This document shows positions 1 to 64,000 of a stretch of DNA of 64,000 bases, in pieces (within the stretch, counting starts at the first letter, position 1; every line of letters begins with the position of its first letter). The position numbers and the translations under genes are program-made. Below the pieces are notes generated by a model that made no database searches, was not told the DNA's origin, and saw nothing but the letters and a program-made list of their open reading frames with translations. The stretch lies in IMG/VR virus record IMGVR_UViG_3300028583_001558; one strand, given 5' to 3'. The stretch is from a virus.

Positions 1-442
1 TAACTGACTCTTCATTAAAGTGTACATCCTGCGATGCTTGTTTAATGATGTTCTTAATAGTGTTTCTTGATAAAAACTGACGAAGGGTACGGATGTGGTC
101 GTAGCAGATTTGTTGTATACGTTCTTCGCTCTCTACCTCTACCATGCCAAGTTCAACTGCTTTGAATAACGACTCATCATCAATGATGTTTACACGAAGT
201 CGTTGTATGATAGTATCTCGGTCATGTTTATACCCTGACGGTTCTTCTAGCATATATAGAAGTGTATCTCTAAGGGCAATGAGTGTGTCTTTTGACGATC
301 CTGATACCGCACTGTTGAAGGTTGGTTTAAGTGCCTCTATTACATCTTTGATAATCGATTCAGATTGACCGCTATTATCCTCTAATTGACCCTCGCGATA
401 CAGCAGCATAATTGCTTTTACGAGTAAGAGTTTTGAGTCCAT
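1..442 (-). CDS. DnaB-like replicative helicase, N-terminal part (phiKZ gp118-like), runs off window start
   Basis: Manual translation from ATG at 442 (RBS AGGA) gives MDSKLLLVKAIMLLYREGQ..., open to the window edge; this divergent position upstream of the capsid gene matches phiKZ-like gene order. The helicase motifs lie outside the window. Confidence 0.6.
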   Translation of the reverse strand, partial: MDSKLLLVKAIMLLYREGQLEDNSGQSESIIKDVIEALKPTFNSAVSGSSKDTLIALRDTLLYMLEEPSGYKHDRDTIIQRLRVNIIDDESLFKAVELGMVEVESEERIQQICYDHIRTLRQFLSRNTIKNIIKQASQDVHFNEESV

Positions 443-496
443 GAGGTTTCCTATTGTATAGATGAATCACACGCAACTACCGTTTAAAGGCCCTTT

Positions 497-1030
497 ATGA
501 ATTATGTCATTATACCCCATTGGCTAAAGCAAACTTTAGCGCGTCTGGGCGAGCCTCTCACCAGTGTGCTGGATATTGAGAAATTGTCGTCTATACTATC
601 ACCCGAAGATGTTCAGTTCTACCAAGCTTGTTGTTATAACACGCTTATGAAGCTAGGTTCTAATGATATCGTTTGGCTTAACGCATTAGCAGCAAGTTTT
701 CCTCATGCTACTATTAAAGGGTTGCCAGATGTTCCAGAAGACGGCGCACGCATTAAACTTATGCAGCACCAGGATACCGCTAGTCAGGCGCAACTTTTAG
801 TCTTCGGGCAAACATTAGGAAGCGCCATTGAGTCTATCTCTATGAAACCCTGCCTAATCGGCACGGATACTATAGGCTTATGCGTCGAGCCTAGTGAAGA
901 ACCTGTAGTGGTTGTAGATTTATATGAGGAACTGTTCAACATTCTTCAGATACGCTATAGTCATGGCGACATACTAAAGACGCCACTGTATACCAGCTAC
1001 GTTGCGATGCAGCTGCGTCACGCAGCGTAG
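497..1030 (+). CDS. Hypothetical protein (phiKZ gp119-like position)
   Basis: 177-aa ORF between the helicase and major capsid genes. Confidence 0.6.
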   Translation: MNYVIIPHWLKQTLARLGEPLTSVLDIEKLSSILSPEDVQFYQACCYNTLMKLGSNDIVWLNALAASFPHATIKGLPDVPEDGARIKLMQHQDTASQAQLLVFGQTLGSAIESISMKPCLIGTDTIGLCVEPSEEPVVVVDLYEELFNILQIRYSHGDILKTPLYTSYVAMQLRHAA

Positions 1031-1129
1031 TCATCCGCATTTTTAACCTGTAGAAGCAAACTCGTGTCACACACTGTATGAGACACACGCTTCTTAATAA
1101 TCCACGTTAATGAAAGGAAAGGTACGATA

Positions 1130-3292
1130 ATGTCCCTATTAAGCATCAAGAAAAAGGCAACTGGTTTAGGTGCCGCTCAAACAAGCATCTCCGCGCTTCT
1201 GCAGGGTCAAGGTGCTGATCTGTCTAACCACACCATCGCGAACAATCTTGTGGCATTGGAGTCTTTGGACGACAACGCACGTACGGATCTTGAAGCGTCT
1301 TTTGAACACGGTTCACAAGAGCTTAACACTGTACTGAAAGATACGCTTGGTGAAGATTTCCGTGTAAACGAAATCGGTCTTGAAGCAGCTGCAATTGCTC
1401 TACTTGCTAGCGGTAACCCTGCGGTTTACGCTCAGAAAGCAATGCGTGTTTCTACAGAAAGCAACGCAGAACTTCCAGCATTTGGTTCAGCGGGTTCAAT
1501 GGACTTCCGCCTAACGCCTTCTAACGAAGCGTTCGATGAAACTGAACTTCGTAAGTTTGCTCCACACTCAATTGTATTCAACGCCCTTGCTGCGGTACAA
1601 GACCCGTTTGCTGAAGCATTCTTCCCAACTTACGTAATGTCTCCTGACAACGCAGGTGCTGAAGTATCTGTACAGCGTACCATGGTTTTCAATGAAGTTA
1701 CTCGTTCTGCTACTGGCAGCATCACTAACTTCGGTAAAGTTAACCTAGTAGAAGCGGTTCAAGATGCAACTATTCTTGAGAACCAAACTACTGCACTTGT
1801 TCCAGTTTACCTGGCTGACGACAGCCGCGCTGACTTCTTCGTAGACACAGACGTACTAGCACCTGTTGACACTAAAGTTGACGGTGACGAGTTCAAGACT
1901 TCTGCACTTCGCGTAGACACGCAAATGGATCTGGTTTCTCTTGCAACTGGTCCTAACCGTATCAATGCACAGATCGACAGCACTGATTCTATCGACGGTC
2001 GTGTTGAACTTAAGACTGTTTACGTTCTTGTTCGCGATGCCGCTAACCAAGCCGATTCATCTACTGGTGAATCTGACGTTCTTGAGATCCAGGTTAAAGG
2101 TCTTCCACGTACTACTTTCCAGCCTGCTGCTGAAGGTGATAGCCGTGAAATGACACTAACGTTCTCTAACAACGCGGTATTGCTTGCTAACGACACTAAA
2201 GGTGTTGATGGTTCTGCTGCTGCTGCACTTAGCGGTCTTGGTGACAACGTTGCGTCTGTTGACCTTAAGCTTAACGGTACAATTAACGTTGAAACTGGTG
2301 CACTTGAAATCAATGCATCACCTGTTCGCGTTAACGGTCTACACGACGCTAGCGGTACACCTATCTCTACTAGCACTGGTGCTGGTAAGACTGCTATCGA
2401 CAGCTTCTCTATGGAAGTTATCGGTTACAAATTGGACGCGCGTCTAACTAACGCTAACCGCCGTACTCGTGGTATCTTGATCGATCGCACTGAAGTTAAA
2501 GAGCGTTACACTGTACCACTAGGTGCACCTATCTCTGCACCTCAGCCTGTTCACGGTGCTAGCGACAGCGCTTCTGATCTACGTGCTCTTATTACAACTG
2601 CACGTACACGTACTTCAAACAACGCGGTAACTACTCTACTTAACTATGTAGATAGCCTTCGTTCAACTGTTGCACGTGCAAGCGCAACTGGTGCTGCTCC
2701 ACAAGTACAAGGTATCGGTCGTCTTCTAGTGAAGCCTTACTTCCAAGAAGAAACTATCGATGCTAAAGCAGTGATCAACTCTACCAAGTCTCATGAGAAA
2801 GCAGCTGACTTCTCTGCGGTACTAGTAGACGCCATTCGTCAAATAGCTTATAAGATGATGGATCGTTCTAACTACGCAGCAGCGCTAGAAATGGAAACTG
2901 GTGGTACTAGCGTTAAGCCTAAGTTGATCATCGGTACAGATAACGTTATCGCTCAGCACATCATGGTTTCTGGTGATGAACGCACTGCAAGCATCGGTAT
3001 GGACTTTGAAGTTGTATCTTCACCTGATTCTCGTATGAATGGTAAGATCGTTCTTGGTTTCGGTCGCGGTGCAAGCGGTAAGCCTGATGCACTTGGTTTT
3101 GGTACTCACTTCTACATGCCTGAGCTTACTAGCACAGCGCAAGTTTCACGTGACAATGCTACAACTAAAGAAACTCAGGTTCAACCACGTGACCTACACG
3201 TTCCACACCTACCAGTATTGGGTGTGATCAACGTGTCTAACATCGACGCAGTCTTCACTGACTACATCGGTGGTGTACCAACACGTAGCTAA
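1130..3292 (+). CDS. Major capsid protein (phiKZ gp120-like)
   Basis: 720 aa, strong RBS (GAAAGGAAAGG), strongly biased codons; resembles phiKZ-type MCP (QDPFAEAFFPT, GYKLDARLTNANRRTRG, LPVLGVINV); xxE maturation motifs in the N-terminus. Confidence 0.9.
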   Translation: MSLLSIKKKATGLGAAQTSISALLQGQGADLSNHTIANNLVALESLDDNARTDLEASFEHGSQELNTVLKDTLGEDFRVNEIGLEAAAIALLASGNPAVYAQKAMRVSTESNAELPAFGSAGSMDFRLTPSNEAFDETELRKFAPHSIVFNALAAVQDPFAEAFFPTYVMSPDNAGAEVSVQRTMVFNEVTRSATGSITNFGKVNLVEAVQDATILENQTTALVPVYLADDSRADFFVDTDVLAPVDTKVDGDEFKTSALRVDTQMDLVSLATGPNRINAQIDSTDSIDGRVELKTVYVLVRDAANQADSSTGESDVLEIQVKGLPRTTFQPAAEGDSREMTLTFSNNAVLLANDTKGVDGSAAAALSGLGDNVASVDLKLNGTINVETGALEINASPVRVNGLHDASGTPISTSTGAGKTAIDSFSMEVIGYKLDARLTNANRRTRGILIDRTEVKERYTVPLGAPISAPQPVHGASDSASDLRALITTARTRTSNNAVTTLLNYVDSLRSTVARASATGAAPQVQGIGRLLVKPYFQEETIDAKAVINSTKSHEKAADFSAVLVDAIRQIAYKMMDRSNYAAALEMETGGTSVKPKLIIGTDNVIAQHIMVSGDERTASIGMDFEVVSSPDSRMNGKIVLGFGRGASGKPDALGFGTHFYMPELTSTAQVSRDNATTKETQVQPRDLHVPHLPVLGVINVSNIDAVFTDYIGGVPTRS

Positions 3293-3424
3293 GCCTACTT
3301 CGGGGAGGGTTTCCTCCCCAACGCTTCATTAACAATCTGGTTAAAATGCGCTTGCGTATTACAAAACAAAAAAAGACAATGCCGGTTTAATTACCGTTTT
3401 AAATATCACTTAGTGTGGTTAAGT

Positions 3425-3471
3425 AACACCTGGGGACTTAAGGTTCCTGGGTGTTATGCCGTCTATGCCGT
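3425..3471 (+). terminator. Hairpin + TTATGCCGT element (tandem motif copies)
   Basis: AACACC..GGTGTT stem with G-U pairs, then TTATGCCGT (3454) and CTATGCCGT (3463). Confidence 0.6.
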
Positions 3472-3489
3472 CTCGACGATACTTCAGAC

Positions 3490-3498
3490 CTACATTAC
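3490..3498 (+). promoter_or_regulatory. CTACATTAC putative early (virion RNAP) promoter
   Basis: Intergenic; one mismatch to the phiKZ early consensus TATATTAC. Confidence 0.5.
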
Positions 3499-3554
3499 TA
3501 GAGTGGTCTTTGCGCTAAGACCATTAATAGGGTTAAGTTTAGAGAATACGCCAA

Positions 3555-4679
3555 ATGGACAAATCTAGGAAAAGGGGGCATTTTACACGTATAAGATCAA
3601 TGGAAGCGTATAAGGAAAATACGTATAGTCAGCCGCGACATGCAGCACTGCGTGTGACTGAAAGCTATTATAACTATACAGGTAAGGTGCTATATCTCTC
3701 TCACCGTAACAACATTATGTTTCCTCTAACACTAGAGGATAAACACATGAACATCCCATCGGCTCATGTAGGTAAGCTTATTGTCGAGCAAACCTTCTTA
3801 GTCGCCTATGACCGTGTGGATGAATTTATCAACCAGCTAATGATTGACGTAGAAGAAGATGTTAACAATCAACACTGCGAACAGCAGCGCGTTATCGAAG
3901 CTATTACATCAGGAGACCATATAGAGAAACATAAATCAGGATTGAAGTTTACTATCCGATACATCATTGGTGGTAGGGCGATCTCAGATCACCCTAAAGG
4001 ACTTTACTTAACTAACCTAGACGTTTGTATTGGGTTAGACGGGAACGACGTTAGACATCCTTACTCTGGTAAGGACGCAACCAGTATCTTCACTCAACAT
4101 GAGAATGATAGAAAAGCATTACTACGAAGTAACTTTACAATCACGCTGATAGATAATGCCAAGCGGTTCGATTCACTGTACATCAATATCCAAGGGGATG
4201 TGATGGAGATTAAACCTACCATGTCAGAAAGCCTTGAGGACGGCATCTGGATACATCGTAGCTCCCACACATCGCAAGCTGGTGAGATTAACGGTATCTT
4301 TGTCAACGGTCCTACCACAAGCCATTACGAAACGTTAGACTGTTTGAATCCAGATAACGTAGATGCACCTATGATTTACTACAACCCCCAAGAGTGTCTT
4401 ACTTATGGGGATGAAGTTAAATTGTTGGAGAAGAAGTATCAGCTAGAGAAGCAACGGCTAGATAAAGAGGCAGCTGAAGCAGAAGAGCGTGCTAAACGTT
4501 TAGAAGAGTCACGTAAAGAACGTGATCATCAAAGGAAGATTGAGGAGTTGGAAAGAAAAGCAAAAGTAGATCGAATGAAGGATGAGCGTAGCGTTGGTGT
4601 GGAGATCCTTAAAATAGGCGGCGCATTAGTAACAGGCATCGGTATTGCATTGGCGGCAGTGGCTAAATTCCGAGACTAA
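3555..4679 (+). CDS. Hypothetical protein with C-terminal coiled coil and hydrophobic tail (phiKZ gp122-like position)
   Basis: 374 aa; E/K/R-rich helix followed by ILKIGGALVTGIGIALAAV; preceded by CTACATTAC. Confidence 0.65.
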   Translation: MDKSRKRGHFTRIRSMEAYKENTYSQPRHAALRVTESYYNYTGKVLYLSHRNNIMFPLTLEDKHMNIPSAHVGKLIVEQTFLVAYDRVDEFINQLMIDVEEDVNNQHCEQQRVIEAITSGDHIEKHKSGLKFTIRYIIGGRAISDHPKGLYLTNLDVCIGLDGNDVRHPYSGKDATSIFTQHENDRKALLRSNFTITLIDNAKRFDSLYINIQGDVMEIKPTMSESLEDGIWIHRSSHTSQAGEINGIFVNGPTTSHYETLDCLNPDNVDAPMIYYNPQECLTYGDEVKLLEKKYQLEKQRLDKEAAEAEERAKRLEESRKERDHQRKIEELERKAKVDRMKDERSVGVEILKIGGALVTGIGIALAAVAKFRD

Positions 4680-4776
4680 GCGTTAAGAATTACAGAGAAC
4701 ACTAACCCTATGGTGATGCTTAAAAAGAAGTGTCATTATGTCCGAATGTAGACATAACTGATCGGAGGATGATCTA

Positions 4777-6393
4777 ATGGATCAATATTTATTTACACAC
4801 ATACACGAGCAACATGTGCCTAAGTTCAATCCCCTTTTGGCGGAAGGATTGGTCGTAGAGCAGATGCGTGGAGTCGAGGAATACATCGACCATGTGTGGA
4901 AATGTGCAGCAAGAAGCTTTCCAGAGGGATTTACGTACGATGGAGAGTACAAACGAGCGACACCAGAGCAGCAGTATAACTACATGACGCGCAAGCGTTC
5001 ATCGCGTGCTGAGTTTAATCTAGCACCTAGTGACTTCTACGCTGTTCAATTTAACTTCAGCTATCAAGGCCAGAAGTTATTCCCACGTCTGTTACAACTT
5101 CCGTTTGTTGGACCAGGTGGTTTAATACGTGTAAATGGTTCTAAGTATGTTATCAATCCTGTCATGGTTGATAATCTTTTCTCTGTTGATGATGGTAAAC
5201 TATTCGTTGCGTTAACACGTGACAAACTTACCTTTGAGAGGGTCACGCACAACCTGGTCATCGATGGTGTAAAAGAAACCTTAAGTATCCCATGGAGTAC
5301 TATTTACCATTTACGCCAGAAAGATAAAAACTCTAAGATTATCTACATGGGTGGACTCCGCCTAAATATGGTAAGTACCTTAGGTCATTATCTGTTTTGT
5401 AAATACGGGGTAACGGAAACCTTCAAACGTTTCTGCGGTATGGATGTAGTGGTGGGTGATCGTAACACGATTAACGAGCAAACCCACCCTAAGTCTGAAT
5501 GGATGATTGTAGAGAGCTTACATTTACAGCCTATTAGCGTTAAGGGTAAGGGCTACAGACCTACTCAAATACGTGTAGCGTGTAAACGTGATCAACGCAG
5601 TCAACTATCAGACAACCTACTTGCAACCTTCTTCTACTTAGCAGATCATTTTACTCAGCGTATTCGTCCGGAGTACATTGACGATACACGTTTATGGCGT
5701 GTGTTGATGGGACATGTTATCTTCAAGAGTAAAGTGAATGAAGGAAGGCTCTTAGAGGACATCGACGCTCACCTGGTGAGTCTAGATTACTACATTGATG
5801 GATTGGTACAGATGAACCTTGAGAAGGAAGGGGTAGAGTGTAAAGACATTTACGCACTATTTGCTTATATCATCGAAACCATGAATGAGATTATAGTCAC
5901 AACGGACGTTTCTAACCTATACGGTAAGAAGCTAACAACATTGAGATATATATTACTAGATGTGATAAAGGCTATATTCAATTTCACCTTCAAGCTAAAC
6001 TCCAATAAAAATAAAACACTAACGAGTAAAGACATCGAGAAACTAATGGATAAGTATCTTAAGTTTGATACCATCCGTAAGATTAACACCGGCCATGGTG
6101 AAGTAAGTTCACTATCTACCGCAGGTGATAACCTTATGTTTAAGATGACTAACAAAGTAGTGCCTCAGACCGATGCGACTGGCTCTCGTAACGGTACGAA
6201 GACTAAACCATCTAGGTTACTGCATGCCTCGCTAGCAGAAGTATGTAGTTATGGTAATCAGCCTAGTTCCTGCCCAACAGGCCATGGTCAGATTAACCCT
6301 TACTTAAATGTAACACCTGATGGTGAGATTATACCTAATCCAGAGTTTGCCGATTTGATTGACTCAGTACAAGCTAAAATTGCACGCACGTAA
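4777..6393 (+). CDS. Non-virion RNA polymerase beta subunit, N-terminal part (phiKZ gp123-like)
   Basis: 538 aa; PKFNPLLAEG, LQLPFVGPGGLIRVNGSKY, RLLHASLAEVCS and GHGQINPY segments; size and position match gp123. Confidence 0.8.
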   Translation: MDQYLFTHIHEQHVPKFNPLLAEGLVVEQMRGVEEYIDHVWKCAARSFPEGFTYDGEYKRATPEQQYNYMTRKRSSRAEFNLAPSDFYAVQFNFSYQGQKLFPRLLQLPFVGPGGLIRVNGSKYVINPVMVDNLFSVDDGKLFVALTRDKLTFERVTHNLVIDGVKETLSIPWSTIYHLRQKDKNSKIIYMGGLRLNMVSTLGHYLFCKYGVTETFKRFCGMDVVVGDRNTINEQTHPKSEWMIVESLHLQPISVKGKGYRPTQIRVACKRDQRSQLSDNLLATFFYLADHFTQRIRPEYIDDTRLWRVLMGHVIFKSKVNEGRLLEDIDAHLVSLDYYIDGLVQMNLEKEGVECKDIYALFAYIIETMNEIIVTTDVSNLYGKKLTTLRYILLDVIKAIFNFTFKLNSNKNKTLTSKDIEKLMDKYLKFDTIRKINTGHGEVSSLSTAGDNLMFKMTNKVVPQTDATGSRNGTKTKPSRLLHASLAEVCSYGNQPSSCPTGHGQINPYLNVTPDGEIIPNPEFADLIDSVQAKIART

Positions 6394-6440
6394 CAATCAG
6401 ACTGTAAACACACTACCGACAAAAAACAACGAGGTCTCTT

Positions 6441-8540
6441 ATGTACCCCGGTAATTTACCCTTTGATCCTAACGTACCTAATCAGCAGTTCTTTATTCAA
6501 GGACTGCCGTATTCAGTACCTGGTCGTAATCCCCCTAACGGATTCCCAATGCAGTTGGGTCCAGATGCATTTAGAATGCTGGACGGCTACCTACGCCATA
6601 ACTTACAAGAGCAGGCAACACGTAATCCTCTGCGTGTGTTCTTGTATAATCAAATGGCGAACAACATGTATAACAACCAAGCATACGAGGATATGCTTAT
6701 TTCATCTGGCGGCTTCTTAGAACTTGTAATGAGTTCAGGTAATCAAAACCTAGAAGGTGCTTGTCAGATGGTTGCCCAGAAAATGACAGGGATCTACGCA
6801 TCGGTTAACGCAATACAGTTCCAACCGTTGCAGCAATTGGTGCAGGATCCAAACATCATCAATTCTGTACAGTCCACACTTGCTGAGTTTGAACAATTGA
6901 AGCAGCAGATTATGCAGTTTCAAAATCAACAGCAAGGTGGTGGTCGTCAGTGGGGCAATCAAGGTGGTGGTTTTAACCAAGGTGGTTTTAATCAAGGCGG
7001 GGGCTACAATCAAGGTGGTTATGGCTATAACCAGGGCGGTGGCGATCGCTATGCCCCGCGTACAAGTGGATTTAACTCAACGAGTGGGTTCAATAGTCAG
7101 TCAAACTATCAGGGTAATAACTATGGCGGTATGAATAACGGTGGTTCATCGATGTTCACTAACCAGCGCACACCTGCTCGTTCGACAGTAGATACTGGTC
7201 GTCGTGGTGGATTGCACAACTACGAAGAAGTCGATGTGGGTAAGACGGATAAGAAACCAGCTACCAACACCGTAGAATCTTTTGGGCGTGGTCGCTGGGA
7301 TACCCCTGAGATTAAACCTGCTGAAGATGTGTCGTTTGACAATGAGTTATCGTCTAAGTACGACGCACCGCTATACTACACTGATCTAGCTGCCGGTATG
7401 AGTACATTACCTACTCTACCTGTTAACATTTTACACAACCCTAACACACACGAACGTATTTACTTACCGCACAAAGACGGTTACGTCGTGGAAGTCATTA
7501 AAGAAAAAGGTGAATTCATGGATTACGAACAGCACGAATTAGATAAAGCCCTTACTACTCAAAATCTAGGTAAGCCTAGTGGTTCTCCTCAAGGTGACGG
7601 ATGGGGGAACTACCATTACGTAAACGCCACAGCGACAATCCTATCGGATGAGGCTGAGGAGGATGAGATGGTCCCAGCAGTACAGCTTAACAATCTAATT
7701 GATGCGCATTCTGATCAACAAGCCGAGTTCTATTTGCGTCAAGCGTTGATCAGCAAGAACATCAAGATCCCTGAGGACGCTATCTTGGAATTCCAATATC
7801 GTCAGTTAAAACCGATTGCTTATCGTGTTGATCGCGAAGGAGCAAATGATCTGGTTGCAGCAGAGACGATGGGTGATTTCATTAAGACTATGAACGGCTT
7901 AGATATGCCTGAGCGTTTCTGTGGTCAAATTGCTAATCGCGCTATCAGCATTATCAACGATGCACTTAACTACTCGCTGTCTATTGATTGGACTATAGAT
8001 GAGTTAGCTGACTTCGATGATCTATTAACTGAAATCGAAAATGAACACGGTGAGCGTACGCGCAAACTGTTTGAAGATAAAGTTAACGATCTACTATCGC
8101 TTATCTTCTCTGCTGTCCCTGCAGGTGATGTAAGTAACTATCTACAATCTACCTACGATGCTGAGCGTCTTAAAGACAACATTGTAGAATTGGCAGAAGC
8201 TACCGACTTATCGGGCTTTGTAGAAAACATCGAAGACCCAGACATCTTAGATCTAACCAAAGAAGACTACGCTGTGGTATTCCTAGCAGATGTCATCTCT
8301 ATTACTCAGGTTCCTTGGAGCCTTAAAGAAATGGAGCTTAACATCTCTAAAGAAACACCTATTGCATCGGTCAAACAATCCGTTAACCCAACTGAGTTTA
8401 AAGTGTTAAAAGATCTATTCTCTCGCACAGGCGAGTTGAACGTACGTCATTACTTCATCGACACTATCGATGGGTACCGCCTAAAAGTACTGCCAGGCTG
8501 GCTAAGTAAAGACTACTACGCATTGGGACTGTGGGGATAA
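6441..8540 (+). CDS. Hypothetical protein with a Q/N/G/Y/F-rich low-complexity region
   Basis: 699 aa; GGFNQGGFNQGGGYNQGGYGYNQGGG repeats around aa 160-240; acidic C-terminal domain. Confidence 0.75.
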   Translation: MYPGNLPFDPNVPNQQFFIQGLPYSVPGRNPPNGFPMQLGPDAFRMLDGYLRHNLQEQATRNPLRVFLYNQMANNMYNNQAYEDMLISSGGFLELVMSSGNQNLEGACQMVAQKMTGIYASVNAIQFQPLQQLVQDPNIINSVQSTLAEFEQLKQQIMQFQNQQQGGGRQWGNQGGGFNQGGFNQGGGYNQGGYGYNQGGGDRYAPRTSGFNSTSGFNSQSNYQGNNYGGMNNGGSSMFTNQRTPARSTVDTGRRGGLHNYEEVDVGKTDKKPATNTVESFGRGRWDTPEIKPAEDVSFDNELSSKYDAPLYYTDLAAGMSTLPTLPVNILHNPNTHERIYLPHKDGYVVEVIKEKGEFMDYEQHELDKALTTQNLGKPSGSPQGDGWGNYHYVNATATILSDEAEEDEMVPAVQLNNLIDAHSDQQAEFYLRQALISKNIKIPEDAILEFQYRQLKPIAYRVDREGANDLVAAETMGDFIKTMNGLDMPERFCGQIANRAISIINDALNYSLSIDWTIDELADFDDLLTEIENEHGERTRKLFEDKVNDLLSLIFSAVPAGDVSNYLQSTYDAERLKDNIVELAEATDLSGFVENIEDPDILDLTKEDYAVVFLADVISITQVPWSLKEMELNISKETPIASVKQSVNPTEFKVLKDLFSRTGELNVRHYFIDTIDGYRLKVLPGWLSKDYYALGLWG

Positions 8541-8597
8541 TAACCCACACGTCACTACCCCTTTAAAAGGGCGTCTGGTGTTAGGGCCAGACATTTT

Positions 8598-8628
8598 GGA
8601 GAGGGGGTTTTGCCCTCTCCATTTTTTT
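8598..8628 (+). terminator. Intrinsic terminator
   Basis: GGAGAGGG-GGTTTTG-CCCTCTCC stem followed by ATTTTTTTG. Confidence 0.7.
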
Positions 8629-8658
8629 GTCTTCAATTATAAAAATAAGGAATGTCTC

Positions 8659-8859
8659 ATGTTCTCTAAACCCCGTATGGATGCTGCTCTAGTAGCAGCT
8701 ATGGCTTCTTCTTTTTCTAATGCTCCAATTACAGCTAAACGATCTAGTTCCGGTAGGGTCAGGTTAGAGGACGAGGCTGCTCGCAATAAACGCATTAAAG
8801 GACGTAAGCGTGCTAAAGTAGCAAGACAACAGCGACGTCGTAACCGTAAGTCCGATTAA
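8659..8859 (+). CDS. Small basic protein with Arg/Lys-rich C-terminus
   Basis: RBS AAGGA before ATG 8659; 66 aa ending KRIKGRKRAKVARQQRRRNRKSD. Confidence 0.65.
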   Translation: MFSKPRMDAALVAAMASSFSNAPITAKRSSSGRVRLEDEAARNKRIKGRKRAKVARQQRRRNRKSD

Positions 8860-8879
8860 AGCGCCTGTATCCCATTGTG

Positions 8880-8913
8880 ACGGCATAAAGTAGGGTAGGT
8901 GATCCTACCCTAC
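8880..8913 (-). terminator. Hairpin + TTATGCCGT element
   Basis: GTAGGGTAGG/CCTACCCTAC stem after the portal stop; motif at 8880-8888. Confidence 0.65.
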
Positions 8914-8923
8914 AACTTATGCG

Positions 8924-11599
8924 TTAAAGTGGTGGTAGATCGTCATCAGCACCCGGTTCTTCACTAGGTGGTGTTTCAGATTCTTCTTCACTTTCTAGGT
9001 CTTCAGGGATGTCTGTATTGTCATCTACAGCTTCCTCTGCTTCCTCTTCCTCCCCATTACCTTCAAGCTTAGCTTTAAGCGCTTCTAACTCTTCTTGTAA
9101 TGATTGGATCATTGCATCTTTCTCTTCTGCTGCTTGTGTATCCTTATCCTGATCAGCATCCAAGTTACTTTGTGCTTTACGCCCTTCCTTACGCATCATC
9201 CTTAATAGTTTCTGCATTGGTCCAAGAATGGCTTCAGCGTGGTCTTTATGCACAGTTACAATATCAAAACTATCCACTGAACCATCATTAACCATCCCGT
9301 CAAGTTCTGGCATGATGTTATTCTTACGTAACCATTGACGCTGGAAGTAACTACGCAGAGCTGCGATGGTTCCTTCAATACCTTCTTCAAGGTCAGAATC
9401 TAACATACCGTCAAACATCTCAGCATCTAAGTAAGCAGGAAGTGCTGCTTCAAGAAGACTGTTAAACTCTTCAAAAGACGCACCCTGATTAGCTAACTTA
9501 GCAGTATCTGGTGTAGGTAAGCTAATACGGATAGAATCGATGATTTCAGCAATTAATGATTCCACTGTGTCTATGGTACCATCTTCAGTTACATCGGTCT
9601 TACCTTGTTTAAGTTTCTTACTTAATGAAGATTCTTCAATCACATTTACAATCTGTTCCATCAGTACCGATGAATTAGACGTAAACTTACGAATGAAGTC
9701 AGATAAGTGATCACACAGCGTGTCCTGATAAATGATAACACGTTTAGCCAGCAATAGGTTAGAACCTACCACGTTAGTAGCAAATTCAACATCTAGCGTA
9801 GAGTCTACAATCTCAGGCGCGATGTGCATCGACATGAAGTGACGATTACGTAAGCTTTCCTCTAACCCCGTATCGACATTAACCATATTACGCTGACCAT
9901 CTTCCACGTTGGTCTTGGTATTAGGATACGCAGGGTGGCCCTCTACGTTAATGTCAACTGACGAGCGCTGCAAGTAACCTGTAATGTCCGATGGATCAAT
10001 AGTACCTAACGGATAGCTAAGTTGATGATTCTTAGTAAAGTTGTGCATGATCTTCTCCACAGTACTTGCTGGATCTGGATCATCTTCATCTAAAGTAATG
10101 TTCAACTTAGTACGGTTGTTAGAGTTCTTGATACCGGCCATGGTGTTTGCAAACATGGTCATAGCGCGCAACGATGCTATAATCTTAGAACCTTCAATCA
10201 ATGAACGCCCTGTACCGTCGTCGTTGTAATCAAAAGCCACATACGTCAGCAGTTCAGCAGGAATGAATAATACCTGAGTATGCATCTTACTTAATGCGCG
10301 ACCAAGCATAATACGACCTACTTCGCTAGGGCATGATAATGTAGCATTCTCATTATACACGCCTGCTTCTAAACGTGCGACTAAATCGTTTTCGATTAGA
10401 GATGTATAAGAGGCAATGATTTCTGACTCAGTACGATCAGCAATGTTACTACGTTCACCGTACATGCCTTGACGTACTTGCTCTATAAGCTCACTCGTGC
10501 CTTCGTTTTCTTTTTTCAAACGTTGCTTTAAATTAGTGAAGTATTTAGAATCTTTAGCACGTGTAACCGGGTTACCATTCTTGTCCAATAGCACATAGTA
10601 ACCAACATGGTTAGATGGATCAGACGGAACGTGCACCGGAATGACAGATTCACTAGGTAACTTCATCACCAGCGGATGACCTACTGCTTCACGGTTAAGC
10701 GCCTCGGAGGTCTGTAGCTGCACGGCAGAGCGCTGGGTGTAGACACGACGACGATACGCCGATTTAAGCACAGTTGGTTTGTCTTCTCCCTGCTTGCCAC
10801 GCCACGACTCTAACCCAACCTTTACACCCGCAACGCCTCTGTTTTGAAACGTATCCGCCACTGCGTGTTGACGTGCCTTTGTTAACAATGCAGGTACTTT
10901 AAGTGCGTTAAAGTTATCTGTCACTGTGGTATAAGGGTTAAAATTATCAAATTTATCAGGCGCGGTATTGGCGCTAAATAAACTCTCTATGCCAATGCTG
11001 GTTTTCTTGCCACCACTATTAGGGTTACCTAACAGTCCCAGAGGGCGAACACTGGTAGTATCTTTAGTGAAAAAAGACTTCACGCTTTCTGTAGATACCT
11101 GGTCGTTGCTGTTAATTACATCATCTAACGTGTTCTCAGGTATAACAGCAATGGGATAACTACCTGTCTTAAATAACGCGTCTTGCAATATACTACTGAG
11201 GCGACGTTTAAGACCAAACTCGGTGATGAAATAATTCTGCACAATCTTTATGACACTAGCCGCTATATCAGCAGCCTCACCAGATACGCTGGAGGTGAAG
11301 TTGATGTCTGTAGAGATCATGTCTTTAGGCGAAAGTATTGACGATACTAATACTTGCATCGCCATTTCGGTATCAGGCAGAATTTCAAATATGGCTCTAG
11401 CATCGTTAATGTTAGTGGCTATCTCATTAGAAATAGTTTCCATGACATTCATTGAAGGCGCTTTTGTTTTTCTAGGCGGCTCTCCATCTGATTGCGTAGG
11501 ATTAACTATTTTATCAATGATGCTTTTAGTTTCGGCCGACATCCCTTGATCAGCGTCATGGCGGGGATGGGAGTGTTTGCGAATATGTTCTGTTGCCAT
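8924..11599 (-). CDS. Portal protein (phiKZ gp129-like)
   Basis: 891 aa; ILPDTEMAMQVLVSSILSPKD, KLPSESVIPVHVP and YVAFDYNDDGTGRSL segments resemble phiKZ-type portal; adjacent to gp128/gp127-like genes. Confidence 0.75.
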   Translation of the reverse strand: MATEHIRKHSHPRHDADQGMSAETKSIIDKIVNPTQSDGEPPRKTKAPSMNVMETISNEIATNINDARAIFEILPDTEMAMQVLVSSILSPKDMISTDINFTSSVSGEAADIAASVIKIVQNYFITEFGLKRRLSSILQDALFKTGSYPIAVIPENTLDDVINSNDQVSTESVKSFFTKDTTSVRPLGLLGNPNSGGKKTSIGIESLFSANTAPDKFDNFNPYTTVTDNFNALKVPALLTKARQHAVADTFQNRGVAGVKVGLESWRGKQGEDKPTVLKSAYRRRVYTQRSAVQLQTSEALNREAVGHPLVMKLPSESVIPVHVPSDPSNHVGYYVLLDKNGNPVTRAKDSKYFTNLKQRLKKENEGTSELIEQVRQGMYGERSNIADRTESEIIASYTSLIENDLVARLEAGVYNENATLSCPSEVGRIMLGRALSKMHTQVLFIPAELLTYVAFDYNDDGTGRSLIEGSKIIASLRAMTMFANTMAGIKNSNNRTKLNITLDEDDPDPASTVEKIMHNFTKNHQLSYPLGTIDPSDITGYLQRSSVDINVEGHPAYPNTKTNVEDGQRNMVNVDTGLEESLRNRHFMSMHIAPEIVDSTLDVEFATNVVGSNLLLAKRVIIYQDTLCDHLSDFIRKFTSNSSVLMEQIVNVIEESSLSKKLKQGKTDVTEDGTIDTVESLIAEIIDSIRISLPTPDTAKLANQGASFEEFNSLLEAALPAYLDAEMFDGMLDSDLEEGIEGTIAALRSYFQRQWLRKNNIMPELDGMVNDGSVDSFDIVTVHKDHAEAILGPMQKLLRMMRKEGRKAQSNLDADQDKDTQAAEEKDAMIQSLQEELEALKAKLEGNGEEEEAEEAVDDNTDIPEDLESEEESETPPSEEPGADDDLPPL

Positions 11600-11640
11600 T
11601 GTGTAATTACCTATAACTGTAATAAAGAGCGAAGTACAAT

Positions 11641-13725
11641 ATGTCTGACTCTACCTACGATCTTTATCGACAAAGCTGTATTAATCTAGCCCGTTCGATT
11701 ATTTTAAAATCCAGCGAAGTCGCATCTGCTATAAATGCAGAACTTAACCTGCTTGGGGTAGAAGTTGATGAAACGGACCCGAGTACATGGAAATATTATT
11801 TAAATTTAAGCGGTCAATACCATCCTTTTGACGAACCGATGACGGTAACATCACTTGATACTTTAGAGGTCATAGCATTCACTCGAGAGAGTTTAGAGAT
11901 ACACCGCTCTACGGCGAAAGCGTATACCTTTAATAGCGATGCGTATCTGTCTTTGCTTGCCCGCTATCCTGATCAAGAAACGTTAATCCGTGGTATTGTT
12001 AATCCGGTTGATATAGATACGGCTATTGCCGCTTCCGATTGGGATATTCTTTTTTATAACAATGACCTTGTTGAGATTAATGAGGCTGATTTAATTAGCC
12101 GTATACAGAATTGGATACATCGCCATATGCTACGGTGGCATATTAACGATTACACGTTAAGTGATGATCTTTATCTAGCAAGCGCCATAGGTGTGATGTT
12201 CAGTCACCTACCTAATGCTATTATCAACATACGGTTAGATAACGCTAAGACGTACAAGGCCCATAGTTATCACGTATGGACCTACCTAGCAGGTCATGGT
12301 GGTTTGAGTGGTTATCGTGAAAGCCTTAATACCGCGCAGGCTTTGTTCTTATATAGAAACATCCGATACATCTATAAGAACTCAGGGAAGACATCAACGT
12401 TTAGACTGTTAATTGAGAATCTATTAACCAAACGTGGTCTACCTTTATACGCCTACGACCTACGTCATCGTACGGACAGTTTACCTGATTCAATACGTCC
12501 AGAGATTGACGTTATTCGTTATCCACTTAACGACTCTCTAGTTAGCGCTGATGCAATACAAATCTATACACCCGATGAACTGACTGAATTGGTTCGTAAC
12601 TTTGCGCCTGATAATGGGCTTAACGCAGAGGAACTCACAGATGAGTGGGTGTTGAAGATGCAGCGCTCAGGCAGAGACCGTGTCTTAACTAAAGTGGTAG
12701 AATCAGTAGTAGAGATCAACGATAGCTTTGAAGCTGTTGACATCAACCAACTATTACTTGAACATTGGGTTTATTTATCTAACATCAACGTCTATAGTGG
12801 TAACGTAACATTAGTTAACCCGCATAGCGGTAACATACTTCAAATAAGTGCAGCTGATGCATTTATATTGTACATGTATCTGTTTAACCGCACACTAGGC
12901 GTAACATTAGATAAAATCCCTACCTTTACTACGTTCTTAACAGTAGAACCAGTAATGCAGGATTGGGATACATTCACCGAAGGACTGAATCCTAAATATG
13001 TAGAACCATATCGTGATTTATTCTTAAGTTTACCTACCACGTCTAACATTATCAACGCCGAAGGCTTCTTTGAACATGTTCACGATGTATATACGGTACT
13101 TGCCTCTATCTTAACGGCCTCTAATATGGCTAGCAAGATCGAAGAGAAAGCAGAATTACGTATTCTGTTTAATCGATTAACTAAATCTAAGACTATCACG
13201 CTTAGCAATATAGAAACTTACGATCAATGGTTATTTGTTAACGATATTGATGTTGAAGAGATTAGCATTACAGATGCACAAGCATTTATGGATATTATTG
13301 TAGAGACGTCCACAGGTAGCGATGCATCTACAGATACCACCGCGCAGGCTATACAAAACGCGCTAGTGTCTATTTTGAACCAGCTAACCAGTTACGATAT
13401 TAACGTCGTATCAACATTGTTAGGTCAGAATTCATTTAATGTAGATACTAGTAGATTCAAGATCTCTGAATTGGATATATCTGGCTCACATAACGACGGT
13501 GACTACGATTCTACACTTCGTGTCAAAGACGCATCTCTACATGCAGACATGGGTTCCATCGATATTGAACCAGGCGTGTTAAGGTTAAATGACACAAGCC
13601 AATCGTATGCACAGTTCTCCATTAACCAATTAGATACTGCAACACTTCACACCCGTGCTAAGACTTTAGGTTCTATACGCATTGCAAACGTTGAAGTCGC
13701 CGTAAAGGAAATAACACATGACTAA
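11641..13725 (+). CDS. Virion structural protein (phiKZ gp128-like)
   Basis: 694 aa; WKYYLNLSGQYHPFD and FLYRNIRYIYKNSGK motifs; gene order. Confidence 0.65.
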   Translation: MSDSTYDLYRQSCINLARSIILKSSEVASAINAELNLLGVEVDETDPSTWKYYLNLSGQYHPFDEPMTVTSLDTLEVIAFTRESLEIHRSTAKAYTFNSDAYLSLLARYPDQETLIRGIVNPVDIDTAIAASDWDILFYNNDLVEINEADLISRIQNWIHRHMLRWHINDYTLSDDLYLASAIGVMFSHLPNAIINIRLDNAKTYKAHSYHVWTYLAGHGGLSGYRESLNTAQALFLYRNIRYIYKNSGKTSTFRLLIENLLTKRGLPLYAYDLRHRTDSLPDSIRPEIDVIRYPLNDSLVSADAIQIYTPDELTELVRNFAPDNGLNAEELTDEWVLKMQRSGRDRVLTKVVESVVEINDSFEAVDINQLLLEHWVYLSNINVYSGNVTLVNPHSGNILQISAADAFILYMYLFNRTLGVTLDKIPTFTTFLTVEPVMQDWDTFTEGLNPKYVEPYRDLFLSLPTTSNIINAEGFFEHVHDVYTVLASILTASNMASKIEEKAELRILFNRLTKSKTITLSNIETYDQWLFVNDIDVEEISITDAQAFMDIIVETSTGSDASTDTTAQAIQNALVSILNQLTSYDINVVSTLLGQNSFNVDTSRFKISELDISGSHNDGDYDSTLRVKDASLHADMGSIDIEPGVLRLNDTSQSYAQFSINQLDTATLHTRAKTLGSIRIANVEVAVKEITHD

Positions 13726-14551
13726 TGTAACACGTACCATCTACGCCAGTGCGCTTCAATCAGCACAGGTTTTAGGTATTCCCTACGACATCGTAGATAA
13801 TACCACACTAAATGAAAAGTTTGGTATTCTCGATGGCATCCATCCAACCGGAGGCTATCCGGTAATGCAGTACCTAGCAATCGGACGTGGTGGTCATAGA
13901 AACGCCAGTGGCGCAGACGGTGCATCGCTTACGCGTTTAAATACCCACAGAGCATCTGACGCGGCGTTATTTAAACACCTACCCTTTGTATTACGCGAGG
14001 TAGATAATGACCTTACCGCAGCACAGCGTGCCCGTTACGGCATGCGTCGCGAAGAAACTATTGACGGTGTTAATTACATCGCCTATTACTTACTGCGCAT
14101 CGATAACACTAACGTGGATATTGATTACAACCGTGTAACTGTTACTGACGGTGATCAGTCAACTGTTCCATATACGCCGTCTTCAAGCGACTTGAGTCCA
14201 ACGCCAACTGAAGTATCACCTACGGGTATTAACGTGTCTGATGGTGAGTACCTGACCGCCTCTGCAGGTATCACGCTTAACTTCACTAGCGACATTATCA
14301 ACGAAATCGTTAATGCTGCTAAAATTATCTATGGTGAAGAAGAGTACGCGACGTTATCTGAGATAGGTTTGGTATCTGGTCAGGACTACACACACAGCGC
14401 TACTAACAGCGAAGGTGGTTCATTCACTTACGCTGAAGTTATTGCCGCGCAGGTTAACACGCACATCACCATGCATCAGCAGTTATGGTTGTTAAATAAC
14501 AGCTTAACGCTTGAGTTTAATCTAGGTGGTACTGAATCATTATCAATCTAA
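13718..14551 (+). CDS. Virion structural protein (phiKZ gp127-like)
   Basis: 277 aa; TTLNEKFGI, YLAIGRGGH, LPFVLREVDNDL motifs. Confidence 0.7.
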   Translation: MTNVTRTIYASALQSAQVLGIPYDIVDNTTLNEKFGILDGIHPTGGYPVMQYLAIGRGGHRNASGADGASLTRLNTHRASDAALFKHLPFVLREVDNDLTAAQRARYGMRREETIDGVNYIAYYLLRIDNTNVDIDYNRVTVTDGDQSTVPYTPSSSDLSPTPTEVSPTGINVSDGEYLTASAGITLNFTSDIINEIVNAAKIIYGEEEYATLSEIGLVSGQDYTHSATNSEGGSFTYAEVIAAQVNTHITMHQQLWLLNNSLTLEFNLGGTESLSI

Positions 14552-14560
14552 GGTGATGAC

Positions 14561-14863
14561 ATGCAAAGTGACCATATAAGAACGTTAAGTACCTTTGCCC
14601 ACACGCTCGATTATGAGTGTGAAATAGAGACCTGTAAAGGTAAAGTCTCACTTACCAGTATAAGTGAAGCATCACGGGAAAAACTGTATGGTAGCCATGC
14701 CTGGCCATGTCACTGCAAGGAATGCGGCGCGCTCTACATCTCTAATGTACCATTACCTTTAGAGATAACCGGTCAAGGAGGAGCTCGACGCTCCTCTTAT
14801 AGCCTTGAGATCGCTAGGAGAAAGATGCTTGTAATCAAGCTCAATAACAACAGGTTAGGTTAG
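14561..14863 (+). CDS. Hypothetical protein, possible Zn-binding
   Basis: 100 aa; CEIETC and CHCKEC pairs. Confidence 0.55.
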   Translation: MQSDHIRTLSTFAHTLDYECEIETCKGKVSLTSISEASREKLYGSHAWPCHCKECGALYISNVPLPLEITGQGGARRSSYSLEIARRKMLVIKLNNNRLG

Positions 14864-14865
14864 CT

Positions 14866-15441
14866 ATGTTCGGTGTAAACACTTTTCGCATCATTGGCTT
14901 TGATCCTAGCGTTGACAACATGGGTGTAGGTATTTTAGAGGTAGACATTAGAACCTATAAAGTTATCTGCGCCCAGTCTTTTACGCTAAAGGGTAAAGAC
15001 CATGTTAAGCGATACGCTCATATTGCCAAAATACATGGTGATAGAGTAGCTAAACTACACGGTCACTATAATGCAATTTTGAATATCTTTGATCAGTGGG
15101 ACCCCCATGCTGTTGCAATCGAGACGCCATTCTTAGGACGTTTCCCTGCAGCTTATGGTGCATTAAAAGAATGCGTGTGTATTGTCAATCAAGCTCTACT
15201 TACACATGACTTCTCATTGAAGCTTAATGAGATTGACCCTAAGAGCGTTAAGAACGCACTTGGTGTGTCAGGTTCTAGTAAAGATAAAGATGACATGCAA
15301 AAGGCACTTATTGCAAAAGATGATATTAGCTGGGAAAGAGATGTAAACCCTGAGGAACTAGACGAGCACAGTGTTGATGCGGTAGCTGTGGCTTACTGGT
15401 TTTATGAATTCCAATTTGGTCCTTATATAAAGAGGTCGTGA
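14866..15441 (+). CDS. ruvC: RuvC-like Holliday junction resolvase
   Basis: IIGFDP, AIETPF, PKSVKNALG..SKDKDDM and DEHSVDAVAVA: RuvC acidic catalytic residues present. Confidence 0.85.
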   Translation: MFGVNTFRIIGFDPSVDNMGVGILEVDIRTYKVICAQSFTLKGKDHVKRYAHIAKIHGDRVAKLHGHYNAILNIFDQWDPHAVAIETPFLGRFPAAYGALKECVCIVNQALLTHDFSLKLNEIDPKSVKNALGVSGSSKDKDDMQKALIAKDDISWERDVNPEELDEHSVDAVAVAYWFYEFQFGPYIKRS

Positions 15442-15839
15442 TGGCAACTTTCTTTTTAGTTACACCCACAAACGTCGGACATGAAACGCTCGGAGATATA
15501 GAAAAGATCATTCAAGCTAAAGTCGATCCAATGGCGCAGTTAACACACGTAACTAGGAAGACGGGCGCTATGGGCACGACCCCAATCCTCATGTCTCGAA
15601 CAAATCCTGACGGTATACCCCTTGAGGATATTATTGATCAGTTAATTGCGGAGATGAATGAAAAGCAAGAATATATCGAAAAAGATAAAAGCCTAGCTGC
15701 TCAATCTCTTAAATTAAACAGTCGGCAGATTATTGATTTGCTGATACGTATTAAACGTATTAATAACGAGTCACGTAATCTACTAGAGGCTATTAGTCCT
15801 GATCAAGGTCCAGTGGGTAAACCGCGCGTAGGTAATTAA
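15438..15839 (+). CDS. Hypothetical protein
   Basis: 133 aa, overlapping the ruvC stop. Confidence 0.6.
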   Translation: MMATFFLVTPTNVGHETLGDIEKIIQAKVDPMAQLTHVTRKTGAMGTTPILMSRTNPDGIPLEDIIDQLIAEMNEKQEYIEKDKSLAAQSLKLNSRQIIDLLIRIKRINNESRNLLEAISPDQGPVGKPRVGN

Positions 15840-15842
15840 ACT

Positions 15843-15873
15843 AGCCAGGGTACTGTCCCTGGCTTTATGCCGT
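15843..15873 (+). terminator. Hairpin + TTATGCCGT element
   Basis: AGCCAGGG/CCCTGGCT stem; motif at 15865. Confidence 0.65.
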
Positions 15874-15917
15874 GTTAACTCTGACGCGGGTAATGAAACC
15901 TATAGAGGAGATTCATC

Positions 15918-16283
15918 ATGCAGTGTTATACATATCAAATTGGCAAGGCTGAAGATAACCCAGAGCACGAGCATATACTGCTTATAAATAGCTCTGTTAA
16001 AAGCGGCCACCGCTGGCTGGCCCCGACATGGGCATTATTAATGGCTTACAAACAAGGTGAGATTACAGAAGAACAATACACTGAGAAGTTTAAAACACTG
16101 ATGCGTCTGAGGTATCGACGTTATCGTAATTTATTTGAAGCGATGAGCAAACAAGAACAAGTAGCGTTCGGTTGTTATTGTAAAGACGGTGACTTCTGCC
16201 ATCGACATCTACTCATTGAGATGTTTGAAAGGATCTGTAACAACTACGGCATTCCCTTTAAATATATTGGAGAATTAAAATGA
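15918..16283 (+). CDS. DUF488-like protein
   Basis: LAPTWALL...Y.EKF and CYCKDGDFCHRHLL motif; RBS GAGGAG. Confidence 0.7.
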   Translation: MQCYTYQIGKAEDNPEHEHILLINSSVKSGHRWLAPTWALLMAYKQGEITEEQYTEKFKTLMRLRYRRYRNLFEAMSKQEQVAFGCYCKDGDFCHRHLLIEMFERICNNYGIPFKYIGELK

Positions 16284-16612
16284 GTAACTATAATCCAGTT
16301 AACGTTGAAGACCTACACGACGATACATTCAACACCGTTGTTAGAGCAGCTGATGATGTTCTAGTTAAATTACGTCACGCACAACTTAAACATGGTCTAA
16401 CTAGGGGATGGCGCTACCCGCCACCAAATGCTGCAATAGGTGAGGGGCGGTTCTTTAACACTCCTGAAGAATGCGTGGTGGCTTTAAAATCCCATCTAGC
16501 GAAGGGTGAGATTACCGACTGCATTGCCTACCTGATGTTTTTGAAAGACTTAGAGGGGGGTGATTTCTCTGAAAGTCTTGTTAAGCAGTTTAAATTAGAT
16601 AATAAGGAATAG
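16280..16612 (+). CDS. Hypothetical all-alpha phage protein
   Basis: 110 aa; KL..AQ.KHG...GW...C...L.SHLAKGEITD pattern. Confidence 0.55.
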   Translation: MSNYNPVNVEDLHDDTFNTVVRAADDVLVKLRHAQLKHGLTRGWRYPPPNAAIGEGRFFNTPEECVVALKSHLAKGEITDCIAYLMFLKDLEGGDFSESLVKQFKLDNKE

Positions 16613-16616
16613 CGAC

Positions 16617-17255
16617 TTGAAAATATCCAACGATGTAAAAGCAATTACCAGAAACCCCATCGCTGGTGTTTTAGATATTGAGACAGGATCTCTTCGTAAT
16701 AAAACACACATATTCACCATAGGTCTAGTTATTGGTAATCTTGTTACCGGTGAGATTTTGGCAGAGTCGTATTATCGAATAAACGGGGTTGGTCAAGAGG
16801 ACCGTATAATGGATCATGATACGTTTGAGGTATTCTGGAAAGACAGCTCCCTGGTTTCTCTAGAGGCTCAAAGAGAAATATTCGATGAAACTCTACCACG
16901 CATGTCCTTGGCTGAAGCCCTATTAAAAATAAATGATGACATCAATGATTTTAAAAAGAAACATGATGTTAAACAAATCAACATAACGGGTAACGGTAGT
17001 GAGTTTGACAACGCTATTATTGTGGAAGCTTATCGAGATTTGGACATTGAACTACCATGGAAGTATGGCGATAACCAATCACTACGCACAATAGTCTGGC
17101 TGGGGCGGTTATTGCTAGGAATCGATCCTAAATATGCTATCGAGTTTGAAGGGATATTGCATCACGCGCTGTATGATTGTCGGCATGAATTTAAAACAGC
17201 TTCAACTATTGTTAGAGAGTTACTAGCCGCTATTAAGGAGAAAGGCGATGTATGA
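16617..17255 (+). CDS. DEDD 3'-5' exonuclease/exoribonuclease
   Basis: LDIET, GNGSEFDNAI and HHALYD motifs. Confidence 0.8.
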   Translation: MKISNDVKAITRNPIAGVLDIETGSLRNKTHIFTIGLVIGNLVTGEILAESYYRINGVGQEDRIMDHDTFEVFWKDSSLVSLEAQREIFDETLPRMSLAEALLKINDDINDFKKKHDVKQINITGNGSEFDNAIIVEAYRDLDIELPWKYGDNQSLRTIVWLGRLLLGIDPKYAIEFEGILHHALYDCRHEFKTASTIVRELLAAIKEKGDV

Positions 17256-17832
17256 TAACGCTATCGGTATATTGGCTTGTGATGCCAAGTGGGGGATAGG
17301 ACGTGATAACAGTATCCCGTGGTATTGTCCGGAAGACTTTAAACATTTCAAAGAAACGACGTATAAGCAAATTGTCATTATGGGTCGTAAGACCTTTGAA
17401 AGTATAGGGAAGCCATTGCCGGGACGTGTTACTATTGTTCTCACTAGAAACATGCAACTGACTGCACAAGGTGTTATTGTTACCTCAAGTCCTGAAAATG
17501 CAATATGGACAGCTAGAGCCCTAGCAGACTCTATCGATACAGGCGGAGAGCGTACTAAGATATTCATCTGCGGTGGGTCTGAGATATATAAGGCCATGCA
17601 CCGTTGGGTTGATCGTTACATTGTCACGCGCATATCCCATGCTAAAGTATCGCATTTTGATTGTGATGCGTTCTTTGACACCTCTCTTCTTGATAATTAC
17701 CGTATTGAGAAAATCAGCGAATTAGAGAAATCTAAGAACCCAGGTATTGGGTTTCAGATTCTTCATTTTGTTGATACCGAAAATCCTGATACGGACACGC
17801 GCATTACATTGGAGCGTCACTATGCCCGCTAA
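17248..17832 (+). CDS. folA: Dihydrofolate reductase
   Basis: GIGRDNSIPW..PEDFKHFKETT, VIMGRKTFESIGKPLPGR, ICGGSEIY, CDAFF. Confidence 0.95.
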   Translation: MYDNAIGILACDAKWGIGRDNSIPWYCPEDFKHFKETTYKQIVIMGRKTFESIGKPLPGRVTIVLTRNMQLTAQGVIVTSSPENAIWTARALADSIDTGGERTKIFICGGSEIYKAMHRWVDRYIVTRISHAKVSHFDCDAFFDTSLLDNYRIEKISELEKSKNPGIGFQILHFVDTENPDTDTRITLERHYAR

Positions 17833-18100
17833 ACAAGTGATCCTAACCCCTATACAGATCGCCTACGATTGTGACGTTTGTGGTAATCCGGTAAAGTCTC
17901 TTAGAGATACTACTAATGTTTCAGAATGGTGGGGTGGTGTTGAAAGTAAAAAAGTACCGCATCAGTGTAGTGTATGTGGAAAGACCTACACCTTCAATGT
18001 TGATATAACTCAAGTAATATGGTCTTCTGACCCTAACGGATATACCATCGAGCAGATTAACGAATACATCTTACCCAGCAAGGATAAAGATAATGAATAG
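17822..18100 (+). CDS. Zn-ribbon hypothetical protein
   Basis: Likely start ATG 17822 overlapping the DHFR stop; CDVC and CSVC pairs. Confidence 0.6.
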   Translation: MPAKQVILTPIQIAYDCDVCGNPVKSLRDTTNVSEWWGGVESKKVPHQCSVCGKTYTFNVDITQVIWSSDPNGYTIEQINEYILPSKDKDNE

Positions 18101-18815
18101 AGAACAATTAATAAATGCATTAACTGACATGCTTCAAAAGCAACATGAAGTTAATGTGGTGATGAATAAGACGGAAGACTGGACGGCACTTGAACGTTCT
18201 TGGTATCGCGCAATGTGGACTGAGGCGTCTGAGATTGTTACTGAATGGGTCGATTGGGAATGGTGGAAGAAAGGCGCGGTAAGTATTAGACAAGCGCAAC
18301 TTGAAGTCATTGACATCTGGCATTTCTACCTATCGCATCTTCTACAGCGTCGTGATGAAGAAGAATCATTTCAAGACGTTGCTATCGTTCTAACAGATAG
18401 TATTTTAAATGAAGGACCGTTTGGAGAACCGCTAACTTTCCCAGAAGGTGTTGAAGAGCTCTGCGTTGATGTTGAGCGTTTTATTAACGATACGATTGAA
18501 TTTCGTGAACCTGATATCACTTATTTCATGCGTATTATGGAAGATCTAGGACTGAGTTTTGAAGCGTTGTATACTTGGTATATTGGTAAAAATCAACTTA
18601 ATCATTTTAGGCAGAAAAACGGCGATAAAGAAGGTACTTATAGCCGCAACTGGCGCGTTTCTAGCACTGGTGAATCTACTGCTGATAATGCCATCTTAGA
18701 GGCTATTGTTTTAACCGCGATCGAGTTAAACACCCCTAGTGATGTAGTAGCAGACTATATCCGTACTGCCCTGGAAGCAGCATGGGAAGATCACATTACT
18801 TATTCAAAGGTGTAA
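18093..18815 (+). CDS. dut: Dimeric all-alpha dUTPase (dUTPase_2 family)
   Basis: EASE...WEWWKK, LEVIDIWHFYLS and YIGKNQLNHFRQKNG motifs. Confidence 0.85.
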   Translation: MNREQLINALTDMLQKQHEVNVVMNKTEDWTALERSWYRAMWTEASEIVTEWVDWEWWKKGAVSIRQAQLEVIDIWHFYLSHLLQRRDEEESFQDVAIVLTDSILNEGPFGEPLTFPEGVEELCVDVERFINDTIEFREPDITYFMRIMEDLGLSFEALYTWYIGKNQLNHFRQKNGDKEGTYSRNWRVSSTGESTADNAILEAIVLTAIELNTPSDVVADYIRTALEAAWEDHITYSKV

Positions 18816-18816
18816 T

Positions 18817-19461
18817 ATGTCAGGTAAACTTATTGTTGTAGAAGGAATAGAAGGTGCGGGTAAGACAACGGTAGTGGAAAGACTGGTGAGTTGGCTTCGT
18901 GAAGTACATGGTGTAGAAGTTAATGACTATCGTGAACCTGGCGATACTGTCATCGGTGAAGCTGTTCGTACGCTGATTAAACACCCGGATAGTAATATCT
19001 CAGTACAGACTCAATCTGAGTTACTGTGGCTATCACGCCGTTGTCTATTAGAAGAGATAATTAAACCATTACTGGCTAAGGGTACGTGGGTTGTTTTAGA
19101 CCGTTACTGGTTATCTACTATTGTATACCAGCACGACTATTATAACACACGTCCGCTCAATGAGTTGATTGCTGAAATACTTGATGAGTATGCTATTCCT
19201 GATTTTCTTATCTATTTAAATGTAGATCCTCATGTGGCGAAGAATCGCTGCATGCATGGTGAAGGCAGGGGCCAAGTAGCCGATAAAAATGACGACCAGC
19301 CTATTGAGGTATTTAAACAATGGGCGGGACGTTACAACGCTACTGTGGCAACGTATAATAGCTTAAAACCAGTGAGCGCCTATACGCTAACCATCGATGC
19401 GAATCAGTCACCTAAAGATGTTTGCGATGATGTTATCTTTAGTGTAAACGAATTGATCTAG
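18817..19461 (+). CDS. tmk: Thymidylate kinase
   Basis: IVVEGIEGAGKTT P-loop, REPG, VVLDRYWLSTIVYQ, PDFLIYLNVDP. Confidence 0.93.
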   Translation: MSGKLIVVEGIEGAGKTTVVERLVSWLREVHGVEVNDYREPGDTVIGEAVRTLIKHPDSNISVQTQSELLWLSRRCLLEEIIKPLLAKGTWVVLDRYWLSTIVYQHDYYNTRPLNELIAEILDEYAIPDFLIYLNVDPHVAKNRCMHGEGRGQVADKNDDQPIEVFKQWAGRYNATVATYNSLKPVSAYTLTIDANQSPKDVCDDVIFSVNELI

Positions 19462-19462
19462 C

Positions 19463-19792
19463 GTGGCTATCTTTCAATGTACCCGGTGTGGTGTGGCGGA
19501 AAACTCCGCACTGGGTATTTACAATCGCCGCCATAGAAACTCACGGTTCTTTAGCAACGTTGAAGACGGCGAGGCGTTGTGCTGTATGTGTGCACCTTCA
19601 ATGTATAAAAACGGCAACCCTACTAAGTATACGGGTCAGTGGCATGGTTGTTTTGAGCGTCATTATCTACCTAAAGGCTCTTGCTTTACTAATAGGAATG
19701 GTAACTTAGAACACACTGAGACAGGACTTATAGGGACGGCGCTTTATAAAGCGCTAGGTAAGTCGACTCCTTACTCGTCTGAAACCGACTAA
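19463..19792 (+). CDS. Cys-rich hypothetical protein
   Basis: 109 aa; FQCTRCG..ENSAL, LCCMC, WHGCFER. Confidence 0.6.
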   Translation: MAIFQCTRCGVAENSALGIYNRRHRNSRFFSNVEDGEALCCMCAPSMYKNGNPTKYTGQWHGCFERHYLPKGSCFTNRNGNLEHTETGLIGTALYKALGKSTPYSSETD

Positions 19793-19801
19793 GTTATACC
19801 T

Positions 19802-19810
19802 CTACATTAC
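19802..19810 (+). promoter_or_regulatory. CTACATTAC putative early promoter
   Basis: Intergenic, about 60 nt upstream of 19868. Confidence 0.5.
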
Positions 19811-19867
19811 TACTATGCAGTACAGACTGTACAACAAGCCCTTTAATAGTATATAAATGGAATCGGT

Positions 19868-20203
19868 ATGGAAATAACATTTAAAATATCAGCAATCAGC
19901 AAAGGTCAGGTAGTCGTTGCTAACGAGCACCGCTTATGTGTTAACGATATTCATGAGAATAAAGATTGGATTTCTAAAATTGCCAATCTGACAATTCTGG
20001 TAATGCAGAAGAATATTGAATCTTCACTACCTGAAGCCCAGATCCGAAAAGATCTTAACGACTTACGGGATTCGATTAAAGATAACATCGAAGAGCAGCG
20101 TTATTTCTGCGAAGAAAACAACACCATGTTGAATCATATCAAACAACAGTATACTGCTGGGTTCACCAGCGCTGTAGTTGAGCTATGGTTTAAAGAAAAC
20201 TGA
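19868..20203 (+). CDS. Hypothetical protein
   Basis: 111 aa; preceded by CTACATTAC. Confidence 0.6.
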   Translation: MEITFKISAISKGQVVVANEHRLCVNDIHENKDWISKIANLTILVMQKNIESSLPEAQIRKDLNDLRDSIKDNIEEQRYFCEENNTMLNHIKQQYTAGFTSAVVELWFKEN

Positions 20204-20302
20204 TTAAATAATAGACTGTTTATAGGAGGGGTCAGAAGACTCTTCTTATGAACAGTGTTATGCTGTATTTATTTTTTTAACACATTAGGTGAGGATAGAG
20301 GG

Positions 20303-20683
20303 ATGTCTAATATAGATATTGATAAGTTTAATGCGGTGCAGGATAGCTTGTCTAAAGAAGATGCTAAGGGTGGTAAAACCCGTCCACGCATTACATGGTT
20401 GATGGCTATATTGTTTACTGCCTTCTACATCACCTATATGGTATCTATGGTCATGGGTGTAGTAAAGGGGCAGATTGAATTACCTGGATGGGAAGCTATT
20501 ACCGCGCTTTTAGGTTTACCGGCTTTTGTATTACGTAGTTACTTTAACAACCGTACGCAAGATAAGAAGACCCGCGCTGCTGCTGGGCTGGGAATAAACC
20601 CTAATACACCCTCTACATTAGATAAGGTAATTGGAGCACTTGCCGCTAAATATCTAAAGGTAGATATTGATAAATCCACATAA
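20303..20683 (+). CDS. Holin-like membrane protein (resembles GTA_holin_3TM family)
   Basis: Start MSNID (RBS GAGG); TRPRITWLM plus two hydrophobic helices and a basic C-terminus; directly upstream of a spanin pair. Confidence 0.6.
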   Translation: MSNIDIDKFNAVQDSLSKEDAKGGKTRPRITWLMAILFTAFYITYMVSMVMGVVKGQIELPGWEAITALLGLPAFVLRSYFNNRTQDKKTRAAAGLGINPNTPSTLDKVIGALAAKYLKVDIDKST

Positions 20684-20694
20684 AGGAAAAGACT

Positions 20695-21129
20695 ATGTTA
20701 CTTGGATATAAAATAGCCGGTTTTAGTATTGTTGCTCTTTTAGGTGTAATTGGATTTATTAGCTACAAACATGTTGTTTTAGAAAGAGACTACGCGTTAC
20801 AAAGTGCAACGATTGTAGAGTTAGAACAACATAACGCCACTTTAACCAGTGTCAATGAACGACAATTAGAAACAATAGACCAACTCACTACGCTTACCCA
20901 AAGACAGGCTGATTTGTTGGTAGAATATGGAGAACAAAACAATGATGCCTTCGCTCGCGCCAACCGTCTGGAAAACACTCTCAACACTCTCAGACAAACC
21001 GAAGCCGTTAAAGCTTTGGAAGAACCTTATGCGCGGGGTAACGCTGCTTCTATGCGTGTTGGTGAGCTCCTGCGCACTATCGCCGGAACCTCAGGTCGTG
21101 AAGGTGAAAACCATCCCGATACTCCCTAA
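20695..21129 (+). CDS. i-spanin (Rz-like)
   Basis: N-terminal TM helix followed by a long coiled coil; overlapped by a lipoprotein gene. Confidence 0.75.
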   Translation: MLLGYKIAGFSIVALLGVIGFISYKHVVLERDYALQSATIVELEQHNATLTSVNERQLETIDQLTTLTQRQADLLVEYGEQNNDAFARANRLENTLNTLRQTEAVKALEEPYARGNAASMRVGELLRTIAGTSGREGENHPDTP

Positions 21130-21499
21130 GACTACCCTACCTGCAGCTGTACCTCGACCTGACATCACTATGCCTGAAGTCATTACATTAACTGCTCAAG
21201 ATGCAATGTTCTACAAGTATGTCTGCGATGAGTTTAAAGATGCGGGTCAGGAGGATGCGTATACCGTAGAGGAAGTCTATGAGCGCTATCCCGGTATGAC
21301 TAGAGAAAGTGCGTGTAACTGGGCTATCTATGGTTATACCGTTCAAGGATGGTTCATGTTAGAAAGTCAACTGATACAATTAGGTTTGTACAGTGAGCAG
21401 TTGCGAAACAGAATCACTTATCTTGAAAATGTGATTAAAGAACTAGAACGTTCTGCTGATATGCAACAAAAAGCGGTAATGGAGTTAAATGATGAGTAA
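21029..21499 (+). CDS. o-spanin (Rz1-like lipoprotein)
   Basis: MRGVTLLLCVLVSSC lipobox, then a Pro-rich segment; starts inside the i-spanin 3' end in another frame. Confidence 0.75.
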   Translation: MRGVTLLLCVLVSSCALSPEPQVVKVKTIPILPKTTLPAAVPRPDITMPEVITLTAQDAMFYKYVCDEFKDAGQEDAYTVEEVYERYPGMTRESACNWAIYGYTVQGWFMLESQLIQLGLYSEQLRNRITYLENVIKELERSADMQQKAVMELNDE

Positions 21500-21764
21500 C
21501 GAGATTCAACCTGAGAGGAGGCGCTTAGATAACAGGATACACGAGATAGCCTATTTGCTAATGAAACTACGCATAGCGCAAGTTGCGTGTCTAGTGTTCA
21601 TCTGTTACCTTACTTTTGATTTCCATACATTTTATATGGCTAACTTCGATAACTTTGAACAATGGCAGATGGTGTCAGTGGTAGCTTATATGGGTGGTTT
21701 CTTAGGTGCCCTTAAGCTGATGTTTGAAAATATTAAATTAAAGGTCTCCAAGGATGATATATGA
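21489..21764 (+). CDS. Small two-TM membrane protein (holin/antiholin candidate)
   Basis: 91 aa; two hydrophobic helices with charged termini. Confidence 0.55.
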   Translation: MMSNEIQPERRRLDNRIHEIAYLLMKLRIAQVACLVFICYLTFDFHTFYMANFDNFEQWQMVSVVAYMGGFLGALKLMFENIKLKVSKDDI

Positions 21765-22150
21765 CTTTTCAACACCTTACCTTTATTAGCATTGGTTTAA
21801 TTGTTATCTTAAACGCGTATACAGTGTTAGATGGCGAGTATCTATTTAGAGTCAGTCGCTGCAAGCGCTGTCGTTCTTTAGATGCTAGGATCATTACGTG
21901 GTATGATCGTTTAGCTATGCTATTAAAGGATTCCAGCACGGCAATAGGTGTCGGGTTATTTTATTTAGCTAGTGGTGTCTTTACGATATGGATGTATGGC
22001 TACATCCTAATACTACTTGCTATCAGTGTCGTTAGGGCTTGTGATAGTGAACTTGCTGCTGAGATAAGTATGCATGTCGTATTCAGGCTCTTGGTTAGTC
22101 CTTACGCGGCCGTATGGCTTCTACCTTTGCTAGTGTATTTAGATCATTAA
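21761..22150 (+). CDS. Multi-TM membrane protein
   Basis: 129 aa; 3-4 hydrophobic segments. Confidence 0.55.
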   Translation: MTFQHLTFISIGLIVILNAYTVLDGEYLFRVSRCKRCRSLDARIITWYDRLAMLLKDSSTAIGVGLFYLASGVFTIWMYGYILILLAISVVRACDSELAAEISMHVVFRLLVSPYAAVWLLPLLVYLDH

Positions 22151-22156
22151 ACTATA

Positions 22157-22189
22157 AAGAGGATGCGTAATAGCATCCTCTTATGCCGT
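22157..22189 (+). terminator. Hairpin + TTATGCCGT element
   Basis: AAGAGGATGC/GCATCCTCTT stem; motif at 22181. Confidence 0.65.
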
Positions 22190-22251
22190 CGCAGCTACTT
22201 TTAGACCTACATCATTTAAAAGAGATTAACCTATTACTAAAGGAAACTATC

Positions 22252-22368
22252 ATGGACTTCTCATTATTAGATTTCATTTTCTACATTGCCTTTATGTCTA
22301 TTCTGGTCGCGCTTCTGTATCGCGATGCTATTATCCCTACAGTCATGAACTGGTTTAAACGAAAGTAG
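22252..22368 (+). CDS. Small single-TM protein
   Basis: RBS AAGGA; MDFSLLDFIFYIAFMSILVALLY... Confidence 0.5.
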   Translation: MDFSLLDFIFYIAFMSILVALLYRDAIIPTVMNWFKRK

Positions 22369-22432
22369 GTATCGTCTAGATACCTACCCCGCCCTTTTAT
22401 AAGAAACATTACATTATTAAATAAGGACAGTT

Positions 22433-23389
22433 ATGTTTATAATTGTTATTAAGCAAGAGTTTAGAAATCAGATTCAAACGCGTTACATCACAACAGATCA
22501 GCTAAAGACCACCGCTAATAAAAAGCACCCTTCTATGGTGCAGCTTGAGATAGATGGTAACAATGTTAATATCTTAGATCTTGACGGTGATGTGAACATT
22601 AGCATCTACACGGCTACCGGGATGAAGTTAAATGAAATAACCTACACGGATAATACTTCATCTGGACTACCAGAATCAATCCACTTCTCACCGGATGATC
22701 CTTATCTAGATAAACCATTTGAAGGTAAAGACCAACCCTTCCCTGAACCGCTTAAATACATAGAGACACTTCAAGAGACATTAAACTCATGTCTGTTAAG
22801 TCGTTGGGATGAACCCCATGCATTCTTTAGGGGGTCTTATTCCCTAGATGTACCTATGTTGCGTAAAATAGTTGCTTCAGTATTTATCGAAGGTGTGGAT
22901 AGAACCAGTCAGCATTTAACTACAGCGAAGTGTCTATTAGCTAACGTGACGAAACTGATTGAGCTACTGCAAGATATAAAAGAAGGAAGGCGAGAAAGTC
23001 ACTTAATATTAAACGATGGATACTGGATCAACCCCGCCATACATGCTAGGGTTAAATTCCCACCGTGGTTAACTCACAATCTTGGTACGCTTATTAAGTT
23101 AGAGCAGGATAAATTATCGGCAATTACTTCTGATAAGTTAAACGGCATTAGTGTATATACGGCTGATATAGAGTTTATCAAACGTGCATCTTTATCTGAT
23201 AGAGATCGCATCTTCTATGGCGGTATGTGGTTTATTGACAAAACTAGCAATTTTAATGATAACACGTTTAAGTCAATAGTAGACGATCATCAAAAAGCAG
23301 TAATGGCTGATAATGATAAAATTCTAACACAGTTAATTGAGTTAGATGAGATTAAAACTAATTTGAAATCTTACATCAACAACAATTAA
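22433..23389 (+). CDS. Hypothetical protein
   Basis: 318 aa; RBS AAGGA. Confidence 0.65.
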   Translation: MFIIVIKQEFRNQIQTRYITTDQLKTTANKKHPSMVQLEIDGNNVNILDLDGDVNISIYTATGMKLNEITYTDNTSSGLPESIHFSPDDPYLDKPFEGKDQPFPEPLKYIETLQETLNSCLLSRWDEPHAFFRGSYSLDVPMLRKIVASVFIEGVDRTSQHLTTAKCLLANVTKLIELLQDIKEGRRESHLILNDGYWINPAIHARVKFPPWLTHNLGTLIKLEQDKLSAITSDKLNGISVYTADIEFIKRASLSDRDRIFYGGMWFIDKTSNFNDNTFKSIVDDHQKAVMADNDKILTQLIELDEIKTNLKSYINNN

Positions 23390-23421
23390 CGGCATAGGTG
23401 AGAGGGTTATCCCTCTCACCT
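23389..23421 (-). terminator. Hairpin + CTATGCCGT element
   Basis: AGGTGAGAGGG/CCCTCTCACCT stem between convergent genes. Confidence 0.65.
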
Positions 23422-23423
23422 CT

Positions 23424-24278
23424 TTACTCTTCTTTTTTGCTTTGAATATGCGAATAGAGACGAGAACGCCCACTGCAATAATTACCTTGATTTATCCCCG
23501 TCAGATAATGACGATTCAACAGATGACCTCCTAGGTCCCTCACATACTGCTCTCCACAGATACGTGCTTGATAATGCTTAGCACCTATACGGTACACGTA
23601 ATCCTTTTCATTACCAAAATGCTCTACCATGGGAACCTGAGGAAACTCATCGTGCGCCCCGGCAATAGTAAAGAATTCTACATTGTTTAATTCAAATCCG
23701 TAGCTCTGTAGTATCTTAGCCACATTAGATAAGATGATAGCACCCTGAGAGTGTCCTATTATTCTAATAGGCTTACCTGATAATACGGGATAGAATAAAT
23801 GCTGAGCCATAACCCGTGCGATGGGCGTCAGGCTGTCTGTAGCCCTCCCTATAACGCTTTCTACCAAATCACGATACATTCCCTTGCTCGGGTTGTAAAG
23901 GCCCATTACAGGGCGATTGAGGAGCTTAGATAGTCCATGGAGATTTACATCGAAAACTTCTTGATTCGTCATGATACCGTTAATGAAATACCAGTGCTCA
24001 TCATGTTTATTAAAATCCACGATAGGCATGACCTCGCCTTTATAGACAGGCATAGCAAAGAAGCGATCTAAGATCTTTGTTCTACTGTCCCCGGTAACTA
24101 CAATAGCCAAAGCTAACTTAACCTTACTACGGCGTTCTACCTCTTTAGTGATAGCAGTACCTTCACTGCCGAATTCTGGCACAGGATGACCTACTGGTGA
24201 GTTGATATACTTGAGATAGGGTAACTCACTAATAAGCAAGATAGTCTCTTTAATAATGTTTGCAATTAACTTAAACAC
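23424..24278 (-). CDS. Alpha/beta-hydrolase (lipase/esterase-like)
   Basis: IRIIGHSQGAII nucleophile elbow, candidate Asp (NEKDYV) and His (GGHLL); likely GTG start after AAGGA (ORF track starts at 24314). Confidence 0.75.
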   Translation of the reverse strand: MFKLIANIIKETILLISELPYLKYINSPVGHPVPEFGSEGTAITKEVERRSKVKLALAIVVTGDSRTKILDRFFAMPVYKGEVMPIVDFNKHDEHWYFINGIMTNQEVFDVNLHGLSKLLNRPVMGLYNPSKGMYRDLVESVIGRATDSLTPIARVMAQHLFYPVLSGKPIRIIGHSQGAIILSNVAKILQSYGFELNNVEFFTIAGAHDEFPQVPMVEHFGNEKDYVYRIGAKHYQARICGEQYVRDLGGHLLNRHYLTGINQGNYCSGRSRLYSHIQSKKEE

Positions 24279-24332
24279 AATAGCGTCCTTTTGATAACAA
24301 ATACAACAATACATACGATTGTTTACACCGTG

Positions 24333-24368
24333 ACGGCATAAATGGGACCCTATAAAAGAGCCCCATTT
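24333..24368 (-). terminator. Hairpin + TTATGCCGT element
   Basis: Stem pairs best on the minus strand (G-U pairs); motif at 24333-24341. Confidence 0.6.
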
Positions 24369-24379
24369 TAATAAAGTGA

Positions 24380-24910
24380 TTACTGTTCAATGTTTGTCAA
24401 ATAGACTTTGTTATTCTCAACATCAACGAGTAACTCAAATTGACCTTTCCCTGTTAAGCTTACCGACGCATCCTCGGTCGTTGCATCTAGATGGAAAACT
24501 GTTCCACCGTCAGATGATACAACATTGACTTCACCAGCCGTGTCCCACACATTGTCAATTTTAACGATCGCGTTTTGTGCGATGTCTTCCATATCTAACG
24601 TGATCGTTCCCGTACCTGATCCAATTCTTTTAACAACATGGTAGACTGCAAAACCAGATAGGGTGACGTCGCCGTCTGTGTTAACGACGTTAAATGTACC
24701 GTGGGGGTCGATCGCACTAAAGTGAGCTTCTAGGATTCCATCGTAAGACGAACCGATGGTGAACATGTTTCCTTCATCGTCTTTCGAGTAAAGGATCTGA
24801 TCTTTAACGTTAATGGCAATACCTGCCACATTAATTAATTCAGGTTCAGGTACTGCACCGGGGGTCGTACTGTAAGGAAAACCTATTGGCCCTAAGCGGA
24901 ATGTTGCCAT
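24380..24910 (-). CDS. Tail-fibre-associated protein with Mtd-N-like N-terminal domain
   Basis: STTPGAVP...IAINVKDQILYSKDDEGNMFTIG; AHFSAIDPHGT. Confidence 0.6.
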   Translation of the reverse strand: MATFRLGPIGFPYSTTPGAVPEPELINVAGIAINVKDQILYSKDDEGNMFTIGSSYDGILEAHFSAIDPHGTFNVVNTDGDVTLSGFAVYHVVKRIGSGTGTITLDMEDIAQNAIVKIDNVWDTAGEVNVVSSDGGTVFHLDATTEDASVSLTGKGQFELLVDVENNKVYLTNIEQ

Positions 24911-25040
24911 TGCATACTCCTGGATGTAACATTTGTAGTAAGATTATTTAAATAAATTGCCTTACACCAGGTAAAGCTAATGGGGTGTTTACGAAACATA
25001 GTCACAAGATATAGCTCCTATGCCCTATAGAATTACATAC

Positions 25041-25049
25041 CTACATTAC
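25041..25049 (+). promoter_or_regulatory. CTACATTAC putative early promoter
   Basis: Intergenic, upstream of the HNH gene. Confidence 0.5.
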
Positions 25050-25073
25050 CTAAATAGTGTACGATATTAAAAG

Positions 25074-26219
25074 GTGGTAAATGTGGGAAGAGGTATAGAT
25101 TTAACGGGACGGGAGTTCGGTAAATTAACCGTAGTAGATCAGGCTCCTAATAAGGAAGGTCAGAGGGGTAATTGGTGGAATTGCTTATGTGATTGTGGTA
25201 ATGCGAAAGTTGCTTCGGCTAAAAGTCTAAATGCAGGCGATACCCAAAGCTGCGGTTGTCTAAATAAGAACGATCTAATAGGTAAGGTCTATGGGAGGTT
25301 AACCGTCAAAGCAGAGGGGGTTGAAAAGAAAGGTGATAAACGCACATGGGTTTGTGAATGTAGTTGTGGATCAACTACTACTGTTACGACGAGTGATTTA
25401 GTAACCGGTCATACGCGCAGTTGTGGATGTTTACAGAAGGAGCGGGCGAAAGAAGCGAATAAGACGCACGGCTATTCACGTAGACGCCATCCCCTCTACG
25501 CACGTTGGCTAGGTATGAGAAATCGATGCAATAATCCAAATGACGATTATTACGACAACTATGGAGGTAAAGGTGTAAAAGTCTGTAAGCGATGGGACTC
25601 ATTTACTAACTTCTTAGAAGATATGGGCGAGTGTCCGGAAGGTCATACTCTGGACCGTCGCGACAACGATGGCGACTATACGCCTGAGAATTGTAGATGG
25701 GCAAGCTCATCCGAGCAGGCCATGAATAAAAGCACGACGGCTATGGTTGAATACAATGGAGAACTTATAAAAAGGAGAGAGTTAGCCAAACGTTTTGGCA
25801 TTGATCCGGATAGACTACGTCAACGGCTAGAGATGGGATGGTCTGTTGAAAAAGCATTAACTGTCGAAATACCACCCCAGGTAAAATGGAGAGTGGTTGT
25901 TGGAATAAACATAGTAACAAGGACAATATATTTTAGCAACAAGCTATCCAGGTTCGCTAAAGATCATAATCTTAATCTTAATATTCTTCGTAACAATGCC
26001 ACCCGCAGGGGATTAGCAGAAGGAGAGTGGGCGGTTAAACGTATCGAGGATGATACACCTTGGAATGATTTCAGGGGATGTAGCGGGATACCAGAGGACG
26101 TTATCTTAAAGCAAGCTGATGAACCGGATATTATCTTTTCTAACGCGAGAGAGGCTTACAGGTACCTTGAGCGGAGTTCTCTGTTAGATAAGGAGTATAC
26201 ATTAAAAGTATTTGAATAA
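25074..26219 (+). mobile_element. Free-standing HNH-type homing endonuclease
   Basis: Two DL.G..(F/Y)G.LTV...W.C.C.CG......L..G.T.SCGCL repeats, then WLGMRNRC..YGGKGVKVC.RW and LDRRDNDGDYTPENCRWA (His-Me finger). Confidence 0.85.
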
Positions 26220-26254
26220 CGGCATAAAACCATGGGGCTTTACAACCCCATGGT
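26219..26254 (-). terminator. Hairpin + TTATGCCGT element
   Basis: ACCATGGGG/CCCCATGGT stem; motif abuts the HNH stop. Confidence 0.65.
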
Positions 26255-26303
26255 CATGCTGACTATGTTTCTTTTTTTGTTTCTAACCTAACTGATCAGA
26301 ATC

Positions 26304-27296
26304 TTAAAATGAACGACCATAATCAAGATTAGCTGCTAAGTCAGCTACTAGGCCGTTAGCATGGCTGATTGCTTGTAGACGTGCATCGTTAACTGCTTTA
26401 GATGAAGCTACGTTAGTTTCAGATGCAGAGTCAACTGCGCTAGAGATAGCAGACTTGTCTACTTTAAGTGCAAGACCAGCGTCAGCGTATGCTTTAGCGT
26501 CAGTCAATGCAAGTAGAATTGCATTTGAAGAAGCAACGTTTGTTGAGCTGTTAGACGTGATTGAATCAGAGATAGACGTTTTGTCTACTTTGGTATCCAA
26601 ACCATCGTTAAGCTGAGTGATGCTTGCTTTAGTTGCAAGTGAAGACGTAATAGCAGCGATATCGCTGTCGTTGTCTGTCAATGCAGCAGCAAGTTCTTGA
26701 AGTGTATCAAGCGCGGCTGGTGGAGCGCCGCCAAGGATGTCAGACTTAACTGCATCAGCGTAAGCAATCGCTGCTGCTTCAGCATCAACCGCACGTTGGT
26801 GAGCAGTATACGCAGCCATAGATGATGCGTATTGAGTAGAGTTTTGTTCTACAACTGAGTCGCTGATACCGTAGTTTTCAACGTTACCTAGACCAACGTC
26901 AGCTTTAGTTAGGTTAGAAGTGTCTTGTTGCGCTTGAGCAATGTTAGACTCAGCAGTTTCAAGACGTTGACCGATTTTCAACAGGGTGTCTAAGTCAGCA
27001 GCTAGTGTGCCACCTTTAAGACCATTGATTTGGCTATCGGTGTAGGTATTAGCTTGAGCGATCGCGTTAGCTTGTGCAGCGGCGATGTCAGCTGTGTAGT
27101 CACGACCTAGCGTGATTACATTACCTTCGTGGTCTTTAGTGAAGATCTTGCGATCTACTAAGTTAAGTGCAATTGCACCTTCTTCCAAGTCAGCAGCTAG
27201 CGGCGCTGCGCCTGAGGTGATTGAACGGTCAAATTGAATCTGACCAAGATCAATGGCTACGTTTTCCGCGCCTGAAGTCGAGTTGACTGTACTCAT
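26304..27296 (-). CDS. Tail fibre/collar-like protein with Mtd-N-like domain and fibre repeats
   Basis: IQFDRSITSGAAP...IALNLVDRKIFTKD; TKADVGLGNVEN; APPAALDTLQELAAAL; three IS....S....ASS.A repeats. Confidence 0.7.
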   Translation of the reverse strand: MSTVNSTSGAENVAIDLGQIQFDRSITSGAAPLAADLEEGAIALNLVDRKIFTKDHEGNVITLGRDYTADIAAAQANAIAQANTYTDSQINGLKGGTLAADLDTLLKIGQRLETAESNIAQAQQDTSNLTKADVGLGNVENYGISDSVVEQNSTQYASSMAAYTAHQRAVDAEAAAIAYADAVKSDILGGAPPAALDTLQELAAALTDNDSDIAAITSSLATKASITQLNDGLDTKVDKTSISDSITSNSSTNVASSNAILLALTDAKAYADAGLALKVDKSAISSAVDSASETNVASSKAVNDARLQAISHANGLVADLAANLDYGRSF

Positions 27297-27411
27297 AGGG
27301 TGAAACTCCTAGATGGGATGGGTCCCGGATTAAAAATACGATAACAATCGTGTCATAGTATCTTAGTAAATGGAGGGGTAGATTTTAACACCTACCCCGA
27401 AAAGTTAGCGC

Positions 27412-28065
27412 TTAAGCACTTACACCAAAGAATGCAGCACGTGCATCCCACGCAGTGAAATAGAAGGTTTCCCATTCTTCTTTCGTTGCAAGGACTACTG
27501 TGTTACCATTCTCATTCTTAAATGGAATAGCCTGCCACTCAGCACCTGCCGCTTCGCGTCGTTCAATCAAACGATCGATAGACGTCCAACCGTTTTGATC
27601 GTTTTCAGTAACGCTACACACGGTACCGTTGAACTCAAACGCATTCAGCTTACGCCAAGATGTATACTTGGTATCGCCGGTAAAGTAGTCTTTAAACTCA
27701 CCAGGTTGAGGCATCGCCGTGAAAGGGATGTAGTCCTTTAGTGGTTGTTTGAAATCTTCTTGCTCAGACGTTAACGTGTCGTTATACGCTGACGCTTCTT
27801 TGTTGTACGCTTCAATCTCAGCGTTCTTTCTGTCAGTGGCGAGAACTTGGTTAACCCACGTTTCTTTCAAGAACTCTTTAAACTGATTAAAAGCAGCTTC
27901 AAGGCGAGATGGTGCTACGTTGTTAGCCATTAGACGATACAAGTAATTGATATCGTACGTTAAATGACTTAAGTCGTAAGTAGCTTCTGTAACAACACCT
28001 TCGTCGTCGGTTGATTCAGGTGTTATGATCCATTGACTCAGATCAGGTTTAGTAGGACGCGACAT
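27412..28065 (-). CDS. Putative tail-fibre assembly/chaperone protein
   Basis: 217 aa, coupled to the upstream fibre paralogue; FEFNGTVCSVTENDQNG...F..ENG..V.L pattern (DUF4376-like). Confidence 0.5.
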   Translation of the reverse strand: MSRPTKPDLSQWIITPESTDDEGVVTEATYDLSHLTYDINYLYRLMANNVAPSRLEAAFNQFKEFLKETWVNQVLATDRKNAEIEAYNKEASAYNDTLTSEQEDFKQPLKDYIPFTAMPQPGEFKDYFTGDTKYTSWRKLNAFEFNGTVCSVTENDQNGWTSIDRLIERREAAGAEWQAIPFKNENGNTVVLATKEEWETFYFTAWDARAAFFGVSA

Positions 28066-30911
28066 TAGCGTTTCTCCTTAGGTAAGAATCCTAGCGGTCT
28101 ATGTGTGCGAGACAGACCACGGGCGACTCGATAGTCGTTTAAGTTAGTCATGAAAGTGATGTATGGATAATACTGCATGGCGTTATCATCACCTACATCG
28201 TTGGTCGGATCTACTTGGAATGTTGAATGTAAAATGCCAACATTATTATACACTGACCCATCTTCGTAGTTGACACTATAGCCATCAAAATCCGTAGGGT
28301 TCCAAGTAGGAACCGGCGCGCCTCGAGTAACAAACACAATACCATTCATAACTGGGTTAGGGCAGTTCTTAAGTATAAAACGATCGTTAATACCAAGACC
28401 GTGGGTAACTGATGTGGATAGATCAATTTCGGTAATCGATTTTGGATCGTCATCATACTTTAACTCGCGGAAAGTCAAGCTACCATAGGCTATGCCTTCA
28501 ACCAAATCCTCACTTAGAAATGGTAAGAATTTAACACAATCACCAAACGTCTTCATCGTGACGTTACTATGACGTATTACATCGTTAGACCAAGATGTTT
28601 CAAAGGCAGAACCTTCATCTTTGTTATACGTCATGATAGCTCGCTCTAGCGCGTGTTTGCTATATATAACCGTACTGTTGTAAGGTCCGATCTTACCGAT
28701 AAGTGTAGGTATCAACGTGCTTTTCTCATCGGCACGTAGTACGAACACATGACCCAAATCAGCACTGGCCAATACACGACGCTCTGCAAAAGACATAGGC
28801 TCCATTACGCTGGACCCGTAAGTATACTCCATCAACATAACGGTAGACGCAGGCATGATAACCGAACCTGCATTATCGTTTGCATTAAAGCTAGCAGTAT
28901 ACGTGTTGTTATTAACCCAAGAGTCACCTAAATCCTGAGAGGTTGATAAGTGATTGTTTCTCTTAATAACACGGCGAGTAAGCGGCTGTGTTTTATATGT
29001 GTCATCGGGGATTACCGGCGACCATATTAAACCCGGCACGTAATCTACACCATAGCGATCTACCATATCCACAAGATTTGCTGGATTAGCAAACACTTCA
29101 GTAACCGGTAACTGCTCTAATGAATAAGGCGTCTGTATAGGCATCATGATAATTAAATCATCGCCTACATCCCAACCTTCATAGACCCGAGTTCCCTTTT
29201 CTGAAAATACTGATCTAGAACTGTTAGTAAACGCACTACCTTCAAATAGAGTAGGACTTACATAAGACGGCAGGTAATAATAATAATCATCACGATCATC
29301 GCGGTTGATCTTAACAGCCGGTACGTATTGATTTTTATTTACGTTATAAACCCAACACCCACCTTGTTTGACCGTCTGACCATCTTCCTTGGTAATCTTG
29401 CCTGCGGGAGGTGCTGTGAACTCCCCTTCAACGATATCGCTACTAGTAAGCGTGGTTCTGACAAATGCTAGTCCTTTAATGCGTTCCCATCCACGATGAC
29501 GACCACCCATGACATCAATGCCAAACGCATTAGCGTCTACATCAACACCATGTGCTGAGATACGTAGATCTTGCATTTGCCAATCGTAAACACCGTCGTA
29601 GGTATATTGCTGGGGGTGACCACTTGCGCCGTATTGAATGTTACCGCCGTATTTACTACGTATTCTTGAACCGCCAGACTCAAAACCTAAAAAGCAATCA
29701 GCAACGCTAGTTGCTAGTTTAGCCGTGGCCGTTGAATCCCATGTAGAACCGCCGCTATTAGTCTGTGCATGAAGCAGCGTTCCCATAGCGTTATAGAACG
29801 GATGATAAGCACCTTGGTTCATTCTTGTAACGCGAGCAATGCCCATCCAATAAATAGAACCTATCGCACGATTACTAGTATGTTCTGGGTTAGTGATTGC
29901 TATTCCGCCATCCACACCAGGTACTCGATCGTTAGCATTAATCTGAAAGAAATAACGACCGCTGTTGTAATCTAGTGGCTGGGGGTTAGAACCTTGCGCG
30001 GTAAGTCGAATTGGCACTTTCGTGCCACGGTTACGAATGATATTATTTGCATAATCATCAAAACCGCTATTATAACGCCAGTCGTCTCCGACCGAAGATA
30101 TAGATCTAAATCGATACTGCCATTGGAATACGCGATCGCCATCACGATATATGTTGTTATTAGGATTGTTCAAGAACGAATCTTTCTCTTCCTCGGACAT
30201 CAATGCCCAAGTATAACCACGCCCCCATGTAACCGTATCCCACGTACCAAATGCACTATAGCTCTGTGGCATTACCCCGTCGGTATAGTTTTTAGATCCG
30301 GTGCTATTACCGTCGTACTGAACATTGCCTAACGGATAGACCGCAGGTACCTGTTCGCCCTCATCGCCTATCTCGACAAGGAAGACCTCCATCCCCACAA
30401 GGTCTTCACGCGAGACCATGTCTACGGGTTTAAAATACGTAACGTCGGTTAGCAGCATCCCTGAAGGCGCGTCTAAGACACATATGTAGATATCATTACC
30501 AACCACTACGTGATCGCCAACATCATAGTCTTTAGTTGTTGTAGTAGAAGTCTCTACTTCCGCCGTAGGGGCTGGCGGTAACATAATAGTGTTGCGGTTA
30601 CTAGCCCCCACTAGCGCTTGGGTTATACGCAGACCATCAACATTATAGATAGGGTAACCAGTATCGCTCTCGCCGTGTTGTGTTGAATCACCCGACCCAC
30701 GTCCCATTCTAAACCCATTAGGCACGCCGCCGTTTATAGTACACCAGATACCTTGATTTACTACAACGTTAGACGCATCTACATAATGCCTGCCTGGTTC
30801 AATATAACCAGAACATGCAAACGTACTTCTACGTTGCTCACGCAGAGCTTCAAACTCAGCAATTGTCATACCCCGTCCTGCATCAGGAAGAAGGTTACTT
30901 AATTGAGTCAT
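28065..30911 (-). CDS. Tail fibre/receptor-binding protein paralogue 1
   Basis: 948 aa; shares the GDHVVVGNDIY.C, FQWQYR, NQGAYHP and SGHP blocks and terminal PLGFLPK with its two neighbours. Confidence 0.65.
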   Translation of the reverse strand: MTQLSNLLPDAGRGMTIAEFEALREQRRSTFACSGYIEPGRHYVDASNVVVNQGIWCTINGGVPNGFRMGRGSGDSTQHGESDTGYPIYNVDGLRITQALVGASNRNTIMLPPAPTAEVETSTTTTKDYDVGDHVVVGNDIYICVLDAPSGMLLTDVTYFKPVDMVSREDLVGMEVFLVEIGDEGEQVPAVYPLGNVQYDGNSTGSKNYTDGVMPQSYSAFGTWDTVTWGRGYTWALMSEEEKDSFLNNPNNNIYRDGDRVFQWQYRFRSISSVGDDWRYNSGFDDYANNIIRNRGTKVPIRLTAQGSNPQPLDYNSGRYFFQINANDRVPGVDGGIAITNPEHTSNRAIGSIYWMGIARVTRMNQGAYHPFYNAMGTLLHAQTNSGGSTWDSTATAKLATSVADCFLGFESGGSRIRSKYGGNIQYGASGHPQQYTYDGVYDWQMQDLRISAHGVDVDANAFGIDVMGGRHRGWERIKGLAFVRTTLTSSDIVEGEFTAPPAGKITKEDGQTVKQGGCWVYNVNKNQYVPAVKINRDDRDDYYYYLPSYVSPTLFEGSAFTNSSRSVFSEKGTRVYEGWDVGDDLIIMMPIQTPYSLEQLPVTEVFANPANLVDMVDRYGVDYVPGLIWSPVIPDDTYKTQPLTRRVIKRNNHLSTSQDLGDSWVNNNTYTASFNANDNAGSVIMPASTVMLMEYTYGSSVMEPMSFAERRVLASADLGHVFVLRADEKSTLIPTLIGKIGPYNSTVIYSKHALERAIMTYNKDEGSAFETSWSNDVIRHSNVTMKTFGDCVKFLPFLSEDLVEGIAYGSLTFRELKYDDDPKSITEIDLSTSVTHGLGINDRFILKNCPNPVMNGIVFVTRGAPVPTWNPTDFDGYSVNYEDGSVYNNVGILHSTFQVDPTNDVGDDNAMQYYPYITFMTNLNDYRVARGLSRTHRPLGFLPKEKR

Positions 30912-30928
30912 GAACTTTACTCCAAGTT

Positions 30929-30950
30929 AGGGGCTGGATATCCAGCCCCT
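30929..30950. repeat. Perfect 22-bp palindrome between fibre paralogues
   Basis: AGGGGCTGGAT|ATCCAGCCCCT. Confidence 0.85.
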
Positions 30951-30959
30951 TTAGTTTAA

Positions 30960-33839
30960 TTAACGACGGCCGTCTTTCGGAAGGAACCCAAGCGGGTTTC
31001 TACTTAGCATGCTACCAGATATGCAACGGCGACCATTTAAATCATCATAGGCCGCTATACCTGTTACTTCAACAGGGCTGTAGAACTCACCATCATCGCC
31101 GAATTGACCTATAGGTGCTAATTCAAATATAGTCATAAAGGAACCATTTTCACGGTAAATACGACCATCATCATAGTTAAGCCTATGGTCATCGAATGTG
31201 GCATTTGACCACGTCCCTGTAAAATCTCTCATCGCAGATAACACAACACCCTCAATATCTGAATTGCGTGTATTGAGCAAACGATAGCGTTTACCTAACT
31301 CGATATTTACAGTTGGGTTTGTTGAAAGATCTATATCGTTAACAGGAATTGTATCAGCTTGGTGGAACAACTTCTTATAATGCACTTGAGAATAAACCAT
31401 CCCAGTATCGTCATTATACCCTAAGGATATAAGGTACTTGATACCGTGCGAGGCGTCCAAATTGTCTATCTCAGCGTGGGCAATGCGTTGTAACTGACTT
31501 GAGTCGTGGTAGAAAACACCACCTAGGTTCTTAAGACCATGGCGTTCAATAGCATAACGCAGGGCGCTAGCACCGTTACCTTCTGGAACATCACCTAATA
31601 ACGTAGTTGCCATCAAGCCACCTTTATGGTCATCCGACGACGTAGATGCCCATACGCTACTAAATGTACCATTAATATAAGGCAAGCGTGCGTTCAAACC
31701 CATCACCCCCGAACGATACACGTACTGAATTAACTGTATCTGATTAAGATACATCTCTCGTACATTTGCGTTGGTAGGAAGTAAGAAGTTATCAATAAAC
31801 GACGTATCTGCTATCCAGTTATCACCTACATCATTACTAGTAAGTGATTGATCAGCTACTTCGATAGCGCGACGTGTAGCCTTAAAGGATTTAACCGTAC
31901 CGTCAGGGATTTCAGACATCCAATCCATACCATAGACTACGTTGGTGCCGTGTGTTTGTAGCCAGTTTAAGATATTATCAGGAGAACCTATTACATCGGT
32001 GGCGACATGCTCTCTCATAAACACGTTAGCATACTCGTAAGTAATGTAAATTACCGTATCACCCACTTCCCAATTACCTTCTAACGCACCTCTGGCTGAG
32101 CCAGTAATGTTACCTGGCGGCATTGCCCTTGGATTTACATCGTTAGAAAGAATATCTAAGTTTTCTGCATCTGCTGAGAAACGTATACAGCCGGTAACTA
32201 GATTTTTAGTAACGTTAAATAGATAAGCACCAGAGTGCCTTGCGTCGGGCATTGACGCCAGAGTTACTTGATTTGACGAAACTGCACTAAGCGTACTGCG
32301 ATGGAAGTACGTCTTTTTAATTGGCTCCCAGCCTGGTGTTAAACCAAACGTCAGATTATAAGCGGCATCTTCAGCACTTAGATTAACACCGTGGGCGCTA
32401 TTACGCAAGTCATTTACAAGATGCGTGTAAATTACATCATGCATGTAACCCATAGGGTGGCCTGATCTACCCGAGGCGTAGTATCCGGCATATGGGAACG
32501 CGCCTTCTGATTGAGCTTCTTCAGTAAATCTAAAACAATCAGCTACGCTTTGAGGTTTGTAGACTTGGCTAAAATGCCACGCGTTATTACCGTCGATATC
32601 CAGACGTCTGAAGGTGGTAGTACCCATTGGATTATAAACAGGGTGATAAGCGCCCTGATTATATCTTGTCACTGTCGCAATTGGCAAGTAGTATGCGATG
32701 CCTGAATCTGATATATAGTCAGTTACGGCTGAAATACCTTTTCGTGTAGCGCCAACGCCTGAGTCCACCTCAACAGGTCTATCAGCATGGCCATGGGTAA
32801 GTAAAATAGCACCATTGTCAGGGCCAACATCTTTAAATTCAGTATAGCGCTTACCTCTAACGCGTAACATTCCGTTAGCACTTGCAGTTCTACCCGTTGA
32901 GGTTCTAATTGCTGAATTTGTAAGTATATTGGGTCTAGGTGCCGCCCATGCCTCACCATTACCGCGTGTTACTTTCCAACGGTATTGCCATTGGAAAAAC
33001 TTGCCGTCTTCTTCGTAGATATTATTACCTTGTTCAGATAACCATATATTACGCTCAGCCGCAGACATAGTACTCCAGCGTCTTCCATAGCCGTAGATTT
33101 GTGTCTTATCGTTCCAAGTGTAGGGTTCTGTATCCCACTCACCTAGCTCACTATAGCGATCTGGCATGACTGTAGAATCTAATGTGAAACCATTCCAGTC
33201 AGTTTCCTGACATTGAACATTACCATAAGGGTATACGGCATCTACGCTCTCACCTAACTCCACGCAAAATACTTCTACACCTACCAGCGTTTCGTCGGTT
33301 ACTAGTTCTCTTGTTTCAAAATAAAGATCATTTAACAGCGACGTACCTACGCCCGCACCATCGTGATGGACACACACGTAGATGTCGTTGCCAACTACAA
33401 CGTGGTCACCGCGCTTGTATGTACGAGTGGTAGTGGTGGATGTTTCAATTTGTGCAACTGGCGCGTCAGGTAACCTAACGACATTCACATCGAATTTAAT
33501 CCTCTCATATTCCACATGGGCAGAGGTATCACCACCACCGCGAACATGAACATTTATACCATCTATATTTAATATAGGGTAATTGCTATCACTAGTACCA
33601 CCTGTTTCATCTTGATACGGTGAGCGACCTAAGGTGAGATGGAGAGGCCAGTTTCGAAAAGCGAACATTCCCTCACCCATCACATAGTTACGGGTGTCGT
33701 GTTTACCGTATTCAACAATGCCCGAACCCGCAAGGTTACTTCTGGTTTGTTGTCTGTTTGCTTCAAACTGAGCTTTAGACAGCGCCTTGAGCGCTCCTGG
33801 AACTCGGTTGGCTAAATTTCCCATGGATAAATACTCCAA
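30960..33839 (-). CDS. Tail fibre/receptor-binding protein paralogue 2
   Basis: 959 aa; same conserved blocks. Confidence 0.65.
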   Translation of the reverse strand: MEYLSMGNLANRVPGALKALSKAQFEANRQQTRSNLAGSGIVEYGKHDTRNYVMGEGMFAFRNWPLHLTLGRSPYQDETGGTSDSNYPILNIDGINVHVRGGGDTSAHVEYERIKFDVNVVRLPDAPVAQIETSTTTTRTYKRGDHVVVGNDIYVCVHHDGAGVGTSLLNDLYFETRELVTDETLVGVEVFCVELGESVDAVYPYGNVQCQETDWNGFTLDSTVMPDRYSELGEWDTEPYTWNDKTQIYGYGRRWSTMSAAERNIWLSEQGNNIYEEDGKFFQWQYRWKVTRGNGEAWAAPRPNILTNSAIRTSTGRTASANGMLRVRGKRYTEFKDVGPDNGAILLTHGHADRPVEVDSGVGATRKGISAVTDYISDSGIAYYLPIATVTRYNQGAYHPVYNPMGTTTFRRLDIDGNNAWHFSQVYKPQSVADCFRFTEEAQSEGAFPYAGYYASGRSGHPMGYMHDVIYTHLVNDLRNSAHGVNLSAEDAAYNLTFGLTPGWEPIKKTYFHRSTLSAVSSNQVTLASMPDARHSGAYLFNVTKNLVTGCIRFSADAENLDILSNDVNPRAMPPGNITGSARGALEGNWEVGDTVIYITYEYANVFMREHVATDVIGSPDNILNWLQTHGTNVVYGMDWMSEIPDGTVKSFKATRRAIEVADQSLTSNDVGDNWIADTSFIDNFLLPTNANVREMYLNQIQLIQYVYRSGVMGLNARLPYINGTFSSVWASTSSDDHKGGLMATTLLGDVPEGNGASALRYAIERHGLKNLGGVFYHDSSQLQRIAHAEIDNLDASHGIKYLISLGYNDDTGMVYSQVHYKKLFHQADTIPVNDIDLSTNPTVNIELGKRYRLLNTRNSDIEGVVLSAMRDFTGTWSNATFDDHRLNYDDGRIYRENGSFMTIFELAPIGQFGDDGEFYSPVEVTGIAAYDDLNGRRCISGSMLSRNPLGFLPKDGRR

Positions 33840-33842
33840 AGT

Positions 33843-33866
33843 TAGCCGGGGTTATAACCCCGGCTA
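33843..33866. repeat. Perfect 24-bp palindrome between fibre paralogues
   Basis: TAGCCGGGGTTA|TAACCCCGGCTA. Confidence 0.85.
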
Positions 33867-33875
33867 TAAGTTTAA

Positions 33876-36755
33876 TTACATTTTGTTACGGCGCTGACGC
33901 TTTGGTAAGAAACCTAAAGGCCTAGTGGTTATCATTGTACCAACGCGAATATCGTTTTGGTTTAAATCTTTATCGTAAAACATCCAAGATCTAGGTTCAA
34001 TGGTACCGCTATCTGCGTTGGCTAGCGCATCAAGACGCGCGCCGCTCCAGATATTACCGGCGGCAGTATAGATCCTACCGTCATCAGTGTCGAGTGAATA
34101 TCCTTCAAAAGCACCTGGTGACCATGTTGCCGTATAGGTAGACAATGCTACTAAATAACGATTGTCAAAATTAGTCAGACCGGTACCTACTAGTTTAAAG
34201 CGTTCGCCTGCGACTAAGGATACCTCTACAGCACTACTAACGTCTATGGTACGATAGTCGCGCGTGCTCTCAGTTGCCCTTACTTCTTTAAACATCACCT
34301 GACCGTTAACAATACCTCTAGGCTCGCTAATGGAAAAGAAAGGTACAAATTTAACACCATCGTCTAGAAAAGTATAAGGTATATTGGTGTGTGCGATTTC
34401 AGAATACGACGACGTAGCAACGGAGTCAAAATCAAGACTATTGTACTGCATGCCTGCTTTTTGGATCTGCAGTGCTATAGCTTCGTTGTATGCAAGATTA
34501 ACTGGAACCTTACCTATTAGATTGTAAGCTAGCGTCCCGCCTTCACCACTAGCATTATTGTCAGTAATCCACGCTGATCCAAACTCACCATCTAACAAAC
34601 GATAACCGAAGTTATATGGTGTTAAAGCCACGGACGGGGTGTTATAAGTAAACATAACAAACGCTGTTTCATCCTCGATCAGACTTGCAGCATTGCCATT
34701 AAACTCAAAATCATTGTTATAGTCCGTTTTAACTGAGATTCTATCCGAGTATTTAATGTAAGCGTTATAAGCGTTTTCAACTTTACGACGCGCCTTGACA
34801 ACTACACCTGCGCCTGGATTAGAGCCAAGTTCAGCCGGTGTCCATAGAGCGTTAACCATACGGTCAACACCATATTCACTGAAAGCCTCTAATAGCCTTT
34901 CAGGTGTGGCAATAACGTCGACACACTCCTGTATCCCAGTGTAGTACTTAGTTTCCTTGTAACCTATAAATGTAACAACGTCACCCACCGTCCATGATTT
35001 TCTATCACCAGACTTTAATAAAGTTGAAGAATAGAATCGTCCGATGTTTTCAACTTGTATCTCATCTTTTAAAGGTTGGATAAGGATACGACCCGTGCTG
35101 TGATGATAGATACTTATAGGCATAAGTTCCTGTTTATCTTTATTGTAAAGATAACCGGCACCCTGATACGCCGCTACAATACCCCATTCATCTAAGATAT
35201 TATCTTCGACATAATAACTAAAGTCGTCTACAATCTCCTCAATAACAGTGTCCATCACACGTAACACTTTTGCAGGTTCCATCGCAGGCATGTTGTTATA
35301 GAGTAGTTTATTAGCAAACTCATCTGGTGTCATGTTAAACCCATGAGCATCCATACGTAGGTCTTCTACCTGCCAACCGTATACAATATCACTACGGTAA
35401 TCTTGAGGATGACCAGATCTAGCACTTCTTAACAGACCAGAATGTATATAAATACCTTCTGACTGCGCAGTCTCACCAATTTGGAAACATTCAGCGGTAC
35501 TAGTAGGCTTGAATGTGTTAACATTATCCCAGCGGTTATCACCGTTGATATCTTGACGACGGAACGTCTTTGTACCTGTTGGGTTATATACAGGATGATA
35601 ACCACCTTGGTTAAGACGTGTAATCTTTGCTAGCGATAGGAAATACCCTATCCCGTTAGCAGAACGAGTACGACTATTGCTACTATTCGCTGTAGCTGCA
35701 ACGCCTTTATTGACTTCTAATGGAAAACCATTATTTAAAGTAGTTAAGAAATAACTAGCAGTATATCCTGCATCGACGCCAGAAACCGAATCTGGATTTG
35801 GTGTTAAGGCAGAACCTTGAAGCGTTGGATAGCGCCCATTGGTCGTACTTTGATCAGAGTTTCGTCTATCACGAATAGCCCATGAGGTGGAGTCCCAAGC
35901 TGTAGCTACATGCCACTGGCCGCCGCGTGATTTAAAAACACGAGCACGGTATTGCCATTGGAAATATTTACCGTCTTCAACATAAATGTTGTTTGATGCC
36001 TTTTGCGCCCACAGATTACGCTGTTCCGGCGTTAGCGTAGACCACTTAAGACCACGACCAACTGTATCAGTATCGCCTAAAAACATTGCACTGTAGCTTT
36101 GAGGCATGGCGTTTGAACTTAGTGAGAACTGACCATCGACGGTGGTAGGGGTGTACTGTACGTTACCGTGCGGGTAAACGGCGTCTACTGCACCATTTCC
36201 ATCACCGAGTTGCACTAGAAAAACTTCTAACCCGATTAGGTCTTCACGCGATACCACATCATCACGTTCAAATAGATCAGTATCGGACAACACATCGCCT
36301 GCAACAGACCCATCAGGATGTATACATACGTAAATGTCGTTGCCAACTACAACGTGGTCACCTTGTGCGTAATCACGCGTTGTTAACGTGGTAGTTTCTA
36401 TCTGTCCGGTAGGGGCGGCGGGAAGATCGATTTGATTATTCTCTTCATTTACCCAGTTAAGTCCGGCCATTGTAATAACCAAACCGTCAACATGAAAGAT
36501 AGGATTGCCAGAGTTAGACGTTCCTGTAGAGTCACGGCTATTGCGACCAAATCGAATACCTTGCACAATTGCATTTGATGTCCACATGCCACCAGGGCCG
36601 AATACGTCATCAGCAAAGGCCCCGTCGTAATGTCTTCCAGGTTCGATATAGCCCGACGCGGCGTACTTGTCACGGTTAATATCACGTCGTGCGTTAAAGG
36701 CAGCAGCCGACAGAGGCGGTTGACTATCGGGGAGCCGATTGGCTAAGTTAGTCAT
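33876..36755 (-). CDS. Tail fibre/receptor-binding protein paralogue 3
   Basis: 959 aa; same conserved blocks. Confidence 0.65.
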   Translation of the reverse strand: MTNLANRLPDSQPPLSAAAFNARRDINRDKYAASGYIEPGRHYDGAFADDVFGPGGMWTSNAIVQGIRFGRNSRDSTGTSNSGNPIFHVDGLVITMAGLNWVNEENNQIDLPAAPTGQIETTTLTTRDYAQGDHVVVGNDIYVCIHPDGSVAGDVLSDTDLFERDDVVSREDLIGLEVFLVQLGDGNGAVDAVYPHGNVQYTPTTVDGQFSLSSNAMPQSYSAMFLGDTDTVGRGLKWSTLTPEQRNLWAQKASNNIYVEDGKYFQWQYRARVFKSRGGQWHVATAWDSTSWAIRDRRNSDQSTTNGRYPTLQGSALTPNPDSVSGVDAGYTASYFLTTLNNGFPLEVNKGVAATANSSNSRTRSANGIGYFLSLAKITRLNQGGYHPVYNPTGTKTFRRQDINGDNRWDNVNTFKPTSTAECFQIGETAQSEGIYIHSGLLRSARSGHPQDYRSDIVYGWQVEDLRMDAHGFNMTPDEFANKLLYNNMPAMEPAKVLRVMDTVIEEIVDDFSYYVEDNILDEWGIVAAYQGAGYLYNKDKQELMPISIYHHSTGRILIQPLKDEIQVENIGRFYSSTLLKSGDRKSWTVGDVVTFIGYKETKYYTGIQECVDVIATPERLLEAFSEYGVDRMVNALWTPAELGSNPGAGVVVKARRKVENAYNAYIKYSDRISVKTDYNNDFEFNGNAASLIEDETAFVMFTYNTPSVALTPYNFGYRLLDGEFGSAWITDNNASGEGGTLAYNLIGKVPVNLAYNEAIALQIQKAGMQYNSLDFDSVATSSYSEIAHTNIPYTFLDDGVKFVPFFSISEPRGIVNGQVMFKEVRATESTRDYRTIDVSSAVEVSLVAGERFKLVGTGLTNFDNRYLVALSTYTATWSPGAFEGYSLDTDDGRIYTAAGNIWSGARLDALANADSGTIEPRSWMFYDKDLNQNDIRVGTMITTRPLGFLPKRQRRNKM

Positions 36756-36782
36756 GAGTAGATACTCCTAATTAATAAAACG

Positions 36783-37373
36783 TTAGACATATTGAACTTT
36801 AACAGTCCATAGGTCAGATTGTGCTTTTGTTAGAATGGCCATGAACGTCTGCTCATTAATGCGTAGGTCGGTGGCGCTACGTGCTCCGTCTATTAGCCAA
36901 TCGCCTGCGTTCAATGCGATAGTTATCTCACCAGCACTGTCTGCTAAACGGGCAATTTCAAACTGGTCACCAACAGCATACATAGAGGCATCTATCGTGT
37001 AGGTAACGTTAGCTGCCGCTGCATAATCCATGCGAGTCATGATACGTGGAGTGTTAAGTGTGCGAGAACCTGAATTGTAGTAATACAGAGGTTTTAAGTT
37101 CTCATTAGGTACATTACTTAAACCCACATCAGCCTTGGTAGTCCCATGGGGATTCCTTGCTTGAAAGTGAGCAGCCAATATGGCATCGTAGTTCTGACCT
37201 AGCTTAACAATGTTACCATCGTTGTCCTTGGTATAAAGAATTAAATCCTTTAAATTAGCCGCCAATTCACCCTCGTCCAACAACGGTGCGGTTGGCACTG
37301 CGTTGGGGGTAATCGAGCGACGTATTTTCAATGGATTCAAAGTCGTGCCACCGGGGGTGGTTACTGAGCCCAT
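36783..37373 (-). CDS. Tail-fibre-associated protein with Mtd-N-like domain
   Basis: LKIRRSITPNAVP...GELAANLKDLILYTKDNDGNIVKLG; NPHGTTKADVGLSNV. Confidence 0.65.
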   Translation of the reverse strand: MGSVTTPGGTTLNPLKIRRSITPNAVPTAPLLDEGELAANLKDLILYTKDNDGNIVKLGQNYDAILAAHFQARNPHGTTKADVGLSNVPNENLKPLYYYNSGSRTLNTPRIMTRMDYAAAANVTYTIDASMYAVGDQFEIARLADSAGEITIALNAGDWLIDGARSATDLRINEQTFMAILTKAQSDLWTVKVQYV

Positions 37374-37385
37374 ATTAACGTCTCC

Positions 37386-37811
37386 TTATATTCCCGATGG
37401 GATTTCAATTTGGGTTGCCGGTGCGAAGATAGCTTCCAAGTCTGCCTCGCTATACAACCCTAGTGATTCAATAACCGGACGTAGACGAGGGTCGTTTAGA
37501 TCAATAAACTCTCGCGTTCGGATGTTGGTTAGATACTTATAAAGCGTCATGTCTGGCGGTGTGGCGCGTGTTCCTTCCTGCGCCATAGCGTAAATAGTCT
37601 CTAATTTATCATCTATGTCTAGACGATCTAAGAGAGAGGCAACCGATATAATGTACGTATCGGACTCCACTGCTTCCAAACTTTCTTCTCGATAAACAAC
37701 AACCTTGGCCGTGGTATCAGAAAACGTGTGTCTTAAATGATCACCGTCGGCTGGCTGTTCACCAGGTCGACTTAGGTTTTCAGTCGACACTATTGTTTTA
37801 ACACCACTCAC
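37386..37811 (-). CDS. Putative tail assembly protein
   Basis: Likely GTG start at 37811 after AGGAG, overlapping the upstream stop. Confidence 0.5.
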   Translation of the reverse strand: MSGVKTIVSTENLSRPGEQPADGDHLRHTFSDTTAKVVVYREESLEAVESDTYIISVASLLDRLDIDDKLETIYAMAQEGTRATPPDMTLYKYLTNIRTREFIDLNDPRLRPVIESLGLYSEADLEAIFAPATQIEIPSGI

Positions 37812-38401
37812 ATCTCGTCTCCTAAAAGATAATCGCAGCTTAGTGTTTGACTTGACCCCCAACTGTATAAGTTAGCGTATTCAATCTTAAGCTGTGTTTC
37901 AAAGTGAATACCGCCTTTGAAAAAGTTTTGTCGGTATTCATCTGTAATAGCTTCCCTTCCTTTATAAAAGAAAAAACCATTAGCTGAATCCTGACCTGAA
38001 CCCCGCATCCAATAACCCCAGAGTAGATGTCGATAGCTCCAGCTGTTAGTATAAGTAACACTCTGCTCACCATCAACGGTGATGCGTATACGCATGGGTT
38101 GGTTCATTCCGTGCAGCGCACTTAAAATCCCCTTCCCATCAAGCTGTAAGTAGAGTTTAAACTCTCCTGCACCACCTCTATCTGTCCTAAAGCTATCACG
38201 TGATAATGTGGCGTTATGTTCCGTATCTGGTGTTAGTGTACGGTATTGCTCCTGATATGCATTGTCTTCTCGACCAAAGACATTAGTAGCAAAAATCACA
38301 TCACGTAAACCGAAAGCTGGATAATAAAAACGTTCTATTATCTCTTCGCCGTCGTCGGATACAGGTAGTAGTGTATATAAATCATAAGGCATGTTTGACA
38401 C
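37808..38401 (-). CDS. Hypothetical protein (tail module)
   Basis: 197 aa within the tail-fibre operon. Confidence 0.55.
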   Translation of the reverse strand: MSNMPYDLYTLLPVSDDGEEIIERFYYPAFGLRDVIFATNVFGREDNAYQEQYRTLTPDTEHNATLSRDSFRTDRGGAGEFKLYLQLDGKGILSALHGMNQPMRIRITVDGEQSVTYTNSWSYRHLLWGYWMRGSGQDSANGFFFYKGREAITDEYRQNFFKGGIHFETQLKIEYANLYSWGSSQTLSCDYLLGDEM

Positions 38402-38477
38402 CTTTTTATATTAACAACATTAAGACGATAAACTGCCTCTAATGTACACGTACTACTGTAGACTCATAGGATATTTT

Positions 38478-39566
38478 TTAGAAGCTCTCTGGACGGTCAA
38501 CGTAGTTGCGCCATTCTGTATTAACTTCTTCGATCTCTTGAAGAAGATTCTTGGTTTCAGTCTCAGCGAGACGTAATTCTTTATCCGTAAGGTCTGGGTT
38601 CTTACCCCACAACCATCCTGTTCTGTATGTTTCCCCATTAAGACAAGAAGTTGTCATTCGTGTTACGCAAAGATGGACGTCATCCCAATTTTGCTCATTA
38701 TCGTCAAGTTCGATATACAATGCATTACGCAGTGGGTTAAGGTATTCAAAATAGTATTTGATACGCTCACCCGATAGCTCTGAGCCATGTAGATGTATTA
38801 ACGTTACATCATTCTCTATCTCTTTGTAAGACAGGGAGTAACGCGCCACTCCTTTAGCTGAGATTATCTCAAACTCAACAACGTTGATAGCATTTTGATC
38901 GATAGAACGATCAATCAACAGACGCAACGCACCCGTGTAATCCCCAGGATAGAAAGCCGCTTCATCTTGAGTGATCAATTTAGTACGACCCACATCAGAC
39001 GTTTTCTTGGCAAGTTGTTTAAGGATTTGCGTGACAAATGCCTCGTTAGACACGTCTACAGCGTCTTTAACGTTACCAATACTTTCTACCAGTTCACTTA
39101 AGCCAACTAGGTCGTACCCGCTGTGCTTGTGGTCTTCTGGTGGATAAGCCGTCTTCTTGTTTTTTATATCATCCCAGTAGACTGTCATGTCAGACACACT
39201 TAACGTGGATAATACTTCATGGATAGCTGCTGCTTCTGAGGCATAACGCTCACCTACGGTTTGGTAGCTAAGCATCAATTCGTTAACGGTTAGGTTCTCG
39301 TTTAACAACGCAACGCCCGTCACAACTTCATGACCGGTATCCATGGTGGCTTCTTGATACAAGTAAACTAACTTATAATCGTCGCCAGGTACAAGAGGGT
39401 TGCCGCCTTTAGGGGTAAGGGTAAAACCTTGCGCGTAGAAAGGGGTATGGGTGGGCACGATGATCTGTTTACTCACCGTGTCTAAGGTGACAATTTCACC
39501 TGAGATTGCGTTGGTTGATGCCACCGCTGTAGGATCAAAGGGGTACTTTTGTAATTCAGGTAACAT
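38478..39566 (-). CDS. Virion structural protein, phiKZ gp131-family-like N-terminus
   Basis: YPFDPTA..STNAISGE...IVPTHTPFY...W..I.NK...YPPEDHKH. Confidence 0.65.
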   Translation of the reverse strand: MLPELQKYPFDPTAVASTNAISGEIVTLDTVSKQIIVPTHTPFYAQGFTLTPKGGNPLVPGDDYKLVYLYQEATMDTGHEVVTGVALLNENLTVNELMLSYQTVGERYASEAAAIHEVLSTLSVSDMTVYWDDIKNKKTAYPPEDHKHSGYDLVGLSELVESIGNVKDAVDVSNEAFVTQILKQLAKKTSDVGRTKLITQDEAAFYPGDYTGALRLLIDRSIDQNAINVVEFEIISAKGVARYSLSYKEIENDVTLIHLHGSELSGERIKYYFEYLNPLRNALYIELDDNEQNWDDVHLCVTRMTTSCLNGETYRTGWLWGKNPDLTDKELRLAETETKNLLQEIEEVNTEWRNYVDRPESF

Positions 39567-39584
39567 AACCCGCTCCTTAGTGAG

Positions 39585-39618
39585 ATTGCATAAATGGGTA
39601 GGGATTTACCCTACCCAT
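39585..39618 (-). terminator. Hairpin + TTATGC variant element
   Basis: ATGGGTAGGG/CCCTACCCAT stem, then TTATGCAAT on the minus strand. Confidence 0.5.
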
Positions 39619-39639
39619 CGATGTGTTTATGATCAGTGA

Positions 39640-40224
39640 TTATACCGCACCAGCGATAACAATCCATTTTGATTCCGCCTTCATCCAACGTAACCAAACC
39701 CAACCGTAATCTGATGAAATTGTCAATGGGTCATCATCAGCCACATCTTCAATCGGCCCAGCGATATTAATAGCGTTGTTACTGGCGCGACCGTAGCGAT
39801 CTTTAATGATAATCTCTGAACCATCAAGAATCGCCCCATTAGAAGGAAGTGTACGCGTTAATACGTCATCACGTACATCTGCTAACCAGGTAGACCACGG
39901 CGTTAAATCACCATCAGGAGCCATGTCGTTTACCATGGTACGGGCAACGCGGCCTTCCTCGTAAAGGATGTTAAACGCCTGTGCGTCAATAACAGCCTGG
40001 TTAACTTCATCGCGGGCATTAGCGGAATCGTGGGCGGCTGTAATAGCAGCTTCGGTTAAACTATATATGTCTGCTTTTTGAATCTCCTGCAACGCCTTAG
40101 CATTGTAGAACATATCTTCGGACGTACGTGATCCTGCAGCAAGTTTACTGAGTCGTTCGTACTGACCATTGACCAACTCTCTAACAGTCGGTATTTCATT
40201 AGTCGTAGTATCATTATCGGCCAT
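39640..40224 (-). CDS. Tail-fibre-like structural protein
   Basis: Start MADN after GAGG; C-terminal LP..G..I.I.D..G....N.I.I...W pattern seen in fibre domains. Confidence 0.55.
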   Translation of the reverse strand: MADNDTTTNEIPTVRELVNGQYERLSKLAAGSRTSEDMFYNAKALQEIQKADIYSLTEAAITAAHDSANARDEVNQAVIDAQAFNILYEEGRVARTMVNDMAPDGDLTPWSTWLADVRDDVLTRTLPSNGAILDGSEIIIKDRYGRASNNAINIAGPIEDVADDDPLTISSDYGWVWLRWMKAESKWIVIAGAV

Positions 40225-40269
40225 TAGGGGCACCTCAAACAGAAATTAGGAGTGAATAAGATGGTCGTT

Positions 40270-41391
40270 TTAAATGTGCTTAAATAGCCCGGGATAAAAC
40301 GAGTTTAAACTTAGCTTGGTCAGGCGACTTTCTATACGATCCAAACCTAAGATTTTCTCAACAAGCGTAGCTTCACCAGTCACATCATTGGCAAAATAGA
40401 CCACGTAGCCTTGGTTGTAAATCTGTGGTACGGTCGTCCCAATAGTGATCGAACGGATAACCACATGGTGGTTGCTCCACGTATCACCTTTACCTAAATA
40501 AATAGTGGGATAGTTATCAACGTCATAGGTGAAAAATGCGTCCAGGACGTGACGGTGACCTTGGTAAGTCGCTTTAGTATCTTCCCAGCTAGCACCTGCT
40601 ACCGTTTGATAACGGCTACCAACTAAACCTGAAAGGTAATAGATAGTAGGTTCGTCTTCGCTTAATACTGCAACTTCAACAGTAACACGCAATGCATTAT
40701 TAAGCTTAGGCAGGCGAATAGCCACAGAGCCTACTTGGTTAGCGAAGCTATATCCATTAGCAGGCGCAGGTTTGTGAGACCGGTTAACTACAGCCATTTG
40801 ACTGAGTCGATCTTCCAAACCTAAGATTTGATCGATAGCATGAGTATGGTTAGCTTTATACTCACCGCTAATAGCCGCTCGAATATCCTCAAGGGCTGCA
40901 ATGACGTGATTAAGATCCGTCAAATCTTCACCATCCACTACGTGAGCAGATGGGGGGTAGAATTCTGGCAACCCGATGATATCTTCCATTGTGCGGGTGT
41001 CCGCAAAGGCCGATAGGGTTCCAATTTCTTCAAGCAGTTCACGGCCTTCTTGGCTATGAGGACCACCCATGACCTGATAGCTTTCAATGGTGAAGTTACC
41101 ATTAAGAGAACGATCTAGTATGGTTACACTTCCGTAAGCGTCACCACCTAAGTTATCTTCAGGTTTAGTGTACTGATGGGTAAAGATATAATCCTTACCT
41201 AGTTTCAAAGGGTCAGCACTATCCTCATGGGTGAGTATAAAACCTTCTTTGTAAAAGGGAGATATGTTCGGAATAATAATGTGGTAATTGTCCCCATTAT
41301 CCGCCGTTAAGACATGTTCCTCGTCTCGCCTTAGATTAGAAGCAGCCTGACCCGTCGGGTCGTAGTCGTAGAGGTAGCTTTGATCTGACAT
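40270..41391 (-). CDS. Virion structural protein, phiKZ gp131-family-like N-terminus
   Basis: YDYDPTGQAASN.RRDEEH.L...IIPNISPFY...P.FYPPSAH; paralogous to 38478-39566. Confidence 0.65.
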   Translation of the reverse strand: MSDQSYLYDYDPTGQAASNLRRDEEHVLTADNGDNYHIIIPNISPFYKEGFILTHEDSADPLKLGKDYIFTHQYTKPEDNLGGDAYGSVTILDRSLNGNFTIESYQVMGGPHSQEGRELLEEIGTLSAFADTRTMEDIIGLPEFYPPSAHVVDGEDLTDLNHVIAALEDIRAAISGEYKANHTHAIDQILGLEDRLSQMAVVNRSHKPAPANGYSFANQVGSVAIRLPKLNNALRVTVEVAVLSEDEPTIYYLSGLVGSRYQTVAGASWEDTKATYQGHRHVLDAFFTYDVDNYPTIYLGKGDTWSNHHVVIRSITIGTTVPQIYNQGYVVYFANDVTGEATLVEKILGLDRIESRLTKLSLNSFYPGLFKHI

Positions 41392-41519
41392 TCTGACTGA
41401 CTCCTTTGGTCAATATAGGTAAATATAATTAATAAAATACATGGGGTTCACATAATATTTAACCCCCGTGTAGGTAAACTATGATTAGACCATTAAGATA
41501 TCTATAAAGGAGACAGGTT

Positions 41520-42719
41520 GTGTATACCTTATCACGTGCCTTTGTACAGCAGGGTCGGCAATGGGAGTCGGTAGACGTCTCCAATCTGACCTTTGTAGAA
41601 TTGTTTCAAAGTTATAAAAATGTAATCTTCGTTTTGATCGTCGGTGGCGAAGAACGTGCAGTGCTGTTAAACGACCTAGATAAGTCGCTACGCTATAATA
41701 AAACAACAGTAAGCGATTGGTTAGTAGATAACACTAAAACCTTACCATGGCTATCCACAGTTCCAAATATAGACCATCCTAAGTCGGTGTTCTATGCTGA
41801 CGTCTTTGACCATGAGTTTACGGTCAAACGCTCTGACCATACTAAACACATCGATAGTCCTAACATAGGAAAGATGGGACCTGATGCATTAATCACCCAT
41901 GAGGGTATTGATTACGTGCAATTAGCCAAACACAGCCTCTTTACTGTTAACGGCTACGTGCATCGTGTCAGTGCTTCCAGTCAAGGTCTATATGTATTGC
42001 GTGCTGGTGAAACACTAGAGCGTACAGACAGCAACCATTTTGGTCTGATTAACTTCTCTCAACTTGGTGAGATTCAAACCCACCCCATTAAAGAAGAGCA
42101 AGTTAAAGTGGATATCCGTATCCCTGCTCATGAACAAGTGATGGTGACGTTGCCTGATGTGGACTTTAGTACTAAAACAGTTTTACTTTGCATTGGTGGT
42201 TATTTGGTTATACTAGATGACACCTATCAAGTAGTGGGTGATCACACGCTGAAGATAAGCTTTAAGCATTATCCACTTATTCGCCGTGTATTGCTATCAC
42301 GTGAAGACATTCAGTTAGATGATCTCATTAACCCCATTGGTAACATCCAGGTTAAAGACATCCAATCTAGCTCTTTTATTCGTCGCTATTTAAGTCATCC
42401 CTTTAGCTTTATCATCACCATTGATAACGATAACATTGCATTAAGGGAAGAGCGCTTACAGGAGACGGGCCTACCTGGTAAGTTTAGATCAGCAGAAATC
42501 CCCCAAGGTATCTTGATGGATAACGAAGGACTTATTGCTGAGTATAGTCTGATAGGCTCACCTGATGACTATTTAGTAAGTGCACGGGTCAAAGAAGAGA
42601 AACAACTTCTATTAGACACAGTTATGGATTTACCTATAGCTGCAACACCCATGCGGTTTCCTACGTCTAGACGTGATAGACAACCACCACGTTTAGTAAA
42701 TCTGTATACTGTACTGTAA
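41520..42719 (+). CDS. Virion structural protein (phiKZ-like)
   Basis: 399 aa; LFTVNGYVH and KTVLLCIGGYL segments; position next to sbcC. Confidence 0.55.
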   Translation: MYTLSRAFVQQGRQWESVDVSNLTFVELFQSYKNVIFVLIVGGEERAVLLNDLDKSLRYNKTTVSDWLVDNTKTLPWLSTVPNIDHPKSVFYADVFDHEFTVKRSDHTKHIDSPNIGKMGPDALITHEGIDYVQLAKHSLFTVNGYVHRVSASSQGLYVLRAGETLERTDSNHFGLINFSQLGEIQTHPIKEEQVKVDIRIPAHEQVMVTLPDVDFSTKTVLLCIGGYLVILDDTYQVVGDHTLKISFKHYPLIRRVLLSREDIQLDDLINPIGNIQVKDIQSSSFIRRYLSHPFSFIITIDNDNIALREERLQETGLPGKFRSAEIPQGILMDNEGLIAEYSLIGSPDDYLVSARVKEEKQLLLDTVMDLPIAATPMRFPTSRRDRQPPRLVNLYTVL

Positions 42720-42765
42720 ACGGCATAAGCTAACCACCCGGCCTCACGGCTAGGTGGTTAGGCTT
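42720..42765 (-). terminator. Hairpin + TTATGCCGT element
   Basis: TAACCACC/GGTGGTTA stem after the sbcC stop. Confidence 0.6.
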
Positions 42766-45264
42766 TTATACTGCAAAGCTCACATGCTCATTGTAAACAG
42801 ACGGTAAAGTTACATTTTGGTCATCTAAGACACATACCTCTGCATTTGTAAATCCTCCACTGAAGCTAGCGAAATGATTAACAAGAAATAACTGAGATGC
42901 TTGTCCTGTCTCAACCAACAACTTAATGTATCCCATTAAACGATTACGATGTACTGCATCAAACGTACGACCAGTCTCATCTAGAAGCATGGGGTACTCG
43001 TGTAAGTCCATGAAATGCATAACCGTTACCATGAAGGCAAAGTCAATCATCTCCATCTGACCCTCAGACCCCAAGCTGATATCACTAACAGGATGATCAT
43101 CATCACCCACTAGGAATGGGAACTTATAATCTAATGTTCCTGCCTGGTTAGCGCACGGCATGACTTGTAAACGGTGTCCCCATACCTTACCAATGATGGT
43201 ATTCATCTGATCTAATAGACACTTAATGAACCCTGTCATTTGGTCTGCAATGATACCCGTTGATGGTGAAAGCATATGTTGAAGATCCTGCCAACCCTGT
43301 GTTTCTTTGGTCAGCTGTTCTTGTGATTCTTTTAACTCAGCAATCATTTGCTCAAGGGTATTCTTTTGACCTAGTGTCGTGTTAAGTGTAGAAAGAGTTT
43401 GTTGACGCTCTCGCAATACATTGTCTATTACCGATTGACGCTGCGCTTCGATAAGTTGATCCCGTAAAGATTCTAAATCTACCAAAGCATCGCTTACGAT
43501 TTTCTGGTCTTCAAAGAATCGTTCAAATATCGCTTTACCCTGCTTCAGACGAGTAATCTCACGATCTACGTCAGCAATGTGACCTATAACCACACTGAGA
43601 CGTCTCTCAAGCTCCTCTATGCGCTTTTCTACCTCTAAACCATCTAAGCCCTTACTTTCATGAAACTTCTTAATAGAGGCGTCGATAAAGGCTATCTCTG
43701 AATCAATGATTTGTTCGTCACGATACATCATGACGTAGTCTTTAAAGCTCTCGTAAGTATGGAGAATTTGAAGAGGTGAAGTATCGTAATGCTTATCACG
43801 CTTAACTTGACTCCATAATGGATTTGCTCTTGGGTAGCTTTCCATGATGGCCTGTAGGCGATTAAGATCACGAACGTATTGCTGATAGGCGTTAATCTTC
43901 TCAACAATGGTTTCATTTTCTCTTTCTTTACTTTCCAAAGCATTAGTTAAGTGTTCTACCTGTATCTTAGATTCCTTTAACTCATTGTCAGAAACACCTG
44001 GACGCCATATGTAGTTACACTTAGGACACTCCATTTCCTTGGCTTGCTCCATGTGGTGTATACGGCTCTGTAAGCCATCTATCCGACGTCTTAGACTTAA
44101 ACGCTCACGGTCCATCTCTTTAACGTAGAGTACTGCTTCCTGATAAGCTGCTTTATCGTACTGCGGTTTCATCTGACTAGGCATATCAACAACCCAATCC
44201 CTTAAAGGAACAAAGACAGAATCAACTTCTTTATACAAAGCGGCGGCATCCTGCTTAGGAACCTCCCAGGGGTGATTGTAAGCGATTAAGCTTTTCTTCT
44301 TTTCTAACACTTTACGTTTTTCTAGAAGATCATCTAAACTATTAGCCCCTAATTCACTCATTTGACTTAACATGGTCTGTAGGTCATTAAGGGTTTCTGT
44401 GTAGTTATCCCTTTTAGCGGTGTGACTTGCGTGGTCAAGTTGAAGTTTAACAATGCGATTATCAAAATCCACAACTGAAGTAAACTTCTCTTTAATCCAA
44501 GTTTGTAAGTCGGTCTTTAGAACACGTTTTGCCAAACGCAATACATTGTCACGACGTTGTTGGATATCTTGTTTGACAGACTCTGGACTACGGGTAGAGG
44601 TTCGTCTATCTGTCAATAATGCTTCGATGTCTTTATGACATTCGTCTACACGCTCCTGTAAGTTAGTAGACGCTTCTAACGACACTAACCTGGCCTGTTG
44701 CTGTGCCACTTTCTCTTTAACGTGTTTAAGCGCACCCTGGTTGTCCCTAGCTGCTATTCTCACCGCGTCGTAGAGACTATATGCATAACTCATGTCAGTG
44801 GTACTTAGATTAGCTATCCACTCACGTCGTTTAGCAGGTGCCATTTTAGTAAAGCGCAATTTGCCAGTCAAGACCGCATGTAGAGACGACGTATAGCCCA
44901 GCTCACGCTCTACTAGATCTTTCTGTACCAAAGCCGTGCCACCTGGATTTAACTCTACACCGTTTCTTATAAAAGAATGTTTAGCACCACGGCTAATCTC
45001 AGAACGTAGGATAAAGTCTTCACCTTTAAATTGAATGTGAAGTTCTTTATACCCACCTTTATCAAAATCACTAGGGTTGGCAGGTAGCGGTGTTAATTCA
45101 CTTAGTAGACTTGATTTACCTGAACCGTTTGTTCCCAGCAGAAGCTGCATGGGAGTTGAAAAATCGATACAGATATAAGGTATCTCGCTCAATGCAAAAC
45201 GTCTATACTTACTCAGTATAAGTTTTTGTATCTTCACGCTACGTTTCCTTTTTTCATTATCCAT
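42766..45264 (-). CDS. sbcC: SbcC/Rad50-like ATPase (phiKZ gp165-like)
   Basis: Walker A GTNGSGKSS, coiled coils, CPKC zinc hook, LGSEGQ signature, Walker B LLDE, VNH. Confidence 0.9.
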   Translation of the reverse strand: MDNEKRKRSVKIQKLILSKYRRFALSEIPYICIDFSTPMQLLLGTNGSGKSSLLSELTPLPANPSDFDKGGYKELHIQFKGEDFILRSEISRGAKHSFIRNGVELNPGGTALVQKDLVERELGYTSSLHAVLTGKLRFTKMAPAKRREWIANLSTTDMSYAYSLYDAVRIAARDNQGALKHVKEKVAQQQARLVSLEASTNLQERVDECHKDIEALLTDRRTSTRSPESVKQDIQQRRDNVLRLAKRVLKTDLQTWIKEKFTSVVDFDNRIVKLQLDHASHTAKRDNYTETLNDLQTMLSQMSELGANSLDDLLEKRKVLEKKKSLIAYNHPWEVPKQDAAALYKEVDSVFVPLRDWVVDMPSQMKPQYDKAAYQEAVLYVKEMDRERLSLRRRIDGLQSRIHHMEQAKEMECPKCNYIWRPGVSDNELKESKIQVEHLTNALESKERENETIVEKINAYQQYVRDLNRLQAIMESYPRANPLWSQVKRDKHYDTSPLQILHTYESFKDYVMMYRDEQIIDSEIAFIDASIKKFHESKGLDGLEVEKRIEELERRLSVVIGHIADVDREITRLKQGKAIFERFFEDQKIVSDALVDLESLRDQLIEAQRQSVIDNVLRERQQTLSTLNTTLGQKNTLEQMIAELKESQEQLTKETQGWQDLQHMLSPSTGIIADQMTGFIKCLLDQMNTIIGKVWGHRLQVMPCANQAGTLDYKFPFLVGDDDHPVSDISLGSEGQMEMIDFAFMVTVMHFMDLHEYPMLLDETGRTFDAVHRNRLMGYIKLLVETGQASQLFLVNHFASFSGGFTNAEVCVLDDQNVTLPSVYNEHVSFAV

Positions 45265-45743
45265 GCGTTATAAAAACCCAGCATGGATTTAAAATCCATC
45301 GTTGCAAGTTTAGTTGCATTATCTAAGTGGAACACAACCTGCGACTTCCCGCACTGTACTTTACTTGGATGAATGGTATAAATATTAAAAATGAATCCTG
45401 CTTGGGTTAGTAATTCACCCGCTTGGCGACTAGGGAACCATGTACCGAAATCTTTTATTTCCATACCTACCCTAAGCCCATGGTACATCCTAAGACCTTC
45501 ATCACTAGGCTCAGGCATCGCAGGCATTTGATCTTTATAATAGTTAACTGCCTTAGTTAGGCTAGTGTCGTACACCGATGCAGTAAAAGGACCATACGAG
45601 TCACCGTCAATGATTTTCTCACATCGACAAATAATGACATCGTTAGATTGATCCCGCGCTATGGGCTTAAGTGCGTTTGGTTCTTTACGTAGCTTATTTG
45701 CTTGTTTGTTCTTTGCTATAAAACGTCTGTGTATCATGCCCAT
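45234..45743 (-). CDS. Hypothetical protein
   Basis: 169 aa, coupled to sbcC. Confidence 0.6.
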   Translation of the reverse strand: MGMIHRRFIAKNKQANKLRKEPNALKPIARDQSNDVIICRCEKIIDGDSYGPFTASVYDTSLTKAVNYYKDQMPAMPEPSDEGLRMYHGLRVGMEIKDFGTWFPSRQAGELLTQAGFIFNIYTIHPSKVQCGKSQVVFHLDNATKLATMDFKSMLGFYNAWIMKKGNVA

Positions 45744-45851
45744 GGTGGCGTTCTCCCTATCTCAAAAGATAGTGTTATTCTGTTTAAATTGACAGTCGGT
45801 AATTACTGTTAGTGTCTTAATGTTGTGATTGGTATCTTTAACACGAGGTAA

Positions 45852-46865
45852 ATGATGACCTTACAAACTCGATTACGCGTAATCTCTATTGGCATAGTTG
45901 CTGAGAATAAAGAACGCGATAACCCCGAAGTCTTAATAACCCCAATAGAAATACTTCCTTTTCAATTAGGAGAGGTTAAAGAAGACAAAACAACGTTCTT
46001 TAGTAAAGGGCTTGATGGTTTTGGTAAAGAATGGTCAGCACAAGTAGATGTAGATAAAACGATCAAAGCCACATGGTTAAGTCTAGAGACTAACCGTGAA
46101 ACGCCCCCTAACCTTATGCGTGGCGAGCAAGTGTTATTGTGGCAATATGCTGACACTGATAAATACTTCTACACTAGCATGGGGAGAGACGATCCACTGC
46201 GACGTTTAGAAACTGTTGTCTATCGTTGGTCGAATGAGCCAGATGTCACTAAAGACATAGAGGCGCTGACTGATGAAAACAGCTATCGCCTTACTATCTC
46301 CACGCATGATTCTAAGATTGAGTTAGTTACTAATAAAAACAACGGTGAGCCTTTTGCTTACCAATGTCTATTAGATACTAAGAACGGTAAATTTACCTTT
46401 ACCGACGATGTTGATAACTATCTATTCCTAGACAGCGCTAATACTCACATCAAAGCCCATAACAAAGACACCACGTTCTTTGAACTTAATAAGAAAGACA
46501 TCAATGGCTACGCGCCACAAGACATGACCTTTACGGTTGACCGCGATGTCTCTATTACAGTGGGCCGACACATGACCTTTGATATTGGTGGTAACTACAG
46601 TACCACGGTAGGGGGTAGTGAAACTGTAGATGTTAAAGGGTCTATCTCTATTAAATCAGGAGGTCCTCTCACTGTTAATAACCCGTCTACTAAATACACC
46701 ACACCCAATACTGAATTTACAGGTAATGTAAAAATAGGGGGTGCGCTAAATGTAAGTGGTGGTATCACTGGCGAGGGTACCATCAAAGGTAAGAGCGGTG
46801 ACTTTAAAGACTTTAAAGCCTCCAATCCTATCAATGCTAAAACCGTCTATGCTCCTGATGGCTAA
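45852..46865 (+). CDS. Baseplate central spike (gp5/VgrG-like, phiKZ gp164-like)
   Basis: N-terminal GIVAENK...TPPNLMRGEQV OB-like domain; C-terminal beta-helix-like repeats (SITVGRHMTFDIGGNYSTTVGG). Confidence 0.7.
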   Translation: MMTLQTRLRVISIGIVAENKERDNPEVLITPIEILPFQLGEVKEDKTTFFSKGLDGFGKEWSAQVDVDKTIKATWLSLETNRETPPNLMRGEQVLLWQYADTDKYFYTSMGRDDPLRRLETVVYRWSNEPDVTKDIEALTDENSYRLTISTHDSKIELVTNKNNGEPFAYQCLLDTKNGKFTFTDDVDNYLFLDSANTHIKAHNKDTTFFELNKKDINGYAPQDMTFTVDRDVSITVGRHMTFDIGGNYSTTVGGSETVDVKGSISIKSGGPLTVNNPSTKYTTPNTEFTGNVKIGGALNVSGGITGEGTIKGKSGDFKDFKASNPINAKTVYAPDG

Positions 46866-46905
46866 CGGCATAACCTACCTCTACCCGTCTAAAGGTAGAG
46901 GTAGG
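46865..46905 (-). terminator. Hairpin + TTATGCCGT element
   Basis: CCTACCTCTACC/GGTAGAGGTAGG 12-bp stem. Confidence 0.65.
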
Positions 46906-46909
46906 GTCT

Positions 46910-47536
46910 TTATGCGTCCTGCTCATTTAGCCTTGCTTGTTGTTGTACAACAATGGCTTCTAGTGCTAACATCCTTTCTTTATATGCTTGTGCTTTTTCC
47001 TCAGCAGCAATACGACGTTGTCTCTCCGTATCTCCTACCGCTCTTTTATTTACACGAACACGTTCAAGTTCCAGATGTTGATCCATGCTAACTGACCCGG
47101 TTGTCGATGCAGAGTATTCATTTACTACCGCGTCAACACCTACAGTTGCTAATACTGTTTCTTTTAACAATAACTTAACACCGTCTAACGGTTGACTACT
47201 AGGTAACGAACCTAAATCAACTGAAACAATACGACGAGTATAAGGCACTGTGTTTACATTAGGCATGCCTGTAATGTAATTAGCAGGTAACGTAATGCTG
47301 GTCCCCGTAGCGCTTGTTAGCGTGACTATCAATATATCATTGTCAACTGCATCATTATACGTGTCAATGGTTAAGCCGTTAGCAATAAATACATCTTGCA
47401 ATACATCTACACCCTGAGCCAGTAGCGTCGGGATGGTAATAAGACGAGTAACTTGATATTCCACGCCGGTTAAAGCAACAAACGGATTAGCTAGCGTGAA
47501 GAGTCCTTTATCATTAACTCTGATCAAGCTGCTCAT
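46910..47536 (-). CDS. Hypothetical protein (probably virion)
   Basis: 208 aa with a C-terminal coiled coil. Confidence 0.6.
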   Translation of the reverse strand: MSSLIRVNDKGLFTLANPFVALTGVEYQVTRLITIPTLLAQGVDVLQDVFIANGLTIDTYNDAVDNDILIVTLTSATGTSITLPANYITGMPNVNTVPYTRRIVSVDLGSLPSSQPLDGVKLLLKETVLATVGVDAVVNEYSASTTGSVSMDQHLELERVRVNKRAVGDTERQRRIAAEEKAQAYKERMLALEAIVVQQQARLNEQDA

Positions 47537-48830
47537 TATAATACTCCTTGAAACTTTGTTTCTGTACTACTAGATAGTTAACGTCATTATACGAACTGAT
47601 AAGGAAATCTACCCCATCGCGTGTAATGCGTGAGATGTCGGTATCTAGCTGTGTGAATTCATTGACTGTCTCAGCAGCGGTTAACATTCTATGAAAGAGG
47701 ATAACCCAATCCTGTGTTTCAGGCGATAGACGATTAAAGTCTGTTTCTTGTGCCGATAGGGCGGTGTAGTCTGGGAACTTTTCTTCAAATTTGAAAATCC
47801 CATCACTGTTACCTATTTCACCAACCGCTGTGAAAGCAATGGTTTTATAAGCAGCATGGCTAACGGTCAAGTTAGCATCAACGTGCTCAAGTGGATAGTT
47901 AGCTAACGCTGGTAAAGACAATCCCATTGCTTCCTGGTAGTTAACCGATGGCGAATAGGTACCTGCAAGTCCCGTTTGCTCTTCAATGGCCACACGATGC
48001 CACATAGGGACGATAATGAACTCTGTCGGCCTAAATAAGGTAGGGAATACATCGTACCATTCTACTGAATCGTAATCGCTATCTTCTAAGATAGATTTTG
48101 CAATGGCATCAGCAATGGCATCGGGGTTGTTACCTGCTATACCATATTGAACGACGTACCATGTTAACTTTTTCGTTGTTGACGAGTGTTTATCATTCCA
48201 CGTCACTTCATATGGCGTTAGTGCGGTATAAGGTGCGTCTTGGGATATCTCATTAGCCATCCCCAACATACGTGGTAGGTCTTCTGTCAACACATCCGAT
48301 ATCTCAGTATAAGGACGATGTAAATCGTTAAGCTCCTCAACTGGTTTAATCGGTATTAGTGCATATTCGTCATATTGACGAATAAACGTACGATTAGAAA
48401 ACCACAACGTAAAGGTCGTACCGTTTGCTGTCCAGTTAATATAACTGGGATAGTAGTAACCTGCATCAGAGGCTACCATGGCTCCTGATACAAACAAACC
48501 AACGGAAATAGACGGATAGTCGTTACCTATGAATTGGTTAAGTACTGCGTTGTTTGACGTAAGTTCACCATTTCTCGCCTTGGTGTCGATATAATCGATT
48601 AAGTTTAATAGGACATTGCCTACTTCATTACCTACGTCCATCTGCTCGCCGTTGTCGTCCAATGTAGACATCAACGCAATGCGCAAGTTAGGATAGGTGC
48701 TAGAACTGTATTCACGGTTATCTGGTGAATAGGAACGGGCGTGTGATGACATTTCACCAACCGGGGAGAGGGTATTCTTATCATTGTTTATCAAATCATT
48801 GATAATGACAAACCCTTTAACTGTACTCAT
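47514..48830 (-). CDS. Virion structural protein (phiKZ gp157-like)
   Basis: 438 aa; KGF..I..L.NN....SPVGEMS, IAGNNPDAI, PTLFRPTEFIIVPMW. Confidence 0.6.
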   Translation of the reverse strand: MSTVKGFVIINDLINNDKNTLSPVGEMSSHARSYSPDNREYSSSTYPNLRIALMSTLDDNGEQMDVGNEVGNVLLNLIDYIDTKARNGELTSNNAVLNQFIGNDYPSISVGLFVSGAMVASDAGYYYPSYINWTANGTTFTLWFSNRTFIRQYDEYALIPIKPVEELNDLHRPYTEISDVLTEDLPRMLGMANEISQDAPYTALTPYEVTWNDKHSSTTKKLTWYVVQYGIAGNNPDAIADAIAKSILEDSDYDSVEWYDVFPTLFRPTEFIIVPMWHRVAIEEQTGLAGTYSPSVNYQEAMGLSLPALANYPLEHVDANLTVSHAAYKTIAFTAVGEIGNSDGIFKFEEKFPDYTALSAQETDFNRLSPETQDWVILFHRMLTAAETVNEFTQLDTDISRITRDGVDFLISSYNDVNYLVVQKQSFKEYYNEQLDQS

Positions 48831-48884
48831 TATAAATCGACTCCAAATTAATCATCGTATTCAACTAAGGTAGGGAGCAACACA

Positions 48885-49373
48885 TTGACACTATTCATTG
48901 CTTTTATTAAAGCCCTGCCCCAATTTCTACCGTTTCTACTCACATTATTAAAGGGGGAGAAGGCCAACATGTCCGGACATAAAGATCCCTCTAAGGGTCG
49001 AATGCTAATGCTTCTACTGGTTGTATCGCTAGTAGGAACAGGCATCCTGTATTTTGATGCGCGTGGTATTGAACTTGATCTTGCGGGTAAAGAAAAAGAA
49101 ATAGACGCCCTTAATAAAAAGGTCACGTCATTAAACCAAGAGATAGATCAAATGAAAAGGGACGGAGTACCCAGTCCTTCTCAAAATGCTATATTGCAAA
49201 AGCATGCTAACGACGCTATTCAATTTAAAGCAACGATCACTCATTTAGAAACACGCCTTGCTCAATGTAAGGCTAACGCCGCTACGGTCACACCACCTCC
49301 TATTGTTCAACCCTCAACGGGAGCCAATAGGCGTAGTATCTTGGATAAACTAAATCAAATAGGGAAAGACTAA
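48885..49373 (+). CDS. i-spanin-like membrane protein (second pair)
   Basis: TM helix LMLLLVVSLVGTGILYF, then coiled coil and Pro-rich tail. Confidence 0.55.
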   Translation: MTLFIAFIKALPQFLPFLLTLLKGEKANMSGHKDPSKGRMLMLLLVVSLVGTGILYFDARGIELDLAGKEKEIDALNKKVTSLNQEIDQMKRDGVPSPSQNAILQKHANDAIQFKATITHLETRLAQCKANAATVTPPPIVQPSTGANRRSILDKLNQIGKD

Positions 49374-49843
49374 TGCTTCGTCCTATCATCATTGCAACCA
49401 CCATATTGTTGGGAAGTTGTGTTAGCTCTAACCAGCCAGAAACCCCACCTCAGAATCATCCACTCGTAGATCCAATAGATCCACCCCCTACGATGGATAC
49501 CTTTATATGGAACTGGGACGCTGTTGATCAAGAGCATCCTGCTAAGCGCTACCTCAACGCGTTGAAGCGCTACCATGAGCGTCTAGAGCTTTACATCGTG
49601 CAGCTAGAGCGTGCATTGGAAGATAAAAGACACGAGGGTCCCTGTAGTCGTTTTATACCTTTTCCTGTTCCAGCTATTAAACCCTTACCGGAGTCCGTAG
49701 ACTTATCTACGTATAGTAACGAGGAAGAGGCATTTAATGCATTTGGGGAATATACACGTGAGCTTTACAACTATGCTTACAATCTCCGTGAGATTTACTT
49801 AGACGATGTTAAGCGTTTTAATCAACAGTGTGAAGTTAAGTAG
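49373..49843 (+). CDS. o-spanin-like lipoprotein (second pair)
   Basis: MLRPIIIATTILLGSC lipobox, Pro-rich linker, additional Cys residues; abuts the upstream gene. Confidence 0.6.
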   Translation: MLRPIIIATTILLGSCVSSNQPETPPQNHPLVDPIDPPPTMDTFIWNWDAVDQEHPAKRYLNALKRYHERLELYIVQLERALEDKRHEGPCSRFIPFPVPAIKPLPESVDLSTYSNEEEAFNAFGEYTRELYNYAYNLREIYLDDVKRFNQQCEVK

Positions 49844-49907
49844 GGGTTTACAGGCCTGGCTTATTTTTATAGAGACTTAAATTAAAAGTAATAATGGAAT
49901 GTAACCG

Positions 49908-51266
49908 ATGAGTAAACAAGAACCATCTTTAAGCGCCACGTTTTATAGCGACGGTGGGTGCAGAGGCCATAGCAGCGGTAAAGGTTACGCAGGATGGGGC
50001 TACCATGGCGAGATAGGCGACTATGTCTACGACGGTTGGGGTAGTATCAAAGAGTTAACAACTAACAATGTAGCTGAACTAGCGGCTGTAAAAGAAGTTG
50101 TTGATATCGCCAATCAAAACGATGTCAATGAACTTCTGGTTATCTCTGACTCACGTTATGTTGTTGACGGCATCAATGACCGTTATGAGAAATGGGAAGC
50201 TAACAACTGGTTACGTCACGATGGTGAGCCAGTTAAGAATCGGGATTATTGGGAAGCATTAGCTAACGCCCGAGCGGAATTCACAGGTAAAGGTAATCAG
50301 ATTACTTTTAAATGGACAAGAGCACACGTCGGTACCAAAGGCAATGAGATTGCTGATAAGAACGCAACTAAAGGCGTTATGTTATCTACCAACGGCCACC
50401 ATGTCTCTTTTCATGAATGTGTAGAGAAAGCAAAATACGGCAAAGATAAAGTTCCACCGTATAACCGACTCTTTAATCATAACTTCTGGTATTTCAACAC
50501 TAACACCATTAATCAAACCGAAACTGGTCATCATGTTTATTATTGTGGTAATCATGAGATTATCGGCAAGCCTGAATCTGATGCAGGTCATAGCGTTCTT
50601 TATTTAAAAGAACCTGATAGTGTGCTAGAGAAGTTACGTGATCACCAGAACCGTTATGTGGAAGAAGGCGAGCAGTTAATGTTCACTGGACACTTAACCG
50701 ATATCTTCTCGTCTAAGAATTACGGTGAACTAGTTAACAATGGTACAATTCATACCAGTCGTAAACCTAAGACGCGTAACATTCTTACTTTTAACAAACA
50801 ACCGCTGACTAGTGAAGTAAGGCCTGTAGGTCGTAGCTTTTACTTGCTTGATGTAATGAGTAACTTAGAAGAACGTTTGAAGAAAGTTATTGATGGTGAA
50901 CTGCCTGATAAATGGCGTTTGACTGATGTTACTGACAAATTCTATAGCCGTGTAACTAAAGGCAAAGGTAAAACCGAACGTGAAGTCTTTGAGTTTAGTA
51001 AAGAGCTTCCTACCGGCATTAAGTCTATTAACCTAGATGTTGAACACGGCGTGGGCCTTACGACAGGATTCACTGAAGTAACATTAACATTCGGCATTGA
51101 TATCCCATCAAGGAATGCGTTGGCTGCACTATCGAAAGAGATTAAACGCATTAGTATCTTAACTTGGCCAGCATCTAAGACATCCTTTAACTATGGATTC
51201 ATTTTAGAAACTGAGGACGATATTGGTATTTGGGCCTGCGGCTATTCCAATACGCGTATCATCTAA
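49908..51266 (+). CDS. rnhA: Ribonuclease HI with C-terminal extension (phiKZ gp155-like)
   Basis: FYSDGGC, TNNVAEL, SDSRYV, W..NNW......KNRDYW, WTRAHVGTKGNEIAD. Confidence 0.9.
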   Translation: MSKQEPSLSATFYSDGGCRGHSSGKGYAGWGYHGEIGDYVYDGWGSIKELTTNNVAELAAVKEVVDIANQNDVNELLVISDSRYVVDGINDRYEKWEANNWLRHDGEPVKNRDYWEALANARAEFTGKGNQITFKWTRAHVGTKGNEIADKNATKGVMLSTNGHHVSFHECVEKAKYGKDKVPPYNRLFNHNFWYFNTNTINQTETGHHVYYCGNHEIIGKPESDAGHSVLYLKEPDSVLEKLRDHQNRYVEEGEQLMFTGHLTDIFSSKNYGELVNNGTIHTSRKPKTRNILTFNKQPLTSEVRPVGRSFYLLDVMSNLEERLKKVIDGELPDKWRLTDVTDKFYSRVTKGKGKTEREVFEFSKELPTGIKSINLDVEHGVGLTTGFTEVTLTFGIDIPSRNALAALSKEIKRISILTWPASKTSFNYGFILETEDDIGIWACGYSNTRII

Positions 51267-51279
51267 CAGGAGGTGACGT

Positions 51280-51711
51280 ATGTCTGTATCCACCGCATTA
51301 TGCAAACGCTTCATGCCGGATATGATGAAACGTCTTTTCTACATTACCACATTGTTTACCTTTCTGGTTCGTAGGAGTCATCGAGAAGTTAACTATAGTC
51401 GTCTTTATGGTGTCTGTTTAGATTGGACACCTAATGATGAAACGTTTAATTTACCGGCTTTGTTTACTGAGACAATATGGAGAGATACTCCATTAGGCCA
51501 AAAGATATCTGAAGAAGTAGTAACGCATAACCAGATATCTATGGATGACATAGAACGCTCAGTACCAGATTGGCTTAAGTACGGCTACAATAGCGACCTC
51601 ATGCAGGAAGACACGTTGCTGGTGTACCGTGTAGTATTAATGGAGTTAAATGATCCGTCGGTTAGGCGGGTGAGTGATGCGGAATTTGAGAGGTATATTG
51701 CAGGGCATTGA
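51280..51711 (+). CDS. Hypothetical protein
   Basis: 143 aa; RBS AGGAGG. Confidence 0.65.
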   Translation: MSVSTALCKRFMPDMMKRLFYITTLFTFLVRRSHREVNYSRLYGVCLDWTPNDETFNLPALFTETIWRDTPLGQKISEEVVTHNQISMDDIERSVPDWLKYGYNSDLMQEDTLLVYRVVLMELNDPSVRRVSDAEFERYIAGH

Positions 51712-51729
51712 TGCCCTGCTTTATGCCGT
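51700..51729 (+). terminator. Hairpin + TTATGCCGT element
   Basis: GCAGGGCAT/ATGCCCTGC stem; motif at 51721. Confidence 0.65.
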
Positions 51730-51795
51730 GTGTGTTTAAATCGACAGATGTCTTTCATTATTTGAGATGATCTTTACTAACTATAAGGCCCCATT

Positions 51796-53262
51796 ATGGC
51801 AAATCCAAGTGACTTCTTTGTCAGTGTACCAAAAATAAGACCAATGCTAAACGTTGGCAGTCTATTTGACGTCCAGTCAGGTAGTTATCAGGTTGGCGAG
51901 CATGGCGAGCATATACTCAACGGCGGCTACCCTCACTTTCTTGGCATCTGTGGTCGTGCCAACACATATAAGACCACTGTCATGAATCACTTCAACTTAA
52001 GCGCCACCGAGCGCTATGGTGATGTGTTCAACAAGGCAGGACAACAATCAGTCTGTCTAGTTTACGATAGTGAATCATCGTTAACTCCAGCTCGTATTGA
52101 ACACTTAGGTAATTTCTATCCTGGATTAAAAGGATGGGATGTAGAAGAGACTGGTGCGGTTCTAGTGACCGATAACAACGGGATGAGTGGTAACCACTAC
52201 TTCCACCAGATTAAAGAGTTTGCTAAAGCAAAGGTTAAAGATAAGAAAGCTATCCTCACCACACCGTTTATCGGTAAAGACGGAAAGCACCTTACTATGC
52301 TAAGACCTACCATGGCAGGGATTGACTCTATCTCCAACATGAACATTGATTCGGTTGATGCGATTTACGATAAGAATCAGATTGGTGATTCTAAAATGAA
52401 CATGGAGGCAGCTCGCGTAGGTGCCGCTAAGAGTCAAATGGTAATTCAGATACCTAAGCTGGTATCTAGTAGTGGTTTTTACATGACCATGACAGCTCAC
52501 CTAGGTGATGAAATCTTAGATGACCCATATGCTCCATCTAAGAAGAAACTACAGTTCCTTAAACAGGGTACTAAGCTTAAAAGATGTCCTGAGAATTTCA
52601 CATTCTTAACTAACATCCTTTACAACTGCATGAGCGCTACACCGCTTCAGAATAAAGCAGATAAGACACCTCTATTTCCTCGTGACAGCGATGACCGCAC
52701 ACCAGGTGATATGGATCTACAATTAATCACTATTCAAGTATTGCGTTCTAAAAGTGGTGCGACTGGTTTACCGTTTGAGATCATTGCCTCACAGCGTGAC
52801 GGTCTACACATGGGACTTAGTGAATTCCGTTACATCAAAGAGCGTAAGTTTGGCTTAGATGGTAACGACCTTAAATACGCATTGAGTATTTATCCAGATC
52901 GCTTGCTACAGCGCACTACCGTGCGTGGTCTGATAGATAATGACCCTAAGCTTAAACGTGCTTTGGAGATTACCTGCGAACTTTGCATGATTAGCCAGCT
53001 ATGGAAAGGGATGGGTGATATTGTTTTAGAGCCAGAATATCTCTTTAAGGCTATCAACGACCTAGGTGTGAGTTGGGATGTTATTCTTGGCGATACGCGT
53101 GGGTACTGGCTACCTAAAGAGCTAGAAGAACATGAAGACAAGTACTTCCTTTCTACAATAGACCTTTGTCTTCTAGCTCGCAAGCAGTACTATCCTTACT
53201 GGTGGGACGACTACTGTAAGAGTAAGGGTATGGAAAATACGCTTAAGAAACAATTTGCCTAA
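51796..53262 (+). CDS. uvsX: UvsX/RecA-like recombinase (phiKZ gp152-like)
   Basis: Walker A-like GRANTYKT, YDSESS, Walker B-like IDSIS; about 490 aa as in phiKZ-like phages. Confidence 0.8.
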   Translation: MANPSDFFVSVPKIRPMLNVGSLFDVQSGSYQVGEHGEHILNGGYPHFLGICGRANTYKTTVMNHFNLSATERYGDVFNKAGQQSVCLVYDSESSLTPARIEHLGNFYPGLKGWDVEETGAVLVTDNNGMSGNHYFHQIKEFAKAKVKDKKAILTTPFIGKDGKHLTMLRPTMAGIDSISNMNIDSVDAIYDKNQIGDSKMNMEAARVGAAKSQMVIQIPKLVSSSGFYMTMTAHLGDEILDDPYAPSKKKLQFLKQGTKLKRCPENFTFLTNILYNCMSATPLQNKADKTPLFPRDSDDRTPGDMDLQLITIQVLRSKSGATGLPFEIIASQRDGLHMGLSEFRYIKERKFGLDGNDLKYALSIYPDRLLQRTTVRGLIDNDPKLKRALEITCELCMISQLWKGMGDIVLEPEYLFKAINDLGVSWDVILGDTRGYWLPKELEEHEDKYFLSTIDLCLLARKQYYPYWWDDYCKSKGMENTLKKQFA

Positions 53263-53271
53263 GGAGTCGGT

Positions 53272-53574
53272 ATGAAACGTTTTTGGCTATTTGCAGGCAC
53301 CGGTCAACCTAAAGGCGGGATGGGTGATTTTCAAACAGGCGCTCAACAACCTAAAGCACTTTTAACGTGGTTAGAAAAGAACGCAACTAATGAAACCATA
53401 CAAGGTATACCTTTTGTTTGGTTTGAAATTGTTGACGTTACCACTAACACGGTTAGAGTACGAGGTCACCGCGCGTTCACTAGCGACTCGGCTATTGAAA
53501 AGGGTGTAGACTATTATAACTACGATACGAGCAAAGGACGATGGACCAAGTTGAAGAACAAGCCCTCTTCATAG
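53272..53574 (+). CDS. Hypothetical protein
   Basis: 100 aa; RFWLFAG....KGGMGDF; RBS AAGGAG. Confidence 0.6.
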   Translation: MKRFWLFAGTGQPKGGMGDFQTGAQQPKALLTWLEKNATNETIQGIPFVWFEIVDVTTNTVRVRGHRAFTSDSAIEKGVDYYNYDTSKGRWTKLKNKPSS

Positions 53575-53918
53575 GGGGTTCACGCGGATTCGTTAGTTAT
53601 CATCTCTTATGTAGAACCATTGCTTACTTGGTTAAGATAGGTGTCCTCAAAGACACCTTCACCATAGTAAGTGGTGGGGCTAGGGGAGCTGATACGTTAG
53701 CTAGGGAATATGCTGAGATTAATGGTCTTAAGTTTATTGAATTTAAGGCACGGTGGGATCTGTATGGGAAATCAGCAGGCTTTAAGCGTAATAAAACAAT
53801 GGTTGATGTTTCTGATATTTGCCTTTTCTTTTGGGATGGGGTGAGTAAAGGTACTAAGCATGCGTTTGACTATGCCTATAAGCAAAATCCTGACAATACG
53901 TTTATTGTACTATACTAG
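53541..53918 (+). CDS. SLOG-superfamily protein (YspA/DUF2493-like)
   Basis: IVSGGARGADTLAREYA, A.W..YGKSAGFKRN, FWDGVSKGT. Confidence 0.8.
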   Translation: MDQVEEQALFIGGSRGFVSYHLLCRTIAYLVKIGVLKDTFTIVSGGARGADTLAREYAEINGLKFIEFKARWDLYGKSAGFKRNKTMVDVSDICLFFWDGVSKGTKHAFDYAYKQNPDNTFIVLY

Positions 53919-53926
53919 AGGCGACT

Positions 53927-54340
53927 ATGAATACTATATTTGACCTAAGTGAAGAAGGTCGTATTAACGCTATTAATTTCCTTTCTATGTTAGGTGTTAA
54001 ATTCGACCACGACGACACGTATAAAGTAGTAGAAGAAGCTAACGCCCGCGCTATCCCCGAGCTGTTTGAAAAGGCAGTACGGTGTGAGAGTTACTGCGAC
54101 TATCTAATTATCAAAGCCATGTTCTTAAGAGCCGGTGCCGGTGAATGGCCATGGCATAGTGGTTATAAGAACCCTGCCAGCGATATCCACGAATGTCCCT
54201 ATTATGGATGGGAACATGCTGGTTTCATGAAACATATTTTTAAGCCAAGCGAAGTGCAAGTTATCAGCTTGGGTGAATTAATTTCAATTGTGATGCGTGA
54301 TAAAGGATCTACCCATGCAGTTACGTTACAACCTACTTGA
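53927..54340 (+). CDS. Hypothetical protein
   Basis: 137 aa; RBS GAGG. Confidence 0.6.
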   Translation: MNTIFDLSEEGRINAINFLSMLGVKFDHDDTYKVVEEANARAIPELFEKAVRCESYCDYLIIKAMFLRAGAGEWPWHSGYKNPASDIHECPYYGWEHAGFMKHIFKPSEVQVISLGELISIVMRDKGSTHAVTLQPT

Positions 54341-54354
54341 TAGAGGGTAGTGAT

Positions 54355-54675
54355 ATGGCATTACACGATGAAGTCTATTACTACTTGTCCAGAAAAAACA
54401 AAGCTATAGCTGAAGCTTTTCGACAACAATATAATCCTACAGATGCTCATCCGCGAAGCCGTACTCACCTAACACGTCTTAATTGTTTCTGGCACATGCA
54501 TCTAGGTACTGTTACTAATACAGATACTGTCGAGATAAGAAGCTACCTTAACGATAATGTAAGTCAAGACCAATGGATTATTGACTTTGTTCAATACGTT
54601 GTCCCGTTTGTCATAGAACACCAATTATTATTAAATCATCAAATCTACGACGACCTACCGCCGTGGCATGAATAG
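54355..54675 (+). CDS. Hypothetical protein
   Basis: Likely start MALH after GAGGG. Confidence 0.55.
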   Translation: MALHDEVYYYLSRKNKAIAEAFRQQYNPTDAHPRSRTHLTRLNCFWHMHLGTVTNTDTVEIRSYLNDNVSQDQWIIDFVQYVVPFVIEHQLLLNHQIYDDLPPWHE

Positions 54676-54686
54676 GAAATTCTGTT

Positions 54687-55142
54687 ATGCGAGCCAAATA
54701 CTGCCATCACCATGTGCGTATCAAGCAGCAGCTTTTAGATTCTACATGTGATAGAACATACAGAGATGTACTAGAAGACCAATGTCGTATCGCGCTTATG
54801 CGATATCTTTTAGGAAAGGGCGACTTAGCCTTTGATCAACTAGGAGCCGAAGAACTGTGTCGCCGTGTTGAAACTATATCAAAACACGAATTAGACGCAT
54901 TGAGCATCCAGGGTTTCTTCTCAGCCTTTGACAACGGTCACCGCGAAGCCAGCGCGTTATTATGCTGTGCTGTTGCTATTGAAATGGGTGAAGAGGATGT
55001 AACGTTCCTTTACGAACTACTAATGGATGAGAAGCAGTGTGTCTTTGCTCAACTACCTGGGGTGGTTAAACGCAGTCAATGGTCTCGTAGTTTAAGTGAG
55101 TTTCTTAGCCAAAACATACCGTTACTTAAAGCATCGGTATGA
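54687..55142 (+). CDS. Hypothetical protein
   Basis: 151 aa upstream of the vRNAP subunit. Confidence 0.55.
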   Translation: MRAKYCHHHVRIKQQLLDSTCDRTYRDVLEDQCRIALMRYLLGKGDLAFDQLGAEELCRRVETISKHELDALSIQGFFSAFDNGHREASALLCCAVAIEMGEEDVTFLYELLMDEKQCVFAQLPGVVKRSQWSRSLSEFLSQNIPLLKASV

Positions 55143-55175
55143 GACCAACTACCGTATCATTAAGAGAAAGACATT

Positions 55176-55844
55176 ATGGCTAATCGTAAAAAAGCAGAAG
55201 CATTTATCCTTGAATATATGGATAAGATCTTACCAGGGGGTGAGAATAAAGCCTTATACGAGGAAATGTTTAAGGGAATGAGTGATCGTGCTTTTGCAGC
55301 GTTAATGCAGAAGATTAAAGATGGATTTGTACTTCCTATCATCGCACCTAACCTCAACGAAGCTAAGCTAGATACCACACGTAATGTTAAGATTGCTAAA
55401 GCGCTTGGGCATAGCTTCTTTGAACGTATTGTACTGACTGATACTGATACGGGCGAAACCTATACGACACCTCATGAGTACATGGTGGTTGACATGCCTG
55501 TACGACGTCAGTCTCAGTTGCTAGATAAGAAAATGTCTACACCTGCTAACAATAACGTAGTTGACGAGCTGACAGGTCAAGCAACCGGTATCTCTAAAGG
55601 GTCTGCATTATCGTTCCCTGAACTTGGTGTACTTCTATCTATCGGGGTGGATAGCGCTATTGAAGAGTTAATTAAACTTCGTGGTGGGGATGAGGTAGCT
55701 TTTAATGAGATGAATCGTCAGATCCTAGAAACAGGTGAAGCAGACATTGAAAGTATCAAAGCCCTAGGTTCTAAAGTAAAATCAACTGAAACATTAAGTG
55801 CTATATTGACAGGCATGCATTTAAGGAATAACCTAAATGAATGA
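55176..55844 (+). CDS. Virion RNA polymerase beta subunit, C-terminal fragment (phiKZ gp149-like)
   Basis: 222 aa; PVRRQSQLLDKK, DELTGQATG.SKGSALSFPE and ELIKLRGGD resemble the beta C-terminal region. Confidence 0.8.
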   Translation: MANRKKAEAFILEYMDKILPGGENKALYEEMFKGMSDRAFAALMQKIKDGFVLPIIAPNLNEAKLDTTRNVKIAKALGHSFFERIVLTDTDTGETYTTPHEYMVVDMPVRRQSQLLDKKMSTPANNNVVDELTGQATGISKGSALSFPELGVLLSIGVDSAIEELIKLRGGDEVAFNEMNRQILETGEADIESIKALGSKVKSTETLSAILTGMHLRNNLNE

Positions 55845-56310
55845 TAAAGAATTGATGCTAGATGTTATTAGCAGTTTGAACAATATAACGTCTAGTACAC
55901 TGGCTAACTTAACAAAAAAGAAAAGTCAATCAGCTATTGCTAAGCTTTACGAGATAAACAGTCGTTTTAATTTCACACGTGTCTTTGAGAAAGAAGACGT
56001 AAAAAAGATTTGGGACATTATTCGTAATGACAATGAGTCATTGGTCACACTGGAACGAATTATTACGCAGTGGCGTTTAAGTAGCTTTGAGAACGATGAT
56101 GCGCTTAAGCGTGTTAATGCGTTAATAGCAACCAGCGTTGTCCATGCTAATGCTGCTGGAAGTCTCACTGACGACGCGTATAGAGAACCGGTACCAGACC
56201 ATGTGGTTATAGAAACGTTATATACCGGTAACTTATGGTTGACGGTATTGTTTCTAATGCAGATGTGTCCTGATATTCTAGCGTTGTTTTCTGAATTAAG
56301 TAAGGGATAG
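55837..56310 (+). CDS. Hypothetical protein
   Basis: 157 aa, translationally coupled. Confidence 0.6.
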   Translation: MNDKELMLDVISSLNNITSSTLANLTKKKSQSAIAKLYEINSRFNFTRVFEKEDVKKIWDIIRNDNESLVTLERIITQWRLSSFENDDALKRVNALIATSVVHANAAGSLTDDAYREPVPDHVVIETLYTGNLWLTVLFLMQMCPDILALFSELSKG

Positions 56311-56313
56311 GTA

Positions 56314-57036
56314 ATGAGTAACCAGACTGTTTATGTAGAACTTAATACGCTGATGGATACTCGCCTTGCTTGTGTAGAAAGTATCTACGATGCAAATACA
56401 GCACAGGAGTTATTAAAAGGCGCGTATGATAAGCGTGTAAGCGATGATTGGTCGGCCATTCTACCTAAGCTGTCTACAAAGGCTATTGAGGATCTTTATA
56501 CTCACCATGACATTACTATACTAGCCCGTGCAATGATGACTAACATGGTTAGCGTGTTAAAGGACTTCATTGCTGAGGTTAACAAAGGTACGTCAGGCAA
56601 TCCCTTAGCCGACCCGGTATCCATCCATATCAACACGGCCCCCTATAACCTACCAGAGTCTCACTGTCAGGTTATTGTCAATAGCATTGCTCACCACGTT
56701 GGTATTACGGATATAAAGACTATTAACGTCCCTCGCCATATTACCACGCCAGCATTCTTCCAAGGCACTTACAAGACAGTGTTTATGTATGACTTTATAC
56801 CGTGGTTCACCATGCATCATAACGCCCTACGTAAACAGCATCTATCTGAGATGGTGTGGTATGTCCCTAAGTTAAAGGCATTTGGCGAGGCGGCACAAAA
56901 CATGGAAGCGTCCCTTGACGAGACAGCCACCATGTTCTTTAAGAAAATGAATGTATGGGACGCAGCCACCATTGCATTAACAGGGTATATGAATCTGCAG
57001 TTTCTAGATATAAAAGCATTTAACATGTATACCTAG
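56314..57036 (+). CDS. Hypothetical protein (degenerate HAD-like N-terminus)
   Basis: VYVELNTLMDTRL; 240 aa. Confidence 0.55.
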   Translation: MSNQTVYVELNTLMDTRLACVESIYDANTAQELLKGAYDKRVSDDWSAILPKLSTKAIEDLYTHHDITILARAMMTNMVSVLKDFIAEVNKGTSGNPLADPVSIHINTAPYNLPESHCQVIVNSIAHHVGITDIKTINVPRHITTPAFFQGTYKTVFMYDFIPWFTMHHNALRKQHLSEMVWYVPKLKAFGEAAQNMEASLDETATMFFKKMNVWDAATIALTGYMNLQFLDIKAFNMYT

Positions 57037-57449
57037 TCAAACTTCTTCATAAACTCCTCGTAGTTAAGATCGCTAACACCTACGTCTAGCTCACCTTCAA
57101 CCAATGTTGGTTCAGGTAATGCATTATCAGGCAGGGTGTTAATGACTTTCTCATGTCTCCCTGCTTCAGCTTGAAACGGATTGTTGCCGCCTGTCTTCGC
57201 CATAATCTTCGCTGCCATAATCGCAGCAGCGTTGTCTTGCTCGCTTTGTTTGGAATCTTGTTCCATACGCTTCATAGCAAGGGCGGTGGTATCGGCACCG
57301 TTAACCAATTCAAGCAACACACGACGATCTCGGTTATTATTAGGCATGCCGTCTTTGGTCATGTCTTCTAGAATCGCCATTCGCGTGCGCTGTGTTAGGG
57401 ACAGGACCTCATCTTCTGTGCGGTCCTTCATTGTATCAAGTAAAGACAT
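57033..57449 (-). CDS. Hypothetical protein
   Basis: 138 aa; RBS GGAGG. Confidence 0.65.
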   Translation of the reverse strand: MSLLDTMKDRTEDEVLSLTQRTRMAILEDMTKDGMPNNNRDRRVLLELVNGADTTALAMKRMEQDSKQSEQDNAAAIMAAKIMAKTGGNNPFQAEAGRHEKVINTLPDNALPEPTLVEGELDVGVSDLNYEEFMKKFD

Positions 57450-57483
57450 AGAAGCCTCCCTAGGATTCGTATAAATTATTCAC

Positions 57484-57492
57484 CTACATTAC
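57484..57492 (+). promoter_or_regulatory. CTACATTAC putative early promoter
   Basis: Intergenic, upstream of 57530. Confidence 0.5.
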
Positions 57493-57529
57493 ATAGGTGA
57501 GTTGTAATAACTATAGCAATGAGGTAAAT

Positions 57530-58060
57530 ATGAAAGCACCCTCTCGCTGGTATAGGCTTAAACTGTGGCTACGAATAGTCCTATTCAGGACGCAGTTTAA
57601 AACCATGCGTAATAGTATGAACGCTAAAGTTCTTGGTGGTTTGGTCTCACTGTACACGTCTCGTGACTTCGCTTTCTACCGTCCTAAAGACGGCAAAGCT
57701 ATTACGATGATAGTATGGCACCGCAACGCTGAGCAAATGTTAGAGTTCATAAACATTGTTAAAGACGCCGTTGAAAAGAATGCAGAGATACCTGCTGAAG
57801 CAATGGCATTAACGAGTAGACGCACCACCTTAACCTTGGACGCCTGGCTGGTAGATGACGAGCAATACGACATCGATATCCAACGGTTTTGGGAAGCATT
57901 GAGTGAAGCAGTTACTCCTATCCACGACATTCTAATGGTCATGGAAAAAGAAAATACCGCTCGCTACAGTTATTATTCTCGACGGATGATGCGTTTATTT
58001 CAAGACATAGGACAAATGCTGGAGGCACTTGAAAAAGTGATTTTAAACGATTATGTTTGA
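57530..58060 (+). CDS. Hypothetical protein
   Basis: Start MKAP after GAGG; preceded by CTACATTAC. Confidence 0.6.
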   Translation: MKAPSRWYRLKLWLRIVLFRTQFKTMRNSMNAKVLGGLVSLYTSRDFAFYRPKDGKAITMIVWHRNAEQMLEFINIVKDAVEKNAEIPAEAMALTSRRTTLTLDAWLVDDEQYDIDIQRFWEALSEAVTPIHDILMVMEKENTARYSYYSRRMMRLFQDIGQMLEALEKVILNDYV

Positions 58061-58448
58061 CGACAGATATAGCGTGAATGAAATACTACAAGATTCTAAT
58101 AAAAAGACACTATCGGCTAGAGGCGCGTTGAGTCGATTGTTTCGAGTAATCTTGGATGATTTTAATATCACCCCAATGGGATGGAACCGCCGTATGGATA
58201 CGTATCTCAACGATCCAGTCAATGGTCTACCTCGATCTGGTAAGCCTAGACACACGGCACGTGGCAATATTAATAAACAAATGGCATCTGACCCGATGAC
58301 CATTAAAACGTTTCTTAAGATGATGCGATTCTTAGGTGCGACTCGTATACGCTTTAGCGTAGAACTTACTATTCGCAAGAAGGTAACGCAACACAGTGTT
58401 GAACTGCAGTTCTCGGAACATCAAGAACCAGATGAACATGAAAAATAA
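58053..58448 (+). CDS. Hypothetical protein, possible DNA-binding
   Basis: 131 aa; basic and helical. Confidence 0.55.
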   Translation: MFDDRYSVNEILQDSNKKTLSARGALSRLFRVILDDFNITPMGWNRRMDTYLNDPVNGLPRSGKPRHTARGNINKQMASDPMTIKTFLKMMRFLGATRIRFSVELTIRKKVTQHSVELQFSEHQEPDEHEK

Positions 58449-58557
58449 ACAATAAGCTACGCCCTTAAAAAACTATAACGATGCGTCGACCTATCTGCTT
58501 GCAGGTAGGCTCGACCATTGTATTCACTTTCTTTTTTTGCATTGAAGGAGACCTTGT

Positions 58558-59523
58558 ATGAGTCTTTTTACTACCGCAACAAAATCGTTACCTAAGGTTG
58601 TTGATCTATTCTCCCCCTCTGATAGTTCATCATCTACCCCTAGCTCTAAATCTCTAGTAGATGCTGTGAGCTCTCCTGATAATGTTTCATCTAAATCTAT
58701 AGACAGTGCAGTTAAGCGTGTTGCTAGCAAAGCACCTGCTGCGCCTACTAGTTCAGGTCTGTCCTCTGCTACGGGTAAGAACATTTCTATTTCTAACTTA
58801 AGTGCTACTGCAGTTAAGAACTTACAAGGATTCTTGCAAGAAGATAGCACTGTAGGTCAAAAGACGGTTAAATTACTAGATGGAACTATTGTAAAGGGGA
58901 TAGCAACGGAGCTTAGCGAGGCAAAAGCGTTTCAAGATATGGTAACTCAGATACACGGTATGTGTAGCGGTACCAGCATTGAAGATAGAACAACGGCGCG
59001 AGCTGTCAACGATACGCTGCTTTTAGAGGCCCTATTACTAGGACTAGCAGGTTTAATCGACTGTCTAGCAGAAGTAGTAGGGTTAGACTTCAGTGCAACA
59101 CGTATTGCCAAGCAGGGCATTGTAGCTGCTAAACGTGGGGATGCGGCTAGTCTTGCTTCTTTATCTAAGTTAGTAGGTTCAGCTAAGCTTAAAGCCAATA
59201 ACCCTAATCTTGTTAATACTCTGCTAAAGAATTACAGTCTTGCAGGTGATAACAACCCGAATAACCATCAACGCGCCGGAGCGACGTTAGTTGAACAAAT
59301 TAAGACCATCGACACTAGCTGGATGCGTAGCGACGCCAGCGGAGATAACGTTAAAGATATTAGTTCTTTGCGTGGTATATCTGACGATGCTAAAACGGTA
59401 TTGTCGACACAAAGTGAAACATCTACGGCTATCATGATTGCCAACGACACGCCTCAGGAAGATCAATCTATACTGATGCGTCGTTTCAATCCCACTAGCC
59501 TAGCTAATAGCCTTAACGCATAA
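58558..59523 (+). CDS. Virion structural protein candidate
   Basis: 321 aa; Ser-rich N-terminus; RBS AAGGAG. Confidence 0.55.
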   Translation: MSLFTTATKSLPKVVDLFSPSDSSSSTPSSKSLVDAVSSPDNVSSKSIDSAVKRVASKAPAAPTSSGLSSATGKNISISNLSATAVKNLQGFLQEDSTVGQKTVKLLDGTIVKGIATELSEAKAFQDMVTQIHGMCSGTSIEDRTTARAVNDTLLLEALLLGLAGLIDCLAEVVGLDFSATRIAKQGIVAAKRGDAASLASLSKLVGSAKLKANNPNLVNTLLKNYSLAGDNNPNNHQRAGATLVEQIKTIDTSWMRSDASGDNVKDISSLRGISDDAKTVLSTQSETSTAIMIANDTPQEDQSILMRRFNPTSLANSLNA

Positions 59524-59527
59524 AGAC

Positions 59528-59567
59528 CCTACCTCTACCTATCATGGGTAGAGGTAGGTTATGCCGT
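59528..59567 (+). terminator. Hairpin + TTATGCCGT element
   Basis: Same 12-bp stem as 46874-46905; motif at 59559. Confidence 0.65.
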
Positions 59568-61441
59568 TATCCACGACCTGTATTACGAGCAACCGCCGCC
59601 AGTATTCTACCGGGAACAGTTGCTGAAACATGCTGCGCATAGAACGCAGGAGATGTCCATTTCTCAAACTCTTGTGTAGCTTGAACAAATCGACGCTTCA
59701 GCTTCTGAACAGGATAGAACTGCTCGGTTAACCCTAGACCACCTAAGATACCCATATAGTCACTAAAGGATGAATCATCATCAAAGAGACCTGGACTATC
59801 ATTAAGTGGCATGTGCATGACTGTTGATAGGTCTTTAACAGATATTGTAACATCTATACCCGTAGGTAGATGATCAACTGACCAACCTATATTACCCACA
59901 CCACGTGTAATAGATACACTGTCGATGATTGATAATCTAGATTGCTGTCGACCTTTAACAAACAGATCACAAAGGAACGGACTGGTATACGACTGCGCAC
60001 CTGTTGATAACGGTAACGCGCCTGCAAGGATCATAGCCAACGGTACGTAGATGTTAGTAAAGATACTCATCTTGTTACCGTAGGGTGCTCTTAGCTCTAG
60101 CGTGTAAGACTCACTGGGTAATTCAGCAACGGAATCCTGCCAGTGTTCCGGGATATCTACAAAGGCACGACCACCTAGAGCAGCTAAACCTGATAAACCT
60201 ACACCATCAGCAACACCAGCAATAACGTCTTTAGCACCGCCTATAATGCCTTCTATGGCTCCAGAGATAACACCATCGCCGATATTACCATCTAAGGTAG
60301 AAAACCTCGCAGAACGCGCTGAGGACGACATACCGTTGATCTTATTGGCAATGTCAGACTCACCAGTTGTGTTAGAGAAAGATTCATTGATAGAGCGATC
60401 AGGATTAACCTTAAAACTCACCCAATGTGAACCATCCGATAACTCACTAGAAAGATGTTCAAAAAACCCAGATTCCCAAGAACCAATAGGATCTTGTTTC
60501 TCTTTATCCGCATCCGCACCCTGAGCCATGGACGTAGAGTGATAACGCGCCATGTAGTCTTTTAATGAAGAACCTGCTGGAATAGGGCCAATGTCTTGCT
60601 CGGTCATACGTCTTGCTGCAGTAGCTAACCCTTCGCTGGTTGTTGCATTTTGAAGCGCAGCCTGCTGTAGGACAATCTGTCGATTACGAATACGTTGAGC
60701 ACGGTTAGCAATCGCATATATGTCAACACCTCCATCTCCACGAAAAACATCCGGCAATAGCTTATTAAACGCTTCTATCTCTTTAGATGTTAACCCCGCC
60801 TCGTAGTTAGGTTCTGCCTTTCCATCCGCGTTAACGGTATAAGAGTCAATATCAGCAGCGCCTATCAAACCCATGTTTACCGCTAAGTTATTAACGATAG
60901 TATTAACCGCGCCCCAGTATAGAGGCATCGTAGGTTTGAGGTAGTAGTATTTACTATATGGCTTATCATCTAAAAAACGATAAATACGTCCAGCAACCAC
61001 AAAAGGAAGTAAGGGGATAGCAAATAGAAATCCAGCTACCTTACCAATGTTGTACAAAACCCCAGTCGATTCGCCTGTACGAGCCAACGTCCCCATTGAA
61101 CTATCAAAGAAGTTAGTAAAGAACGTTGTTAACGAATTGTACTCCGCTACCCCAAAACGCATATGTAGCGTAATTGAGTTATCGTCTATCGCCTCGCTAT
61201 AATAGCGCCCCATACCCTTAGAGGGGCTAAATGGTGCTTTTGCTTTTATATCCGCATGGCGAGTAAACTGAGGGGGGTTATTAATTGTGTAGTTACCACC
61301 TAATGTGGTATCTGTGTATTTTGTTGACGCCATTGAAAACACGCGACGTTTTTTATCAACATCGTCAATGTCTGACTTGCGTAAAAGGAACGCTTGCCTC
61401 AACCATGCTGTATCTTCCAAGACATCTGAAAGTATAGTCAT
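59567..61441 (-). CDS. Baseplate/tail structural protein (phiKZ gp182-like)
   Basis: 624 aa; DTTLGGN..IN.PPQFT.HAD, GMGRYYSEAIDD, LRAPYGN, YTSPFLC motifs. Confidence 0.7.
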   Translation of the reverse strand: MTILSDVLEDTAWLRQAFLLRKSDIDDVDKKRRVFSMASTKYTDTTLGGNYTINNPPQFTRHADIKAKAPFSPSKGMGRYYSEAIDDNSITLHMRFGVAEYNSLTTFFTNFFDSSMGTLARTGESTGVLYNIGKVAGFLFAIPLLPFVVAGRIYRFLDDKPYSKYYYLKPTMPLYWGAVNTIVNNLAVNMGLIGAADIDSYTVNADGKAEPNYEAGLTSKEIEAFNKLLPDVFRGDGGVDIYAIANRAQRIRNRQIVLQQAALQNATTSEGLATAARRMTEQDIGPIPAGSSLKDYMARYHSTSMAQGADADKEKQDPIGSWESGFFEHLSSELSDGSHWVSFKVNPDRSINESFSNTTGESDIANKINGMSSSARSARFSTLDGNIGDGVISGAIEGIIGGAKDVIAGVADGVGLSGLAALGGRAFVDIPEHWQDSVAELPSESYTLELRAPYGNKMSIFTNIYVPLAMILAGALPLSTGAQSYTSPFLCDLFVKGRQQSRLSIIDSVSITRGVGNIGWSVDHLPTGIDVTISVKDLSTVMHMPLNDSPGLFDDDSSFSDYMGILGGLGLTEQFYPVQKLKRRFVQATQEFEKWTSPAFYAQHVSATVPGRILAAVARNTGRG

Positions 61442-61508
61442 AACGGTTTCCTATGATTAAATTTGTAATTAAGTAATGATAGAACGGACATCCTTGTCCT
61501 ATCCTACA

Positions 61509-64000
61509 TTATCCGGTCTTACCCATACCAACAGGCGGTGTAGAACGTTGACGCTGATTAAGCAGTTGTCTACGACGTGCCTCAGCTTGTCGCTGTTTAG
61601 CACGTTCAGCTGCAGCCTCACCACCGCTAACTGGTGCTTCAGACTTAGGAATGACTTCATCACCTTGCAAGTGTTTCCAAATGCGTTTAAGTGTATCATC
61701 CATAGACTGTTGAACATACAGTGACTCATTGAGAATGTTACCAATATAGCCAAGTTGCTCGTTTGCTAGCTCTGCGTACATTTGCTGATGTGCATCTACA
61801 GCGTTTACGCGTTTATCAGAATACTGATTAACCGCGCTGATGTGATCATCTAGAACAACACGCTCTCTTTGCTCTTCTAAAAGAACAGCATTTTGATTAC
61901 GTAAACGTTGTTGGTTGATAACTTCATCAAGATTGATAGTATAACCATTATAAGTGTTAACATCGTTCTTATAACGATTTGAATCTACTACGTCCTCTAT
62001 ACTTGAACGCTGCGTCGCACTATAGTCATCACCCTCACTCACCATCGTACGGTTATCAATGTTAGAATAGTAATTGTCACGGCGTCGTGCTACTTCTTCT
62101 TCACTGATAATACGCGCACCATCTTCGGTGTGATGTTGAATAGCCGAAGTGTTGATCTGTGTAGATCGATCAACCACGGTATCTACACCTGGGTAATATG
62201 TATCCGCATTAGCAGCCATCACACCACCCATAGTCACACCTAACCCACCTAACGCTACCGCATTGTTAGGTATTGAAGGTCTACGTGTTGAGGTCTGGCT
62301 ATTTGAACCGCTACCTAAAGCAAGTACTGAACCGCCTGACACAATAGCCGCTGCTTTAAGCTTACGCGTTAATGCATCTTGAGGTTCCTCAATGACTGTC
62401 TCAGGCATTGCCATTTCCTTATCTCTAGGTGGAGTATAAGAGGCAGGCGGTACTAAACCTGATGTAACCGGTTCAGGGCTATCCTTAGATGCTTCGACAG
62501 TGTCTTTCAACTCACCACCATACTCCTGCATGACACGATTATACTGCGTGACAACGTCATCGCTAGTAGCTTCTTGATCAAAGTAAGGTGACGTATTACC
62601 AATAGCCGGTGAACTCTCTAGAAGTTCAAACGCTTTCTTAGTAAACGGTACGAGTTGATCTTCAGGTAAGTCATCATCTAGATCATCCACATCTAGATCT
62701 TCATCGATGCGATTAGCCAAAGTTGCATATGTTAGCAGCGTGGGTTTAAACGTACCTTCATACCAACGAACAAAGGCTTCTAAATTCTGAGGATTATTCT
62801 TATCCACATTGAATCTTTCACCGTGCTCATCAATAAGGTCATTATAATCAACTTTAGGTAAAGTAGCCTCTCCCCTATCATTAAAGGTGATATCATCGAG
62901 CGACGCTTCTTCTAAAAGACGAATCGCACGAAGTTGACTTCCTTCCTCAGTGTTGATACCCATCTGCTTAAAACGCATATCCTCGATAGGGTCTGCATCG
63001 CTCCTACTGTTAAGATACTGAGCGCCTTTATAAGCACCCCATAACGCAGTTGCAGCCCAACCCACTGGACCTAGCGCTACACGACCGACCGACAACCCAA
63101 CACGCGCTAGTGTCCCTAATGCTTTACCAGCACCACCTAGCATCGACGCGCCTTTACCGACTACTGAAGCAACTTTAGAACCCATACCCGCTAAGGTGGA
63201 TGCACCAGTTCCTACCATACCTGCAAGACCGGAGCCCGCTGCTAGTAACGCCTTACCTGGTGATTTAATAAAATTACCCACGGCACTTAGTCCTTTACCA
63301 CCTAGGGATTTAATCTTACTAAATATACCACGCTTGCCTGAGCTTGCTCTTGCTGCTTTACGCTGCGCTCTACGCTCTCTGCGATCAGCACGACTATCTC
63401 TGTCAAACTGATCACCTAGCGCATCACCTGCGATCTCACTTGCAGCTTCTCCAGCAACATCACCAAAGAAACCACCCTCGTCATCCTCTCCACCAAATAA
63501 GTTAAGTCCTTTAATCTTATCGGTAAGTCCGCCTAAGAAACCGGCTACCCCACCTAACACCGCAGCACCAGGTGTTGATTTAGCAACCGCAGCTTTAGCT
63601 TTATCGGCAAGGCTTTCTTTATTACGCTGGTCTAAATAACTACCATCACGTATACCGTCGCCGTCAGCATCGCCTAAGACTTTCTCTTTCTTAAATGTGC
63701 TGATGAGCGTTTCTTTAAGACTTTCTATAGAGTCCTTCACTTGCATTGATGCGTCAGTTGCTTTATCAGAAACAACTGTATAAGCATCTTTACTAGACTC
63801 TACTAACGATGATAGATTTTGGTTAAGTGTTGAATCGTTCTCTTTGATCTGCGTCTCTAATCCACCCGTCACGTCTCTGACACTCGACAAGACTTGCTTT
63901 GTTAACACGTCTGTCTTTTGTTGAGTACGCTCCATCAACGTATAAAGATGTTTATCCTTGACATCCTTAGACGCTTTAGTTACCACACTGGTAGATCTAT
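61509..64000 (-). CDS. Tape-measure/tail-tube-associated protein, C-terminal part (phiKZ gp181-like), starts outside window
   Basis: Frame open to the window edge; GDADGDG.RD, Gly/Ala-rich helices, F..W....FKP.L block; upstream of the gp182-like gene. Confidence 0.6.
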   Translation of the reverse strand, partial: RSTSVVTKASKDVKDKHLYTLMERTQQKTDVLTKQVLSSVRDVTGGLETQIKENDSTLNQNLSSLVESSKDAYTVVSDKATDASMQVKDSIESLKETLISTFKKEKVLGDADGDGIRDGSYLDQRNKESLADKAKAAVAKSTPGAAVLGGVAGFLGGLTDKIKGLNLFGGEDDEGGFFGDVAGEAASEIAGDALGDQFDRDSRADRRERRAQRKAARASSGKRGIFSKIKSLGGKGLSAVGNFIKSPGKALLAAGSGLAGMVGTGASTLAGMGSKVASVVGKGASMLGGAGKALGTLARVGLSVGRVALGPVGWAATALWGAYKGAQYLNSRSDADPIEDMRFKQMGINTEEGSQLRAIRLLEEASLDDITFNDRGEATLPKVDYNDLIDEHGERFNVDKNNPQNLEAFVRWYEGTFKPTLLTYATLANRIDEDLDVDDLDDDLPEDQLVPFTKKAFELLESSPAIGNTSPYFDQEATSDDVVTQYNRVMQEYGGELKDTVEASKDSPEPVTSGLVPPASYTPPRDKEMAMPETVIEEPQDALTRKLKAAAIVSGGSVLALGSGSNSQTSTRRPSIPNNAVALGGLGVTMGGVMAANADTYYPGVDTVVDRSTQINTSAIQHHTEDGARIISEEEVARRRDNYYSNIDNRTMVSEGDDYSATQRSSIEDVVDSNRYKNDVNTYNGYTINLDEVINQQRLRNQNAVLLEEQRERVVLDDHISAVNQYSDKRVNAVDAHQQMYAELANEQLGYIGNILNESLYVQQSMDDTLKRIWKHLQGDEVIPKSEAPVSGGEAAAERAKQRQAEARRRQLLNQRQRSTPPVGMGKTG

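Follow-up and report, generated by a model that had tools for sequence, protein, structure and literature searches.

Hairpins with a conserved YTATGCCGT tail as probable transcription terminators in an uncultured phiKZ-like jumbo phage

Known terminators and the phage under study

Transcription terminators have been described in two cultured relatives of the phage studied here, phiKZ and 201phi2-1. In phiKZ the consensus is a stem-loop followed by TTATKYYGT, drawn from 61 mapped terminators (Putzeys et al. 2024, microLife, PMC10914365); it was defined from mapped RNA 3' ends, and the set was classed as intrinsic by the authors' predictor (PMC10914365). In 201phi2-1, motif A has 59 members, and eight terminators of like architecture gave good termination in a reporter trap in uninfected P. 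chlororaphis (PMC11512511); because they were active in uninfected cells, they work with the host RNA polymerase. The ends in both phages come from nanopore cDNA with a resolution of about +/-2 nt (PMC10914365, PMC11512511), and such ends alone do not separate termination from trimming or cleavage. We found that all eight validated 201phi2-1 terminators consist of a hairpin and TTATRYY|G. Seven of the reported 3' ends fall on tail position 7, and in 7/8 cases the mapped end is a pyrimidine followed by G. TATG is also the only conserved feature of the phiKZ late promoter, where all four bases are required in vitro (PMC7598289).

The sites examined here lie in a stretch of 64,000 nucleotides (the window, meaning the whole stretch of DNA that was analysed) within a 109,453-bp contig of an uncultured, marine, phiKZ-like giant phage. 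The phage is recognised as phiKZ-like by a capsid protein that matches PhiKZ_MCP (Pfam PF25620, E 1e-197) and by homologues of the RNA polymerase subunits gp123 and gp178; like phiKZ, it encodes multisubunit RNA polymerases of its own. The capsid is 28% identical to the phiKZ capsid, which makes this a very distant relative. The gp123 homologue, encoded at 4777..6393 on the + strand, was identified through phrog_2943 (E 1.6e-164) and by tblastn to phiKZ 122215-123819 (E 1.5e-94), its phiKZ counterpart being annotated as PHIKZ123 polymerase. The phiKZ gp123 protein is a subunit of the non-virion RNA polymerase and, as context, this is the enzyme expected to read the terminator signals. With 20 kb as query, megablast found nothing similar among cultured phage genomes; kinship to any cultured phage is only distant. 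A Pfam search with nine large proteins was mostly empty, and no Rfam family matched at gathering thresholds.

The sites share with phiKZ a GC-rich stem-loop directly before TTAT plus KYYGT, TTATGCCGT being an exact instance of the consensus, as well as their position after genes, the bidirectional copies between convergent genes, and the presence of the phage's own multisubunit RNA polymerases. Unlike in phiKZ, where the tails are mostly TTATGTTGT, TTATGCTGT or TTATGTCGT, the tail here is near-invariant and GC-richer. The architecture is likewise that of 201phi2-1 motif A, with one validated terminator carrying the exact TTATGCCGT and a 3' end at 229,201, and the bidirectional copies resemble the A/B long-stem form of that phage, in which pairing between TTATG and a CATAA ahead of the hairpin extends the stem. 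In phiKZ the 3' ends have been mapped, and activity in 201phi2-1 comes from the reporter trap in the uninfected host; the sites of this phage are candidates identified by sequence. With canonical Rho-independent terminators they have in common the GC-rich hairpin and two U's right after the stem, and the relatives add a 3' end about 7 nt past the stem and function with the host polymerase, but a U-tract is absent, with 4 U in nine positions. Bacterial RNA polymerase has an elemental pause consensus of G-10/Y-1/G+1, and T7 RNA polymerase has class II terminators. In these signals, too, release occurs at a short sequence that does not vary, and the 201phi2-1 ends fit a Y-1/G+1 pause, but the likeness is a resemblance only and T7 class II terminators need no hairpin. 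Promoter activity of T7 class II terminators is reported in a 2026 preprint (10.64898/2026.02.12.705533).

Anatomy, location and conservation of the sites

All 12 copies of YTATGCCGT that the earlier note had listed in the window were present at the given positions and strands. This is a roughly 12-fold excess over the 1.0 expected, the chance level being set by shuffles (mean 1.0, maximum 4; 0/100 reached 12). The wider scan proposed at that time gave 18 copies at 17 loci in the whole contig, compared with 4 for a reversed-pattern control. Fifteen of the 18 tails are spelled TTATGCCGT, while the remaining three are CTATGCCGT, with C at position 1. A GC-rich hairpin directly precedes the tail in all 18 copies (dG -12 to -27 kcal/mol), and the stem sequences differ. 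The earlier description of variable hairpins before every copy in place of a U-tract was thus upheld; taken as a U-tract the tail fails, with 4 T in its nine positions and A3, G5 and G8 fixed. By a symmetric count, G-U pairs exceeded A-C appositions on the motif strand (46 vs 12, p = 8e-6), which argues for an RNA fold in motif orientation, and the G-U pairs previously noted at 3425 and 24340 are among those present.

The candidate terminator after the major capsid gene (3423..3471, +) consists of a hairpin with three G-U pairs and a tandem tail, TTATGCCGT at 3454-3462 and CTATGCCGT at 3463-3471. Tandem loci on the + strand are found at 15843..15873 (hairpin 15843-15864, TTATGCCGT 15865-15873), at 22157..22189 (hairpin, then TTATGCCGT 22181-22189) and at 51700..51729 (hairpin 51700-51719, TTATGCCGT 51721-51729), with a further one on the - strand at 24333..24368, where TTATGCCGT (24333-24341) adjoins a hairpin with two G-U pairs. 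Both variants reported earlier are real and have hairpins. The first (20216..20266, +) has a long hairpin at 20216-20255 and TTATGCTGT at 20258-20266, which still fits the published TTATKYYGT, while the second, at a tandem locus (39585..39623, -), carries TTATGCAAT at 39585-39593 after its hairpin.

Convergent junctions on the - strand include 23389..23421 (CTATGCCGT 23389-23397, hairpin 23396-23421, the latter followed on the + strand by a T-rich tail) and 26219..26255 (TTATGCCGT 26219-26227, hairpin 26228-26255). At most convergent loci a variant tail is also found on the opposite strand, behind the shared hairpin (TTATGCGTT, TTATACTGC, TTATGCGTC), a feature absent from the earlier note, and we therefore regard such sites as bidirectional. 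These include the convergent junction at 8880..8925 (-), with the - tail at 8880-8888, the hairpin at 8890-8913 and + variant TTATGCGTT at 8917-8925; 42720..42774 (-), with the - tail at 42720-42728, the hairpin at 42730-42761 and + variant TTATACTGC at 42766-42774; 46865..46918 (-), with the - tail at 46865-46873, the hairpin at 46874-46905 and + variant TTATGCGTC at 46910-46918; and 59515..59567 (+), with the + tail at 59559-59567, the hairpin at 59528-59558 and - variant TTATGCGTT at 59515-59523. Near-identical hairpin cassettes recur at separate loci (42720 and contig position 23012; 46865 and 59559), with the inner stem inverted between copies.

Each of the 18 copies lies 3' of the stop codon of a co-oriented gene, with a stop-to-motif gap of 9-363 nt, and the order of hairpin then motif along transcription, earlier proposed for the tandem loci, extends to every copy. 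Across the contig the motif occupied 7/9 convergent, 9/96 tandem and 0/9 divergent gaps (convergent vs divergent, Fisher p = 0.002). A co-oriented gene is located downstream at ten loci; at the other 7/17 the next gene is convergent and presents its 3' end. For the six convergent loci of the window, the reverse complement had been placed at or just beyond the opposite gene's stop codon; we found that it abuts or overlaps the TAA in five and lies 21 nt past it in one. An equal motif frequency in coding sequence, which would have spoken against a signal, was not seen: no copy was found within coding sequence in the 109-kb contig.

Conservation was measured as the number of orthologous sites retaining the exact 9-mer. 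In three related contigs (~78% nucleotide identity) it was kept at 25/28 such sites, with stems replaced or compensated. The capsid site (3423..3471) has its tandem tail conserved in four related contigs together with compensatory stem changes, and a motif terminator likewise lies just 3' of the capsid gene in phiKZ and 201phi2-1. At orthologues of 15843..15873 the stems differ and the tail is the same, and at those of 22157..22189 three unrelated stems share one common tail. Selection acts on the structure and on the tail. A hairpin followed by YTATG was enriched in every jumbo phage tested, with 19 observed against 0.8 expected in this contig, 40 against 1.7 in G002, 46 against 2.0 in pEa_SNUABM_54, 56 against 3.4 in KpHz_2 and 58 against 3.3 in phiKZ. 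As the tail is near-unchanged between phages whose capsids are ~28% identical, it is presumably read by something conserved, and the sequence comparison argues for such a reader.

Termination and competing explanations

The anatomy, the placement after co-oriented genes, the selection on both stem pairing and tail, and the agreement with the published motif were all observed here. We consider it very probable (roughly 85%) that the hairpin and tail sites terminate transcription in this phage, a phiKZ-like jumbo phage of the nucleus-forming, Chimalliviridae type. This agrees with the termination or 3'-end alternative of the earlier note, the sites matching both the phiKZ hairpin-TTATKYYGT element (PMC10914365) and 201phi2-1 motif A. 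The description of the signal as specific to phage RNA polymerase is not supported, eight 201phi2-1 terminators of the same architecture being active in uninfected P. chlororaphis. The element is not new, having been published in 2024 for phiKZ; the TTATGCCGT sites are this phage's version of the known phiKZ/201phi2-1 stop signal, a solid but ordinary result that leaves the published picture of both phages unchanged.

As a terminator, the nascent RNA would fold into the GC-rich hairpin, and the conserved tail UUAUGCC|GU would stand in for the usual U-tract. By analogy with the mapped 201phi2-1 ends, the transcript would end about 7 nt past the stem, its last base being the tail's second pyrimidine and the conserved G coming next. 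Release may come from weak rU:dA pairs beside the stem combined with a pyrimidine(-1)/G(+1) pause, and at convergent gene pairs a single hairpin would serve both directions, with one tail per strand. In assembled metatranscriptome contigs, those of X17 and X18 (two studies) stop at 3396 and 3385, ahead of the capsid terminator, and the next start at 3515 and 3519; contigs of X15 and X16 bridge it, although assembled contigs cannot show RNA ends. The bridging contigs could be read-through or DNA carry-over, and neither pattern, nor the uncovered stretches, is counted for or against termination. The phage is present in six marine metatranscriptomes.

It is conceivable, though rather unlikely, that the invariant tail does more than act as a poor U-tract, and that its TATG and its pyrimidine-G step are read sequence-specifically by phage polymerases, either through a promoter-recognition module kept in the non-virion enzyme or through a Y-1/G+1 pause. 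This would amount to a promoter-like pause-and-release, with a restart at the very TATG conceivable for some tandem copies. Nucleus-forming jumbo phages would then have their stop and late-start signals tied together by these four bases.

A processing or stability signal appears improbable; here the polymerase would not stop at the site, and a nuclease of host or phage would cut at the hairpin and tail or trim back to them, leaving a protected 3' end. In its favour, termination and cleavage look alike in nanopore 3'-end maps and in a two-reporter trap, tail conservation reaches 2 nt past the mapped end, as might be expected of a nuclease site, and some assembled RNA contigs bridge the capsid terminator. 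However, the ends fall about 7 nt past the stem, a spacing typical of intrinsic termination, and we know of no nuclease with specificity for a hairpin and tail of this kind. The 201phi2-1 terminators were also strong in the terminator trap without any phage protein, and the phiKZ set was called intrinsic by the authors' predictor (PMC10914365).

Slightly less probable still is a dual element, raised in the earlier note, in which the hairpin terminates and the TATG core serves as a late-promoter start (T-3ATG+1) for the non-virion RNA polymerase, so that transcription stops and restarts at the same spot. TATG is present in every copy, as claimed, and at ten loci the next gene is co-oriented; in the phiKZ late promoter nothing besides TATG is conserved (PMC7598289). 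But a start at the seven convergent loci of the 17 would yield antisense RNA only, and none of the nine divergent gaps holds the motif. Tail position 5 in phiKZ may be T as well as G, a change that the late promoter, with its strict requirement for TATG, would not tolerate, and what has been reported at such sites in 201phi2-1 are 3' ends. Downstream of some copies, and in divergent gaps, there is a separate promoter-like box, ACCTACATTAC; after the capsid terminator it follows at 17 nt. TATG itself is very frequent, with 749 occurrences across the contig, and no late-promoter context emerged when all intergenic TATG in the contig were listed. The convergent loci, the empty divergent gaps, the separate box and phiKZ position 5 together disfavour the proposed fusion of terminator and start site.

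A promoter-only reading was rejected on orientation and gene layout. The same grounds led us to reject a DNA-level repeat with a mere preference for intergenic positions, be it a mobile palindromic element or a site for replication, packaging or recombination. Such a repeat is highly improbable despite the near-identical cassettes with inverted inner stems, since 18/18 copies share the orientation of the upstream gene and stems vary with pairing kept and G-U exceeding A-C on the transcribed strand. In addition, the definition of the element in phiKZ and 201phi2-1 rests on RNA ends, and strand-specific ends at such sites are already on record for both phages.

Annotation of uncultured jumbo phages

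For uncultured jumbo phages, a hairpin with TTATGCCGT is a far better guide to where operons end and how genes are oriented than the output of generic terminator finders, in which such sites are missing or placed on the wrong strand. In this contig, a scan for a hairpin and T-run likewise missed TTATGCCGT sites or called the wrong strand. Ordinary U-tract terminators also occur in the contig, for example at 8597-8631.

Distribution, conservation and placement of the motif

Within the window we observed 12 copies of YTATGCCGT, the 9-mer tail that directly follows a GC-rich hairpin, while dinucleotide-preserving shuffles averaged 1.0 copies and never exceeded 4; the coordinates and strands assigned to all 12 copies in the earlier note were exact. 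The 109,453-bp contig containing the window (CheckV completeness 39%) held 18 copies at 17 loci, compared with 4 for the reversed control pattern. Each of the 18 was directly preceded by a stable GC-rich hairpin (dG -12 to -27 kcal/mol) whose stem sequence varied between sites. Hairpins also accompanied the two variant tails already noted, at 20258 (+; TTATGCTGT) and 39585 (-; TTATGCAAT). In an unbiased hairpin scan of the whole contig, YTATG followed strong hairpins 19 times, against about 0.8 expected.

Placement was examined on simple longest-ORF calls (coding density 94%). On this map all 18 copies were 3' of the stop codon of a same-strand gene, with 9-363 nt between stop codon and motif, and none of the 18 across the whole contig was inside a gene. 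In the contig, the motif was present in 7 of the 9 convergent and 9 of the 96 tandem gaps, and in none of the 9 divergent gaps (convergent versus divergent, Fisher p = 0.002). As had been claimed for the convergent loci, the tail's 3' end adjoins or overlaps the TAA of the opposite gene. Most of these loci also have a variant tail on the opposite strand, following the shared hairpin (TTATGCGTT at 8917 and 59523, TTATACTGC at 42766, TTATGCGTC at 46910), and are therefore bidirectional.

Four related viral contigs have capsid proteins that are 85-100% identical, and three of these, aligned to this contig at approximately 78% nucleotide identity, formed the comparison set. Motif density was similar in the relatives, e.g. 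36 copies in 189 kb of one contig with a control of 4. The exact 9-mer was kept in 25 of 28 orthologous comparisons and the remaining three differed by 1 or 2 bases, while the orthologous hairpins were often swapped for unrelated sequence or altered by compensatory pairs. Scored symmetrically, motif-strand appositions at 62 distinct sites comprised 46 G-U and 12 A-C (p = 8e-6, indicative only since sites share descent), an excess suggesting that the hairpin forms in RNA transcribed in the motif orientation. The element is real and strongly selected.

Near-identical hairpins were observed at window 42730-42761 and contig 23022-23053, and at window 46874-46905 and 59528-59558, with the inner stem inverted in one of the two pairs. 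In one relative, the site orthologous to 23389 carries the 46874-type stem. It seems that terminator cassettes have been copied or exchanged among loci.

Correspondence to mapped jumbo-phage terminators

The element belongs to an already published kind of terminator. Transcript 3' ends of phiKZ were mapped by Putzeys et al. 2024, and a motif conserved in 61 terminators consists of a stem-loop then TTAT, the full consensus ending TTATKYYGT (PMC10914365), of which TTATGCCGT in the present phage is an exact instance. The same motif, named motif A, occurs in 59 terminators of 201phi2-1, 15 terminators of that phage being bidirectional (PMC11512511). We examined by sequence eight 201phi2-1 terminators validated by reporter trap, and all eight were a hairpin plus (T)TTATRYY, then G, with an exact TTATGCCGT in one. 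The reported 3' end was at tail position 7 in seven of the eight and at position 6 in the other, i.e. about 7 nt past the GC-rich stem on the pyrimidine preceding G, at a mapping resolution of approximately +/-2 nt (PMC11512511). A motif terminator directly downstream of the capsid gene is common to phiKZ, 201phi2-1 and the present phage. Hairpin-then-YTATG was enriched in every phiKZ-like genome tested, including phiKZ (58 versus 3.3 expected), Erwinia phage pEa_SNUABM_54 (46 versus 2.0), Serratia phage KpHz_2 (56 versus 3.4), where TTATGCCGT was also the top 9-mer, and, to a lesser degree, Vibrio phage pVp-JHP1101 (11 versus 1.3).

Probable termination mechanism and the TATG overlap

The element is best read as an intrinsic-type terminator with UUAUGCC/GU in place of the U-tract. 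The hairpin, the two U's adjoining the stem and the 7-nt distance resemble ordinary intrinsic terminators, whereas the fixed A3, G5 and G8 of the tail do not. Pyrimidine/G-type pauses are known for bacterial RNA polymerase, and the pyrimidine/G step may act as a pause of this kind. The earlier description of a tail "instead of a U-tract" was fair, as a generic hairpin plus T-run scan missed these sites or assigned them to the wrong strand. Specificity for the phage RNA polymerase, also proposed, is not supported, because the validated 201phi2-1 copies function in uninfected P. chlororaphis.

The earlier note had offered, as its other alternative, a terminator fused to a TATG-type start site. 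The overlap on which this rests is real: the tail contains the TATG of the phiKZ late promoter, T-3ATG+1, all four bases of which are needed in vitro and whose source of specificity is unknown (PMC7598289). The string TATG is absent from both terminator papers (PMC10914365 and PMC11512511), so the overlap was apparently not discussed there. A start at the tail is nevertheless unlikely as its main function, given that at 7 of 17 loci it would yield nothing but antisense RNA, that divergent gaps lack the motif, that phiKZ tolerates T at the tail's G position (PMC10914365), and that a separate promoter-like box, ACCTACATTAC, is present near gene starts.

Exact matches to ACCTACATTAC were observed at window 3488-3498, 25039-25049 and 57482-57492 (all +) and at contig positions 9818 and 98070. 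Of the six exact copies in the contig, five lie between genes, 4-63 nt before a co-oriented start; one is 17 nt past the capsid terminator (3423-3471, +) and others are in divergent gaps. The box is conserved in the four related contigs and resembles the TATATTAC-type AT-rich early-promoter boxes downstream of 201phi2-1 terminators. It is probably the early (virion-polymerase) promoter box of this phage.

Several other hairpins were also observed. An ordinary hairpin plus T-run terminator (8597-8631, +) follows the gene at 6441-8540, indicating that the phage uses both terminator kinds; the 93-codon ORF overlapping it (8578-8859) is probably not a gene. Directly after the capsid stop codon, a first hairpin (3297-3324, +) shows compensatory changes in relatives; after it comes a conserved TTCATTAACAATCTGG instead of a TTATG tail. 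Three tandem paralogous genes of phrog_14489, about 950 codons each (28065-36755, -), are separated by GC-rich hairpins (30929-30950 and 33843-33866) that lack a TTATG tail and run directly into a GGAG ribosome site. They may serve as stabilisers or attenuators inside an operon.

Phage identity and metatranscriptome contigs

The gene at 1130-3292 encodes a phiKZ-type major capsid protein (PF25620, E 1e-197), with only 39% identity to its best cultured match and 28% to phiKZ. The gene at 4777-6393 is a homologue of phiKZ gp123, annotated "polymerase"; gp123 is a non-virion RNA polymerase subunit. Elsewhere, the contig encodes a 1323-residue homologue of gp178, which is the beta-like subunit of the virion RNA polymerase. 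Sigma-70-like promoter matches were depleted in window 3000-22999 (30 versus 50.1 +/- 7.7 in shuffles), consistent with a phage that makes no use of the host polymerase.

DNA sequencing runs of seawater, estuary and marine origin contained the capsid region, and this is a widespread marine jumbo phage without a close cultured relative. At least 86% of sampled words from window 1130-4700 were found in runs from eight seawater, estuary or marine studies, including six metatranscriptome runs. In the six marine metatranscriptome runs the capsid region was represented by assembled contigs only. In two runs, each from a different study, the capsid contig ended at 3385-3396 and the next started at 3515-3519; contigs of two other runs spanned the site, and this mixed pattern is weighed neither for nor against termination. 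In a single run, one RNA contig ended within the loop of the hairpin of the 22181 terminator, at position 22173, and continued into Illumina adapter sequence, which suggests many fragments with a common end at this position.
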